In this document: one piece after another, positions 1 to 64,000 of the stretch | Numbering within the stretch: the stretch's first letter is position 1 | Layout of the letters: each line of letters begins with the position of its first letter | Assembly (NCBI RefSeq): GCF_963921235.1 | Contig: NC_086107.1 | Span: 104,224,001-104,288,000, forward strand | Origin: Mobula hypostoma | Taxonomy: Eukaryota | Reading direction: 5' to 3' | Length of the DNA: 64,000 bases | Translations under genes and position numbers: made by a program | Notes under the pieces: generated by a model | Databases searched by the model: none | Seen by the model: only the letters and a program-made list of their open reading frames with translations | Told to the model about the DNA's origin: nothing

Positions 1-533
1 AATATTTATCAGAGGTATACACTTATAGAAAGGAGAGGAAAGAAAGAACAATCGAAAGAAGAAAACTATGTACAGAGTAGGGAGTGATTTTTTTTATAAC
101 ATATTCATTGACTTGTGAGAATAAAATCAGGCCTATGAGGTGTTATGTAGTTAAACCACTTTTTCCAGTATCAATAAAATTGTTCCAACTTATGATTAAC
201 AGATGCTGTTATCTCCTCCATTTTGTAAATGTCCATTGTAATTTCCATCCATACATTTAAACTTGGGCTCTCCTGTGATAACCATTTCCTGATAAGGGTC
301 TTTTTACCAGCCACCAGCAGTACATTCATTAAATATTTATCTCTTTTCAACCATTCATGAGGTATATACCCAAAATATATGGTCTTACTCTCTAAGGGTA
401 TTTCACATTTAAAGATGTCTTGTAGGGCATTATGTATCCCACTCCAATAGTATTTGATAACAGGGCATTCCCAGAAAATAGATAATGGTTTCCATTTTGA
501 TTTATTATCCCTTTCAACACCTTTTTCTTGCAT
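1..533 (-). mobile_element. L1/Tx1-clade LINE, 3' end of ORF2 plus 3' UTR (5'-truncated)
   Basis: ORF 171-533 reads IFWECPVIKYYW...AGKKTLIRKWLSQESPSLNVW...MEEITA, the C-terminal pattern typical of fish-type L1 ORF2. Confidence 0.65.
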
Positions 534-591
534 ACTCCCCCATAACCTTTGATGCTCTTACTAAAAGGAACCTATTAACCTCAGCTTTAAA

Positions 592-670
592 CGATGGTTC
601 CAACTTGAGGTCCATGGACCCCATGCTTAGTGGTATTGGTCCACATCATAAAAAAGGTTGGGAACCCCTA
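592..670. mobile_element. 79-bp hAT-type MITE (degenerate) inside a CR1 3' fragment
   Basis: Ends resemble CAGGGGTTCCCAAC...GTTGGGAACCCCTG; 8-bp flanks GCTTTAAA/ACTTTAAA; same family as 37236 and 63426. Confidence 0.6.
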
Positions 671-1203
671 ACTTTAAATAAATCCAATCATTTGGCTTCC
701 ACAGCCACCCATAGCAATGAAATCCACAGATTCACACCCTCTGGCTAAAGTAATTTCTCCTCATCCCTGTTCTAAAGGGATATCCTTATATTTTGAATAT
801 ATACCCTCTGGTCCTGGACTCTACTGCTACCCATGTCCACTTTGCCCAGGCTTTTCAATCACAAGCTCTTTTGCCCATGTCAAGTGCGTAGACCTTGGCT
901 TCTGTAATGTACAGAACATGTGATTGACTTATCCAGAATTGTGTTGTGTGCCTTTCACTAGGTCCTATAACAAAGAACCAAAAAAAAAACAGAGTGGATC
1001 TGTTCAGAGACACCTTAATTGCTAGCAATGAGAAATACTTCTAGTCCTCATGGATGGAGGCTGCTTCTGATTTACAGCACGCAATATTCATTTTTATACA
1101 GGTTTTCAGACTATTCTTTGGCTGATATCTGTTTTGGAGGTCAGCTCCTCTGCTGCAGTACAGCTGCATTTCTCAAGGTCAGCAGTATATCACCCTTCCC
1201 TTA

Positions 1204-1716
1204 AGGCGGATTTATACCTCTGCGTCAAATTGATGCTGTAGGTACGGCGTAGCCGCGAACCCTACGCAGAGCCTACGCGGATCCCTACGCTGTAGCCTGA
1301 CACGCACCTCTCCCAAAATGTAACTACGCATCGCGGCAACACAGACCGCAACAACTGTGATTGGTCCGCTTGGTAGCATCGCATTTCCTCCTACGCTGCA
1401 ATAGCTTCCCATTGGGCGACTAAAGGGCAGGGAAGGAACTCTGGCTGCAATGCTTTCCATAAGGCTTTACGGACCTCCAAAATTATGGAGGACACATTTC
1501 GCTTTTACGAAAAAGACACTCACTTAATCTTGTTTACCCCGAGGAAGACTACCATGACCATGAAGCCTTGCACGGGCAGGTGTGTACGCATGCGTGACAT
1601 GCCTGAATTGCAGAGCAACACAGACACACCAATGCACAGGTATAAATGCTCACAACGCGCTTAGGCCACTTGCATAGGTTACGGCGTCCATTTGACGCAC
1701 AAGTATAAATCAGCCT
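1204..1716. mobile_element. PIF/Harbinger-type non-autonomous DNA transposon (MITE)
   Basis: Terminal inverted repeats AGGCGGATTTATACCTCTGCGTCAAAT / ATTTGACGCACAAGTATAAATCAGCCT with TTA on both sides (1201-1203, 1717-1719), the TWA target duplication of Harbinger. Confidence 0.8.
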
Positions 1717-2877
1717 TTAGTTACACAACGAGCAATAATCAGGACATTACATGCCTCTTGACACGTACACATTTAACTTATAGCAAAGCACTTTGGGGTT
1801 ATACAGGTTCCATTTTATTACATTACAAGATTAAATACATAAAGAATTACAAAGTTTCAAATATATTTCCACAACTACTATTTGGGAACTTAAACAAAAT
1901 AATTCTCAAGCTGTGAGTGTTGTTGCTGACGTCAGCATTAACACCCATCATCTCAAGTGATTTTCAAGTCATTCTGCAGAGCGTCTTTTTGAACTGCAGC
2001 AATCCATGAGGAAAGATGCAGCCATGTGTACACAGGACATGGTTAAGAAAGTATTGTATATAGGATTCCGGGATTCATTCATAGAGATATATAAACATGA
2101 AATCACCTTTAACAAAGTAATAGGAAACACGTTCATCTTTAACATCATTGGGTTAGAGATTTGGAATTGTCTACCTAATCCTTTAGTGCTCAGGTATCTA
2201 GAAGTTCACTTTGGAAAGCCAAACAGTTTACTGACATTGATTACTGACAGGTTTTTAGCTCTTTGTCTGGCTGGACTACACAAGGGCACAAAATGCAGGG
2301 TTATCGGGAACTGAGTAAGAATCTCAAACCTAGTCAGGTGCACCCTCCAGTTTCTACTTTTGATCCATACCTACTGGTCAATCATTAATGATCGCAAATT
2401 GAATTAGTAAATTCAAAAATCCAAGTGTTTATTGACCACTGATAAATCCCTGAGATTATTGACATCTATAATTACATCATGTGATTGTGATGACACAACC
2501 AGTTTTATGATTGAATCGGTGCATAATAAGAGACCACCGTGTACAGCCTGGTGCAGAAGGCCCACGCTTACTTTAAATTCAGTTGAATTATTCTATTTCG
2601 TACCAATTTTATTCAGAACTGTCTTGTCATTATATTATTTTGATCTGGATTTCATCAGAGGTTCCAGACTTGTATGAATATTCTTCCGCCCGGCTTCAGT
2701 TTTCTGGTAAGTTAAACACATTCTCCATTCCTGAGCATGCATTGCTCAGTATCAGCTGCCATGTATAGTAGAAATGCTTCCAGAATGATTTAATCTATAG
2801 TCTTGACGTGCTCTTGTTGTGAAGGTATTAGATCACCTGTACGAGATACTTCAGCAACACGGTGCTGAGATCAATAC

Positions 2878-3847
2878 TATTATGTTTTGTAACTTCAAAA
2901 CATTAAACTAATTCAAAGGAAGACAGAGGAGTCTGATCGTACAGGTGTAACTTTGTCTTTAAGCGAGGTGCGCACCTATCAAGTAGTAGTGTAATGACAT
3001 GTGCAATTAACTTACTTCAGAATCAGAATCAGGTTTATTATCATCGGCATGTGTCGTGAAATTTGTTAACTTAGCAGCAGCAGTTCAATGCAACACACAG
3101 AAAAAAAGTAAAATAAAATAATGATAAATTAATCAATCAATTACAGTATACGTATATTGAATATATTAAAAGTCATGCAAAAAACAGAAATAATATATAG
3201 TAAAAAAATGAGGTAGTGTCCAAGGGTTCAATGTCCATTTAGGAATCAGATGGCAGAGGGGAAGAAGCTGTTCCTGAATCGCTGAGTGTGTGCCTTCAGG
3301 CTTCTGTACCTCCTACCTGATGGTAACAGTGAGAAAAGGGCATGCCCTGGGCGCTGGAGATCCTTAATAATGGATGCTGCCTTTTTTGAGACACTGCTCC
3401 TTAAAGATATCCTAGGTACTTTGTAGGCTAGTACCCAAGATGGACCCGATTAAATTTACAACCCTCTGCAGCTTCTTTCGGTCCTGTGCAGTAGCCCCTC
3501 CCCCCATACCAGACAGGATTGCAGCCTGTCAGAATGCTCTCCACAGTACATCTATAGAAGTTTTTGAGTGTATTTGTTGACATACCAAATCTCTTCAAAC
3601 TCCTAATGAAGTATAGTCGCTGTCTTGCCTTCTTTATAACTGCATTGATATGTTAGGACCAGGTTAGATCCTCAGAGATCTTGACAGCCAGGAACTTGAA
3701 GCTGCTCACTCTCTCCACTTCTGATCCCTCTATGAGGATTGGTATACATATAACCTGCAATTAATTATTTAAATGAATAAGAATGCTTAATCAAACAATA
3801 TATATGCAAGATCACTCAGATATCATTGGAATATTAAATACTCAACA
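2878..3847 (-). mobile_element. Possible solo LTR, interrupted by a Rex1-like LINE
   Basis: Right end ...ACTCAACA, left end TATTATGT (a decayed TG...CA pair); 5-bp flanks AATAC/AATAT. Confidence 0.35.
3017..3745 (-). mobile_element. Rex1/Babar-clade LINE, 3' fragment
   Basis: (TCTGAT)n tail on the minus strand; near-identical to 14829-15560, which encodes [31 protein letters not shown]. Confidence 0.75.
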
Positions 3848-4319
3848 AATATGACACCATATCAAGAAAGCTTTGGATAAAATTACTTTTCTCAATTCTG
3901 TGACAAGTTTACCACCAAATAGAAGTCAAAGTTTTAATCGCTTTTCTAGAGGTAAATTATTTTTGTAGGAAAATTACAGAAACCCATTTTTAACAACTAA
4001 GGAGATAGATTTGACAAAACTAGCCCAAAATAAAGTCTTAGCTTCTTCTGCCAGGGTTAAATCAAAATTAATTAACAGCATTCCAAACTAACTTTGGTAA
4101 GTGCAACTGCTATTCAAGCACAGATCCTAACAGCAAATTAAAACCTCAAGCATGAATATTGTGGAGGAGTAATATAAGACTAAAAAAGGCTGGGAGTTTA
4201 TGGGTAAAGTACAGTTCTTACTGGATAGTGGAACTAGCTCAAGAGGCCGATGGCCTTGCTCTCATTTTCCATCACCACAATAAGAATATAGCACTTTGGC
4301 TAATTGCAAAGTTCAGAAG

Positions 4320-4521
4320 CAACGCACACAAAGTGCTGGAGGAACTCAGCAGGTCAGGCAGCATCTATTGAAAAGAGTAAACAGTTGACATTTTGAGCTG
4401 ATCCCTTTCATCAGGACACTTCATCGAAACATCAATTGTTTACTGTTTTCCATAGATGCTGCCTGACCTGCTGAGTTCCTCCAGCATTTTGTGTGTGTTG
4501 CTTAGATTTCCAGCATCTGCC
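4320..4521. mobile_element. Penelope-derived inverted-repeat (palindromic) element
   Basis: Arms ~4320-4396 and ~4425-4500 are reverse complements (TGCTGGAGGAACTCAGCAGGTCAGGCAGCATCTA / TAGATGCTGCCTGACCTGCTGAGTTCCTCCAGCA); degenerate hammerhead-like core on the minus strand. Confidence 0.7.
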
Positions 4522-4602
4522 GGTCATGACGTGTTTGTGTAAAGTTAAGAATATAGGTGTCAGGAGGAGAGGGACACATTCCCTTATGATAGCTATTAAC
4601 AA

Positions 4603-7180
4603 CAATAGACAATAGACGATAGGCAATAGGTGCAAGGGTAGGCCATTCGGCCCTTCGAGCCAGCACCACCATTCACTGTGATCATGGCTGATCATCCACA
4701 TCAGTATCCAGTTCCTGCCTTCTCCCCATAACCTTTGATTCCGCTATCTTTAAGAGCTCTATCCATTGCTTTCTTGAAAGCATCCAGGGACTTGGCCTCC
4801 ACAGCCTTCTGGGGCAGAGCATTCCATATATCCACCACTCTCTGGGTGAAAAAGTTTTTCCTCAACTCCGTTCTAAATGGCCTACCCCTTATTCTTAAAC
4901 TGTGGCCTCTGGTTCTGGACTCGCCCATCAGCGGGAACATGCTTTCTGCCTCCAGCGTGTCCAATCCCTTAATAATCTTATATGTTTCAATAAGATCCCC
5001 TCTCAGCCTTCTAAATTCCTGAGTATACAAGCCCAGTTTCTCCAATCTTTCGACATATGACAGTCCCGCCATCCTGGGAATTAACCTTGTGAACCTACGC
5101 TTCACTCCCTCAATAGCAAGAATATCCTTCCTCAAATTTGGAGAGCAAAACTGCACACAGTACTCCAGGTGTGGTCTCACCAGGGCCCTGTACAGCTGCA
5201 GAAGGACCTCTTTGCTCTTATACTTAATTCCCTTTGTTATGAAGGCCAGCATGCCATTGGCTTTCTTCACTGCCTGCTGTACTTGCATGCTTGCTTTCAG
5301 TGACTGATGTACAAGAGCACCTAGATCTCATTGTACTTCCCCTTTTCCTAACCTGACTCCATTTAGATAATAATCTTCCTTCCTGTTCTTACCACCAAAG
5401 TATATAATCTCACATTTATCCACATTAAACTGCATCTGCCATGCATCTGCCCACTCACCCAGCCTGTCAAAGTCACCCTGCATTCTCATAACATCCTCCT
5501 CACATTTCACACTGCCACCCAGCTTTATGTCATCGGCAAATTTGCTAATGTTACTTTTAATTCCCTCATCTAAATCATTAATATATATTGTAAACAGCTG
5601 CGGTCCCAGCACTGAACCCTGCAGTACCCCACTGGTCACCATCTGCCATTCTGAAAGGGACTCGTTAATCGCTACTCTTTGTTTTCTGTCAGCCAGCCAA
5701 TTTTCAATCCATGTCAGTACTCTGCCCCCAATACCATGTGCCCTAATTCTGCCCACTAATCTCCTATGTGGGACTTTATCAAAGGCTTTCTGAAAGTCCA
5801 GGTACACTACATCCACTGGCTCTCCCTTGTCCATTTTCACAGTTACATCCTCAAAAAATTCCAGGAGATTAGTCAAGCACGATTTCCCCTTCGTAAATCC
5901 ATGCTGACTCAGACTGATCCTGTTACTGCTATCCAAATGAGTCATAATTTCATCTTTTATAATTGACTCCAGCATCTTTCCCACCACCGACGTCAGGCTA
6001 ACCAGTCTATAATTCCCTGTTTTCTCTCTTCCTCCCTTCTTGAAGAGAGGGACAACATTAGCCACCCTCCAATCCACAGGAACTGATCCTGAATCTATAG
6101 AACATTGGAAAATGATTACCAATGCATCCACGATTTCTAAAGCCACCTTCTTAAGTACCCTGGGATGCAGACCATCAGGTCCCGGGGACTTACCAGCCTT
6201 CAGACCTAACAGTCTATCCAACACCATCTCCTGCCTAATATAAATTTCCTTCAGTTCATCCACTACCCTAGGTCCTTTGACCATTATTATATCTGGGAGA
6301 TAGTTTGTGTCTTCCCTAGTGAAGACAGATTCAAAGTACCTGTTCAACTCGTCTGCCATTTCCTTGTTCCCCATAATAAATTCACCTGTTTCTGTCTTCA
6401 AGGGCCCAATTTTGGTCTTAACTATTTTTTTCCTTTTCACATACCTAAAGAAGCTTTTACTATCCTCCTTTATATTCTTGGCTAGTTTACTTTTGTACCT
6501 CATTTTTTTCTCCGCGTATTGCCTTTTTAGTTACCTTCTGTTGCTCTTTAAAAGTTTCCCAATCTTCCAGCTTCCCACTTGTCTTTGCTATGTTATACTT
6601 CTTCTCTTTTATTTTTATACTGTCCATTACTTCCCTTGTCAGCCACGGCCTCCCCTTACTGCCCTTAGGATCTTTCTTCCTCTTTGGAACGAACTGATCC
6701 TGCAGCTTCCGCATTATTCCCAGAAACACTTGCCATTGCTGTTCCACTGTCATCCCTGCTCGGGTGTTGTTCCATTGAACTTTGGCCAGCTCCTCCCTCA
6801 TAGCACCATAGTTCCCTTTGTTCAACTGTAATACTGACACTTCCGAGTTCCCCTTCTCCCTCTCAAATTGTAGATTAAAACTTATCATATTATGGTCACT
6901 ACCTCCTAATGGCTCCTTTACCTCGAGCTCCCTGATCAAATCCGGTTCACTGCACAACACTAAATCTAGAATTGCGTTCTCTCTGGTAGGCTCCAGTACA
7001 AGCTGCTCTAAGAATCCATCTCGGAGGGACTCCACAAACTCCCTTTCTTGGGGTCCAGTACCAACCTGATTCCTCCAGTCTACCTGCATGTTGAAATCCC
7101 CCATAACAACTGTAGCATTACCTTTGCGGCATGCCAATTTTAACTCTTGATTCAACTTACACCTTACATCAAAACTACTA
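4603..7180 (-). mobile_element. CR1-clade LINE (HER1-like), 5'-truncated, ORF2 endonuclease + reverse transcriptase with few disruptions
   Basis: ORFs 6487-7155 (MGDFN...SDHN, APE domain), 5328-6503 (YLDFQKAFDKV, QGSVLGP, KFADD, RT) and 4701-5288 ([16 protein letters not shown]); (CTATTGT)n tail. Confidence 0.92.
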
Positions 7181-7247
7181 CAGCATATCTCCTTTCACAA
7201 TTTTCCACGTTTTCATAGATGGCTTCATTATTTAGCCTTAGTATCTA

Positions 7248-7530
7248 GTTGGGTGGCAGGCTGGAGATATGTCTACCAAAAGAGGTGTAAGGCGCTCCTT
7301 CCCTCCACTAACTTGCAGATCACCCTTGGGCAAAGGTGTAGCACCTGCTTAGCTCCCCGATCAGGGTCATGTGAAGTCATGGGAGCAGGTGGTGGACGGT
7401 TGAATGAGCAGCTGGTGCACATCACAATTTCTGGTTATGCGACCACTGACACCAGGCAGACAATCTCTAAAGAGACTTGATAATGGCTGGAGGTCACCCA
7501 TCTTGTAAAGACACTGCACAGAAGGCAGCA
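7248..7530 (+). repeat. Interspersed repeat fragment, possibly RTE-related 5' region or SINE
   Basis: GC-richer island with GGTCACCCATCTTGTAAAGACACTGC...AGAAGGCA, resembling RTE-associated short elements; recognised by eye only. Confidence 0.3.
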
Positions 7531-8182
7531 CCGTGTTAACCTGGTTACAACGGCTTTCACACCTCCATAAAATCTTACTAAATTGGCATTTGTAGTTGCT
7601 TTCTCTACACTTTCAATTTCTGTCATCTGGAGATCATTACTCCTGTGGAGAATCCTGTGGAGTTTTGGGTTTCAAATAATAATTGGTATCTAAGCTTGTG
7701 TGGAGAACTGGTGTGTTATGTTAACCAAACGGACATCAGCACCATTGAAGGAAAAGGAATAAGTTAGCAACAACAGATAAGACAATAATTTTTAATCCAT
7801 ATCATTGCCTTCCTCTGGACTCTACCTCTGTGATCTCAGGAAGTTCCTCAAGTTCCACCTTCCTTAAACAGGGAGTCTCTTAAGACCTTTCCATCTTTGT
7901 GTTAACTGACTTCAAGTCTAAATAATCAATCACTCTTGTTCTCAGAGTCCTTTTGAGCAATGTATTTATTTAAAATAGTTCTTCTTTTCAAATCCCATTC
8001 TAGTCCCACTCCTCTATTTTTATAGTCTCCTCCAGCCCCATATACTATACTCTAAGATAGTATCTGTACTCCTTTAATTCTCATTTCCCAATAGTTAGCC
8101 ATACCTCCACTAACTGATGCCTCAAACTCCCCATCATTGAGGACATCTTTGAAAGATGATGCCTCAAAATCTATTTATTTCT

Positions 8183-8452
8183 TCATTGAGACACAGCACA
8201 GAGTAGGCCCTTATGGCCCTCCAAGCCGTGCTGCCCAGTAACCCCTGATTTAGCCCTAGCCTTATCATGGGACAATTTACAATAACTAAGTAATGTACCA
8301 ACCAACACATCTTTGGTCTGTGGGGGGAAACTACAGCACCCAGAGGAAACCCACGTGGTCATGGGGAGAACGTACAAACTCCAGGCAGTGGTGGGAATTG
8401 AACCCAAGTCGCTGGTACTGTAAAGCGTTGTGCTAACCACTACACTACCATG
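8183..8452 (-). mobile_element. tRNA-derived SINE (V-SINE/HE1-like)
   Basis: Minus strand: A-box GGTAGTGTAGTGGTTAG, B-box GGGTTCAATTCCC, V-SINE-like core GGGTTTCCTCTGGGTGCTGTAGTTTCC, CR1-like tail GGGCCTACTCTGTGCTGT. Confidence 0.75.
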
Positions 8453-8736
8453 GCAACATCCATCATTAAGGACTCCCACCACCCACACATGCCTTCTTCT
8501 CATTACTATCACTATTTTGGCTCCCTTTTTGCAGTACTTATTTATCCTTCTAAAATATATTTCTTATTATAATTTATAGTATATTTTATGTATTGCACTG
8601 TGCTGCTGCTCCAAAAAAAACTAATTTCATAACATATGTTAGTTATAGTAAAGCTAATTTTGATTGATTCTCTGGAATTCCTTCTTTAAGTGTCATTATT
8701 TCTTCATCTTCTTTTCCTCCTTTGAGCTGGTTATCA

Positions 8737-9256
8737 ATCTGTGTGTACTGTAGAGAGCATTCTAACTGGCTGCATCACTATCTGTTTTTTTTGGGCGGGG
8801 GGGCTACTGCACAGGATCGAAGTAAGTTGCAAAAAGTTGTAAACTTAGTCAGCTCCATCATGGGCACTAGCCTCCGTAATATCCAAGACATCTTCAAAGA
8901 GCAGTGCCTCAGGAAGGCAGCGTCCATTATTAAGAAACCCAGGACATGCCCTCTTCTCATTGTTACCATCAGGATGGAGGTACAGGAGTCTGAAGGCACA
9001 CACTCAGTGATTCAGGAACAGCTTCTTCCCCCTGCCATCCGATTTCTAAATGGACATTGAACCCATAAACACCACCTCACTACTTTTTTCCCGTTTTTGC
9101 ATACTTATTTTAACTGAACTATTTAATATACATACATATATAATTACTGTAATTCAGTTTTCTTTTCTATATTTATCATGTATTGCATTGTACTGCTGCT
9201 GCAAAGTTAACAAATTTCACGACATATGCTGGTGATATTAAACCTGAATCTGATTG
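8737..9256 (+). mobile_element. Rex1/Babar LINE, 3' fragment
   Basis: [23 protein letters not shown] in ORF 8722; tail ATTAAACCTGAATCTGATT; reverse complement of the family at 3017 and 14829. Confidence 0.72.
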
Positions 9257-9855
9257 AAGAACTTTACAGAGAAGCACATTGGAGGTGGTGTACAATAGGA
9301 TAGCTTTCTGGAATATATTTGCTGATAGCGTTTTCTTAGCGACAAACAATGGGTGCCCAAGAAAATACAGCCATCTAAAGATACTGCTGACAAAAAAAAA
9401 ATCCAAATGGTAGAGATAATATGATTGCCAGAACAAATTATGGGGGAACTGATTGCTTAAACCTGTTACAATGTCAAACATTAATACTAGATCCAATAGA
9501 AATAATGAGTCCAAATAGTTTCACAACTGATTCTAATAGCAGCAGGTAGGTTGAAAACGATGAACATGATCCAGTTATAAAATGAATTCATCATTTAGAA
9601 TATTGTTATGATGACAGATAACTGGTCACCGTAACTGAGTTAAACATCCATAGAGAAGTTAGAGAAGACTCTTATCACAGAGAGCAAGGAATTTGGTTGA
9701 TATAACCACCAGGTTCTTAGCCAAATGGACACTCTGGAAATATTACAGTATAGCCATACACCTTGGAAATACTTAAACAACTGAATCCACACTGCACTTC
9801 AAGCACCTATTTTATTAACCCCAATTTCCCATCAACTGTCCATTTTCTGCAGCTC

Positions 9856-10335
9856 CCCATCCCCTTCCCTTCTCTCCCTTCCTTCTCAGCCCAACTTTCT
9901 TCCCTGCCTCATGGCCCTCCCTTGCCTCTCCTTCCTTCCCTGTTCCCTCTTTCCCCTTCTACTTTCCAGCCATCCCTTTTCCCTCCCTACCCTTCTCACT
10001 CCCTCTCTCTCCTTCCCCCTCCCTCTCCCCTTCAACCTTCCCCCTCCTCTTTTCCCTCCCTCCCTTCTCTTCCCTCCCTCCTTCACCCCTACTCTCCCCT
10101 TCCAGTTTCCCTCTCTCTCCATTCTTTCCCTCCCCTTTCTTTCTCTTTCCTCCTCTTCTTTCTTTTCCCTCCCTCCCCCTCTTTTACCTTACCTTCCCCT
10201 CTCTTCGCTCCCTACCCTTCACCCTTACTCCCTTTCCAGCTTCCCTCCTTTCCCTCTATTCTCTCTGTTTCCTCCCCTTCTCTCTTTTCCCTCCCTCTCT
10301 CTTTCCTCCTTTATTTCCCCTCCCCCCCCCACCTT
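9856..10335 (+). repeat. Polypyrimidine (C/T) low-complexity tract
   Basis: ~480 bp almost entirely C/T on the top strand, directly upstream of the CpG-rich core. Confidence 0.9.
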
Positions 10336-10339
10336 CTCC

Positions 10340-10530
10340 GACTGGCTCCCGCGCGGCGCGCGCCCATTTAAACGCAAACGGCGTGCACGTGTCTGCGCGC
10401 GCTCACCCCGGCTCGCTGTCAGGCGGTAGCCGCTCCGGGAGTTGCGGCGGATGAAACCGGGGAATAGGTAAATCCCGCCCCCTCCCCCGGAAACCGCAGT
10501 CGATGGAAGTGGAGAGCGGCTCTACGGCGT
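10340..10530 (+). promoter_or_regulatory. CpG-rich promoter / first-exon region of the sacsin-like gene
   Basis: High CpG density (GCGCGGCGCGCG), CATTTAAA, E-box CACGTG 10386-10391, GC-box CCCGCCCC ~10474; followed by ATG 10451 and donor AG|GTAAAT. Confidence 0.65.
10451..10467 (+). CDS. Candidate first coding exon (MKPGN-R, phase 2)
   Basis: ATG AAA CCG GGG AAT AG|gtaaat inside the CpG island; phase 2 matches every downstream 5' exon. Confidence 0.5.
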
Positions 10531-13500
10531 AAGACGAGGTGTGATGAGGTGAAGTTGGAATAGAGTGAAGGTAGGATGAGGTGAAGTTGAGATGGGGTGA
10601 AGATGGATGGGGTGTTGATGAGATGGGGTGCGGGTAAGATGAGGTGAATGTGAGATGGGGTGCAGGTAAGATGAGGAGAATGTGAGATGGTAGAAAGGTG
10701 AGATGGAGTGTAGATGAGATGGGATGAAGGTGAGATGAGGTGTTGGTGAGATGGGGTGAAGATGAGATGGGGATGAAGGTGAGAAGGGTGTAGGTAAGAT
10801 GAGGTGCTGGTGAGATGGGGTGAAGGTGAGATGAGGTGTAGATGAGATGAGGTGCTGGTGAGATGAGGTGCTGGTGAGATGAGGTGTAGATGAGATGAGG
10901 TGCTGGTGAGATGAGGTGAAGGTGAGATGGGGTGTAGATGAGATGAGGTGCGGGTGAGATGGGGTGAAGGTGAGATGGGGTGTAGGTGAGATGAGGTGTA
11001 GGTGAGATGAGGTGCTGGTGAGATAGGATGTTGGTGGGATCGGGTGTAGGTAAGATGAGGTGAATGTGAGATGGGATGAAGGTGGGTTGGGGTGAAGATG
11101 GATGGGGTGTTGATGAGATGGGGTGCAGGTAAGATGAGGTGAATGTGAGCTGGTAGAAAGGTGAGATGGAGTGTAGGTGAGATGGGATGAAGGCAGTTGC
11201 TTATGGAGTAGAGAGGGTGAATAAATGGGATAGGAGTTGAGGATGGGTGGCGTGGTTGGAGAAGGTGAGCTGGTAGTTGATAGGGCAGACAACGCAAAGT
11301 GAGTGATGGTGGGTAGGTGTGGGTAGACAGGATGGGAGTGGGGCTGGCAGGATGGTGTGAGAGGAGCAAGTAAGTGAGCTGATGGGATGGGTTGTAGGGT
11401 GGGATTGGGCTGAGTAAGACAAAAAGAAGATAATGGGAAGGGTAAGGTTAGTCAAACAAAGTTCAGATTCATAGTATATAGTATACTGTATATATGTCTG
11501 GGTGCAGTGAAATTCCTTGCTCATGTGAGCACCCGGAAGGAGCTGTGAAAGAGATTATCAGTGCAGAAATTTGATAGCAGTAGTTGTTAAGAAGGCGTAT
11601 GGTGTGTTGGTCTTCATTAACCATGGGATTGAGTTCAAGAGCTGTGAGGTAATGTTTCAGCTATGTAAGACTTCAGTTAGACCCCACTTGGAGTACTGTG
11701 TTCAGTTCTGGTCACCTCATTACAGGAAGAATGTGGATGCTATAGAGAGAGTGCAGAGGAGATTTAGGTAAGACCAAGGTAACGTGTCTGAACGACTGGC
11801 GTCCTGTCGCACTCACCTCAGTAATAAGCAATGCTTTGAGAGGCTGGTCAAGGATTACATCTGCAGCTTGCTACCACCCACACTGGACCCCCTACAGTTC
11901 ACCTACCGACACAACTGATTGATAGATGACGCAATAGCCACAGCTCTATACACCATCCTTACACATCAGGAGAAGAAGGATGCTTATGTGAGAATGCTGT
12001 TCTTGGTCTACAGTTCATCATTCAACACCGTAATTCCCTCCAGGCTTGACAAGAAGCTCAGAGACCTCGGCCGTCACCCTGCCTCGTGCAGCTGGATTCG
12101 GGACTTCCTGTCAGATCACTGGCAGGTGGTAAGAGTGGGCTCCCTCACCTCTGGCCCTCTGACCCTCAACACAGGTGCCCCTCAGGGCTGTATCCTAAGC
12201 TCCCTCCTTTACTCTCTGTATACCCATGCCTGCTGCCACCCACAGCTCCGATCTGCTAATTAAATTTGATCACGATACTACATTGATTGGCCTTATCTCA
12301 AATAATAATGAGCCCACCTACGGAGAGGAATTCATCACCCTGACACAGTGGTGTCAAGAAAACAACCTCTCCCACAATGTCGCAAAGACAAAGGAGCTGG
12401 TTGTGGACTACTGGAGGGATGGAGACAGGCTAACCCCTATTGACATCAATGGATCTGGGGTTGAGAGGGTGAACAGCTTTAAGTTCCTCGGCATACACAT
12501 CACCGAGGATCTCACGTGGTCTGCACATATCAGCTGAGTGGTGAGAAAAGCACATCAGCGCCTCTTTCACCTCAGACGGTTGAAGAAGTTTGGTATGAGT
12601 CCCAAATCTTAAGGACTTTCTACAGGGGCATAATTGAGAGCATCTTGACTGGCTGCGTCACTGCCTGGTATAGGAACTGTACTTTCCTCAATCGCAGGTC
12701 TCTGCAGAGAGTGGTGCGGACAGCCCAGCGCATCTGTAGATGTGAACTTCCCACTATTCAGGACATTTACAGAGACAGGTGCATAAAAAGGGCCCGAAGG
12801 ATCATTGGGGACTCGAGTCACCCAACCACAAACTGTTCCATCTGCTACCATCCGGAAAACGGTACCGCAGCATTAAAACCAGGACCAACAGGCTCCAGGA
12901 CATCTTCCACCAGGCCATCAGACTAATTAATTCACGCTGATACAATTGTATTTCTATGCTACATTGACTGTCCTGTTGTACATAATATTTATTACAAATG
13001 ACTATAAATTGCACATTGCACATTTAGACAGCGATGTAAAGATTTTTACTCCTCATGTATGTGAAGGATGTAAGAAATAAAGCCAATTCAATATAAGACC
13101 TTAGTTAGACCTGGACTACTGTGTTTAGTTCTGGTCACCTTGTTATAGGAAGGATGTGGATGCTAGAGAGAGAGTGCAGAGGAGATTTACAAGGATGTTG
13201 CCTGGATTGGAGAGCATGCCTTATGAGAATGGGTTGAGTGAACTTGGCCTTTTTTCCTTGGAGTGACGGAGGATGAAAGGTGACCTGATAGAGGTATATA
13301 AGATGATGAGGAGCATTGATTGTGTGGATAGCCAGAGGCTATTTTCCAGGGCTGAAATGGTTAATATGAGGGGGCATTATTTTAAGGTGCTTGGAAGTAG
13401 GTACAAGAGGGATGTCAGAGGTAAGTTTTTCACACAGAGTGGTGGGTGCATGGAATGCACTGCCAGTGGAGGTGGTAGAGGCGGATACAATGGGGTTTTT

Positions 13501-16500
13501 TAGGAGACGCTTAGATAGGTACTTTGAGTTTAGTAAAATAGAGGGCTATGCGGTAGGGAAATTCTAGGCAGTTTCTAGAGTAGGTTTTATGTGGGCCGAG
13601 GGGCCTGTAATGTGCCGTAGATTTTCTATGTTCTATGTTCAAAGAAGCTATTCTTGAATCTGGTCATCTGAGTTTTCAACGTTGCTGTAAATCAAAGGGA
13701 ATAGCCAGGATGGCAGACATTCTTGATGATATTGTTAACCTTCCTAAAGCAAGTTAATTAGCGATAATACTCTGAAGGAGGATTTTCTGTAGTGTGTATG
13801 CAATGCTTATTTAGACCAATACATTGCGAAACAGACCAGGGAAGAGAAAATCATAGACTAGGTATAGTACAACAATAAATAAATAATCAACAATCTTGTT
13901 GAGCATGGTTCTCAAAATGGAGAGTGAAAAGAGAATCAGAGGCTATATTCCTGGATCTGAAAAAAGGAAACAAACACCAAGAGGATGAGGTGTGAATTGC
14001 CTATAATTGGAAAATTTTACTGAATGGTCAGTGGTGGAAAAATTATATGTGCATGACTTAAAATTATTATTTATTTGTGTTTAGCACACAGTAATTCAGA
14101 AAAGAAGACTCAGCCATGACTTCTGAAGGAAATTAGTGATCCAAAGAGAAGGCATATAAAATTGCCAGATAAAAAGGCCTGAAAACTGGGAGCAATTTAG
14201 AATTCAGCAAAGGAGGACATGAAAATAGATATAGAGGGGGAATTGGAGTGTGAGAGTAAGTTTCCAGGGAATATAAAAGAAACTGATAATAAAACCTTCC
14301 ATAATATGTGAAGAGAAAAAAGTTATTGAAATTACATGTAAGTACATGTAAGTTCCCTACAATTAAAATATAGCTGGGAACAAAATTAATTATTAAATGT
14401 ACAAGGAGGGATCTTATGGTACAGTGTTATAAAACTTCGGTTAGGCCACAGCTGGAGTACAGCATGCATTTCTTATCAATATGATGTGATTGCTTTGGAG
14501 ACGTTACAGAGGAGCTTCACTAGGGTGCTGCCTGGGGTAGAGTGTTTCATTTATGAGGTGAGATTACTTTGGCTGAGTTTGTATTACTTTGAATGAAGAA
14601 GTTGAGGGGAGACCTTGAATTGTTATGCGAAATAGTGAGGGGCATGGACAAGATAGATAGATACTTTTCTCCATAAAAGAGAGGCCAAAACTTGGAGGAC
14701 ATGCATTTAAAGAAAAGAATAAGAGATTTAGAGGGAATTACATGAAGTTTTTTTTATCATTCAAATGGTGGTTAGATTCTGGCATGACTACCTGAAGGCC
14801 TAGTGAAAGGAAAAATTACGAGGTATCTCAGAATCAGGTTTATTATCACTGGCATGTGTCGTGAAATTTGTTAACAGCAGCAGCAGTTCAATGCAATACA
14901 TAATAAAGAAGAGGGGAAAAAAAATCATCATAATAAATAAATAATATAATCAATTACAGTATATGTATATTGAATAGATTAAAAATTGTGCAAAAAACAG
15001 AAATAATATATATTATAACGGTGAGGTGGTGTTCAAGGGTTCAATATCCATTTAGGAATCAGATGGCAGAGGGGAAGAAGCTGTTTCTGAATCGCTCAGT
15101 GTGTGCCTTCAGAATTCTGTACCTCTTACCTGATGGTAACAGTGAGAAAAGAGCATGTCCTGGGTGCTGGAAGTTTTTAATAATGGACACTGCCTTTCTG
15201 AGACACTGCTCGTTGAAGATGTCCTGGGTAATTTTTAGGCTAGTACCCAAGATGGAGCTGACTAAATTTACAACTCTCTGCAGCTTCTTTAGGTCCTGTG
15301 CAGTAGCAACCCCCACCCCATACCAGACAATGATGCAGCCTGTCAGAATTCTCTCCACGGTACATCTATACAAGTTTTTGAGTGTATTTGTTGACATACC
15401 AAATCTCTTCAAACTCCTAATGAAGTATAGTTGCTGTCTTGCCTTCTTTATAACTGCATCGATATGTTAGGACCAGATTAGATCCTCAGAGATCTTGACA
15501 CCCAATAACTTGAAGCTGCTCACTTTCTCCACTTCTGATCCCTCTATGAGGATTGGTGTGTGTTCCTTCGTCTTACCCTTTCTGAAGTCCACAATCAGCT
15601 CTTTTGTCTTACTGCTGTTGAATGCCAGGTTGTTGCTGCAACACCACTCTACTAGTTAGCATATCTTGCTCCTGAATGCCCTCTTGTCACCATCTGAGAT
15701 TCTACTAACAATTGTTGTATCATCAGCAAATTTATAGAAGGTGTTTGAGTGATGCCTACCACACAGTCATGGGTATAGAGAGAGTAGAGCAGGTGGGCTA
15801 AGCACGCACCCCTAAGGTGCACCAGTGTTGATCGTCAGCAAGGAGGAGATGTTATCACCAATGCACACAGATTGTGGTTTTCCGCTTAGGAAGTTGAGAA
15901 TCCAATTTCAGAGGGAGGTTCAGAGGCCCAGGTTCTGTAACTTCTCAATCAGGATTAACAGTTCAATCTGGATGAACACTTGCTAAGGGAAAGAAGGCTA
16001 CAGTCCAGAGATGATAAATTGGATTAGTGTAGATGGATAGCTGATGGTTGGGCTGGATCTGGTGGACCAAAGGGTCCTTCTATGGTGTGTGATTCTAGGA
16101 ACATGGAGAGAAGGCAGGGACAGTGTACTGAAATGGATAATCTGCTATAACTACATTGAATGGTGTAGCAGGGCCCAAAGGCCCACTCTTGCTCCTATTT
16201 TTACATTTCTGTGTGAGGCATGGGTGGCTGGGGTAGGTGAGTTATGTGTGGGTTAAGGGTAAACTGGATGTGTAAGATGAGGTAGTTGAAGTGAATGGTG
16301 TTGAGTGCAGGTGAGTTGGAGGATGGATGGGCCAGGTTAGACAATAGACAATAGGTGCAGGAGTAGGCCATTCGGCCCTTCGAGCCAGCACCGCCATTCA
16401 CTGTGATCATGGCTGACCATCCACAATCAGTATCCAGTTCCTGCCTTATCCCCATAACCTTTGATTCCGCTATCTTTAAGAGCTCTATCCATCTCTTTTT

Positions 16501-19500
16501 TGAAAGCATCCAGAGACTTGGCCTCCACAACCTTCTCAGGCAGAGCATTCCATATATCCACCACTCTCTGGGTGAAAAAGTTTTTCCTCAACTCCGTTCT
16601 AAATGGCCTACCCCAATTCTTAAACTGTGGCCTCTGGTTCTGGACTCACCCATCAGTGGGAACATGCTTCCTGCCTGCAGCGTGTCCAATCCCTTAGTAA
16701 TCTTATATGTTTCAATAAGATCCCCTATCAGCCTTCTAAATTCCAGAGTATACAAGCCCAGTCGCTCCAATCTTTCGACATATGACAGTCCCGCCATCCT
16801 GGGAATTAACCTTGTGAACCTATGCCTCTCGATAGCAAGAATGTCCTTCCTCGAATTTGGAGACCAAATCTGCACACAGTACTCCAGGTGTGGTCTCACC
16901 AGGGCCCTGTACAGCTGCAGAAGGACCTCTTTGCTCTTATACTCAATTCCCTTTGTTATGAAGGCCAGCACGCCATTAGCTTTCTTCACTGCCTGCTGTA
17001 CTTGCATGCTTGCTTTCAGTGACTGATGTACAAGAACATCTAGACCTCGTTGTGCTTTCCCTTTTCCTAACTTGACTCCATTTAGATAATAATCTGCCCT
17101 CCCGTTCTTACCACCAAAGTGGATAACCTCACATTTATCCACATTAAACTGCATCTGCCATGCATCTGCCCACTCACCCAGCCTGTCCAAGTCACCCTGT
17201 ATTCTCATAACATCCTCCTCACATTTCACACTGCCACCCACCAGAGGGTGTAATGAAAACGGATGGGCTAGATCAGAGGGCCAGTGAAGGTGGGTGGGTA
17301 GATGGGCAGGGTCTTTGGGTGGAGTGAAGGTGGATGGGTGGATGAGAAGTTAGTGGTGGGGTGGATCGGATGGGTGGTTAGGTGAGATGAGGGTGAATGG
17401 GGGTGGGTGAAGTGAGGTTGACAGAAGAATGTGATGGGTGAGGTGATAGTGGGTGGGATGAATGGTCAGTAAGGCAAGCTAAGAGGGGAAGAAGTGAGGA
17501 GTTGAAATCAAGGTAGTGGTTTAGGATGGTGGGTTTTGACCACCATTTTGGGAATTCAAAAGGTGGATAAGGTGAGGGTCAGTTGGTTGAAGCTGGTGAA
17601 GGGCAGGTAATGGAAGGGTTGGAACTACTGTCTTAGGTAGTAGAGAGGGAGTGTGGGTGAAAGGATGGTGCATCATGTCAGTGAGTGTAGAAATGGTCTA
17701 GAGTATGTTATGTGGCTGGATTGGAATAGTGGGCGAGTGATTTGGGGTTAGAGGGGTGTGTATGGATGGGACACAGTTCAGTGAGTGATGGAAGGATGTG
17801 AGAATCTTTTGCTGAGTATGAGTGAAAGTGTTGAAATGGAAATTGTAGCAATTCAGAGATGATTGTTTTCAAAGTTAAAGTTATGGTAAATCTCTGGTAG
17901 TTCAGTATCCTTTGGACTTCAGTGATTCTGGATTGGCAGATATTTAGATGATTGTATGTTATCCTATTAATCCACCAGCACACTTTTGACTCCCCTTTTT
18001 TTTAAAATGTCACGCAATATTTACAATTTTTTTTTTAGTGAACAAGTTCTATTTGAGGAGAATGTAGGAAAAGGGGCCCAGATGAATTTCAAGGGAGCTT
18101 GAGAATGAGCATGAGAATATGGTCTGTGTTTAAAGGACTACTATAAGCTAGGCCCTGGTGAGCCTTTACGAATGTGGGAACCCAGGGAGTTTAAGAAGAA
18201 GAAGTCATGACAGCATTTTCTTTACCAGGCTTTTTTATTTTTATGAGGCTGAGTTGCTAGCTCGACGCTCAACCCAGCACAGATGGAAAGTGTGCAAGGG
18301 AGCCGCTGGATTCGAACTCTGGAGCCTTCGCTCTGAAGTCCAGCGCTGATGCCACTACGCCACCAGCTGGCTAGGGAGTTTAAGCAACACAGGAAATATC
18401 ATCTAGTGAAGATCAAGATTTCCAAATAATTGGATGGCACGTTATCAGAGTTTTACTGCATGTCAAATGCAACTGTGGACCATTTTAGCACCTGGAAAAC
18501 TGTGGATAGAGCTTAAAAGTGTGAGCAGTCCCAATTCTGCCCAAAGTCACAAGACATTCATGGAAATTTAGAAAGTTCTTTTTTTAAAAGAAAGCAGCCT
18601 AATCAACATGCATTCTGCACAGCTGAAGCAGGAAATAAATGTAAACCACAATACAGACTCTAGGTGTACCCTTGTAATAAATAGCCTGGAGGTTCAGGAA
18701 CAAGCATTTCTGACTATAACTCTCATCACTATCTGAAGTTGTACGCCAAAATGTAACTTGTGTTTTGATTTATTGTAGCTTTACAGATTGTAGATATTTT
18801 AAATTTAATACTTCTGTTCAGCATATTAATTAATGTAATTTAGATGTACACTGAGTTACTTTTTGTGTTTGTATGTTAAACACAACCTTAAATCTGACAT
18901 TTATCTGCTGTAACTCCCTATGCAGATACTTACGTTGATTTTATATGTAATATATAGGAGTTTTCTAATTCAGTCATGGAGAAATGGTATCAGGGTAACT
19001 GGAATTCATCAATGCTGCCTGATTATTGTTGGACACTTAAGCGAGACACCTCAGACACTGAGTATAAACAAAAAGCATCAACGAAACATTTTTAGCTTAG
19101 TTGAACTATTGCAAAGCATCAGTACCATTATGCAAATAAATGCATAATCCTCAATAAGTTAATTTCTTGTTTCTTCAAATTCCTACATGATACAAGTAGT
19201 TATATTTGTGTTTAGCTTCAAATGATCTGTCATAAACATAAAGAAACACTTCTGAGGAAGCAACACTTTTGAAAAAAATTGTTGTCCAGTAAAATTGATG
19301 GTTTTTCTTCTGATTTGATCCTCATGAATTCTAGATTAAATACAAGTCTGAAGATTGCTAATATTTGTATGGGTATTTGTGAGGTGGGTGACTATCTTTT
19401 AGAGTCACAAATGGATGCAGCACATAACAGGCCCTTCAGATCATCATGTCCATCCCAACCAAGAAAAACACATTTACACTAATCCTGCATTATCTCCTGT

Positions 19501-22500
19501 TCCCTACATTCTATTAAATCTCCACAGATTCTACCATTTACCTCCATACTGGGAGCAATCTTCAGTGCCCAGGTAACCTACTGGCATGCATGTCTTTGAG
19601 ATGTGGGAGGTAACCGGAGCACCCAGAGGAAACCCACATGGTCACATAGAGAACTTGCAAACTCCACAAGGAAAACACCCGAGGTCAGGATTAAGCTTAG
19701 CTGTGCCACTGTACATTTTTTGAAGCTCTTAAAATTGTTCCGCTGAAGGACTTAGGCTAAAGATAGTTCTTTTTCAGACAACAAAGATTATTAGCGATCT
19801 GGATAGCACGATCCACAAAAAGGAAGAAGGAAAGCAGTCCTTCAGTGACTATTATGGTTTACGGGCAGTTAAGTATTTTGTAGAAAATCAAGTACATACA
19901 AGTGCATTTCTTTTACCACTTGGAATTAAAATATGTTGACTAGGCGCAAGTTTCTTGATATTCCACAGTCACTAATGATAATTGTTTTTTTTTACTTTCA
20001 TTGAGGTGTACAGCAGCATCTCAACTAATGTCTTCTTCACTGCATCCTGAAAGTCGGGCTGGAGGCAGCATCAGCAGCAGTAACAAAAAGATCAGGTATA
20101 ATGAAGGAAGGGTCAATAATATGTTGAAGCAATAATTAAATTCAGAGTGTGTTCATGTATTTGTAGAGTAGAAAATCAGACTAACTACCTGGGTAATGTT
20201 CAGGAGTAAACATGGAACAATATACAGATCTGTATAAAAGCTGCCAGTCAAATTTCAGTTATTTTTCAAACATTGATTCACATTTTTGTTTTACACAGCC
20301 TCATTTGGACTTAAACTTTATAATGAACAAATGTAATCAGATTAATTGGGTCAATTCTTCTGGTCTTTATATATTGTATATGAGGACAGAAGAACATTAT
20401 CTGGGCACTTCGGTAGCACAATGCTATTACAGCTTGGGACATCAGAGTTTGGAGCTCGATTCTGGCACAATCTCTAAAGAGTTCATACATTCTTTCTGTA
20501 ACCGTGTGGGTTCCCTCCCAGAGCCTAAAGATGTATCAGTTATTAGGTTAATAGGTCATTGTAGAATTGTCCTGTGATTAGGCTGGGTTAAATAGGTAGA
20601 TTGCTGCGCAGCGCCATTTGTTGTGCCAGAATGACCTGTCCTGTGCTGTATCTCTAAATAAATAAATGAATAAATGGATGAATGAATAAATGGATAAATG
20701 AATAAATGGATGAATGAATGAATGGATAAGCAAGTAAGTAAGAAGTCCCAACAATGTAAGGGAATTGTATTGCCCATTAAGTTTTCTTCTCCTGGCATGA
20801 TATTCTTCTATTTTAACATTTGAGTTTTTTTTCTTAATGCATCCTATTGAAGATAATTGCTGGCACATATTTGAGTTCACCTGTTCTTCCTTGTGTCTCT
20901 TTCAAATTTGGACTGAGAAAGTTTTTAGCACAATACCCCCCAAAAAAAACTGGATTGCACAGATGAAAACATATTTATGTAGTGTTAACAAATTTTGCCT
21001 ACATTTTCAGTTGAGTTTACACTAGTCTTACAACTTGGCTAAATTGTAGAATGAAGTTCAAAATGATGCCGCTGAGTTTCAGGCAAGAGAAAGCAGGAGG
21101 AAAGTAGTAGAATTTTATCACCTTTGCCACCAACTTTCACCCTGCCCTCAAATTTACCTGGAATATTTTTGACACTTATTTTCTGGATCTTTCTGTCTCT
21201 ATCTCAGAATATAAACTATACAGCGATATTTATCATAAGCCTGCAGACTTCCACGGCTATATTAACTACACCTCCTTCCAACTTGTCTCATGTAAGAGTG
21301 TCATCCTGTTCTCTCAGATCTCCATCTCCATTGCATCTGTTTTCAAGATGAGGATTTCTACTCTGGTACTTCTGATATTCAAGATTCAAGATTGTTTAAT
21401 GTCATTTCCAGTACACAAGTGTAGATAGATAGATATACTTTATTGATCCCGAGGGAAATTGGGTTTCGTTACAGCCACACCAACCAAGAATAGAGCATAA
21501 ATATAGCAATACAAAAACCACAAACAATCAAACAACAAAATGCAAACTATGCCAGATGGAAAATAAGTCCAGGACCAGCCTATTGGCTCAGGGTGTCTGA
21601 GCCTCCACGGGAGGAGCTGCAAGTTCGATGGCCACAGGCAGGAATGACCTCCCGTGCCGCCCAGTGTTGTATCTCAGTGGAATATGGCCGAAGTCCAACA
21701 GCAAAAAGTTCAATATCCGGTCTACAAACACGTTCCTCGATCGTAATATGACCCGGATTGCACCATCTGTTGTTAACCAGAACAGTGAGCACCGAACTCC
21801 TTTACGCTTACTGCTCTCAGTGCACTTCTGGTCAGCCCGAACGGTCTGGAAGCCCTCCATGGAGAAGTTTTGATTGGGTATGTCCTCGTGCAGCCCCGTT
21901 CCAGTGAAACACATAATACTGCACTCCCGAAATGTTCTCTGATGCCTGGCTAGCGCCGTGAACTCATCCATTTTATTACCCACCAAACTCCTCTTCTCCA
22001 TAAGTCTCTGTTGTCTCGACCCAGTCCTCTTTCCTCGCCTTTGTGATCCCCCTCTGCATCCTCTGTGTATTTTCCTCCAGATTTCAGCAGGGGTGTCCGC
22101 TGCTCTGCTCGCTAAACCGGCCGGCATAAGCTCAATCAGTTGGTCCCTGGAATACACAATGCTCCCGCTAATGAGATGTGTCAGAATGTAACTATTTCCA
22201 GTGCTAAAAACCCAAATAAAACTCTCTCTACCAGCATGTTAGAAAGGGTGCAGCTTGGACGTGTTACCGTGCAAAAAAAAATACAAAACATAATGTAAGT
22301 TAAAAAGTAAGAAGAAAAAGTAATAATACTGGTCGGAACGGCTGTAACAGGCTGCATGCACGACCGGCGCGTGCGCACTAAAGGAGAACAAAATAATTGT
22401 TACTCCTGATCCGCTGCGGCACAAAAAAAGCAGAATAAGATAAAAAAGTAATAAAAATACAATATATATAAATACATAAGATAGCTTCTGAAATGTCTTT

Positions 22501-25500
22501 TTTCTTCAGGAAATGTGGCTTTCCCAGTGGCACAGCTGATAGAGTGCTTACATGCGTTTCCTCATTTCTCACATGTCTGCTTCACCACTCTCCTTAAAAA
22601 GAACACATGTAGAGTTTCCCTGGTCTTCACCTTTCAATTCTACTACATGCACATCTACCATATCACTGCTTCCACCAGCTCCAGTAGGATCCCACCACCA
22701 GCCACGGCTTCTCCTCTCCCTTCCCTTTTTGCTTTCTGGGGAAACTCCTGGTCAGATCATCCCATAAATCCCACCACTTGCTGTCCCTGGAACTTTCCCT
22801 GAGGTGCAACATTTGTCCCTACACCTCCCTCACCAACATCCAGTGACTTAAACAGTCTTCCTAATTCTTATGTACCTCCTCCAACCTGGCCCATGAGGCC
22901 AAAATGTGGCCTCCTCCACACTGAAAAGACTAAGCATAGACTAGGCAATGGTTTTGCAGAGCACCTGTGCTCTATCTGTAATGAGCACCTTGAGATTTGG
23001 ATGCATGTGATTTCAGCTTCTCATCCTACACCACACCAAAACATCTGTTCTTTGGCCTATTGCCATGGTAAAGTAAAGCTAGTGTAGAACTATTCCCTGT
23101 ATTCCTCTTGGGTAGCCTACAGCCCAATGTTAACATTTAATTTTCCAATTTAAGATTAACTCACTTTCCTTCTGACCTCCTTCACCATCCCATGTTCCTT
23201 TTCAACTCTCACTAATCCACCCAGGATCTCCCTCACTCTCTTAACCTTTTGAATTCCTCCCACCCTCATTACCTAGATTCATCAATTCCCCTATCTTGTT
23301 CTATCTCCCATTTCCCATTCACCTATCCATCTGGGTTTCTTCTTCCCTTCCCACTTGGTTCCATCTGCCCCTCATTTCCCCTTCATCTGGTTCCACCTAT
23401 CACCTACCAGTCTCTATATTAAAGTTATTATAAAGCTTTGTGGCACACTATCTCCATCACCATTTCCATTAAACCAGTTCTGGTTCAATTTGAATGTAAA
23501 GGAGCATGCCTGGAGCTGCAGGTGATGCATCTAAAAATGAGATGCTGCTAAAATTATAAAGCAGGACTACATGTATTCTAAAAAGCAAAGGCAGTATTTT
23601 GTAATCACAACAAATAAAGCTCTGTAAGCTTGCTACATCCAATTCTGAAAGTGGCAGACCACTAACAAAGAGGTTTCATGAACACATTTATCCTGAGTGT
23701 TGGCAGAGCCCAACACACAAGTGCTAAAGTCAAGTGTGCATTTTTTATACTGAGCAGCCTGTAAGGTGAAATAAAATAATTGGATACAGCAGTTATAGAA
23801 AAAAGCCATAATACAACAGTCATTTGGAATTAATGCTCAAGTCATAGATGAACTTTTATTATTAATATAGGAAGAAATTTGGTGCAACTGCTCCACAATT
23901 TATTGATTATCTGAAAGAGATACTACGTCGATACCCCGATGGAGGCCAGATTCTTAAGGTAAGTACTCAATTTTGAGGACCAGTTTTGTCCCTAACAAAG
24001 CTTTTGCTTTTAACATACCTGTAGAATCCCTTAGGATTCTCCTTCACCTTGTTTGCTAGAGCAATTTCATGCCTTCTTTTAGCCCTCCTGATTTCTTTCT
24101 TAAACGTTCTCTTGCATTTCTTGTACTCCGTGAACACCTCATTTGTTTCTACTTGCCTATACCTACTATGTACCTCCTTTTTTCTCTTAACCAGGGCCTC
24201 AATATCTCTTCAAAACCAAGGTTCCCTACACTTGTTACCTTCACCTTTTACTCTGACAAGCACGTATAAGCTTTGTTCTCTCAAAATTTCATTTTTGAAG
24301 GCCTCCCACCTTCCAAGTACAGAAGACAGCCTGTCCCAATGCACATTGCCAGATCATTTCTGATATGATCAAAATTGGCCTTTCTAATATTTACAATCTC
24401 AACCCGCAGACCAGACGTATCATTTTGCATATTTACTTTGAAAATAATGTCATTGTGGTCACTGGATGCAAAGTGTTCCCCTACACAAACTTCTGTTGCC
24501 TGCCCTGTCTCATTCCCTAATAGCAGATCCAGTAGCACACGCTCTCTCATTGGGACTTCTATGTACTGATGAAGGAAACCTTCCTGAACACATTTGACAG
24601 ACTCTATCCCATCTAGTCCTTTTACAGTATGGGATTCCCAGTTAATATAACAACCTTATGTTTCTTGCACCAGCCTGCGATCTCTTAACAAATTTGTTCC
24701 TCTAAATCTCTGGGATTGTTGGGTGGTCTGTAATATAGCCCCATTAACATAGTCATACCTTTCTTATTTCTCAGTTCCACCCATAGTGCCTCACTAGTTG
24801 AGTTCACTAGTCGGTTCTGACGGAGCACTGCCGTGACATTTTCCTTGACTAGTAATGCCACCCCTCCTCCTTTAATCCCTCCTGCTCTGTCACATCTAAA
24901 AAATGGAACCCTGGAATATTGGGCTGCCAGTCCTGCCCCTCCTGCAACCAAGCCTCAGTAATGGCTACAACGTCATAATTCCAGGTGTTGTCCATGCCCC
25001 GAGTTCATCTGTCTTTCCTATGATACTTCTTGCATTGAAATATATGCAGTACAGGACACTAGTTGTACCATGCTCAACCTTTTAATTCTTGACTTTGTCT
25101 GGGGTCTTACCAACGTATGCCTCTATAACCCCTCCACACTCTGACACTCTGGTTCTCATCCCCCTGCAACTCTAGTTTGAAACCCACCGTGAAGCCTTCC
25201 TGCTAGGATATTAGTCCCCCTTCAGCTCAGGTGCAAACTGTCCCTTCAGTACATGTCCTACCTTCCCTGGAAGAGAGCCCAATGATCCAAAAATTTTATG
25301 CCCTCCCTCCTAACTCCTTAGCCACGTATTAAACCGTATAATCTTCCTAGTTCTAGCCTCACTAGCATGTGGGATGGTGAGTGATCCTGGATCACAACCC
25401 TGGAGGTCCTGCCTTTTAACTTAGCACCCAACTCCCTGAATTCCCTATGCAGAACCTCGTCACTTATCCTGCCCATGTCATTGGTATTTACATGGACCAC

Positions 25501-28500
25501 GACCTCTGGCTGTTCACTTTCCCACTTAAAGTACTGAGGACTCACTCTAGGGATGTCCCGGCATGGCACCCAGGAGGCAACATACCATCCAGGAATCTTG
25601 TTCTCACCCACAGAACCACCTGTCCACTCCCCTAACTAACAAATCTCCTATCACTACAGCATGCTTCTCCCCCCTTCCTTTCTGAGTCATGGAGCCAGAC
25701 TCAGTGCCAGAGACCTGACCACTGTGACTTTTCTCTGTAAGTCAACCTGCCCCAACAGTATCCAAAGTGACATACCTGTTGTGGGGGATGGTCACACGAG
25801 TACTCTGCACTGGCTCCTTAACCCCTTATATGTCCTATCTTCAGCCTCCCGAATGATCCAGTGTTCATCCAGTTCCAGATCCAACTCCTTAATGCAGATT
25901 GTTAGAAGCTGAAGCTGGATCTACTTCTCGCAGTTGTAGTCGTCAGGGACTGCAACCTGTTGCTTCCTTTTTTTCTACCCGCATATGGGACTCCAGTGAA
26001 ATTCCGTACTCTCAAACTTATGATGTCCTCCAGATTGGTCACTGGTCAAAGCTCTATTATGCTGCCATGACCCTCTGCTCCCTTTTTCTTCTTAGGCAGT
26101 GGACCTGAGTGAAATCCCCTCCCCTCAAACTTCCGATGTCTAGATTGAACACTGGACAAAGCTGTAATATGCTGCCGCAACCCGCTGCTCCCTTTTTCTA
26201 CTCGGGCAGTAGATCCGATGTCTGACTGGCCGCTGATCAAAGCTCTCTTGTCTACTTCTCATTGTCATTGAACATCATAAATTGTTTGGAGACAATTAAC
26301 TGGAGAACTGAAGGGAAGGGATTGCTTATCCATACACTTGATTTTGCTCTCCTTGTTTCTAAGGAATTGCTTCAAAATGCAGATGATGCTGAAGCAAATG
26401 AGGTGGTGTTTATATTTGACGAAAGAACTTATGGGTCAACATCTTTGTTTATGAAGGATCTTAAAAAGTTTCAAGGTACGTGAATTTGGGAGGTTAAACT
26501 ACTGAAGAATGAGAAATATTCTAAAGCAGATTTTGATTTTGATTTTCTCAAAATAACTGATTACGTTTCAAACCAAATAATGTTTAAAAGGTACAATCCA
26601 GCCCACCGATGTCCAATATGTTGAGTAGCAAGTTAATTTTGGTAGATTTCTAGTCCATCCTGTGCACATTTTCTCTTGGTTCTGAAATATTTTTCCTTGG
26701 TTTAATAGACTCAGTTTTTCAGTCACTTTCCTATTGCTTTCTTAGTAAGAAGACAACCTAACAGTTTGGAATTCTTATGAAATTTCACATCACTTACTCT
26801 TATTTTCCATGCTGGAATCTCCTTGTATCTAACTGGATGCAAAATGCTTATATTCCACACAATCACATTACTTATTGGTGTCATATTACTCTCATAGCAA
26901 TATGAAAATAAGCATCTGCCAACAGATGTAAGAATAAAATAGGGCTATTAATAGCACTGGAGACATTTGTGATTTGTTGAACTAGCTGAAAAAAATTCAG
27001 TGGGCTGAATGGTCTTCTACATTGTAAGAGGGTATGAAAAACATGACAGTTTATTTTGACACCAAATACGTATCAAATGCTAATGCGTATCATGGAAGAA
27101 AATTTAGATGACTGGTTCTTTGAGAAAAGATTAAATTTTTATTCTGATATTGAGTGATACTGGCCTGGATAGCTTTTAATATCTGTTATTGCCCTTGAGA
27201 ATAAGGCAGTGTCTTCCTGGACTATTGCTGCAAGGTGGGACAGAGAAAGAACATATCTAAATCAGAATTGTCAGAGACAGCAGGAAACCTATAGGTCATC
27301 ATAGCTTTTCACACCAGACAGCCAGCCACTCTAGTGTTGTTTGGTTGATGTTGAGCAGGTTAGTGTCAGCTAAATCAGGTGAGAGTGGGCAGTTGTGCAG
27401 AACATGTTCAATGTTCTGCACCCTTTTGTCACATTCACAGGATTCGCTGGTCTTTAAACACCACTTCACCATATTGCCTCCCATCCTACAAACTCCCACT
27501 CTCGCTCTGTTGAGAGTGCACCACTTCCGTCTGTCAAGCAGTGCCCCGTCTGGTAACATTTCTGTGGGGTCTTGCACTGTATTGTTTAGTGGGGTTCTGG
27601 CTTCTGTTTGTTGCCAGATGTCAATCCTGTATGTTTGGGGGGATGTTCCGTGTGGTAGTTCCTCTACTGTAGCAAAGTTTTTCCTCGATTTTAGGCGGTT
27701 GGAAACTGGCACATGATGATGTAGTGGGTGCCATGGATCTGAGTTCTGTTTACCTTTTTCAATTTTTGTTGAAGTGTGTCTTCGGATCTCTGGGGGAGCA
27801 ATGCCTGCAAGTCTGTAAATGATGTTAGTGGGTGTGGGGCGCAGTGTGCCCATGATTATTCAGCAGGCTTCGTTAAGCAACGGGGTCTATTTTCTTCGCA
27901 TGGGCTGATCTGCCCCACACAGGTGCACAGTATTCTGCAGGTGCATAGCAGAGTGCTAGGGCAGTTGATTGAAGTGTGTGAGCATCAGCTCCCCATTTCA
28001 TGCCTGCTAATTTTTTTAAGAGAGAATTGCGAGAGCCCACTTTCCCTCGGAGTTTTTGGATGTGGGTGGCAAATGAGAGCGTCCTATCCAGTGTCACGCC
28101 TAGGTAAATTGGAGTCGGACGGTGTTCGAGCTTCTTCCCACACCAGAAAATCTTGAGTTTCTGAGCTACTTCTCAATTCCTCAAGTAGAATGCACACACT
28201 TGAGTTTTTGATGGATTTGGGTTCAGAGACCATTTTTCATAATACTGTTTTATTGCCTCGAGCACTGCTGTAAGTCGTACTTCAACTTCTTGGAAGGAGT
28301 TAGCTTGTGTTGCTATGCATAGGTCGTCTGCATAGATAAACCTGCGTGTGTTAGGAAAGGTTGGTTGGTCATTTGTGTAGATATTAGATACAAAACGTTT
28401 GTAGTAGAGGTGCCAGGACTGATCCCTGTGGTAGTCCGTTCTTTTGTGGACACCACCTACTCTTAATTCAATTAATTTCTACATAAAATCTATGATTTTC

Positions 28501-31500
28501 TAGGAGGCTTCTTATTACTTTGACTGTGGTTTCGTTCCTTAACATTTTAGATAATTTCAGTAGAAGGTCTCTGTGATTCACAGTGTTGTATGCTGCTGTG
28601 AAGTCAACAAATGCTGACCCTGTAATTTGTTGCATTTCAAAGCCATCCTCAGTATACTGGGTTAAGCTCAGGACTTGACCGCAGCAAGAGCGGCCTGGCC
28701 TGAACCCGGCTTGGTCTGGTGTTAGATCTTCGACTAAGGGGGATATTCTTTTCAGTATGAGTCTTTTGTAGAGTTTATAGAGGGTGCAGAGCAGGGAAAT
28801 CGGTCTGTAGTTTTTAGGAATGTTGGGGTCTTTATTGGGTTTTAGGAGAGCAACAACTTTGGCTCTTCTCCACTTTTTAGGTATCCTTAATGATCTTAGG
28901 CAACAGTTAAAAAGGGACAGAAGCTTTAGGTCCAAGATGTTTAAGGAGTTCAATAAGAATCCCATCAATGCCAGCAGCTTTGTTGGATTTTAGCTGTGAT
29001 AATTCATCCTTTAATTCGTCCAGGGTGAGAGGTGGGAAGTTGTTATTCCCGTTTGAGAGAGCTGACTCCATCTCCTGATGTTGCTTTTTCTTTTGCCTCC
29101 ATTCCTTGTTATTTGGTCGACCATTTAGTATCAGTTGGTGGGCAACCTGATTGGGTGTTACGGCAGCAGTTCTCTGTGGTGGTCTATTGTCTTGAGTTTC
29201 TGAACAATTGCCTATGCCTTCTTACTGTTCTTGGTCATGTCTGTGTTTTCTATCAGGTCCTGCCAACGCTGTTGTCTCTCTTGGCTCAGTAGGGACAGAA
29301 CTGACTCTCCCATTTCAATTGTGTCTTGACCAAACTGGTCTTGGTTGTATAAGTTGACACACTCATCATAACTTTGCTTGATATCACTAGTTAATCCCTG
29401 AATATATTTGGTTCTGCAGCCTCTAGGTATGTTCTGCTGTGCTACTTTCCAGATTAGTTGGACAAATTCATCATAATGATCAGGTTCTGGTAGGTATTGA
29501 TAAGTTGGTCAAGGGATTCTGTGAAAGATGTCCAATTTTCTCAGGTTACAGGTGGTCCCCATGTACCTGCTGCCATTGTCCTTCTGAAGTTAAAAATTTG
29601 TGAGATGGTTGCAAATAAACTTTGTTGAGTTATCTTTTTGTAAATGGTGCATGCTACTTTCACAAAACATGAATACTGGAAGAATTAAATCATTGTGAAA
29701 TGGTTGCCAATTAGACAACTGTTCTGTCTTGAAAGGTTTTTTTCCTTGTACAGTATTGATTCCCATTCCTGTCATAAGCCTAATCTGATAGCTGCATTCT
29801 TCTAGCCTTGGGAGACTTGATGAATGATGTGAGGAACGAGCTTCTCACATTGAAAGATGCTGAAGTAGCCTACGTTCAGTTCCTTTGTTTCTCTTGGAGT
29901 TTCTTCCATATAGTGTTCAATAGTGAGGACTACTATTTCATTAACTACAGCAGGATGGTAATTAGCAGTGTGTTTTCATGTCAGTCATTGCCTGATGCCC
30001 TGAGGATTCATGTATTCTCAAATGAAAGATGTTGACTCCATAATGACTGTATTCCATTATCCGCAAACAGGAGGAAATCTGCAGATGCTGGAATTTCAAG
30101 CAACACAAAAGTTGCTGGTGAACGCAGCAGGCCAGGCAGCATCTTTAGGAAGAGGTTCAGTCGACGTTTCATGCCGAGACCCTTCGTCAAAGATGTGCCA
30201 CCCCACTAGGAATAGGGTTCCCCTTGTCCTCACCTACCACCCCACCAGCCTCCGGGTCCAACATATAATTCTTCGTAACTTCTGCCACCTCCAACAGGAT
30301 CCCACCACTACGCACATCTTTCCCTCCACCGCCCCCCCCCGCTTTCCACAGGGATCGCTCCCTAAGCGACTTCTTTGTCCATTTGTCCCCCCCATCCCTC
30401 CCCACTGATCTCCCTCCTGGCACTTATCCTTGTAAGTGGAACAAGTGCTACATATGCGCTTACACTTCCTCCTTCACTGCCATTCAGGGCCCCAAACAGT
30501 CCTTCCAGGTGAGGCGACACTTCACCTGTGAGTCAGCTAGGTGATATACTACGTCCGGCGCTCCCGATGCGGCCTTCTGTATATTGGCGAGACCCGACGC
30601 AGACTGGGAGACTGTTTCGCTGAACACCTACGCTCTGTCCGCCAGAGAAAGCAGGATCTCCCCGTGGCCACACATTTTAATTCCATGTCCCATTCCCATT
30701 CTGATATGTCTATCCACGGCCTCCTCTACTGTCAAGATGAAGCCACACTCAGGTTGGAGGAACAACACCTTATATTCCGTCTGGGTAGCCTCCAATCTGA
30801 TGGCATGAACATTGACTTCTCAAACTTCCGCTAATGCCCACCTCCCCCTCGTACCCCATCCATTATTTATTTATTTATATACACACATTCTTTTTCTCTC
30901 CTTTTTCTCCCTCTGTCCCTCTCACTATACTCTTTGCCCATCCTCTACTCCCAGGCCTCCTGTACCATGATCTTCTCATATCCCTTTTGCCAATCACCTG
31001 TCCAGCTCTTGGCTCCATCCCTCCCCCTCCTGTCTTCTCCTATCATTTTGGATCTCCCCTTCCCTCTCCCACTTTCAAATCTCTTACTAGCTCTTCCTTC
31101 AGTTAGTCCTGACGAAGGGTCTTGGCCCAAAATGTCAACTGTACCTCTTCCTGGAGATACAACCTGGCCTGCTGCGTTCACCAGCAACTTTTATGTGTGT
31201 ATTCCATTATCCACCACCTTTGGGAATGCCTTGGCTATGGGACAAGATGTGTATAGGGACATTGTCTGAACTATTGGCTGCTAGGTATGTTTTGTGACTA
31301 TGAATCTCAGATTTTTGCTTGGCTGGTATGCGGGTCAATACTCTATTTAACTTACCAGTCCTTGGGTACTAAAGACAGAAAATATGCAAAGAGAACCAGT
31401 CAATGGTTCAAGTCAATGAGAGAACACAAGTTAGGTTCGGATTGCAGAGAAAATCCAGTATGGATGGTTATGACAAAGGGAAGTTCTCTAATAGTCAAGG

Positions 31501-34500
31501 CCATGTCTACCTGGAAATATGTTGTAGATGTCCTTCAGAACACAGGTTAATGAGGTTTAATGAATATTTCAGTGTGTTCTGTTCTTATTTCAGATTTCTA
31601 CTTTTTGAAGCTCGTAGATTTTTGCCTGTTATTGGATGCCTGAAAGGAAGAACTTATTGAGCTAGGTGTGGTGTAGTTATTGCATTTGATATCTGGATCA
31701 ATTCTTGGGAAGTTCTCTCATTTTATTTTTGCAGTTAGATAGATAAATGGATTTCTTAGCTATTTCATCTAAGAGTTAGCCATTGCAGTGACAGCATGGA
31801 GTCATGCAATTCCGCTCGATCCTTATATGGCAGCAGATTTCCTTTCCTGAAGGGTATTAGTGATTCAGGGGGATTATTTTTCTAGTTAAATCTTAATTTC
31901 ATGGTCAATGTTAGAGGCCAGCTAATTCCATATTATTTAATTACCCATTTAAATTCTGTAATTCCTGTGATGGAACTTGAACTCGTGCCTGAATCTTTAA
32001 TTCAGGCTCCAGATCAATGGTATGATTAAACCACAAAGCATCCCTAATGAGTATGTTGATTACTTTTCCAAAACATCTGCATAAGCTAATGTTGTAGTTG
32101 CCTTTTTTATGTGTGTGTTTCCTCCATTAGGTCCGGCTCTCATAGTATACAATGATTCAGTGTTTTCAGAAGAAGATTGGAATAGCATTCAAACTACAGG
32201 AATCAGTAATAAACGTAATGATCCCAGCAAAGTCGGCCAATTTGGACTGGGATTCAATACTATTTATCATATCACAGGTGAAAGATTTTGAGTTATAACA
32301 GATAGTATAAAGTTGTGATATAACCAGCTAAGTTCCATTTAGTATATGTTCTTTATAAAAAGGTAACTATTTCACTATTTGAATGTATTATCTAAATAAT
32401 ATATTTGAGTACAACATCATGAAAATTATATTTATATTTGTTGAAGAGCCAAACAACTTTGCTACTTGTTTCAATATTCATCTGGCATGTTCAAGGTAGT
32501 TAGTAATTTTAATTGAATCTATCATTTGTGTGTTGTTTATTTTCAGGAATTAAAAGTTAAATTGACAACTGAGTTTATACAAGAAGCATTATCATCTCTT
32601 AAAATATTTATGTGTCATTTTTGCAGATGTACCAAGCATATTCAGTGGGAAGTATATTGGTATATTCGACCCTCAGCAAAAGCTGTTTGGTGAACAGGAA
32701 GCTGGATATATATGGACTCTTGATGATAGAGAAGACAGAAATGTTTTTGAACACTCAAGGGATCAGTTTAGACCATTCAAATGTGCCATGGAAGCGATTG
32801 GAACAACAACATGGAATAATGCATTGAAAGAGAATTATTTCAAAGGAACATTGTTTAGGTTTCCTTTGAGAACTGAACCTTCAGAGATATTAGCTAGCTC
32901 GTATGATAGAGATAAAATCTTTGATCTTTTTGATTCCTTTAGAGCAGATGAAGATATGAATCTCTTATTTCTAAGAAATGTTGCATCCGTCTCAATAAAG
33001 CATATTGACACCAGTGGAAATGTGAAGGTCCTTTCAAAAATAGCAACTTTGCAACCTGAACACTTCCCCAGTTTTAATTGGAATCTCAATGTTCAAAATC
33101 AAGAACTGTTCTGCAAGGTTAAAACTTCTACCTGTATCAGAGCTATTTCTCAATACTTTGTCAACGAAAAACATCATAATCACTGGTTAATAACAAACTG
33201 CATAGGCATTGCAGGTGAATGGGGTAAATTAGATGATCTGGCTGAGAGGCTGAGTTATACACCATGTGTTGGATTGGCTTTTCCATTGAATAAAGTAGAA
33301 TCTTCAGAAACTAGCGCAGAAACAGACTTTGAAGGCCGTCTTAGTTTTTTTCTGCCACTTCCAAATAATGAGGCCAACAGGACAGGATTGCCAGTCCATG
33401 TAAATGCCTTCTTTGGACTTTCAGATAACCGGAGACATATCAAGTGGATTGAATCGGACCAAAAATATGATGAAGCTGCCCAGTGGAATGAGCTACTGAT
33501 AGAAAAGATCCTTCCTTATGCATACTGCCAACTGATCCTGGATGCTATTACTCTGGCTAAAGCCTCAGTGCTAAAACCTTTTTCGGTGTATCATATCTGG
33601 CCAGACCTCGAGAAAATGAATCATAAAGACCGTTGGGTTAACATAGCTAAAGAAATCACTAAACATTTGATGAAACTTAATACTCTGTGCTTGGCTGCCT
33701 GTGAAGATAACTGGATAACTGCTGGCAAAGCCATCTTTTTGCATTGCTGTGATCGGCCTGATATGAAGAAGGCAATTGAGAATGTTTTGATAAAAGAGGC
33801 TCAACCATTGGTTAGAGTCCCAGTTCATGTATTTAAGGCCTTAGAATTTGCATTAGAAAATCAAAGTGCCTTAAATATTATCACTCCAGCATACTTACGA
33901 AACATTCTTCAACATTGTGATTTGTATACTTTGCCATATGAACAAAAATTACTGCTTCTAGAGTACGTTTTAAGCGATGAGCAATATAGTTCCCTCAACA
34001 ACCTTCCACTACTACCACTCACCAATGGATCCTTTGTAAGATTCCAAATCAGTTCATGTGATGAGCCTGTATTTACTGACTCAGCAAAATTTCCAAGGTA
34101 AGCCATTTATTTTCGTATTTCCTTATGACTAGGCCATTTCAACTCATTGAGCCTCTGTGAGCAGTCCTATTCCCCCAAGAGGTAAAGAAGCCTGAAGTCC
34201 CGTAACATCAGGTTCGTCGTCGTTAGGTTGCATCTGGAATTTCCAGTTGGCAGACGATTTCCTTCCATGTTGCCCTGTCCCGACACTTGTCCACAACATC
34301 CCTAGTCTTGTTCAGCTTGGTCCAATCCTTGATGTTATCCAGCCACATTGTTCTTTGCCTTCCCCTTCCTTTCTTTCCCTCCACCTTTCCATATAGCAAG
34401 TTCGACAAGATGTTATTTCTCTGCGTAACATGTCCACAATAAGCAACTTTTAACTTCATGATCTCCTCCAGCAGTATCCGTGGTCTATCAACTTCGGACA

Positions 34501-37500
34501 AAGCCCTCTCATTTGAAACTTTCTCGACCCAGCTGATCTTCAACATTCGTCGATAGCACCACATTTCAAAACCATTAATTTGTTTCATGTCATCCTTCTT
34601 CAGGGTCCATGTTTCTGATCCATACCTCAGCACTGACCATATGTAACACTCGAGGAAGCGGATTCTACTTTGAATGTCTACTTTCCGATTGCATAGTAGA
34701 TCTTTTAGCTTCATGAACTGGGTCTTAGCCATACCTATTCTCCTTCTGATCTCAACTTCACATCTCCCATCACCTGTCAGACAACTGCCAAGATATTCAA
34801 ACTTTCACACCTGTTCAATGTCTTGTCCATTCATTTGTAATGATACCGTCATGAATGAGTCTTTAGTGTTTGTTTTGCTTACCACCATCAATTTTGTTTT
34901 CTTAGGGTTGATTTTTAGTCCGTATTCAAGGCTTTTCTCATTCACTTTATTCGGCATAATTTGCAGTTCGCACTCACTGTCAGCTAACAACGCGGTGTCA
35001 TCCGCATACCTGATGTTATCCACCTTCCGGCCTCCGATTGGAATACCTGTCTCCTGATGGTCGCATTCCCAAAAAATCCATTCTCCATAGAGGTTGAACA
35101 AATCCAGCGAGCCAACACAGCCTTGCCTTACGCCTCGTTTAATACATGCCCATGGTGATAGCTCATTTTCTACCTTGACTGCCGCTTTGTGTTTCCAATA
35201 CAAATTCCTTATTATTTGCACATTCTTCCATCCCAGATCGTACCTGTTCAGCACTTCTATTACTTTCTCGTGTCTTACTTTATCAAAAGCCTTTTCATAG
35301 TCAATAAAGCGTAAGTAGATGGTCTTTTGTGCCTCAATGCATCTCTCCATGATGTTTCTCAAAGCAAATATTCCTTCCCTTGTTCCTGAGGCTTTACAAA
35401 AACCAAACTGTGTTTCTCCAGTTTCATCACTGATTGTACCTTTCATTCTGCCGAACACTATTTTCAACAGTAACTTGACGCAGTGAGACATTATGCTTAT
35501 TGTCCTGTGTTCGTTACATTTTATCGTCCTTGGCTTTTTTGGTAAGGTGATAAATACCGATTTGAGAAAGTCCTCTGGAAGATTTGGACTGGGTTCAATG
35601 AGAGCTAATTCCTTGAACTTTTCAGTAAAACCCTAATTACTACCTTAGTAGAGCAACACTAGGACCACTTTGATCACTTTGCACTAAAATGGACTTTGTT
35701 TTTTGTTGTAATTATGTTCTTTCTTGTAAAAGTCCTGGATAATTTATGTTTAATTTATCTTTTTACCTGTGAATGCTGCTTACAATTTGCTATGTGCCCA
35801 CGATGCTGCTAGAAATAAATTTTTCATTGCACCTGTGTGCATGTGTGCATATGGCTACATTTATGACTATGACTAACCTACTTTGCCCCTAGATTCTCCC
35901 CCGCACCTACACACTAGGAGTAATTCTTTGTTACAAATCAATCTGCTAACACACGTTTTTGAGAGTTGGGAGGAAACCAGAGACGGTAATAGGAAGGACA
36001 TGCAAACTCTACAGAGAAAGCGTCAGAGTAGCACAAACAGCTCAGGAACGAGAATGATAATAGCTGCACTCAGGATCGGTTGTGAGATTCCCGTTTTTTG
36101 AAATACAATTTAACTCAATATCCTGTTGACAATTTTTGAATATGGTAAAGAAGAAATAGCAATCAGATAGTTTTTTGTGTTTTACTCTGGAAAGGAAATG
36201 CATGTTAATATCAAAAGAAGGCAGAATTCTGCTTATCTCTGATGTTTGTCACCATGCATATTATTTGTGAATCAAAACTCCATGTGAAGTAAGAGAAGAA
36301 TGTAGTTATACTACTTTTAGAGAAGGAAACATTTATTTGTTGGAAATGATGTTTTTCCAATATCAGGGTTTAAAATTATTCACAAGCCTCAAAACAAAAC
36401 TTTTTATAATGGGACCTTTATTTAAAACTTGGGAAGTTTTTCCCTCAAAGGCAGTACCAGTCAGGGAAAGCAAAATCAAAAGCAGAAAAAATGTGAGTCT
36501 CTTCCTTAATGGGAAGTAGAAGGAATAGAAGTAGAACTTCTGAATACTATTAAAGCATCAGTAGATAGATAGGGATGAAAGTTTACCAGGATGTGAGCAG
36601 GAAAGTGGAATTGAGATTACAGTTAGATCACTACAATCTTATTGAATAGATTCAAGGGATTGGGTGGCCTACTCCTGCTCCTAACTCATGTGTTAAAAAG
36701 CAAAGTGCTGTGGATTGATTGAAAAAATAGTCAGGATTATAGACCAATTTAGCAATGGATTCATCTACACATACTGCAAGAAGAATATTTTTAATTATGC
36801 TCTCACTATTTTTTCCCCTGATCCATTGGATATTGTGTCTTTAGTCAGAAGAAGATGTGCAATTCTGTAGCATTTTTATACTCTTGGAATGTCCAAAGTG
36901 ATTTAAAACACAATTAAATGAATACAGCAGCCAATGTTATACTAAGGAATTTCCCACAAACGAGTGGAATCTAGAACACAGGGTATATGATGAAAGCAGA
37001 AACCTGTACTGAATCATGTTTCTACAGACGCTAGATTCAATGTATCCAATAAAATATTTATCACTATTGAAGAATTTACTAAGACTTGACTTTATTTTAC
37101 AAATAATTTTCACAAAACATATACTGTATTCAGTATACAGAGTTATAAATTATACAGCATGGTAACAGGCCATGGTGACCAAGTCTTGCTGAGTTAGTCC
37201 TATTTGCCTGCATTTGGGCCCATATTCCTCTAAACCAAGGATTCCCAACCTGGGGTCCACAGACCCCTTGTTTATTGGTGTTGTCCATGGTATAAAAAAG
37301 ATTGGGAACCCCTGCTCCAAACCTTTCCTTTTCATATACCTGCCTATATGATGTAATTGAACTCACATCTATCATTTTATTTGACAGCTTTTTCATTATA
37401 CCCACCACCTTCTGTGTGGAAAAACTTCTCTTCATACATTAAACTTGTGTCCTCTAAGATAATCTCTACCCTGGAAATAACAATGGGACAATCCACCTTA

Positions 37501-40500
37501 CCTATACTACTCTTGATTTTATAAACAGAAGGGCCTTTGAATGAACCTGTATGTGATCAGATGCTGTTACTGAAACTGCAGAACATGCACAGAAGTGGTT
37601 ACCTGCAAATCTTCTCAAAGTCCACATATACACACATACTGTTAAATGTGCTTGAAGTCACTTTTAGTTTCAAGAACTTGCTGGGAATCATAAAAATACA
37701 AAATACTGAAAATTTTAAAAAACTAAATGTTGGAAATGTGAAATAGAGGAAAAAAATGATTGGAACTCTGGACAGGTCACACAGCAAAAAAAGGGGAGAA
37801 ATTCAGCAAGAGTGGAATTTTTAGAAGGGAGCTTGATGGCAGTGATAAGAAATGAAATAACGTCCTGGTTAAAAAATATTTGGTGCTACCAAGATAGCTC
37901 AGTAAATAAACATGATGCAAAATGTACTACTATGCCATATATAATGTTGGAAAGTCTGCAACAATGTCTGTCAAAGAGAGAGCATTGTAGGACTGAACAT
38001 AATAAGATGTAATAGATATAAAGCAAAAAATGCATAAGATTCACATTGCTGAAACAAGAGGTTGATATTATTTAAAATGCTTTTGAATCTTTTTGGGACA
38101 TTGTAAGAAATCATGAAAGCTCTCAAAATTCAAATCTTCCTTCTGATTAAAGTAGCAGCTGTTGGGTGAAATGGAAAGGGAATAAAGTCAATAGGAAAGA
38201 ACAGTGAAAAATATTCTTACAGTATGTGTAAATAAAGACACTATTATATTACTCCATAATCCTGGTTATTTTACTTGTGAATTTCAAGCATTTTACATTT
38301 CCAGCTGTTGGTTCACATTTATTCCAATACAAAGCTTAGTTCATTAAACATCACTGTGGTTTCTTTCTCCTCATTGTAATAGGCATATTGCTAAAATGTA
38401 TGAATAATCACTAGTATTTTATGTTTATAGGATTTTACTTCCAGGACTTGAGGAGAGATTTTTGCCTGAAGATCTTTGTGATACTTTGCTGGATCATCTA
38501 AAGAAGATTGCTTATAGTCGTAAGATATTTACTTCTGCTTGAGTATAATGATACCTTATTTTTGTGTATTTAGTACTGAAAACAAAAGGACTATTGAGAT
38601 AAGATTGGTCTTCACTGAAAGCATCTTATTAGCAACAGTTAATCATCAGCCTGTTTATGGGCCAAGTATACAATGTTGAGTTGTTTTTATAAGAAGCAGC
38701 AGCAGTTTACACTTAAACCCAAAAGTAAATTCTGCCTTTGGGGTCTTTGAAGATGCAGTTTACCTTATTTCAGTTTGACATAACTATATTTGTGAATCGC
38801 AGCCGTATAATCTTGGAGTCAAAGGTTAGTTGGAAATCAACTCTTCTTTAAAGTAACACACATCAAAGTTGCTGGTGAATGCAGCAGGCCAGGCAGCATC
38901 TCTAGGAAGAGGTACAGTTGACGTTTCGGGCCGAGACCCTTCGTCAGGACTAACTGAAGGAAAAGCTAGTAAGAGATTTGAAAGTGGGAGGGGGAGGGGA
39001 AGATCCAAAATGATAGGAGAAGACAGGAGGGGGAGGGATGGAGCCAAGAGCTGGACATGTGATTGGCAAAAGGGATATGAGAGGATCATGGGACAGGAGG
39101 CAGAGAAAGCAGGATCTCCCAGTGGCCACACATTTTAATTCCATATCCCATTCCCATTCTGATATGTCTATCCACGGCCTCCTCTACTGTAAAGATGAAG
39201 CCACACTCAGGTTGGAGGAACAACACCTTATATTCCATCTGGGTAGCCTCCAACCTGATGGCATGAACGTTGACTTCTCTAACTTCCGCTAATGCCCCAC
39301 CTCCCCCTCGTACCCCATCCATTATTTATATACACACATTCTTTCTCTCTCTCTCTCCTTTTTCCTCCCTCTGTCCCTCTGACTATACCCCTTGCCCATC
39401 CTCTGGGCTTCCCGTTGTGTCTTTCTCCCTGGGCCTCCTGTCCCATGATCTTCTCATATCCCTTTTGCCAATCACCTGTCCAGCTCTTGGTTCCATCCCT
39501 CCCCCTCCTGTCTTCTCCTATCATTTTGGATCTCCCCCTCCCCCTCCCACTTTCAGATCTCTTACTAGCTCTTCCTTCAGTTAGTCCTGACGAAGGGTCT
39601 CGGCCCGAAACGTCAACTGTACCTCTTCCTAGAGATGCTGCCTGGCCTGCTGCGTTCACCAGCAACTTTGATGTGTCTTGCTTGAATTTCCAGCATCTGC
39701 AGAATTCCTCGTGTCTTCTTTAAAGTACTTTCCTTACCTAGTTGAAATATCCATGTTTAATACAATGGATATTTCTAATTGGGACCTTTGATCTACAGCG
39801 GTGCTCAAAAACTGCAGTTCTGCATCATGACAATAAAACCAGGGGAGAAAAGGAACAGAACTGCTTTAAGGATTCGAAGTTTTGATAAGCTCTCCTTTCA
39901 TTCTTTTAAGGGCTTGACAAGAGAGATGTAGGGAGGATGCTTCCCCAGCTGAAAAGGCATGAATCTGTGTGCACTTTTTGAAATTAAAGGGTCAATATTT
40001 AGGATGGGCCTTTAGAATTCTCTGCGATGGAGGCCTGTGGAGGCTTGATTGTGTTTAGTCAATCGAGTAATATAGGAGTTGTGCTGGAAAATATTGTTGC
40101 AGTAGAAAATCATCTTAATAAATGGTAGAGCAGGCGTAAGTTACCAGATGGCATTTTCTGTCTGTTATTTCCAATGTTTAATCAGATGATTCATTAACTG
40201 TGATAAGTTTTAATGTACAGTATGATATTGGAAACAAAGCACTGGAAATTCTTTATTGTGTTCTTCTTCCAGAAATATTTGCCAATGTCATCTGTTTGGA
40301 TGTGAATACTGTGAGGCAGTACATTTGGAAAGCTCTTCCAGAGGCCTGGAGTGGAACATTAGGTCCCGTAACATGGGATATTTTAAATAGGCAGCACCCA
40401 CCAGTGCATTGGCTTGCAGAATTTTGGAATTTCTTGAATAACAATTGTAAAACATTGGATAAGTTTGAAGGATTACCACTCATACCACTCAACTCACTAA

Positions 40501-43500
40501 AAGATTGTGCAAACAGTATTCAGCTAGCATATTTGTCAAAAAACATCACCACAATATTTCAAATGCAAACTGGTTACAATTTACCAGGTACAATTGCAAG
40601 TATAATTTCAAGAGCTGGGGGCAGCATAGTTCAGAGCACTGATGAATTTCTAAAGCATCAGCAGTTATCTGAGTATGTGTTTTTACCCAGTCCAAATAAT
40701 GTCTTAAAGGTTTTTTTGAATCTGGGTTGTGATCAGGTAGTAAAAGAGATTGACTGTATGTCAACCGAAGACAGAAGATCTTTGAGAAGTTTTCTTGCAG
40801 AAGCATCCATTTTTGAGACTGATGAGATAAATATGTTATTCAAGTTACCAATCTTTCAACAGATGACTTCCCTTAGGCCGTCAGACAAAGGGTTTATCAC
40901 AGCTGGACCACATGGAGCCCTGAGTAATGATGTCTACCCTGAGATCCCAGATGATGTGCCTCTACCAGAAACTGTACTTAAATGTGTAGATGAAAATGAC
41001 AGGAAACTGCTGCTGATGAAAGGAAAATTACTGACAGCAGCAGATGTTGCTTTGCTCATGTTGAAGGGGGTAGAAACCCAAAAGTACGAGCCTGAGCAAA
41101 TTGAAAAGGTAATGCTCTGGATTCTAAAACATAGTGAGATACTTTTTAAACAGAAACCAGAATTATTCAACAAATGTAAAACACTTAAATTTTTAACATC
41201 AAAGGACAAGGTTGTACCAGCTTCTTCTTTATTTGATCCAAATAATGTGGCGTTTCAGCATCTCTTTCAGACAGAGTATCAGCACTTTTTTCCGCCCCCA
41301 CTTTATTGTAAGGATGAGAAAATTTTGCAGGCATTACAAAAACTGGGGCTGAAATCAGAAGAAGAGAATATTTCACCAGAAGACATTATAAAAGTTGCAC
41401 AATTGATAGATAAACAACACAGCCATACTAGTGACATTGACAGTCTTTGTAAAAAAGCAGACGTTTTAATTCAATTGTGTAATACAACTTCAGTTTTGGC
41501 TATTTGTTCATATCAAACCATTGAACAATTACGCTGTTTGCAGTGGGTGCCCTGTAACACTTGTCCAAAAACACTGACAGAACATAAGAAAGTAAAGATT
41601 AATTTTTATAAGCTTGAAAATGTAAGAGATTTGAAATACGCTAACATCGTGGGGCTAGTGATGCCACTTACTGACAAGTTCATTGAGAAGGCAGGCAAAA
41701 TCCTGGGGCTACTGAACTTACCACCAGCTGAAAAGGTGGTTGAAAACTTCCTACTAATGGTTAACCAGATATCCAACTCTAGTAACACTCGTCGTAATTT
41801 TCTGGCAGATTTGCAAAACATCTATGAACACATGCAAAAAAACCTTAGTCAATTTAAACCACTTCTCCTGACTATAGAGCTGCCATGGGTATGGAATGGG
41901 GCTGGGTTTACACATCCTTACAATATTGTTTTCTCCTATCCTGAAGATTTGGATCTCAGTTGTTATGTAAAAAAAATCCCACAGGAAATCGCTCAGTATA
42001 GAGAGTTACTACTTGAATGCGGGGTGAAAAATGGTTACAGCAGCAATGAAGTTATTCAGATACTGTATAAGATAAGAGATAATGCAGTTAAAATGAACAC
42101 TGGCTGTGGTAGCCCAAGTGAATTGAAGACCGTTATTTCCATACTGGATTGGATGCGCAGAAATAACTTTTCACCCAAGAGTGACCTTCCTGTCCCTGTG
42201 CGGAAAGGTACCCAAGATGGATTCTGCTTGAAACCATGTTCCAAAGCTGTTCTGTGTGATTTAGATAAGGGAACAATGGAGGCTTTTAATAAATGTGATG
42301 AAAATATTCATATTCTTCATAAAGATATAAGCATCGCCATTATTGAATGGCTTAATGTGCCCCCTTTAAGCAGCAAAATGCTGCAACCTGAATTAATTGG
42401 AATTGAGCAATATGGACAAGTAGAACCCATTGTACTGAGAATTAAGAACATTTTGAAAGAATATGATCAAGAACATGACCTGTTCAAAGAGATGCTTCAA
42501 AATGCTGAAGATGCTGGTTCTACAGTCTGTAGTTTCCTAGTAGACATGAGACAACACAAAGATTCACCTGAAAGTCTAATTGATCCTGGTATGGCTTCAT
42601 GTCACGGACCAGCACTCTGGTCATACAATAATGAGTGTTTCACTGATGAAGATTTCCACAATATAACTAGAATTGGGACAGCTTCCAAAGAAAAACAGGT
42701 TGATAAGATTGGAAAATTTGGACTTGGATTTAATTCTGTTTATCACATAACTGATGTCCCATCCATCCTCAGTGGAAAATATTTGCTTATTTTTGACCCA
42801 AATGTTACTCATCTTAAGAAATATATTCATTCTGTAACTAACCCTGGAATAAAACTTAATCTGTATGAACATAGACGATTAATTCAAAAATTTCCTGGAC
42901 AGTTTAACCCCTACAATGGAATATTTGGATGTAATTTTAAGATTTCCACTGGGGAAAATTTTTACTATGAAGGAACCCTCATTAAGTTGCCCTTTAGGAC
43001 TCCAGAGGAGGCTGCAGTGTCAGGGATCTCCAGCAAGTATTATAATCAGAAACACATCATGGCCTTGGTGGATAGTTTCAAGCAGACATCAAAAGATCTC
43101 ATCATATTCTTAAAGAATGTAAGAAAAGTTTCTCTAAAGTTCATTAGTGAGCATTCAGTTCATGAAAACCAGTTAATCTCTGTATTCAAAATGGAACGGC
43201 AAATACTTAACATAATTGAGATGGCAGATAATTTCCCACTGAAGAAAATGCAAGAAAACGCTATAAGCATATTGGAAAGCACAAATAAATTTTCCAGAAA
43301 AATCAGAAGTCTAAGAATTTCAACTATTATACAGGTTACAGAAGAAACAATAGATAATCCCAGTCATAGAAAATATTGGTTAGTTCATACATGTTTTGGA
43401 ATGGCAAAAGCCTTGCAGTTTTCATGCAGTAAAGCAACAAATACTTATTTTGCCCCTCCTCTTGGAAGCGTGGCCATTCCACTCAAAAAGAAGAAAGAAA

Positions 43501-46500
43501 CAGGACACTGGACTCCGAACACAGAAGCTCAGGTGGGGCAAGTGTTCTGTTTTCTGCCTCTTTCCCTTCAGTGTGGTCTTCCTGTTCATATTAATGGAAC
43601 GTTTGCTGTCACATCGAATAGGAAGAATCTTTGGAGCTCTGGACTAAAAGGAGAATGGAATCAAGTTCTTTTGGAAGATGCAGTTTCTGCAGCTTACATC
43701 ACATCTATTTCACTCATGCAGCAAATGTCTCAGAAAGGAGAATTTGAAGATTATGATTACTACACATTTTGGCCTAATGTGAAAAATGTGGATAACCAAT
43801 TTAGAGTTATTGTGGAAAATTTCTACCGAGCAATTGCACACGGAATCAATGGTGTTAGAGTCAAAGCATTCAGCAATGGACAAGGCTGGTGCACAATAAA
43901 CCATGCTCGTTTTTTGGATTCTTCCATTGTTGAAAACAAAAGGGTCGGAGAGATTGCAATTACTGAATTTTCCAAATACCTATCAAAGCCCTTAATTTCA
44001 GTTATGTTACCAGATTGGGTTAGGCACGGTTTCGTTGCCAGTGGATTTGGGCATTTGATTGAACAAAACACATATACTTGGGAATCATTTTACAAGGAAA
44101 TTGTATTTCAGAACTTAACTACACTAAGTCCCATTACCAGAAATATCTTTATTATTTATGCAATTGATATGAGAGATACATATATTGATGAGATGCTAGT
44201 GACAAGACCTTGTATTCCATCTAGCGGGAAGAGAGGCCTCCAATACATTAAAAATCTTGTGCATCCAGAGGGCAAAGTTGCTTGTCTTTATGATGAAGAA
44301 GAAGGACGGTTTCCCCTAGGACATACTAAGGATTTTCTCCATCCTGAGAGATTGTTAAGATTGGAAATGCTTGGGATGGTAAAAGACAGAATTGCTTTCC
44401 TTGATTTAATTGAAAGAGCAGAGACAATTGAGAAAATATGGCCCCTTGAGAGGAACAAAGCATATCAACGAGTTCGCCATATTTTGGATTTGCTCAAAGA
44501 TTTGAATAAACTCAGCAATGAAGACCAACAAAGTTTACAGAGTATTTCATTCCTCCCAGCTTTTCTCCCACATAGTTGGGAAAAAGATAATACTTTAGAT
44601 GCCGTAGTTTTACAGAAAGCAAAGGATGTGTACAGTTGCAAGTACTATGCACTAGTAAGTATGATGGAAATGGTTTTAGACAAAGAGCTGTTGAAAGGGA
44701 TCAAACTGTCTGCAGAAGCAATTTCTTATCTAGGTTTGAACAAACAACCACCTGTTGAGATTGTGTTAGAACAACTAAAGCAGGCATATGTGCGTAATAG
44801 TCTAACAATTAATGAACTGAAACGATTAACTAAGGAATGCTACTTCTACTTGAATAAACAGTTAAAGGGAGATTCAGAATTAAAAAACACAATCTTCAGT
44901 GCTGCTCAAGAATTTCCTTTCATTTTAGTACATGGACAGTTTGTCCCTGTTGAGTTGGTTGCTTGTAAGGTTTCATTTGATGCTGCTCCATACTTATATG
45001 AACTTCCTAAAGAATACATAGAGTGCGAGGAATTATGGAAGTGCCTAGAGATCAAGGAACATTTTAAACTGCAAGACTATGTCTCTGTTCTGACAAGAAT
45101 GTCAGAAAAATACAGTGGGACAAGGCTCTCTGATAATGATCTTGCTGTGTGTCTTAGAATTGTAACTACAGGATTTACAGAGGCCTCAGAACAGGAAGAT
45201 ATCTTGCAGAATGTTCTCCTGCCTAATCAACATTGTGTCCTTCATTCTGCTCAAACATTACAGTACAATGATACACCATGGCTTGTCGTTGGAGATGACG
45301 TCAATCTCTGCCACAATCAGATTGCTAGAGAAACAGCTATCCGTTTCCACGTTCAGACAACAAAACACCGTGCAATGAAAAACCTTGAAGTCAAAGATTT
45401 GTCGTTATGGGCACAAGAATTTGGCCAGCAGGAAAAATTGACAGTCCGTTTAAAAAATATCATAAAGGCTTATCCATCCAAGAAAGATATACTGAAGGAG
45501 TTGATTCAGAATGCAGATGATGCTGAGGCCTCAGAAATCCATTTTATTTGGGATCCCAGAAAGCATGGCAACACAAAGACCTTTGGTGAGGAATGGAATG
45601 CACTTCAGGGACCTGCGTTGTGTGTTTACAATAACAAGAAGTTCACTGACAAAGACATTGAAGGTATACAACAGCTTGGAGAAGGAGGAAAGCGTAACAG
45701 CCCAGAGAAAACTGGAAAATATGGGCTTGGTTTTAATTCAGTGTATCACTTGACGGACTGTCCTTCTTTTATATCAGGTGACAGCATGCTGTGCATCTTT
45801 GATCCACATTTAGCTGTGCTGGCCACAGCAAAGCCACATTCCCCAGGAGGTATGTTTACAGTCAATCAGAAATTTAAAAATACATTTGAAGATGTTTATA
45901 CTACTTTTCTCCCTACCTTCTTCAATCTCGAATTGGGTACCATGTTTCGGTTGCCAGTGAGAACAGCAGAGATGGCGGAAAAATCTGATATCTCAAAGCA
46001 AGCAGTCACAAAGGATGTAATTCTAGAATTGCTGGAAGTATTGAAAGAAGATTCTGATAGTCTCCTTTTGTTTTTAAATAATATTAAGAAAATCAGTTTT
46101 CATAAAGTGGAAAAGAAAACAAGTGACCTGCATGAAATCTTTACTGCAGAAGTAGAAATGTCACTCGAAAGCATTGCCAAACAGGAACACCTGAAGCATT
46201 ATATCCAGAAGTGTTCAAATTACAAGGCTGTAGTATCCAAAATGGAATTTCACCAAGTGATATATGAAATGGAGATTCAATCTTCGGTCAAAAATCCAAC
46301 CAGATGGATTTTGGCAAATCAAGTGGGTGTTCATGAAGCAGGATTAACTGAGTCAGTGCAGAGCTTTTGTTCAAAACTGGGCCATCTATTTTTGCCCCGG
46401 AGCTCTGTTGCTGCCTGTATTAACTGCAGTAACTTTCAAGGTAAAGCCTTTTGCTTCTTGCCTTTGCCCATAGAAACTGGTCTGCCCGTACACATCAATG

Positions 46501-49500
46501 GAAACTTTGCTGTTGACTTTGCCAGGCGAGATCTTTGGAAACAAGATGGCCAAAGTGGAAAGATGAAATGGAACAACTTTTTAAAATTACACTTGATTGC
46601 ACCTTTGTACGCAGATTTACTTGATTACATTCGGATACATTTACTTGGTAATAGAGTAGGTCCACTAAAATCTGACAGTTTGGAATTATGCCTCAACGTC
46701 ATTGAACCCAGTTATCTATGCTTCTTCCCCCATGTCTCTGAAGAAGTTCCTCAAGAATGGCAGTTAATGATAAATCAAGTTTACAAATGCATATATCAAA
46801 AAAGCCTTTGTCTGATCCCAATAGCCAAACATGAAAGTAATAAGTTTCGTAATGAGAAGAACATTATTAATATTTTTTGGTCCAGCTTGAGCAAGGAAAA
46901 GAGAGATGAAGTTCCTCATTTTGTAACTACTCACATCACAGTGAAACTGATAGAAATTTTGGAGGATATTGGTATGAATTTAGTCTTACAATCTAACTTT
47001 ATGTACAAAGTTTTGAAGAGTTTAGAAAGAGCTTGTTTGGAGGTTTCTCTTTTAAACCCAGGAGCAGTCAGGAAGTTTCTTCAAATCCATCCACTGAACA
47101 ATACAGAGGTAACAAACAGTAACTACCCATTCCCACTCAGTGAATCCTTGATTAAAGATGGTGCTAGATGCATGACTCTTTTAGACTACTGTCTCTCTGA
47201 TGTCAAGGAAGGAAATTATAATGTTATAAATCACTTACCTTTATTGATCACACAAGATTATATGCTGGGAAAATTTAAACGAACCTCTCCCAAATATATT
47301 ACTAAATTCCATGATTTATTTCCAGAATTTCAGCCACACTTTGCAAACTATGATGTCAACAAAAGATACAAGGATCTTCTTATTACAGCTCTTTATTTAG
47401 AAGATTTTACTATTTCAAGAGCAGAGCAATTTATCCGAAACAAACTTGGATATAGATTTCAGATTAATTCTACAGACCCACATTCATGGCTAAAGTTTAC
47501 TGAAAATGAACAGTATTCAGAGTGGCTGAAGAAATTGTGGAAATATTTTGAGAGCCAGGTAAAATATGATGATGATACTGAGAACACATTTAATAATCTC
47601 AAATTAATATTCTCAGACCTTGCAATATTACCTGTAGTATGTCCAATTTATCATGACCAGTGCCTACTTGCACCTGTGGGATCATTAAATAGTGTTATTT
47701 GTGAAATGACACAAACAAGCATAGCACAAATTCTGTTAAAACTTGGGTTTGCTAAAATTGCTGCTGATTACTTTTCTATGAAAGTACTATTTAATTGCGT
47801 TAGACCTCACTCATTAAGGACTGATGACAAAGCCTCCATTTTACAACATCTGCGTTTGACAAAATTAAAGTGGAATAACTTAAGTGAGTGGGAAATTGAA
47901 ACTATTTTGAGGTTCCTTCATTCTGGAATGCAGACAAGTGATGATAGACATAACTATCAGGACCAGCTAAAAACTCTTCCACTTTTTGAAACAATGGAAG
48001 GGAGTTTTGAGAATATTGAAATGTACAATGTGATTTACATTCTAAATACACAATTCATTAATACATTTCCACACTTATATAAATTAGACAGCTCATGTAT
48101 ATTTTTGAAAAAAACGAGGATAAACATTGAGGTGTCAGAAGATTTGGGGATACGGATAATTGATGATTTGCAATTCTTCATGGATTATATCCTTCCTAAT
48201 ATTGAACAAATATTTAATGATCAAAAGCTGGATGTCATACGTCTCTTGTATAATATCATCTGTTGTTATAGTGCAGAGTATGACCTGAAGAAAGAAAAGA
48301 TTGTGTCTAATCTCAGAAACATAAAACTTATCAAAGCCAACAGTGGAATATTTCAAAAAGTTTCTTATTTCTATGAGAAGAGAGAACCATTATTTAAAAT
48401 TATGATTCCTACAGAAAAGTTTGTTCCTGAGAACTTTTTGAAAGATATGGGATGCTATTATGATGATTCCAATTTGAACAAATTGCTGAAGGATCTGGGA
48501 ATAAAGTGTTCTGTTTCTTCAGATGATTTTATTGCTTTTGCATTGCAAGTTTCAGAAGAGGTGAACCTGCATGCTCCTTTGAAAGAACTAATTGAAAAAA
48601 GTGATGCTTTAATCACCTACTTCAGTAATGTTGCTGAGGAGAACCTTCAAAAGAATTTTTATGAAAAAGTGGCAGATATTAAATTTGTCTATCCACACAG
48701 AGTTCGAGAGTGTTTACGTAACTTGCATCCCCCTTTTGCAGAAGGGAGGCATTTTGTTGCTTTTAGGGACTCATTGGTGAAACAACGGGAGGAAGATGAG
48801 GAACTGGTTTGGGCTTCCATGCCCATATTACCATCAAAGTGTACACTCTCAAGAAATATGAGCAGACTAAAAGCTACTGGTGCTGTTTATGTTCCTCCAG
48901 AGTCTGTAGTCATAACAAACCTTAGAAAAGTTTGCTTAGCCCCCTGCAAAAATTGTAGTGCCTTAAAAACCAGATCCAGAGTGCTTCAGACTGCTTATGG
49001 CTTTCTTCAGAATCATTCATTTAATGTGTTGCCTCTGATTGATCTTCCAATTGTTCTTGTAGAAGAAGACACTCTGCTAATAAAAATCAGCCAGGTGGTG
49101 TTCTCATTACAAAATTACAATGATTTTCATCCTTATTTGTACCGGCTCCCCCCAGTGCTTGCTCCATATCATGAGTTCTTCCAGAAGCTGGGGGTCGCTC
49201 TGGAACCATCAGCTTGTCACCTTGTTCAGATACTCCGGTCTCTCTATGAAGCCACCAGCAAAGTGAGTGGCTTAAATCCAAACCAAATGATCACCGTCAA
49301 ACGGACCTTGTATCATCTGTTTACACTTTTGGAGTCTAGAACAGAGGAACGAGCTGTTGAGAAACTAAAGCAGTTATACCTCCCAGCAAGTGATGGTGTT
49401 ATGTACCCATCCAATACATTATGTTTTAACGATAGGATTAGTACAGGTTCCAGAAGAGATGTCAGTGTTTTAAATGGAAAGTTTAATTTTCTTCTAGATC

Positions 49501-51278
49501 TTGGTGAATGTCACTTGAGTTCTGATCCTTACAAGCAGATAAATCTCTTACAGTTTCTACCTGAAGAAATTCGCCCCAGTATGCTTTCTCAAATAACAGA
49601 GGAAATTCTTAATGAATCAGTTCTATGTTTATGTTCACATGGAGATAACTGCACATTCAGAAATGATTTCTACAAGATTCTTGTGTCCTCTAACTTTAGA
49701 GGTGGACTAACAAGCTTGTTAAAGGGCCAGTGCAGTGGGGAGCTGCCTGTGAGAGACATTGAGCATGATTGTGAAAATGTCTTTTCCAAAATGCAAATTA
49801 TCTGCTGCAAGAAACTAGAAACAATTCTTTGCTTGGGGTCAGAACAGCTGAGTGATACCAGCATTGAGAAACAAGTCTACACCAAGATAGGCAGCACAGG
49901 TAACGGTGTGGTTTACCTGGAGCACAGAGATAATGTACCATTCAGCATGAGAACAGTCATTATCCATTCACTGGCAACAGAGCTCAATGTACTGTTGAAG
50001 AATGCCTTAAACAAAGATTCACTATTAATTCTGGTGCTGATGCTCAGTTGCGAAAATCCACAAGACATAAAGAAAGTGTTGGAAGACAAAGGCATTCACA
50101 CTAGTAAGTTAAAAGTAGAGATTCCAATGAACCAGCCTAATCCTGGAGATCCTGTTCCAGAAGAACTTATTCACACACTGGAAATGGATATTGCATATCA
50201 TTTCAAAGCTGGTGAATATGTGGCTTACAAAGGTCCCAATGCAATTGATTATGTCTATGCCATTTTTATTGAGCGGATAAGCACTGATATGTTTGCCAAA
50301 GATATAAAAATGCAAAGGTATAAGATAAAGATAGGTATAGACTCCTTCACTACAGTCAACCATCTGGACTTGTATAAATTCAGTCAACAAAAGATGCCTG
50401 AAGAAATATGCCAGAAAGTTGTTGTACAGGATGCACCAAAAGACAAGCAACAAACATCCAGCCAGAAGTATGAATCTTTAGACAGCATAAAGAAAGAAAT
50501 TCATGATTATCTAAAGGAAGTAAGAAATCTCCCGAAGGATGAGAGACAGAAAGCAATTCGTCGCCTTTACCTAAAGTGGCATCCAGACAAAAATCCAAAT
50601 AACACTGAAGTAACAACACAATTGTGTCACTTTATTCAAGAGAAAGTGAAGCAGCTGGATGTCATCCGAGCTGAGAATGCAAGCTGCTCGTCAGATTACA
50701 AAAGCTCCTTCTCCAGTAAAGAGGAAGATTTTTCATCATTTTTTAATCAGTGGAATAGTGAGGCATCAAGGCATAAGAAGAGCCGATCACAGCAGAGAAA
50801 AAGCCACCGTGCCAATGAATTCTGCTCATTCCCAAAGAAAAACCAGTCCAATCCAGAAGAGGCTCGAAGGTGGTTTAGACAAGCAAAATGTGACCTGAGA
50901 GCAGCTCACAATGACCTGGGATATTCCGGCCAAGATGGCACTGCCATTGAATGGTTGTATTTTAAAATTCATCAAGCGGTGGAGAAAGCTTTGATTGCTG
51001 CAGAGTACAAGAAAAGTGGAATATGTATTAGTGATCACAGCATCACCTACCTTGCCAACCAGGTATCAAGTTATAGTGCAAAACTATCAGACCTGGTGAG
51101 CTTGGTGAATAAACTCAAAGATTATGGAGTAGATAGGAAGAAGACTCAGTATCCCAACTATCATTCACAGCCCCATGTCCCAAATGATCTCTTCAAGTCA
51201 GGTCATGAACAAGAAGTCCTGACTTTAGCACAAACAATTCTGGATAGTATTGAAGAGTTCATCACAAGTAACACATAG
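10451..51278 (+). CDS. SACS: Sacsin-like protein, multi-exon gene (3x SIRPT/GHKL repeats, J-domain, HEPN); probably a UBL-less paralog of SACS
   Basis: Exons join in frame through GT-AG junctions with matching phases: ...[43 protein letters not shown]...[11 protein letters not shown]...[22 protein letters not shown]...[14 protein letters not shown]...AYSQ|IFANV...ITSNT*. Length is 4326 aa from ATG 20028, or 4369 aa using all candidate 5' exons. The symbol denotes the family; orthology is uncertain. Confidence 0.9.
10530..11450 (+). repeat. Purine/G-rich degenerate tandem repeat (GAGATGAGGT/GGTGA units)
   Basis: Many GAGATGAGGTG / GAGATGGGGTG units; a ~60-bp block at ~10594 recurs at ~11090. 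Confidence 0.85.
11570..13640 (+). mobile_element. CR1 3' fragment(s), split by a Rex1 insertion
   Basis: [18 protein letters not shown]...[15 protein letters not shown] (11571-11767) continues after 13094 ([12 protein letters not shown]); TTCTATG tail. Confidence 0.75.
11768..13093 (+). mobile_element. Rex1/Babar LINE, RT and 3' end (frameshifted)
   Basis: [35 protein letters not shown] (RT), [49 protein letters not shown] tail. Confidence 0.85.
14829..15956 (-). mobile_element. Rex1/Babar LINE, 3' fragment
   Basis: ORF 15059-15412 is an RT C-terminus; (TCTGAT) tail. Confidence 0.8.
16338..17240 (-). mobile_element. CR1 LINE 3' fragment, same young subfamily as 4603-7180
   Basis: Near-identical to 4610-5520; ORF 16588-17241; CAATAGA tail. 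Confidence 0.9.
18196..18372 (-). mobile_element. Short tRNA-derived SINE with 12-bp target-site duplication
   Basis: A-box TGGCGTAGTGG, B-box GAGTTCGAATCC, (CTT)n tail; AGGGAGTTTAAG at 18184-18195 and 18373-18384. Confidence 0.8.
18972..19291 (+). mobile_element. Chapaev3-like (CMC) DNA transposon, 3' fragment
   Basis: From 18976: [24 protein letters not shown], a transposase C-terminal motif; ends GAGGAAGCAACACTTTTGAAAAAAATTGTTGTCCAGT, like the 3' end at 60835. Confidence 0.7.
19420..19710 (-). mobile_element. Degenerate V-SINE-like element
   Basis: TGTGGGAGGTAACCGGAGCACCCAGAGGAAACCCAC core (reverse complement of the V-SINE central domain). Confidence 0.6.
19778..19867 (+). CDS. Candidate 5' exon of the sacsin-like gene (90 nt, phase 2/2)
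   Basis: Acceptor TTCTTTTTCAG|, donor |GTTAAG (weak); open in the required frame ([31 protein letters not shown]). Confidence 0.3.
20006..20095 (+). CDS. Probable 5' exon of the sacsin-like gene (90 nt, phase 2/2; internal ATG 20028)
   Basis: Long polypyrimidine acceptor TTTTTTTTTACTTTCATTGAG|, donor [38 protein letters not shown] splices in frame to 23871. Confidence 0.6.
20403..20740 (+). mobile_element. Degenerate V-SINE-like element followed by an AATA/GAAT/GGAT microsatellite tail
   Basis: Decayed tRNA head, GTGTGGGTTCCCTCCCA core, CTGTGCTGTATCTCTAAATAAATAAATGAAT... tail. Confidence 0.55.
21110..23420 (+). mobile_element. Old Penelope-like element (RT end + GIY-YIG remnants), interrupted at ~21377-22486
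   Basis: CCACCAACTTTCACCCTGCCCTCAAATTTACCTGG (RT end); [21 protein letters not shown] (degenerate GIY-YIG), paralleling 30541. Confidence 0.6.
21423..22379 (-). mobile_element. Internally deleted Rex1/Babar LINE (5' UTR + start of APE domain fused to 3' tail)
   Basis: ORF 21588-22157 YSRDQLI...RGCRGG...SLVGNKMDE...[15 protein letters not shown]...GFQTVRAD; (TATC)n tail at 21423. Confidence 0.7.
23871..23958 (+). CDS. SACS: Sacsin-like coding exon (88 nt), start of SIRPT1
   Basis: TAG|G AAG AAA TTT GGT...[41 protein letters not shown] (not in the ORF track). Confidence 0.93.
23981..25950 (-). mobile_element. Older CR1 LINE with ORF1 esterase remnant and ORF2 endonuclease
   Basis: 25318-25611 [13 protein letters not shown]...[10 protein letters not shown] (SGNH esterase-like); 24685-24951 [18 protein letters not shown]; 24281-24550 [10 protein letters not shown]. 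Confidence 0.75.
26364..26475 (+). CDS. SACS: Sacsin-like coding exon (112 nt), GHKL N-box of SIRPT1
   Basis: CTCTCCTTGTTTCTAAG|GAA TTG...[34 protein letters not shown]. Confidence 0.93.
27296..29540 (-). mobile_element. Vingi-like (Ingi-related) non-LTR retrotransposon, 5'-truncated
   Basis: [84 protein letters not shown]; stop codon followed immediately by a TGA-type tail. Confidence 0.7.
30063..31197 (+). mobile_element. Penelope-like element with GIY-YIG endonuclease and inverted terminal arm; 15-bp TSD
   Basis: [28 protein letters not shown] (30541-30834); TGTATTCCATTATCC at 30048-30062 and 31198-31212. Confidence 0.88.
32131..32277 (+). CDS. SACS: Sacsin-like coding exon (147 nt), GHKL G-boxes of SIRPT1
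   Basis: TTTCCTCCATTAG|GT CCG...[26 protein letters not shown]...[16 protein letters not shown]. Confidence 0.94.
32627..34097 (+). CDS. SACS: Sacsin-like coding exon (1471 nt)
   Basis: TTTTTGCAG|AT GTA CCA...[49 protein letters not shown]; same frame as ORF 32788-34101. Confidence 0.95.
34216..35591 (-). mobile_element. RTE-clade LINE, 5'-truncated, RT region largely intact
   Basis: QFGF...[49 protein letters not shown]; (ACG)n tail; GGTTC on both flanks. Confidence 0.85.
37236..37314. mobile_element. 79-bp hAT-type MITE in a CR1 3' tail
   Basis: TIRs CAAGGATTCCCAA / TTGGGAACCCCTG; 8-bp TSD CTCTAAAC/CTCCAAAC. Confidence 0.75.
38431..38519 (+). CDS. SACS: Sacsin-like coding exon (89 nt)
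   Basis: TTTTATGTTTATAG|G ATT TTA...[39 protein letters not shown]; phases 2 and 1 link the 1471-nt exon to the giant exon. Confidence 0.88.
38915..38951 (-). ncRNA. Minimal type I hammerhead ribozyme motif (Penelope-associated), antisense copy
   Basis: Reverse complement reads AGTC-CTGACGA-A-GGGTctcgGCCC-GAAA-CGTC-AACTG. Confidence 0.55.
39583..39619 (+). ncRNA. Minimal type I hammerhead ribozyme motif (Penelope-associated), sense copy
   Basis: CUGACGA core 39587-39593, stem II GGGU/GCCC, GAAA 39607-39610, palindromic ACGU stem III, GUC triplet ending 39614. Confidence 0.6.
40273..51278 (+). CDS. SACS: Giant terminal coding exon of the sacsin-like gene (11,006 coding nt)
   Basis: Acceptor TTCTTCTTCCAG|; SIRPT2 from ~42405 ([21 protein letters not shown]), SIRPT3 from ~45417 ([21 protein letters not shown]), J-domain WHPDKN (HPD 50580-50588), HEPN from ~50850 ([12 protein letters not shown]); TAG 51276-51278. 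Confidence 0.97.
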
Positions 51279-51577
51279 GGACATTCCCCCTTTTCCTTAT
51301 CAGTAGCTGATAGAAGGGTAGAAGCATTGTTCAAGCAAGTCACTGATGGAGGCAACAAACTTCTCTTAACAAAGTAAAGTCAAACTTGATACCTATACAT
51401 ACTGATACCCTTTTGTCTATACTGCGGTATCTGACAATTTACTAAAAAGAAGTGCTACTGACCAGATAACTGTAAATTGTTCTCATGTACATACCTGTCA
51501 GATAAATGTTTCTGCTTAGTGAACTGAATCGAAACCATTTTCTACCTGCATTTATTATATTCACTTTTATAATTAGC

Positions 51578-51583
51578 AATAAA
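51578..51583 (+). terminator. Candidate polyadenylation signal
   Basis: AATAAA ~300 nt after the stop, followed by T/GT-rich sequence; another AATAAA at 51732. Confidence 0.5.
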
Positions 51584-52109
51584 ATAATTTGTGTTAAATT
51601 ACTTTCTTGTCTGAACAAAATGGTTTTTAAACTCAGGTGACATAATTGTTCCATAAATAACTGGACCCACTCTCCCATTGTTCCCACATCTAATTAAAAA
51701 AATACAGTACAAAATCTACCCTCTGCAATCTAATAAATGGTTCATTTTATAATCTGTCTAAATTTGTGTCAAGAAAGCAGCTAATAATCCCCTAAACTTT
51801 GGATAGGTGATGGTATAACCATATAACAATTACAGTACCGAAACAGGCCTTCTCGGCCCTTCTAGTCCATGCCGAACTCTTACTCTCACCTAGACCCACC
51901 GACTAGGTGATGATGGAAACATGTTATCCACTGTACAGAAACTATATTGATAAATTAGATTAAGGATCATCTTTCTATTTCCTATCAACTTTAATGTAAA
52001 GTGCAGCATTAAATTGCATTTAATTCAAACATTGTGTTGAACTCCATTAACAAGTAAAGATGTAATTAGATAGAACAATCGATCTATTGCATGATGGATG
52101 TAGACAAAA

Positions 52110-52490
52110 TTAGATCATAGAACAGTACAACACAGGCCCTTTGGCCCACAATGTTCTGCTGAGCTTTTAACTACCCCAGGATCAATCTAACCTTTCCCTT
52201 CCACATAGCCCTCCATTTTTTCTGTCATCCATGTGTCTAAATGTTCCTAATGTATTTGTATCTATCATCATGCACCCACCACACTCTGTGTGGGGAAAAA
52301 ACACCTCTAACATCCCCTTTACTCTCCTCCAATCACCTTAAAATTATGATCTCTCTTATTAGCCATCAGCACCCTGGGAAAAAGGCACTATCTGTCCTCT
52401 CTATTTATGCCTCTTATCATCTTGTACACCTCTATTAAGTCACTCTCATCCTCTCTCTCACCAATGAGAAAACCCTACTTCACTCAGGTT
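52110..52490 (-). mobile_element. Degenerate CR1 3' fragment
   Basis: CATAGAACAGTACAACACAGGCCCTTTGGCCCAC tail and ATGCCTCTTATCATCTTGTACACCTCTAT. Confidence 0.6.
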
Positions 52491-52642
52491 TGATTTTGTG
52501 TGATACTCCCACAATTAAGTGACAGATTGGCAATATATAGCAGTACTATATCCTGCAGGAACCAGGGATTCATAGAGAGGGAATGCCAATTGACTAAAAT
52601 CTACTGCAAACTGGGATAGTGTTGAAATATGCAGTAGGTACA

Positions 52643-53119
52643 TGTTGTGAACAAAGTTGCCGGAGAGACACTGAAGCTAGTGGATGTAGAATTTTTTATT
52701 CTAGCAGAACGAGTATATGGGCATCATATTGGAGACACTCTTGGAGGAAGAGACCTATCTGACCCAATATTACATGACATTTTTATATGCTGAAGATCAA
52801 AAGTAACAGGAGGATAATTCTATAGTTACAATGTATCTACAGTGCTTCCTTTAAATTACATATTGTTTTCAAACACCTCCTTCTTCATACCCACACTCCA
52901 GATACCCAAGATAAATATTAATCAGTATTGTCTCTCTCTCTGGATTCATACATATGCAGACATCAAGTGAATAGGTGTTTCCTTGTTTGCAATCAACCCC
53001 AATCTGCAACTCCAGGGACAGTTTGTCAGAGTTGCATTTTAAATTCAATCTACAATCCACATTCAAATCTAAAGATTGGTTAACACTAAAATTAATATTT
53101 GCTATATACCCTAACTACA
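52643..53119 (-). mobile_element. Possible solo LTR
   Basis: TG...CA ends, AATAAA on the minus strand near one end, 4-bp flanks TACA/TATA. Confidence 0.25.
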
Positions 53120-53794
53120 TATAGATTTTTTTTATTCAATGAGGCTTGCTGCTGTGGATCTTTCCTGCTGAAAGGTCTCTCTGATGACACCAGCTACTTG
53201 GAATGTAATGTAGGCCTAATGGTAAAATCCAGCTTTCATTCACGTGACCGGAGTATTACCAAGAGTTAAAGAAATCTTTGACATCAAACTACTTAGCTCA
53301 TCCATAGATAATATTTACTCTAGTCAAAATGCCAATTGTGAAATCCAGTTTGATTCTTACCCCATTTTGTGTTTGTTACTGTTGACATTTATGTATGTCA
53401 CTTAACATAGACATTGCTGTCAATAATCTATGCATACTAAGTATGAGAGACAGTTCCACAATTTTAAATATTTAAAATGGGATAATGCCCTAAATACAAT
53501 AAAGTAGGAGCAATTTGGTGTGAGCTGCTAAATAGTCACTTGTGATTATCATAGTGGTAGGTTCCCAAGCAATATACAGACAGAAAGAACAAGCATTTAA
53601 GATACTTTTTAAAGTTGACCATACATCTTAAAATATACTTCAATGTATATGCTATATCAAGTACTTTGCTGATATAAACAGTATGTGTTGCTGCCCAGTT
53701 ATTGTAAGGTTTAACCAGAAGTGGAATAGCACCCATGACAATAAATGCATAGACTGCTACAGATATTTCCATTTCTTCAAATCTAAGGCTGTAA

Positions 53795-54740
53795 TTAGAA
53801 CATAAAACAGAACAGTAGAGCACAGTACAGGCCCTTCAGCCCATCTTGTTGTGCTGACCTAAGTAAACCTAGTCCATGATCAATCTAACTCCTACATGTT
53901 ACAGAGACCATAACCCTCCATTTCTCTTTCATCCATGTACCCATTTAAAAATCTTTTTAAATATCCCTAATGTATCTGCCTCAGCAGTGCACTGAAGGCA
54001 CTTATCACTTTCTTTGTAGAAGTCCTACCTCTGACATCTCCACTTACCTTAAAAGAATGTCCTCTGCTATTAACCATTGCCGCCCTGAGAAAATGGTGCT
54101 GGCTGTCTACTCTATCCATGCCTCTTATAATCTTGTACACTTCTATCACGTTGCCTCGCTTGCTCAACCTTTCCACATAGACATGCTTTCTAATCCGGGC
54201 AGCATCTTGGTAAATCTTCTCCGCATATTCTCCACAGCTTCCATATTCTTCCTATAATGAGGCAACCAGAACTGAACCCAATACTCCAAGTGTGGTTTAA
54301 CCAGAGTTTTATAGACCTGCAACATTACCTTGGGGCTCTTGAACTCAACCCCCCCCCCCAATAGGCTAGCCAATTCCAAATCCACCTAGCCAAGTTTCCA
54401 TGCCTCATGACCTTCTAGGTGAGTCTTCCATGGGAACCTTGTCAAACACTTCACTGAAATACCTGTGCACCACATCTGCTATTTTACCTTCATTAATCTA
54501 TCTTGTTACTTCCTCAAAAAAAATCAATCAGGTCAAGGAAGCACAACCTGCCCCTCTCAATTATTAGGATTCCCTATCACCTTTCTTGAACAAAGGTACA
54601 TTGGCCATCCTCCAATCCTCTGATAAAACTCTGGTGAGTACGCATAAATCATCGCCAGTAGCTGATTAATCTTGCTTCCCGTAGCAACCTGGTGTCTATC
54701 CTATCAAGTCCTGGGAATTATTTATCCTAACATTTCTCAA
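53795..54740 (-). mobile_element. Degenerate CR1 fragments
   Basis: ORFs 54164-54385 (VYKTLVKPHLEYWVQFWLPHY) and 53967-54176. Confidence 0.7.
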
Positions 54741-57042
54741 AAGCACCAACAATGCATTATTATATTTAACGGTTTTACAACTGGTCTTGATTACATCTGG
54801 GTTGTTTTTTAGATATTAGATACTAAATTCAAAAGACCACTGAATGCATTTATTTATCACAAATAATCCAAGAACATGTAGATTTTCTTTGAAGGTTGTT
54901 TATCTTAAATAATAGAATACACACAGAAATTTGAATTTATTCTCCTATCAGCAGCAGTCTCAACCATTCATTATATTGAACTCATCCAGAAAGCAATGAC
55001 TATCACTAACACCACCTGGGAACAGAGTGAGTGATGCCCAGATTTCCCATTCCCAGTCATGGCAAACTCTGAGCACAGTGAGAGGCAACAAATCAGATAT
55101 GAGGTTTAGGTCAATTTATGAAAGAAAATCTCTGGAAAATTCTTCCCCATTTCCTACGGGAATCATAGGATCCAGGAAGCCATGATGGTGCAATCACTTA
55201 CCAAGATTCACAACCTCCAACTGGATGAAGATACTTTTCCTTTGAAAGCTATGCTGAGTAAATACTTACTACAGGTTCCAACAATATGTCACTCCTTGGG
55301 TAATTTTTCTGGTAAGGTGGCAGCATGCACGGACAGTGGCTTCTACAGGGCCAACCAAAGGTGTTAATGTCTTTTTTAAATGTATTTTTTATGATCACAA
55401 GACCCTACTGGACATTAAGAACTTAAAGTACTGCAAGTCTACCCCACCAGCAAGTTGCTCGTTGGTGGAGAAACTGAAGGAGCTGGCATTGTTGTGGACC
55501 ATGTTGCTGCCTGCTACAGAGAGCATCGGAGTCAATGTGCAAAGGAGGTATGCTGTCTAACAGTGAGTGATTGTCTTAGATGCATTTTCTTATGATCACA
55601 AGATTCTGTTGGACATTAGTAATGTGGAATGCTGCAAATCCAGTTCTCTGGTTTATTGGTGAGACTGATGGCAGGGGAACTGTGTGGTCTTTGTTATAGT
55701 GAGAGCTAGGCTTCAAGCTGCAGTGTCGCCTGCTTGCCCCCATTCAGCAGAGAGGCATCAGAGTGGTGTGGCACAGCGTTCAGACTGATGTCGGTGCTGC
55801 CCTCCAGTGTTTGCTTGGTGGAAGACTAGGCCTTAAGCTCCGGTGTTGCCTGTTTGCAGCCACCCCGGAGAGAGGTGTCTGAGTCGGTGTCGGACTCAAT
55901 GTGGCTCAGCGTCCATGCTAGAGTAGGTGATGCTCTTCAGTGTTTGCTCAGTAGAAGACAAGGTTACTTGTGTTCAACTGCAGACTGCTGTAATATTCAT
56001 GGACTGAGGGCCTTGGGCTATTTATTTGTATGACTGTATTTTACTGGTATCTTATATGTGCTATGTGTGCCTTGTGCTGTGTACGACTGTTGGTACTGTG
56101 TTTGGCACCTTGGCCCCAGAGTTACGCTGTATTCATGGGTATTCATGTATGGTTGAATGACAATTAAACTTGAGCTCACAACAAAGCATCCTGCTCAGTT
56201 TCCCAATAATCTTGCAAAAATAGTGTACAAAAGAATCCAAAGTCAAAGATGTTCATGAGGCCTAATTTAGAGTATTGTGTACAGTTCTGGTCACCTACCT
56301 GAAGGAGAAGTATCAATAAGATTGAAAGAGTACAGAAGCAGATTTACGAGGTGTTGCCAGGACTTGATCTGAGTTAGAGGGAAAGGTTAGGAATTTATTC
56401 CCTGGAGCATAGGATAATGAGCTGCCAGGAGGTTTGATTTCAACATTTCAGAGAAGTTTGGACAAGTACAAGGATGGGAGAGTTATGAAGGGCCATGGTC
56501 CAGGAGCATATCAATGGGACTAGGCAGAATAATAGTTTGGCACTAGATGGGCTGAAGGGCCTGTTTCTGTGCTGTAGTACTCTATGATTCTCTGACTCTA
56601 GTTATTCCTCGTCTCTCATGATCCTGCAGTGGTGGCTATCCTGATCCAAGTGTTTATCTCAGATCTATGTGATTTTCATAATTGTGAGTGATTATCCTTG
56701 CTCTGAGTAATTATTCCAGTGTCACTGCTCTGGGATAACCACCCCTACCCCAGATGATGCCCTGCTCTGAGAGTTTATCACTGCACCAGGGAACTCTGTT
56801 CACTCCATCATTAAGGGTCTGGATATTTACCCCTACAGCATGATGTTATCACTGCTCGGGATATTTATTAGTGTGTTTAACCCCAGATGCAAGTAGCTAT
56901 CCTTGATACAAATGTTTATTTCTGATCTAGGTATTTATCCTTGCCCCTAATAATTACCCCTGTTCTAGGAGATCATCCTGTCTCTGCACAATCATGACTT
57001 CACTGGGTGATTGTCCTAGCTCTTAGTGATTCAAAATAAATT

Positions 57043-57515
57043 TAAATTTCAAAATTTCAAAGTAAATTTATCATCAAAGCACATATATGTCACCATATAC
57101 TACTGGGATTCACTTTTTTGCAGGCATTAACAATGGATCAGAGAAGTACAGAAGAATCAATGAAAAAAATCTACACATAAACAAACACTGATAAGCAAGC
57201 AATGTGCAAAAGAAGGCAAATTGTACAGATAAGAAGATAACTAAGTAAATAAATCATACTCATAACATGAGTTCAGAGTCCTTGAAAGTGAATCTGTAGG
57301 TTGTAAAGTTCAGCATTGAGTTGAATGAAGTTACAGTATCCATGCCAGTTCAGGAGCCTGATGGTAGGAGGGTAGTAACTATTCCTAAACCTGGTGGTGT
57401 GGGACCTGAGGGCCCTGTATCTCCTTGGCAGAAGCAAGAAGAGAGCATGGCCTGGATGGTGAGGGTCTATGATGATGGATGCTACTTTTTTGTGGCAGTA
57501 CTCCATGTAGATGAA
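57043..57515 (-). mobile_element. Rex1/Babar LINE, 3' fragment
   Basis: ASIIIDPHHPGHALF..LP..RYRALRSHTTRFRNSYYP; (TTTGAA) tail. Confidence 0.7.
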
Positions 57516-57619
57516 CTCAATAGTGATCCTCCATGATCCAGACGCATGACCCTGCTCCAGCTAATTATCCCTGCTTTAGGTGTTTATCCTACAGCCAGGT
57601 CATTGTCCAGCTGATTATC

Positions 57620-58200
57620 CCCCTCCCCACTCCCCGCTTCTTCAATTGTCCACTCTGCCTTCTCTTACCTCTTCTTTTATTCCTCACCTGCCTATCACCC
57701 CCTGGTGCCCCTCCTCCTTCCGTGGTCCAATCTCCTCTCCTGTCAGATTCCTCTGCTCCAGCTCTTTCTTTTCTCACCTGCCTATCACCTCCCCCCACCC
57801 CCGATGCCACTCCTCCTTCCCTTTGTCTCATGGCTCAATCCCCTCTCCTGTTCCAGCTCTTTACCTTTTCCACTTATCACCTCCTAACTTCTTACTTTAT
57901 TCACTCTCCCCACCCACCTGGCCTCATTTATCACCTTTCTAGCTTGTATTCCTTCCCCTCCCCCAACTTTCTTATTCTGGCTTCTTGCCCCTTCCTTTCC
58001 AGTCCTGATGAAGGGTCTTGGCCCAAAACGTTGACTGTTTGTTGCCCTCCATGGATGCTGCCTGACCTTCAAAGTCCTCCAGCATTTCATAAACACAAGA
58101 AAGTCTTCGGAGTTGTATATGAATACATGCTTTGATAATCAATGAACCTTTGAACCTTGGAACCTTTGAGATGCTGGAAATCCAAAGCAACACACACAAA
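57620..58200 (+). mobile_element. Penelope-like 3' terminal repeat fragment
   Basis: Pyrimidine-rich arm ending AGTCCTGATGAAGGGTCTTGGCCCAAAACGTTGACTG...GATGCTGCCTGACC. Confidence 0.65.
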
Positions 58201-58417
58201 CTACTGGAGGTACAGTATTCACTTTATGCATTAGCCAGCACTGGATGTGTACTACCAGCTCCTGGTACCTGTTAACTGCCCCTACTCCTAGATAATCCCA
58301 GTTCTGTTAAAACTCAACACTAGGTTTGTCCTTGCTCCTGACCATTATCCTTACTATCCTGTTCACTATGATGTTCTCAATTAGGATGCGCTGTTTAATT
58401 CTTCTCTGTTCTGATAA

Positions 58418-60835
58418 CACTGGACAACAAAGATTTTGCTTCCTGAATATTTTTAGGTATATCTTATTTTGGGTTGCTGACCATGGAAATCACCATGGGA
58501 TTTCTCTTATCATGCCTCATTTTAAAAAAAAATCCTCTACATTTGTTATTTCGATTCACAATTCAAGTCAGAATAACTGATGCTAAGATTAAGGAAGACA
58601 TTTTTGTTGGTCCATAAATCAACAGGTCACCAATAACAGGCAATTTGAAGAACTTCTAGTGGGATCAGAGAAAATCGCATGGAAGGCATTCGAGGATGTT
58701 GCTGAAAATTTTCTTGGCAACTACACAGCACCAAACTACCTGCAGCTGGTTGACAACACGCTTCAAGCATACAAAACCATGAAGTGCAACAAAAGGCCAT
58801 ACAACCATAAGATGTAGGAGCAGAATTAGGTCTTTTAGCCCATCACAGCTGCTCCGCCATTTCTTCATGGCTGATTCAATTTTCCTCTCAGCCCCAATCT
58901 CCTACCTCCTCCCCCTATCCTTTCATGCCGTGAACAATCAAGAATATATCAACCTCTGCTTTAAATATACATAAAGACTTGACCCCCACAGCTGCCTGAT
59001 TCACCACTCTAGCTAAAGAAATTCTTCCTCATCTCTGTTCTAAAAGGACACCCTTCTATTCTGAGGCTGTGCCCCCTTGTCTTGGACTCTCCCACCAAAT
59101 ATAACATCCTCTCCACATCTACTCTATCAAGGCTTTTCACCATTCAATAGGTTTCAATGAGGTCATCCCTCATTCTTCTGAATTCTAGTGAATACAGGCC
59201 CAGAGCCATCAAATGCTCTTCATATAACAAGCTATTCAATCCTGGAATCATTTTCGTGAGCCTTCTTTGAACCCTCTCTAGTTTCAGCACATCCTTTCTA
59301 AGATAAGGGGCCCAAACCTGCTCACAATACTCCAAGTGAGGCCTTGCCAGTGCTTTATAAAGTCTCAACATTACATCCTTGCTTTTATATTCTTGTCCTC
59401 TTGAAATGAATGCTAACATTGCAATTGCCTTCCTCACCACAGACTCAACCTACAAATTAACCTTTAGGGTATCCTGCACAAGGACTCCCAAGTCCCTTTG
59501 CACCTCAGTATTTTTATATTTTCTCTCCATTTAGAAAATAGTCAATCCTTTAATTTCTTTTAATAAAGTGCAAGACCGTACACTTCCCAACACTGTATTC
59601 CGTTTGCCATTTCTTTGCCCATTCTTATAATCTGTCTAAGTCCTCTGTAGCCTCTCTACTTCCTCAAAACTACCTGCCCCTCCACCTATCTTCATATCGT
59701 CCACAAATTTTGCAGCAAAACCATCAATTCCATCATCCAAATCATTGACATATAACATAAAAAGAATCGGTTCCAACTTAGACCCCTGTGGAACACCTCT
59801 AGTCACTGGCACCCAACCAGAAAAGGCTCCCTTTATTCCCACTCTTTAACTCCTGCCAGTCAGCCACTGTTTATCTATGCTGGTCTTGTAGCTTGCTAAG
59901 CAGCCGCAAGAGTGGCATCATGTCAAAGGCCTTCTGAAAGTCCAAGCACACAACGTCAAGTGATTCTCCTTTGTCTATCCTGTTTGTTATTTCTTCAGAG
60001 AATTCCAACAGATTCGTCAGGCAAGATTTTCCCTTGAGGAAACCATGCTGAATATGGGCTTTTTTTTATCACATGCCACCAAGTACCCAAAGACCTCGTC
60101 CTTAATAATTGACTCCAACATCTTCCCAACCACTGAGGTCAGACTAACTGGCCCATAGTTTCCTCCCTTCTGCCTCTTTCCTTTCTTGAAGAGTGGAGTG
60201 ACATTTGCAATTTTCCGGTTTTCCAGAACCATTCCAGAATCTAGTGATTCTTGAAAGATCATTGCTAATGCCTCCACAATCTCTTCAGCCACCTCTTTCA
60301 GAACCCTGGGCTGTATGCCATTTGGTCCGGATGACTTGTCAACCTTCAGTCCTTTCAGTTTTCCAAGAACTTTCTGTCTAGTTATGGCAACTTCAAACAC
60401 ATCATGACCCCTGACACCTGGCACTTCCATCATACTGCTGGTGTCTTCCACAGTGAAGACTGATGCAAGATACTTATTCAGTTCATCTCCATTTCGCTGT
60501 TCCCCATTACTACCTCTTCAGCACGTTTTCCCAGCAGCCCGACAGCCACTCCCAACTCTCTTTTACACTTTATGTATCTGAAGAAACTTTTGGCATCCTC
60601 CTTAATATTATTGGCTACCTTACTGTGCATTCCATCTTTACCTTCTTAATGACTTTTTTTTAGTTGCCTTCTGTTGGTTTTTAAAAGCTTCCCACTCCTC
60701 TAACTTCCCACTAATTTTTGCTCTATTATATGTCCTCTCTTTGGCTTTTATGTTGGCTTTGACTTCAAGCGCTCTATCATAAACACAAAAAAAAATTCTG
60801 AGGAAGCAACACTTTCAAAAAAAAAATGTCCAGTG
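58418..60835 (+). mobile_element. Chapaev3-like DNA transposon (deleted), interrupted by a CR1
   Basis: Termini CACTGGACA... / ...TGTCCAGTG flanked by TAA/TTA; remnant DAKIKEDIFVGP...EKIAWKAFEDVAENFLGNYTAPNYLQLVDNTLQAYKTMKCN at ~58580-58790. Confidence 0.7.
58795..60765 (-). mobile_element. CR1 LINE fragment (RT)
   Basis: ORFs 60017-60451, 59636-59842 (GVPQGS, KFVDD) and 59144-59440. Confidence 0.85.
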
Positions 60836-60869
60836 TTATCTCTGCTCCCGCATTTATTCCTAATTTAGA

Positions 60870-61340
60870 TAACTCTTCCGGCCGGGAGATTTTTCCTAAC
60901 CCTCGATCCAGATGTCTTTGGCCCCTTGAATATCCTTACTCCAGTACGTATATATCCCTACTCTCGGTGTTATACCCTTGATCTGTGTTTGTGTGTGTGC
61001 TCAGGGGACCTGTCCTCTTGTGTAAAGCCAATGCACCATACCCCCGCTCGGAGTGTTCATTGCCCGTTCTGACCCTGACTCTGACTCGTTGCGACAGAAC
61101 TCCCGTAACCCCCGCGCCTTTGTGCGCGAACAGACGGTCCTCTCTGCCCTCACCGCTGACTTCAGCCGCGCTCAGTAACGTCGCCAATAATGCGACGGCC
61201 CGGTAGACGGCCTCCTGGTTACATGTACGCGTTTCAATGACCGATCAGCCCGCCGAGTCCAGGGAGTCCGGGATCTGGTAAGAGCTGGGACCACAGGGCG
61301 AGTTGTTTGGTTACCCTGCGGGTTCCGTTATCCGTGGAAT
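60870..61340. promoter_or_regulatory. Second CpG-rich island, probable promoter of a neighbouring transcript
   Basis: Sharp CpG enrichment against a depleted background; CCAAT at ~61184; donor-like CTG|GTAAGA (+, 61278) and GA|GTAAGG (-, ~60939). Confidence 0.55.
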
Positions 61341-61714
61341 GCATGGCTATTGCAAGGGCCTGTAATGTTCGGTGATCTAAATATTCAGACAATAACCGAG
61401 GAGAGAGAAAAAATCGTAATGTTTGGGAGGGGTGGATGACCTCTTACCAGAAACTCTGTTATAATTTTATTATATGTTAATTTATTTGTGGTAATATCAC
61501 TTTACTTGTTGATGGTGAGTTATATGTGAGTTGTGCACCTTGGTCTGGAGGAATATAGTTTCGTTTGGTGGTATACATGTGTATGGTTGAATGACAATAA
61601 AACTTGAACTAGAACTTGATGTCTGGATGCTGTGAGACTTGTTGGGTTGGACTTTGTCCTAGTGCAGTGTGGCTGGAATTCATGTTTAGGCAGACGAGGT
61701 CCCAATCAACTGGA

Positions 61715-61930
61715 GGACAACACAAGAAAGTCTGCAGATGCTGGAAATCCAAAGCATTACATGCAAAATGCTGGAGGAACTCTCCTTACCCCCCCCCCCG
61801 CCCCAACTTACTTACTCTGACTTCTCCCTTTCCTTTCCAGTCCTGTAAAAAGGGTCTCAGCCCAAAACGTCCCCTCCATAGATGCTGCCTGACCTGCTGG
61901 GTTCCTCCAGCATTTTGTTTGTGTTGCTCC
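61715..61930. mobile_element. Degenerate Penelope-derived inverted element
   Basis: CTGCAGATGCTGGAAATCC...AAAATGCTGGAGGAAC and its complement GTTCCTCCAGCATTTT. Confidence 0.6.
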
Positions 61931-63229
61931 ATTCAGCTGGGCTGCTTTGACCTGAATGGTGTTGAGCTGTTTGGAGGAGGTGGTAGAGGCAGGTACAATG
62001 ACAATGTTTAAAAGGCATTTGAACTGGTAAATGGAAAGCAAAGGTTTAGAAGGATGTGGGCCAAATGCAGACCAATGAGACTAGCTGAGGATGGCAACTT
62101 GGTCATCATGGTCGATTTGGGTCAAAGGTCCTGTTTCCATGCTATATGACTCTGTGATTCTTGAATGTCTCAGAATGGTAAGAGTTATGTATGCAGCAAA
62201 GATAAAAACAGAAAATCATCTGATAACGCTCTAGAGAAGGGGGTTAACATCAATGCTGGGATAAACACCAGAGCAGGAATAATCACCCAGATACAGCAAG
62301 CACCCAAGCCATTCAGGATCTTGTAGATAGTTGAGAGGTGTTGAGGTGGCAGGAAGTGACCCACTTACCACAAGGTGCCTAACTTTTGCCCTGCTCTTAC
62401 AGCCACTGGCAGCTTTCATTCAGTGGTGACCATCCCCACAGGGAGTGGATGCTGGGGGCTCATGAAGACATCCCCATCTCCGAGCAGATTGTTCCCTGGC
62501 ACTTGGTTTACTTGTCAACTCCCAGCTTTCTTCCGGACTTCCAGCCCTTTGTTCTATGTTTACACCAAGGTTGTAATGAGGTCTGGAGTTCAATGTCAGA
62601 ATTCAGAGTGTGCATCAGTGAAGCAGGCTGTTTTTGAGTGTGTGCTATTAGCGACATCTTCCATCACTTTGTTGACAATTGGGATGGTTAGTTAGATTGT
62701 CCTGTTTTTGAGGATGTCGCTAGAACTCAAGGGACTGGATTATAGGGAGAGGTTGGTCAGGCTAATACTCCAGACCATAAGATATAGAAGCAGAATTATG
62801 CCATTTGGCCCATCGACTCTGCTCTGTCATTTCATCATCCTGATCCATTTTCCCTCTCAGTTCCAATCTCCTGTCTTCTCCCACTATCCCTTCATGCCAG
62901 ACAAATCAAGAATCTATCAACCTCTGCCTTAAATATACCCAATGACTTGGCCTCCACAGCGTTGCATAGGACACTGATCTTATCATCTTAAAGATCATAG
63001 ATACGGACAATGCACACAATTCTTATCCAAGGATTGTGAAGCAAAGAACCAGAGGTCTAAGGTGTGAGGAGCTAGATTTAATGGGAATTAGTACATCAAC
63101 ATCTTCACACAAGGAGTGGCGTGTATATACGGAACAAGCTGCCAGAGAAAGTAGTTGAAGCAGATACAATAGCAATGTTTAAAAGAAATTTGAACAGGAA
63201 TATGGAAAGGAATTTATTTAATTATTGAG

Positions 63230-63420
63230 ATTAAAACACAGAACAGGCCCTTCCAACCCTTCGAGCCACACCCTCCCAACAATCCCCCCATTTAACCCAT
63301 TTAATCACAAGATACTTTACAATGACCAATTAACTGGCAAACCGGTAGGTCTTTGGACTGTGGGAGGAAACCCACGCGGTCACGTGGAGAACGTGCAAAC
63401 CCCTTACAGGCTGCGGCACT
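63230..63420 (-). mobile_element. V-SINE-like fragment
   Basis: TTTGGACTGTGGGAGGAAACCCACGCGGTCACG..AACGTGCAAAC core and ACAGGCCCTTCC tail. Confidence 0.6.
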
Positions 63421-63425
63421 TAGAG

Positions 63426-63504
63426 CAGGAGTTCCCAAACTTTTTTAGCCAAGGAACTTTACCATTAACCGAGGGGTCTGTGGAGCCCAGGTTGGGAACC
63501 CCTG
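63426..63504. mobile_element. 79-bp hAT-type MITE in a CR1 3' tail
   Basis: TIRs CAGGAGTTCCCAA / TTGGGAACCCCTG; TSD CTTTAGAG/GTTTAGAG. Confidence 0.75.
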
Positions 63505-64000
63505 GTTTAGAGGGATATGGGTCAAATGCAGGCAAGTGGGACTAACTTAGATGGGCATCTTGGCTGGCACAGAGAGACCTATTTTGTGCTCCATGACTTT
63601 ATGTCATAGTTGGAAAACTGTCAATGTATTAACTCCACCGGAGGAGTTCAGTAAGAAGCACCATTTTTTTCCCAATGATGTCTGAATGATGTTGAACGCA
63701 TCGCCCTTGCTGTGTTCATTAGGAATACATGCTGCTTAGACCAGAGAGAGAACATTCCAATGTGAAATGCCTTTCATTTGTACAACTGTTGAACTTTAAT
63801 GTACTTTGAACAGATACATGTGTTCAAAGACACTGGGGAGCTGGTTTTGAAAGCTCTCATGACTCAATCTTTGAAAAACTTCTGTCAAGAATCATTAATA
63901 TTCTGTGCTGTTTATATTAAATCCCAACGTCTTGTCAAGTTCAGAAAAGGCCACACTCGATATCAGATCCTACTTGTTTTACAAACTTCTTGAGGACATC

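Follow-up and report, generated by a model that had tools for sequence, protein, structure and literature searches.

SACS is the human ataxia (ARSACS) gene. The gene described here, from the ray Mobula hypostoma, shares with vertebrate SACS (PDB 3o10, 1iur) the three GHKL repeats, a J-domain with an HPD motif, a HEPN domain and last six coding exons of near-equal size. However, it lacks the ubiquitin-like (UBL) domain, is 31-33% identical to SACS and occupies a separate clade and locus. Its lineage, called B below in distinction from the SACS lineage, A, evolves faster than SACS and has no mammalian member among the homologues listed.

According to a preprint, the anti-phage ATPase Tiamat has its closest relatives in the sacsins (bioRxiv 10.64898/2026.09.30.754977). 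Bacterial Tiamat and plant NO VEIN, with their anti-phage and plant-virus links, have the PF25794 GHKL family in common with B but combine one ATPase repeat with a PD-(D/E)xK nuclease, whereas B has three repeats, a J-domain and HEPN. The preprint also describes type XI-A, "Tiamat-like" SACSIN homologs of aquatic chordates with three ATPases, a J-domain and HEPN and without UBL or XPCB, and its authors leave open whether these proteins are antiviral (bioRxiv 10.64898/2026.09.30.754977). In zebrafish, a second, divergent sacsin, "sacs2" (si:dkeyp-118h9.7), was termed a probable teleost duplicate (PMC8395086). Thus, the preliminary description of the gene as largely uncharacterized went too far, since its architecture is in print as type XI-A and as "sacs2". 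The invertebrate sacsins, i.e., those of amphioxus, hemichordate, echinoderm and mollusc, share with B the UBL-less layout and an HQAxEK-type HEPN motif. They differ in that the R of the HEPN motif, which is Q in B, is mostly kept and in that they fall outside the vertebrate A + B clade.

Structure of the Gene in Mobula hypostoma

The window, i.e., the whole stretch of 64,000 nucleotides that was analyzed, contains an intact gene of eight exons, whose product is a sacsin of 4,326-4,339 aa. This protein comprises a HEPN domain, three GHKL modules and a J-domain that carries the HPD motif, but no UBL. The gene has the following features.

10330..10528, + strand: CpG-island promoter and candidate exon 1 (GC 0.68, CpG o/e 1.27)
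10451, + strand: candidate start ATG, in frame with a donor at 10468 (frame check)
10503, + strand: candidate start ATG, in frame with a donor at 10529 (frame check)
20006..20095, + strand: exon 2, 90 nt, Ser/Lys-rich leader with conserved Met at 20028 (tblastn with shark, ray and chimaera models; splice sites)
23871..23958, + strand: exon 3, 88 nt, FGATAP, start of sacsin repeat 1
26364..26475, + strand: exon 4, 112 nt, catalytic E...QNADDA box of GHKL 1 at 26364-26390
32131..32277, + strand: exon 5, 147 nt, glycine box of GHKL 1 at 32235-32258
32627..34097, + strand: exon 6, 1471 nt, remainder of sacsin repeat 1 (Pfam PF25794, E 5e-21)
38431..38519, + strand: exon 7, 89 nt (tblastn of cartilaginous-fish models; splice sites)
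40273..51278, + strand: giant last coding exon, 11,006 nt, with GHKL 2, GHKL 3, J-domain, HEPN and stop
42489-42515 and 42711-42734, + strand: boxes of GHKL 2, inside the giant exon
45498-45524 and 45714-45737, + strand: boxes of GHKL 3, inside the giant exon
50481..50660, + strand: J-domain, WHPDK at 50577-50591 (PDB 1iur match, E 1e-12)
50850..51275, + strand: HEPN, HQAVEK at 50970-50987 and TQYPNYH at 51144-51164 (PDB 3o10 match, E 1e-22)
51279..51737, + strand: probable 3' UTR, AATAAA at 51578 and 51732

All seven exons after exon 1 have an AG acceptor, and the six internal ones have a GT donor. Spliced together, exons 2-8 form a single open frame that begins with the Met at 20028, runs for 4,326 aa and has one stop, at its end. 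The E-x-x-Q-N-A-x-D-A box occurs three times in the spliced protein (aa 53, 1398, and 2401), as does the G-x-x-G-L-G-F-N box (aa 125, 1472, and 2473), and HPD occurs once (aa 4095). Pfam finds the SACS domain once in exon 6 and twice in the giant exon, as well as HEPN (E 8e-9). The DnaJ score of 16.4 bits stays under the 27.8 cut-off, as does that of skate SACS with 17.9. Together with the PDB matches, these results bear out the three intact GHKL modules, J-domain and HEPN of the preliminary description. The short Ser/Lys-rich leader of ~25-65 aa reported there can be narrowed to 25 aa (from 20028), 38 aa (ATG 10451) or 41 aa (ATG 10503) before FGATAP. Candidate exon 1 is matched by the N-terminus of a Hypanus model, which aligns to 10375-10539 (E 2e-6). 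The B-type sacsin is single copy in the genome.

The Genuine SACS Gene and the Absence of a UBL Domain

The true SACS of Mobula hypostoma is a separate gene on another contig, C21, and has UBL exons. Its exons of 86, 112, 147, 1483, and 92 nt and a giant exon agree with the SACS exon sizes given in the preliminary description. It is flanked by a sarcoglycan, an MIPEP-like (M3) peptidase and an AMER gene at ~58 kb, 300 kb, and 0.9 Mb, respectively, which are neighbors of human SACS as well. No match to these three neighbors was found on C45, the contig of the window gene. The intron ahead of the first repeat is in phase 2 in the window gene vs. phase 1 in SACS on C21.

With a profile built from 69 SACS N-termini, the two UBL exons of the C21 gene are detected (E 5e-22 and 7e-10), and the window, searched as 3,231 six-frame segments, yields no UBL (best E 4.2), in line with what had been read from the sequence at the outset. 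Such a SACS-specific profile was used, as the UBL exons of SACS themselves escape a genome search with the generic ubiquitin model of Pfam. For a second sacsin-type UBL exon, the genome was searched with the UBL exon on C21, which matched itself alone (one of three candidates). The profile matched none of the proteins in a set of 120 homologues, two of 78 further listed homologues (lamprey sacsin and newt SACS) and one of 140 further representatives (hagfish), as compared with 86 of 120 in the SACS set, 69 of which had built the profile. Of the 158 B proteins whose start is intact, 151 have the first GHKL box within 60 aa of that start. At the position expected for the XPCB-like segment, the B alignment has a gap of ~14 aa, and a similar gap is present in amphioxus.

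A Second Vertebrate Sacsin Lineage

In LG+G4 and LG+C20 trees, clade B, which includes the window gene, and clade A with the cyclostome proteins each have 100/100 support. The two are sister clades (support 97-98), and invertebrate sacsins fall outside. The window protein groups outside the SACS clade, and the gene is almost certainly a sacsin paralog other than SACS, as the preliminary description had it in proposing an ancient second family member beside a UBL-bearing SACS with the expected neighbors. An AU test rejects a grouping of B with gnathostome A (p 3.5e-6), and another rejects a teleost-duplication origin of B (p 5e-4). The latter is at odds with the origin suggested for "sacs2" (PMC8395086), which is probably the zebrafish protein XP_682866 in clade B.

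As shown by these trees, the A/B split predates the divergence of hagfish and lampreys from jawed vertebrates. No cyclostome B was seen among the homologues collected; such an early split therefore requires a loss or an annotation gap there. B members are found in sharks, rays, bony fishes, amphibians, turtles, squamates (lizards and snakes) and birds, and hence the lineage is not retained in fishes only, as had been thought. The window protein has the three ATPases, J-domain and HEPN of type XI-A and likewise lacks UBL. As far as the published description goes, the two sets likely overlap, although type XI-A was described from aquatic chordates whereas clade B extends to amphibians, reptiles and birds.

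In all 12 matched taxon pairs, the B protein is the less conserved one, with identities to the ray copies of 34-71% for B vs. 69-83% for A. Among cartilaginous fishes, clade B is fairly conserved (69-95% identity). Carps, Xenopus, newt and wolffish have several B copies on a single contig. Judged from these sequences, the faster evolution and local duplication of B appear like those of immune genes.

An origin of B as a 2R or teleost ohnologue of SACS was considered and rejected on the AU tests and the absence of markers on C45, which do not cover the first vertebrate duplication. The paralogon markers sarcoglycan, AMER, RhoGEF, and TNFR had no match on that contig, with 150 candidates scored for each of TNFR and RhoGEF. 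Nor did the TNFR search detect the gene that should lie next to SACS.

Virus-Induced "Sacsin" of Teleosts

"Sacsin" or "SACS" is used as a biomarker in fish (PMC3534563, PMC6972705, PMC8875540, PMC11357929). In the accessible parts of these papers, it is mostly read as the human ARSACS gene, and paralogue-specific regulation is noted in the lumpfish paper only. Published qPCR primer pairs were mapped to 193 B and 121 A proteins. The primers of "sacsin" induced by virus or poly(I:C) map to B (3/3 pairs), and those of unchanged or repressed "sacs" map to SACS (2/2 pairs). The salmon "sacsin" primers, whose target is up after alphavirus (PMC6972705), fit 36/193 B and 0/121 A proteins at up to three mismatches. 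Those of the upregulated lumpfish "sacs-like" are exact in 7/193 B and 0/121 A proteins, but the pair also fits the third repeat of 87/121 A proteins with one mismatch. The sea bream "sacs" primers hit 35/121 A and 0/193 B proteins, and their target was unchanged (PMC11207047). The lumpfish "sacs" primers hit 69/121 A and 1/193 B proteins, and their target was down (PMC11357929). In cod, "SACS" was up 9.9-17.4-fold (PMC3534563). The cod pair has no match in either set in its printed orientation. Reversed, it fits the HEPN of gadid B, with exact matches in 0/194 B and 0/121 A proteins and, as read by eye, one mismatch to Boreogadus and two to Gadus morhua.

New here is the sorting of these published primers, by which induced "sacsin" would be B and unchanged or repressed "sacs" would be SACS. 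B is very probably the copy that viruses and poly(I:C) induce in teleosts, as indicated indirectly by primer mapping; the preliminary description had overlooked this expression. In oyster, sacsins are listed with the poly(I:C)-sustained antiviral genes (PMC7064767). One literature passage suggests an anti-apoptotic role. The literature examined yielded no test of antiviral activity of a B-type sacsin.

The best combined explanation, at a probability of roughly 0.55, is that B is an ancient lineage with a UBL-less layout and a chaperone role linked to infection. Induction is not equivalent to function, and the role of B in the ray is extrapolated from induction in teleosts. Somewhat unlikely is a general, largely constitutive role of B in proteostasis like that of SACS, in which case the teleost induction would be lineage-specific or secondary to stress and the ray gene would have no special immune role. 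The CpG-island promoter suits constitutive expression, and ISRE-like sites are not enriched (9 found vs. 7.9 expected); no perfect ISRE lies near exon 1, the sole perfect site being within a coding exon. The single copy in this ray and the three ATPase boxes and HPD, all intact as in SACS, also agree with such housekeeping. However, induction is specific for B in three teleost studies vs. none for SACS in two, and B evolves faster and duplicates locally again and again.

Origin of the UBL-Less Layout

All nine invertebrate sacsins scanned are free of a ubiquitin match, and a gain of the UBL requires one change on the tree; the UBL-less layout is thus most simply ancestral. By parsimony, the UBL was probably gained by SACS only, and B would keep the ancestral animal layout rather than have lost the domain, as the preliminary description implied. 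The converse history, in which the vertebrate ancestor had a UBL-bearing sacsin and B dropped the UBL exons after duplication, is unlikely. Cyclostome A already carries the UBL, and since A and B are sisters, the domain could date to their common stem. Yet, this history takes two steps instead of one, the window retains no trace of a UBL, and the phase of the intron before the first repeat differs between B and A.

HEPN Domain and Possible Mechanism

In the window HEPN, the motif TQYPNYH retains the H but carries Q where the catalytic R would stand. Q is found at the R position in 187/187 B proteins, which do not have the canonical R-x4-6-H motif, and an H is present four residues further on in 173/187 B vs. 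0/118 A proteins. A has R-x4-L and a YLATKL-type motif vs. Q-x4-H and HQAVEK in B; the HQAVEK-type motif, with its E kept, is common to B and invertebrates. The helix-2 E of E-x3-[KR] is kept in 172/184 B proteins and the following basic residue is not. The R is kept in 13/16 invertebrate sacsins, and three gadid B proteins have A instead of H. A reciprocal loss of motif residues between the lineages was considered as the history of this motif, which is too simple, as cyclostome SACS also has Q (3/3). HPD is present in 166/174 proteins tallied, and the J-domain motif is absent from bird B proteins (6/6).

With Q-x4-H, canonical RNase activity of the B HEPN appears unlikely. The HEPN of human SACS binds RNA (PMC13669270). 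The likeliest mechanism, an innate-immune or infection-stress chaperone machine, has about even odds. The GHKL repeats of B would act as ATP-driven clamps, the J-domain would recruit Hsp70, and the HEPN dimer would bind RNA instead of cutting it; in infected cells, B may thus remodel or sequester assemblies of protein or ribonucleoprotein, with no proteasome handle of its own. As a tentative extension, B would be a pan-vertebrate antiviral effector that has gone unnoticed, related to Tiamat and with an ancestral defense role kept from sharks to birds and lost in mammals, whilst SACS gained the UBL and was co-opted for housekeeping in neurons. In that case, the "sacsin" of fish antiviral lists would be a misnamed paralog, and the Q-x4-H HEPN a site of a separate kind that either binds RNA or acts as a non-canonical nuclease.

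Quite improbable is an inducible ribonuclease effector that is switched by the ATPases and uses a non-canonical HEPN site of the kept H, the helix-2 E and nearby lysines. The H that distinguishes B from A and the conserved E of HQAVEK would fit such a site, HEPN-T families with H but without R may use other basic residues (PMC3710099), and Tiamat combines the same ATPase with a nuclease (bioRxiv 10.64898/2026.09.30.754977). However, the position that is invariably Q in B holds the R that is required for activity in KEN and PrrC (PMC3710099), and the gadid copies that lack the H are strongly induced in cod.

Least probable by far is that an upstream UBL exon went unannotated or that B is a 2R or teleost whole-genome duplicate of SACS: the 5' end of the window gene is a candidate model and "sacs2" was proposed as a teleost duplicate (PMC8395086), but the genome holds one sacsin-type UBL exon, 151/158 B proteins have short leaders, the AU tests reject both origins, and the SACS paralogon markers sarcoglycan, AMER, and RhoGEF are unmatched on C45.

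Implications

The window gene is in itself an unexceptional member of its lineage, which is labelled "sacsin" or "sacsin-like" in databases. If virus-induced fish "sacsin" is B, the sea bream "sacs" was unresponsive because its primers lie on SACS, and a biomarker in wide use in aquaculture has been interpreted by way of the wrong human gene. Clade B also offers a handle on the question raised by the Tiamat preprint, i.e., whether an antiviral role persists in any eukaryotic sacsin. Fish, frog and chick models of ARSACS carry this second sacsin, which, judged from its sequence, would be a natural full-length sacsin working without a UBL.

A Second Sacsin Gene Beside SACS

In the 3.48-Gb ray genome, PF25794 and HEPN are each found at two loci, on contig C45, which carries the window gene, and on contig C21. 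The C21 gene shares 82-90% identity with SACS of cartilaginous fishes and 69% with that of human. Its exons comprise 151 and 91 nt encoding the ubiquitin-like domain (UBL), followed by 86, 112, 147, 1483 and 92 nt and a giant exon. It is neighbored by genes for a sarcoglycan, an M3 peptidase and an AMER protein, the arrangement around human SACS. The genome thus contains a separate UBL-bearing SACS with canonical synteny. The window protein shares 31% identity with the C21 protein and 33% with human SACS; the named proteins most similar to the window protein are those of the stingrays Hemitrygon (95%) and Hypanus (about 94%). The window gene is a sacsin-family member other than SACS.

Shark, ray and chimaera models were mapped onto the window to define its exons.

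Features of the window gene (coding exons: cartilaginous-fish models mapped, with AG/GT ends, or an AG acceptor for the last; CpG island: base composition)
10330-10530, + strand, CpG island with candidate exon 1
20006-20095, + strand, coding exon 2
23871-23958, + strand, coding exon 3
26364-26475, + strand, coding exon 4
32131-32277, + strand, coding exon 5
32627-34097, + strand, coding exon 6
38431-38519, + strand, coding exon 7
40273-51278, + strand, giant last coding exon

Joined, the seven exons give 4,326 codons without internal stops, in which the E-x-x-Q-N-A-x-D-A box and the glycine box are each encoded three times and HPD once. Pfam and PDB matches confirmed the SACS domain, J-domain and HEPN, and the intact frame with three GHKL modules reported in the preliminary description withstood the splicing check. 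The sacsin repeats are also termed SIRPT. Translation may start at ATG 10451, as originally proposed (in frame via donor 10468), at ATG 10503 (in frame via donor 10529) or at a Met at 20028 that is conserved among cartilaginous fishes; the leader before the first repeat is indeed short, at 38, 41 or 25 aa for these three starts, respectively.

Directly 3' of exon 1, a degenerate 16-bp tandem array of 41 copies is found (10537-11193), and similar purine-rich text reappears near 16200-17800. Related repeat copies lie in introns 4 and 7 (30643-31198 and 38848-39720), among them a 254-bp inverted pair (96% identity) in the intron that precedes the giant exon. On the minus strand, frames at 4704-7194, 27302-28989 and 34226-35632 resemble LINE reverse-transcriptase fragments (family judged by eye).

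Absence of the UBL and Age of the Lineage

A UBL profile built from 69 SACS N-termini matched two exons of the C21 gene, whereas its best score in the window was E 4.2, which is no match, and a genome-wide search found no second copy of the C21 UBL exon. The profile matched 0 of 120 proteins in a first homolog set, two of 78 new proteins in a second (lamprey sacsin and newt SACS) and one of 140 further representatives (hagfish). In the lineage of the window gene, clade B, 158 of 189 proteins start with Met and have a first box that can be read; this box lies at most 60 aa from the start in 151 of them (median 29). Several full-length short-leader B proteins come from Logan contigs of ~13 kb, which are probably spliced transcripts, since they are barely longer than the coding sequence. 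Profile, genome search and leaders agree with the claimed lack of an N-terminal UBL. Elsewhere in the genome, tandem di-ubiquitin-like matches cluster on contig C78 (30.93-31.14 Mb) and may represent an ISG15-like array that has expanded.

Trees of the second and third sacsin repeats, with rows hand-chosen from named matches (48 in FastTree, 24 under LG+G4, 19 under LG+C20), recovered clade B and the SACS lineage, clade A, including lamprey and hagfish, each with 100/100 support, and A plus B vs. invertebrates with 97-98. AU tests, which share any long-branch pull, rejected B grouped with gnathostome A (p = 3.5e-6) as well as the teleost genome duplication as origin of B (p = 5e-4). An ancient second gene outside the SACS clade is thereby upheld. 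None of nine invertebrate sacsins scanned had a ubiquitin match, and among 39 representatives whose start is intact the leader does not exceed 78 aa in 38 (two of them teleost B), hagfish SACS being the sole exception. On the tree, one gain on the SACS stem would explain the UBL, which the available part of PMC3710099 already terms a vertebrate fusion. Five sacsins, invertebrate-type among them (P0320, P0184, P0186, P0325 and P0329), measure 6,300-7,400 aa, three with four or five GHKL boxes.

Taxonomic Spread

Clade B occurs in sharks, rays, chimaera, sturgeon, gar, bowfin, teleosts and lungfish, as proposed, but is not confined to fishes: all three amphibian orders, turtles, squamates and birds have it too. 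No cyclostome B was seen among the proteins compared. Loss in mammals is suggested: no mammal appeared among the best 120 of 636 matches to a caecilian query (1,690 candidates scored), although these 120 reach down to SACS-level scores, and none of the further representatives matched an amniote B protein best at an identity of at least 37%. In all 12 matched pairs conservation is lower in B than in A, and local duplications of B occur in several lineages, a pattern resembling that of an immune gene. Bowfin (P0016/P0017), sturgeon (P0013/P0015) and tarpon (P0019/P0025) each carry two B copies that have diverged; those of bowfin sit on separate branches, which suggests that B duplicated early in its history. 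Six bird B proteins (P0173, P0175, P0176, P0177, P0179 and P0180) of ~3,960-4,020 aa all lack the J-domain HPD.

The lineage was called largely uncharacterised. Its architecture, however, is already in print, and the window gene is a new member. In the accessible part of a preprint (bioRxiv 10.64898/2026.09.30.754977), the "aquatic chordate" SACSIN homologs of type XI-A combine three ATPases, J and HEPN and lack UBL and XPCB; the window gene shares the three ATPases, J, HEPN and the absence of UBL, and the sequence set of the preprint may cover clade B. The same source puts sacsins close to Tiamat, an anti-phage protein, leaving an antiviral role open, and another, also partly available, ties NO VEIN to Tiamat and sacsin (bioRxiv 10.64898/2026.09.30.755639). 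Zebrafish "sacs2" is named, and attributed to teleost duplication, in the portion available of PMC8395086; that of PMC3629688 mentions no paralog. In literature with subscription journals mostly outside its coverage, no paper dating the A/B duplication, no report of tetrapod B members and no assignment of a virus-induced transcript to clade B was found.

Probable Link to Virus Induction

The worth of the finding rests on a paralog-resolved tie to antiviral induction and on the apparent mammalian loss. "Sacsin" is among the core nodavirus-induced fish genes (PMC8875540), and oyster sacsins respond to poly(I:C) (PMC7064767), according to the available text of both. Five primer pairs printed in four partly available papers were translated and set against 193 proteins of clade B and 121 of clade A. 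The pair for salmon "sacsin", induced by alphavirus (PMC6972705), fits 36 B and no A proteins at up to three mismatches. In lumpfish, "sacs-like" is induced and "sacs" repressed (PMC11357929). The "sacs-like" pair is exact in seven B and no A proteins; it fits 87 A proteins with one mismatch, so its assignment to B depends in part on the identification of the second lumpfish accession as SACS; the pair for that accession fits 69 A and one B. Sea bream "sacs", unchanged (PMC11207047), has a pair at the UBL junction that fits 35 A and no B. Cod "SACS" was induced 9.9-17.4-fold (PMC3534563); its pair matched none of these proteins in the printed orientation, but in reverse its peptides correspond to the HEPN of gadid B at one or two mismatches, and the product size of 102 nt given in print also agrees (hand count).

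In the ray, the CpG-island promoter and the single copy count against an immune role, and no ISRE excess was found at the gene; that B is a general chaperone is a tentative alternative. The favored reading, in which B is a chaperone machine that responds to infection, binds RNA and lacks a proteasome handle, is given a probability of about 0.5. No test of antiviral activity of clade B was found in the literature examined.

HEPN and Possible Mechanism

In the favored chaperone machine, the GHKL repeats would hydrolyse ATP and the J-domain would recruit Hsp70, as predicted from intact motifs, while the HEPN would bind RNA. The catalytic R position of HEPN is Q in 187 of 187 B proteins, with H four residues further in 173; in SACS these two positions are R and L (118 of 118), and SACS has lost the helix-2 E that B keeps. 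Judged from these residues, a canonical RNase is unlikely. By analogy with the human sacsin HEPN, which binds RNA according to the available part of PMC13669270, RNA binding would be the better guess. A non-canonical RNase is improbable, since in cods (gadid P0178, P0478 and P0483) the otherwise conserved H is alanine. A penguin B protein retains HEPN with Q replacing the H. Jawed-vertebrate SACS and most invertebrate sacsins have R at the catalytic position, whereas cyclostome SACS (P0190 of lamprey, P0322 and P0459 of hagfishes) has Q, like clade B.
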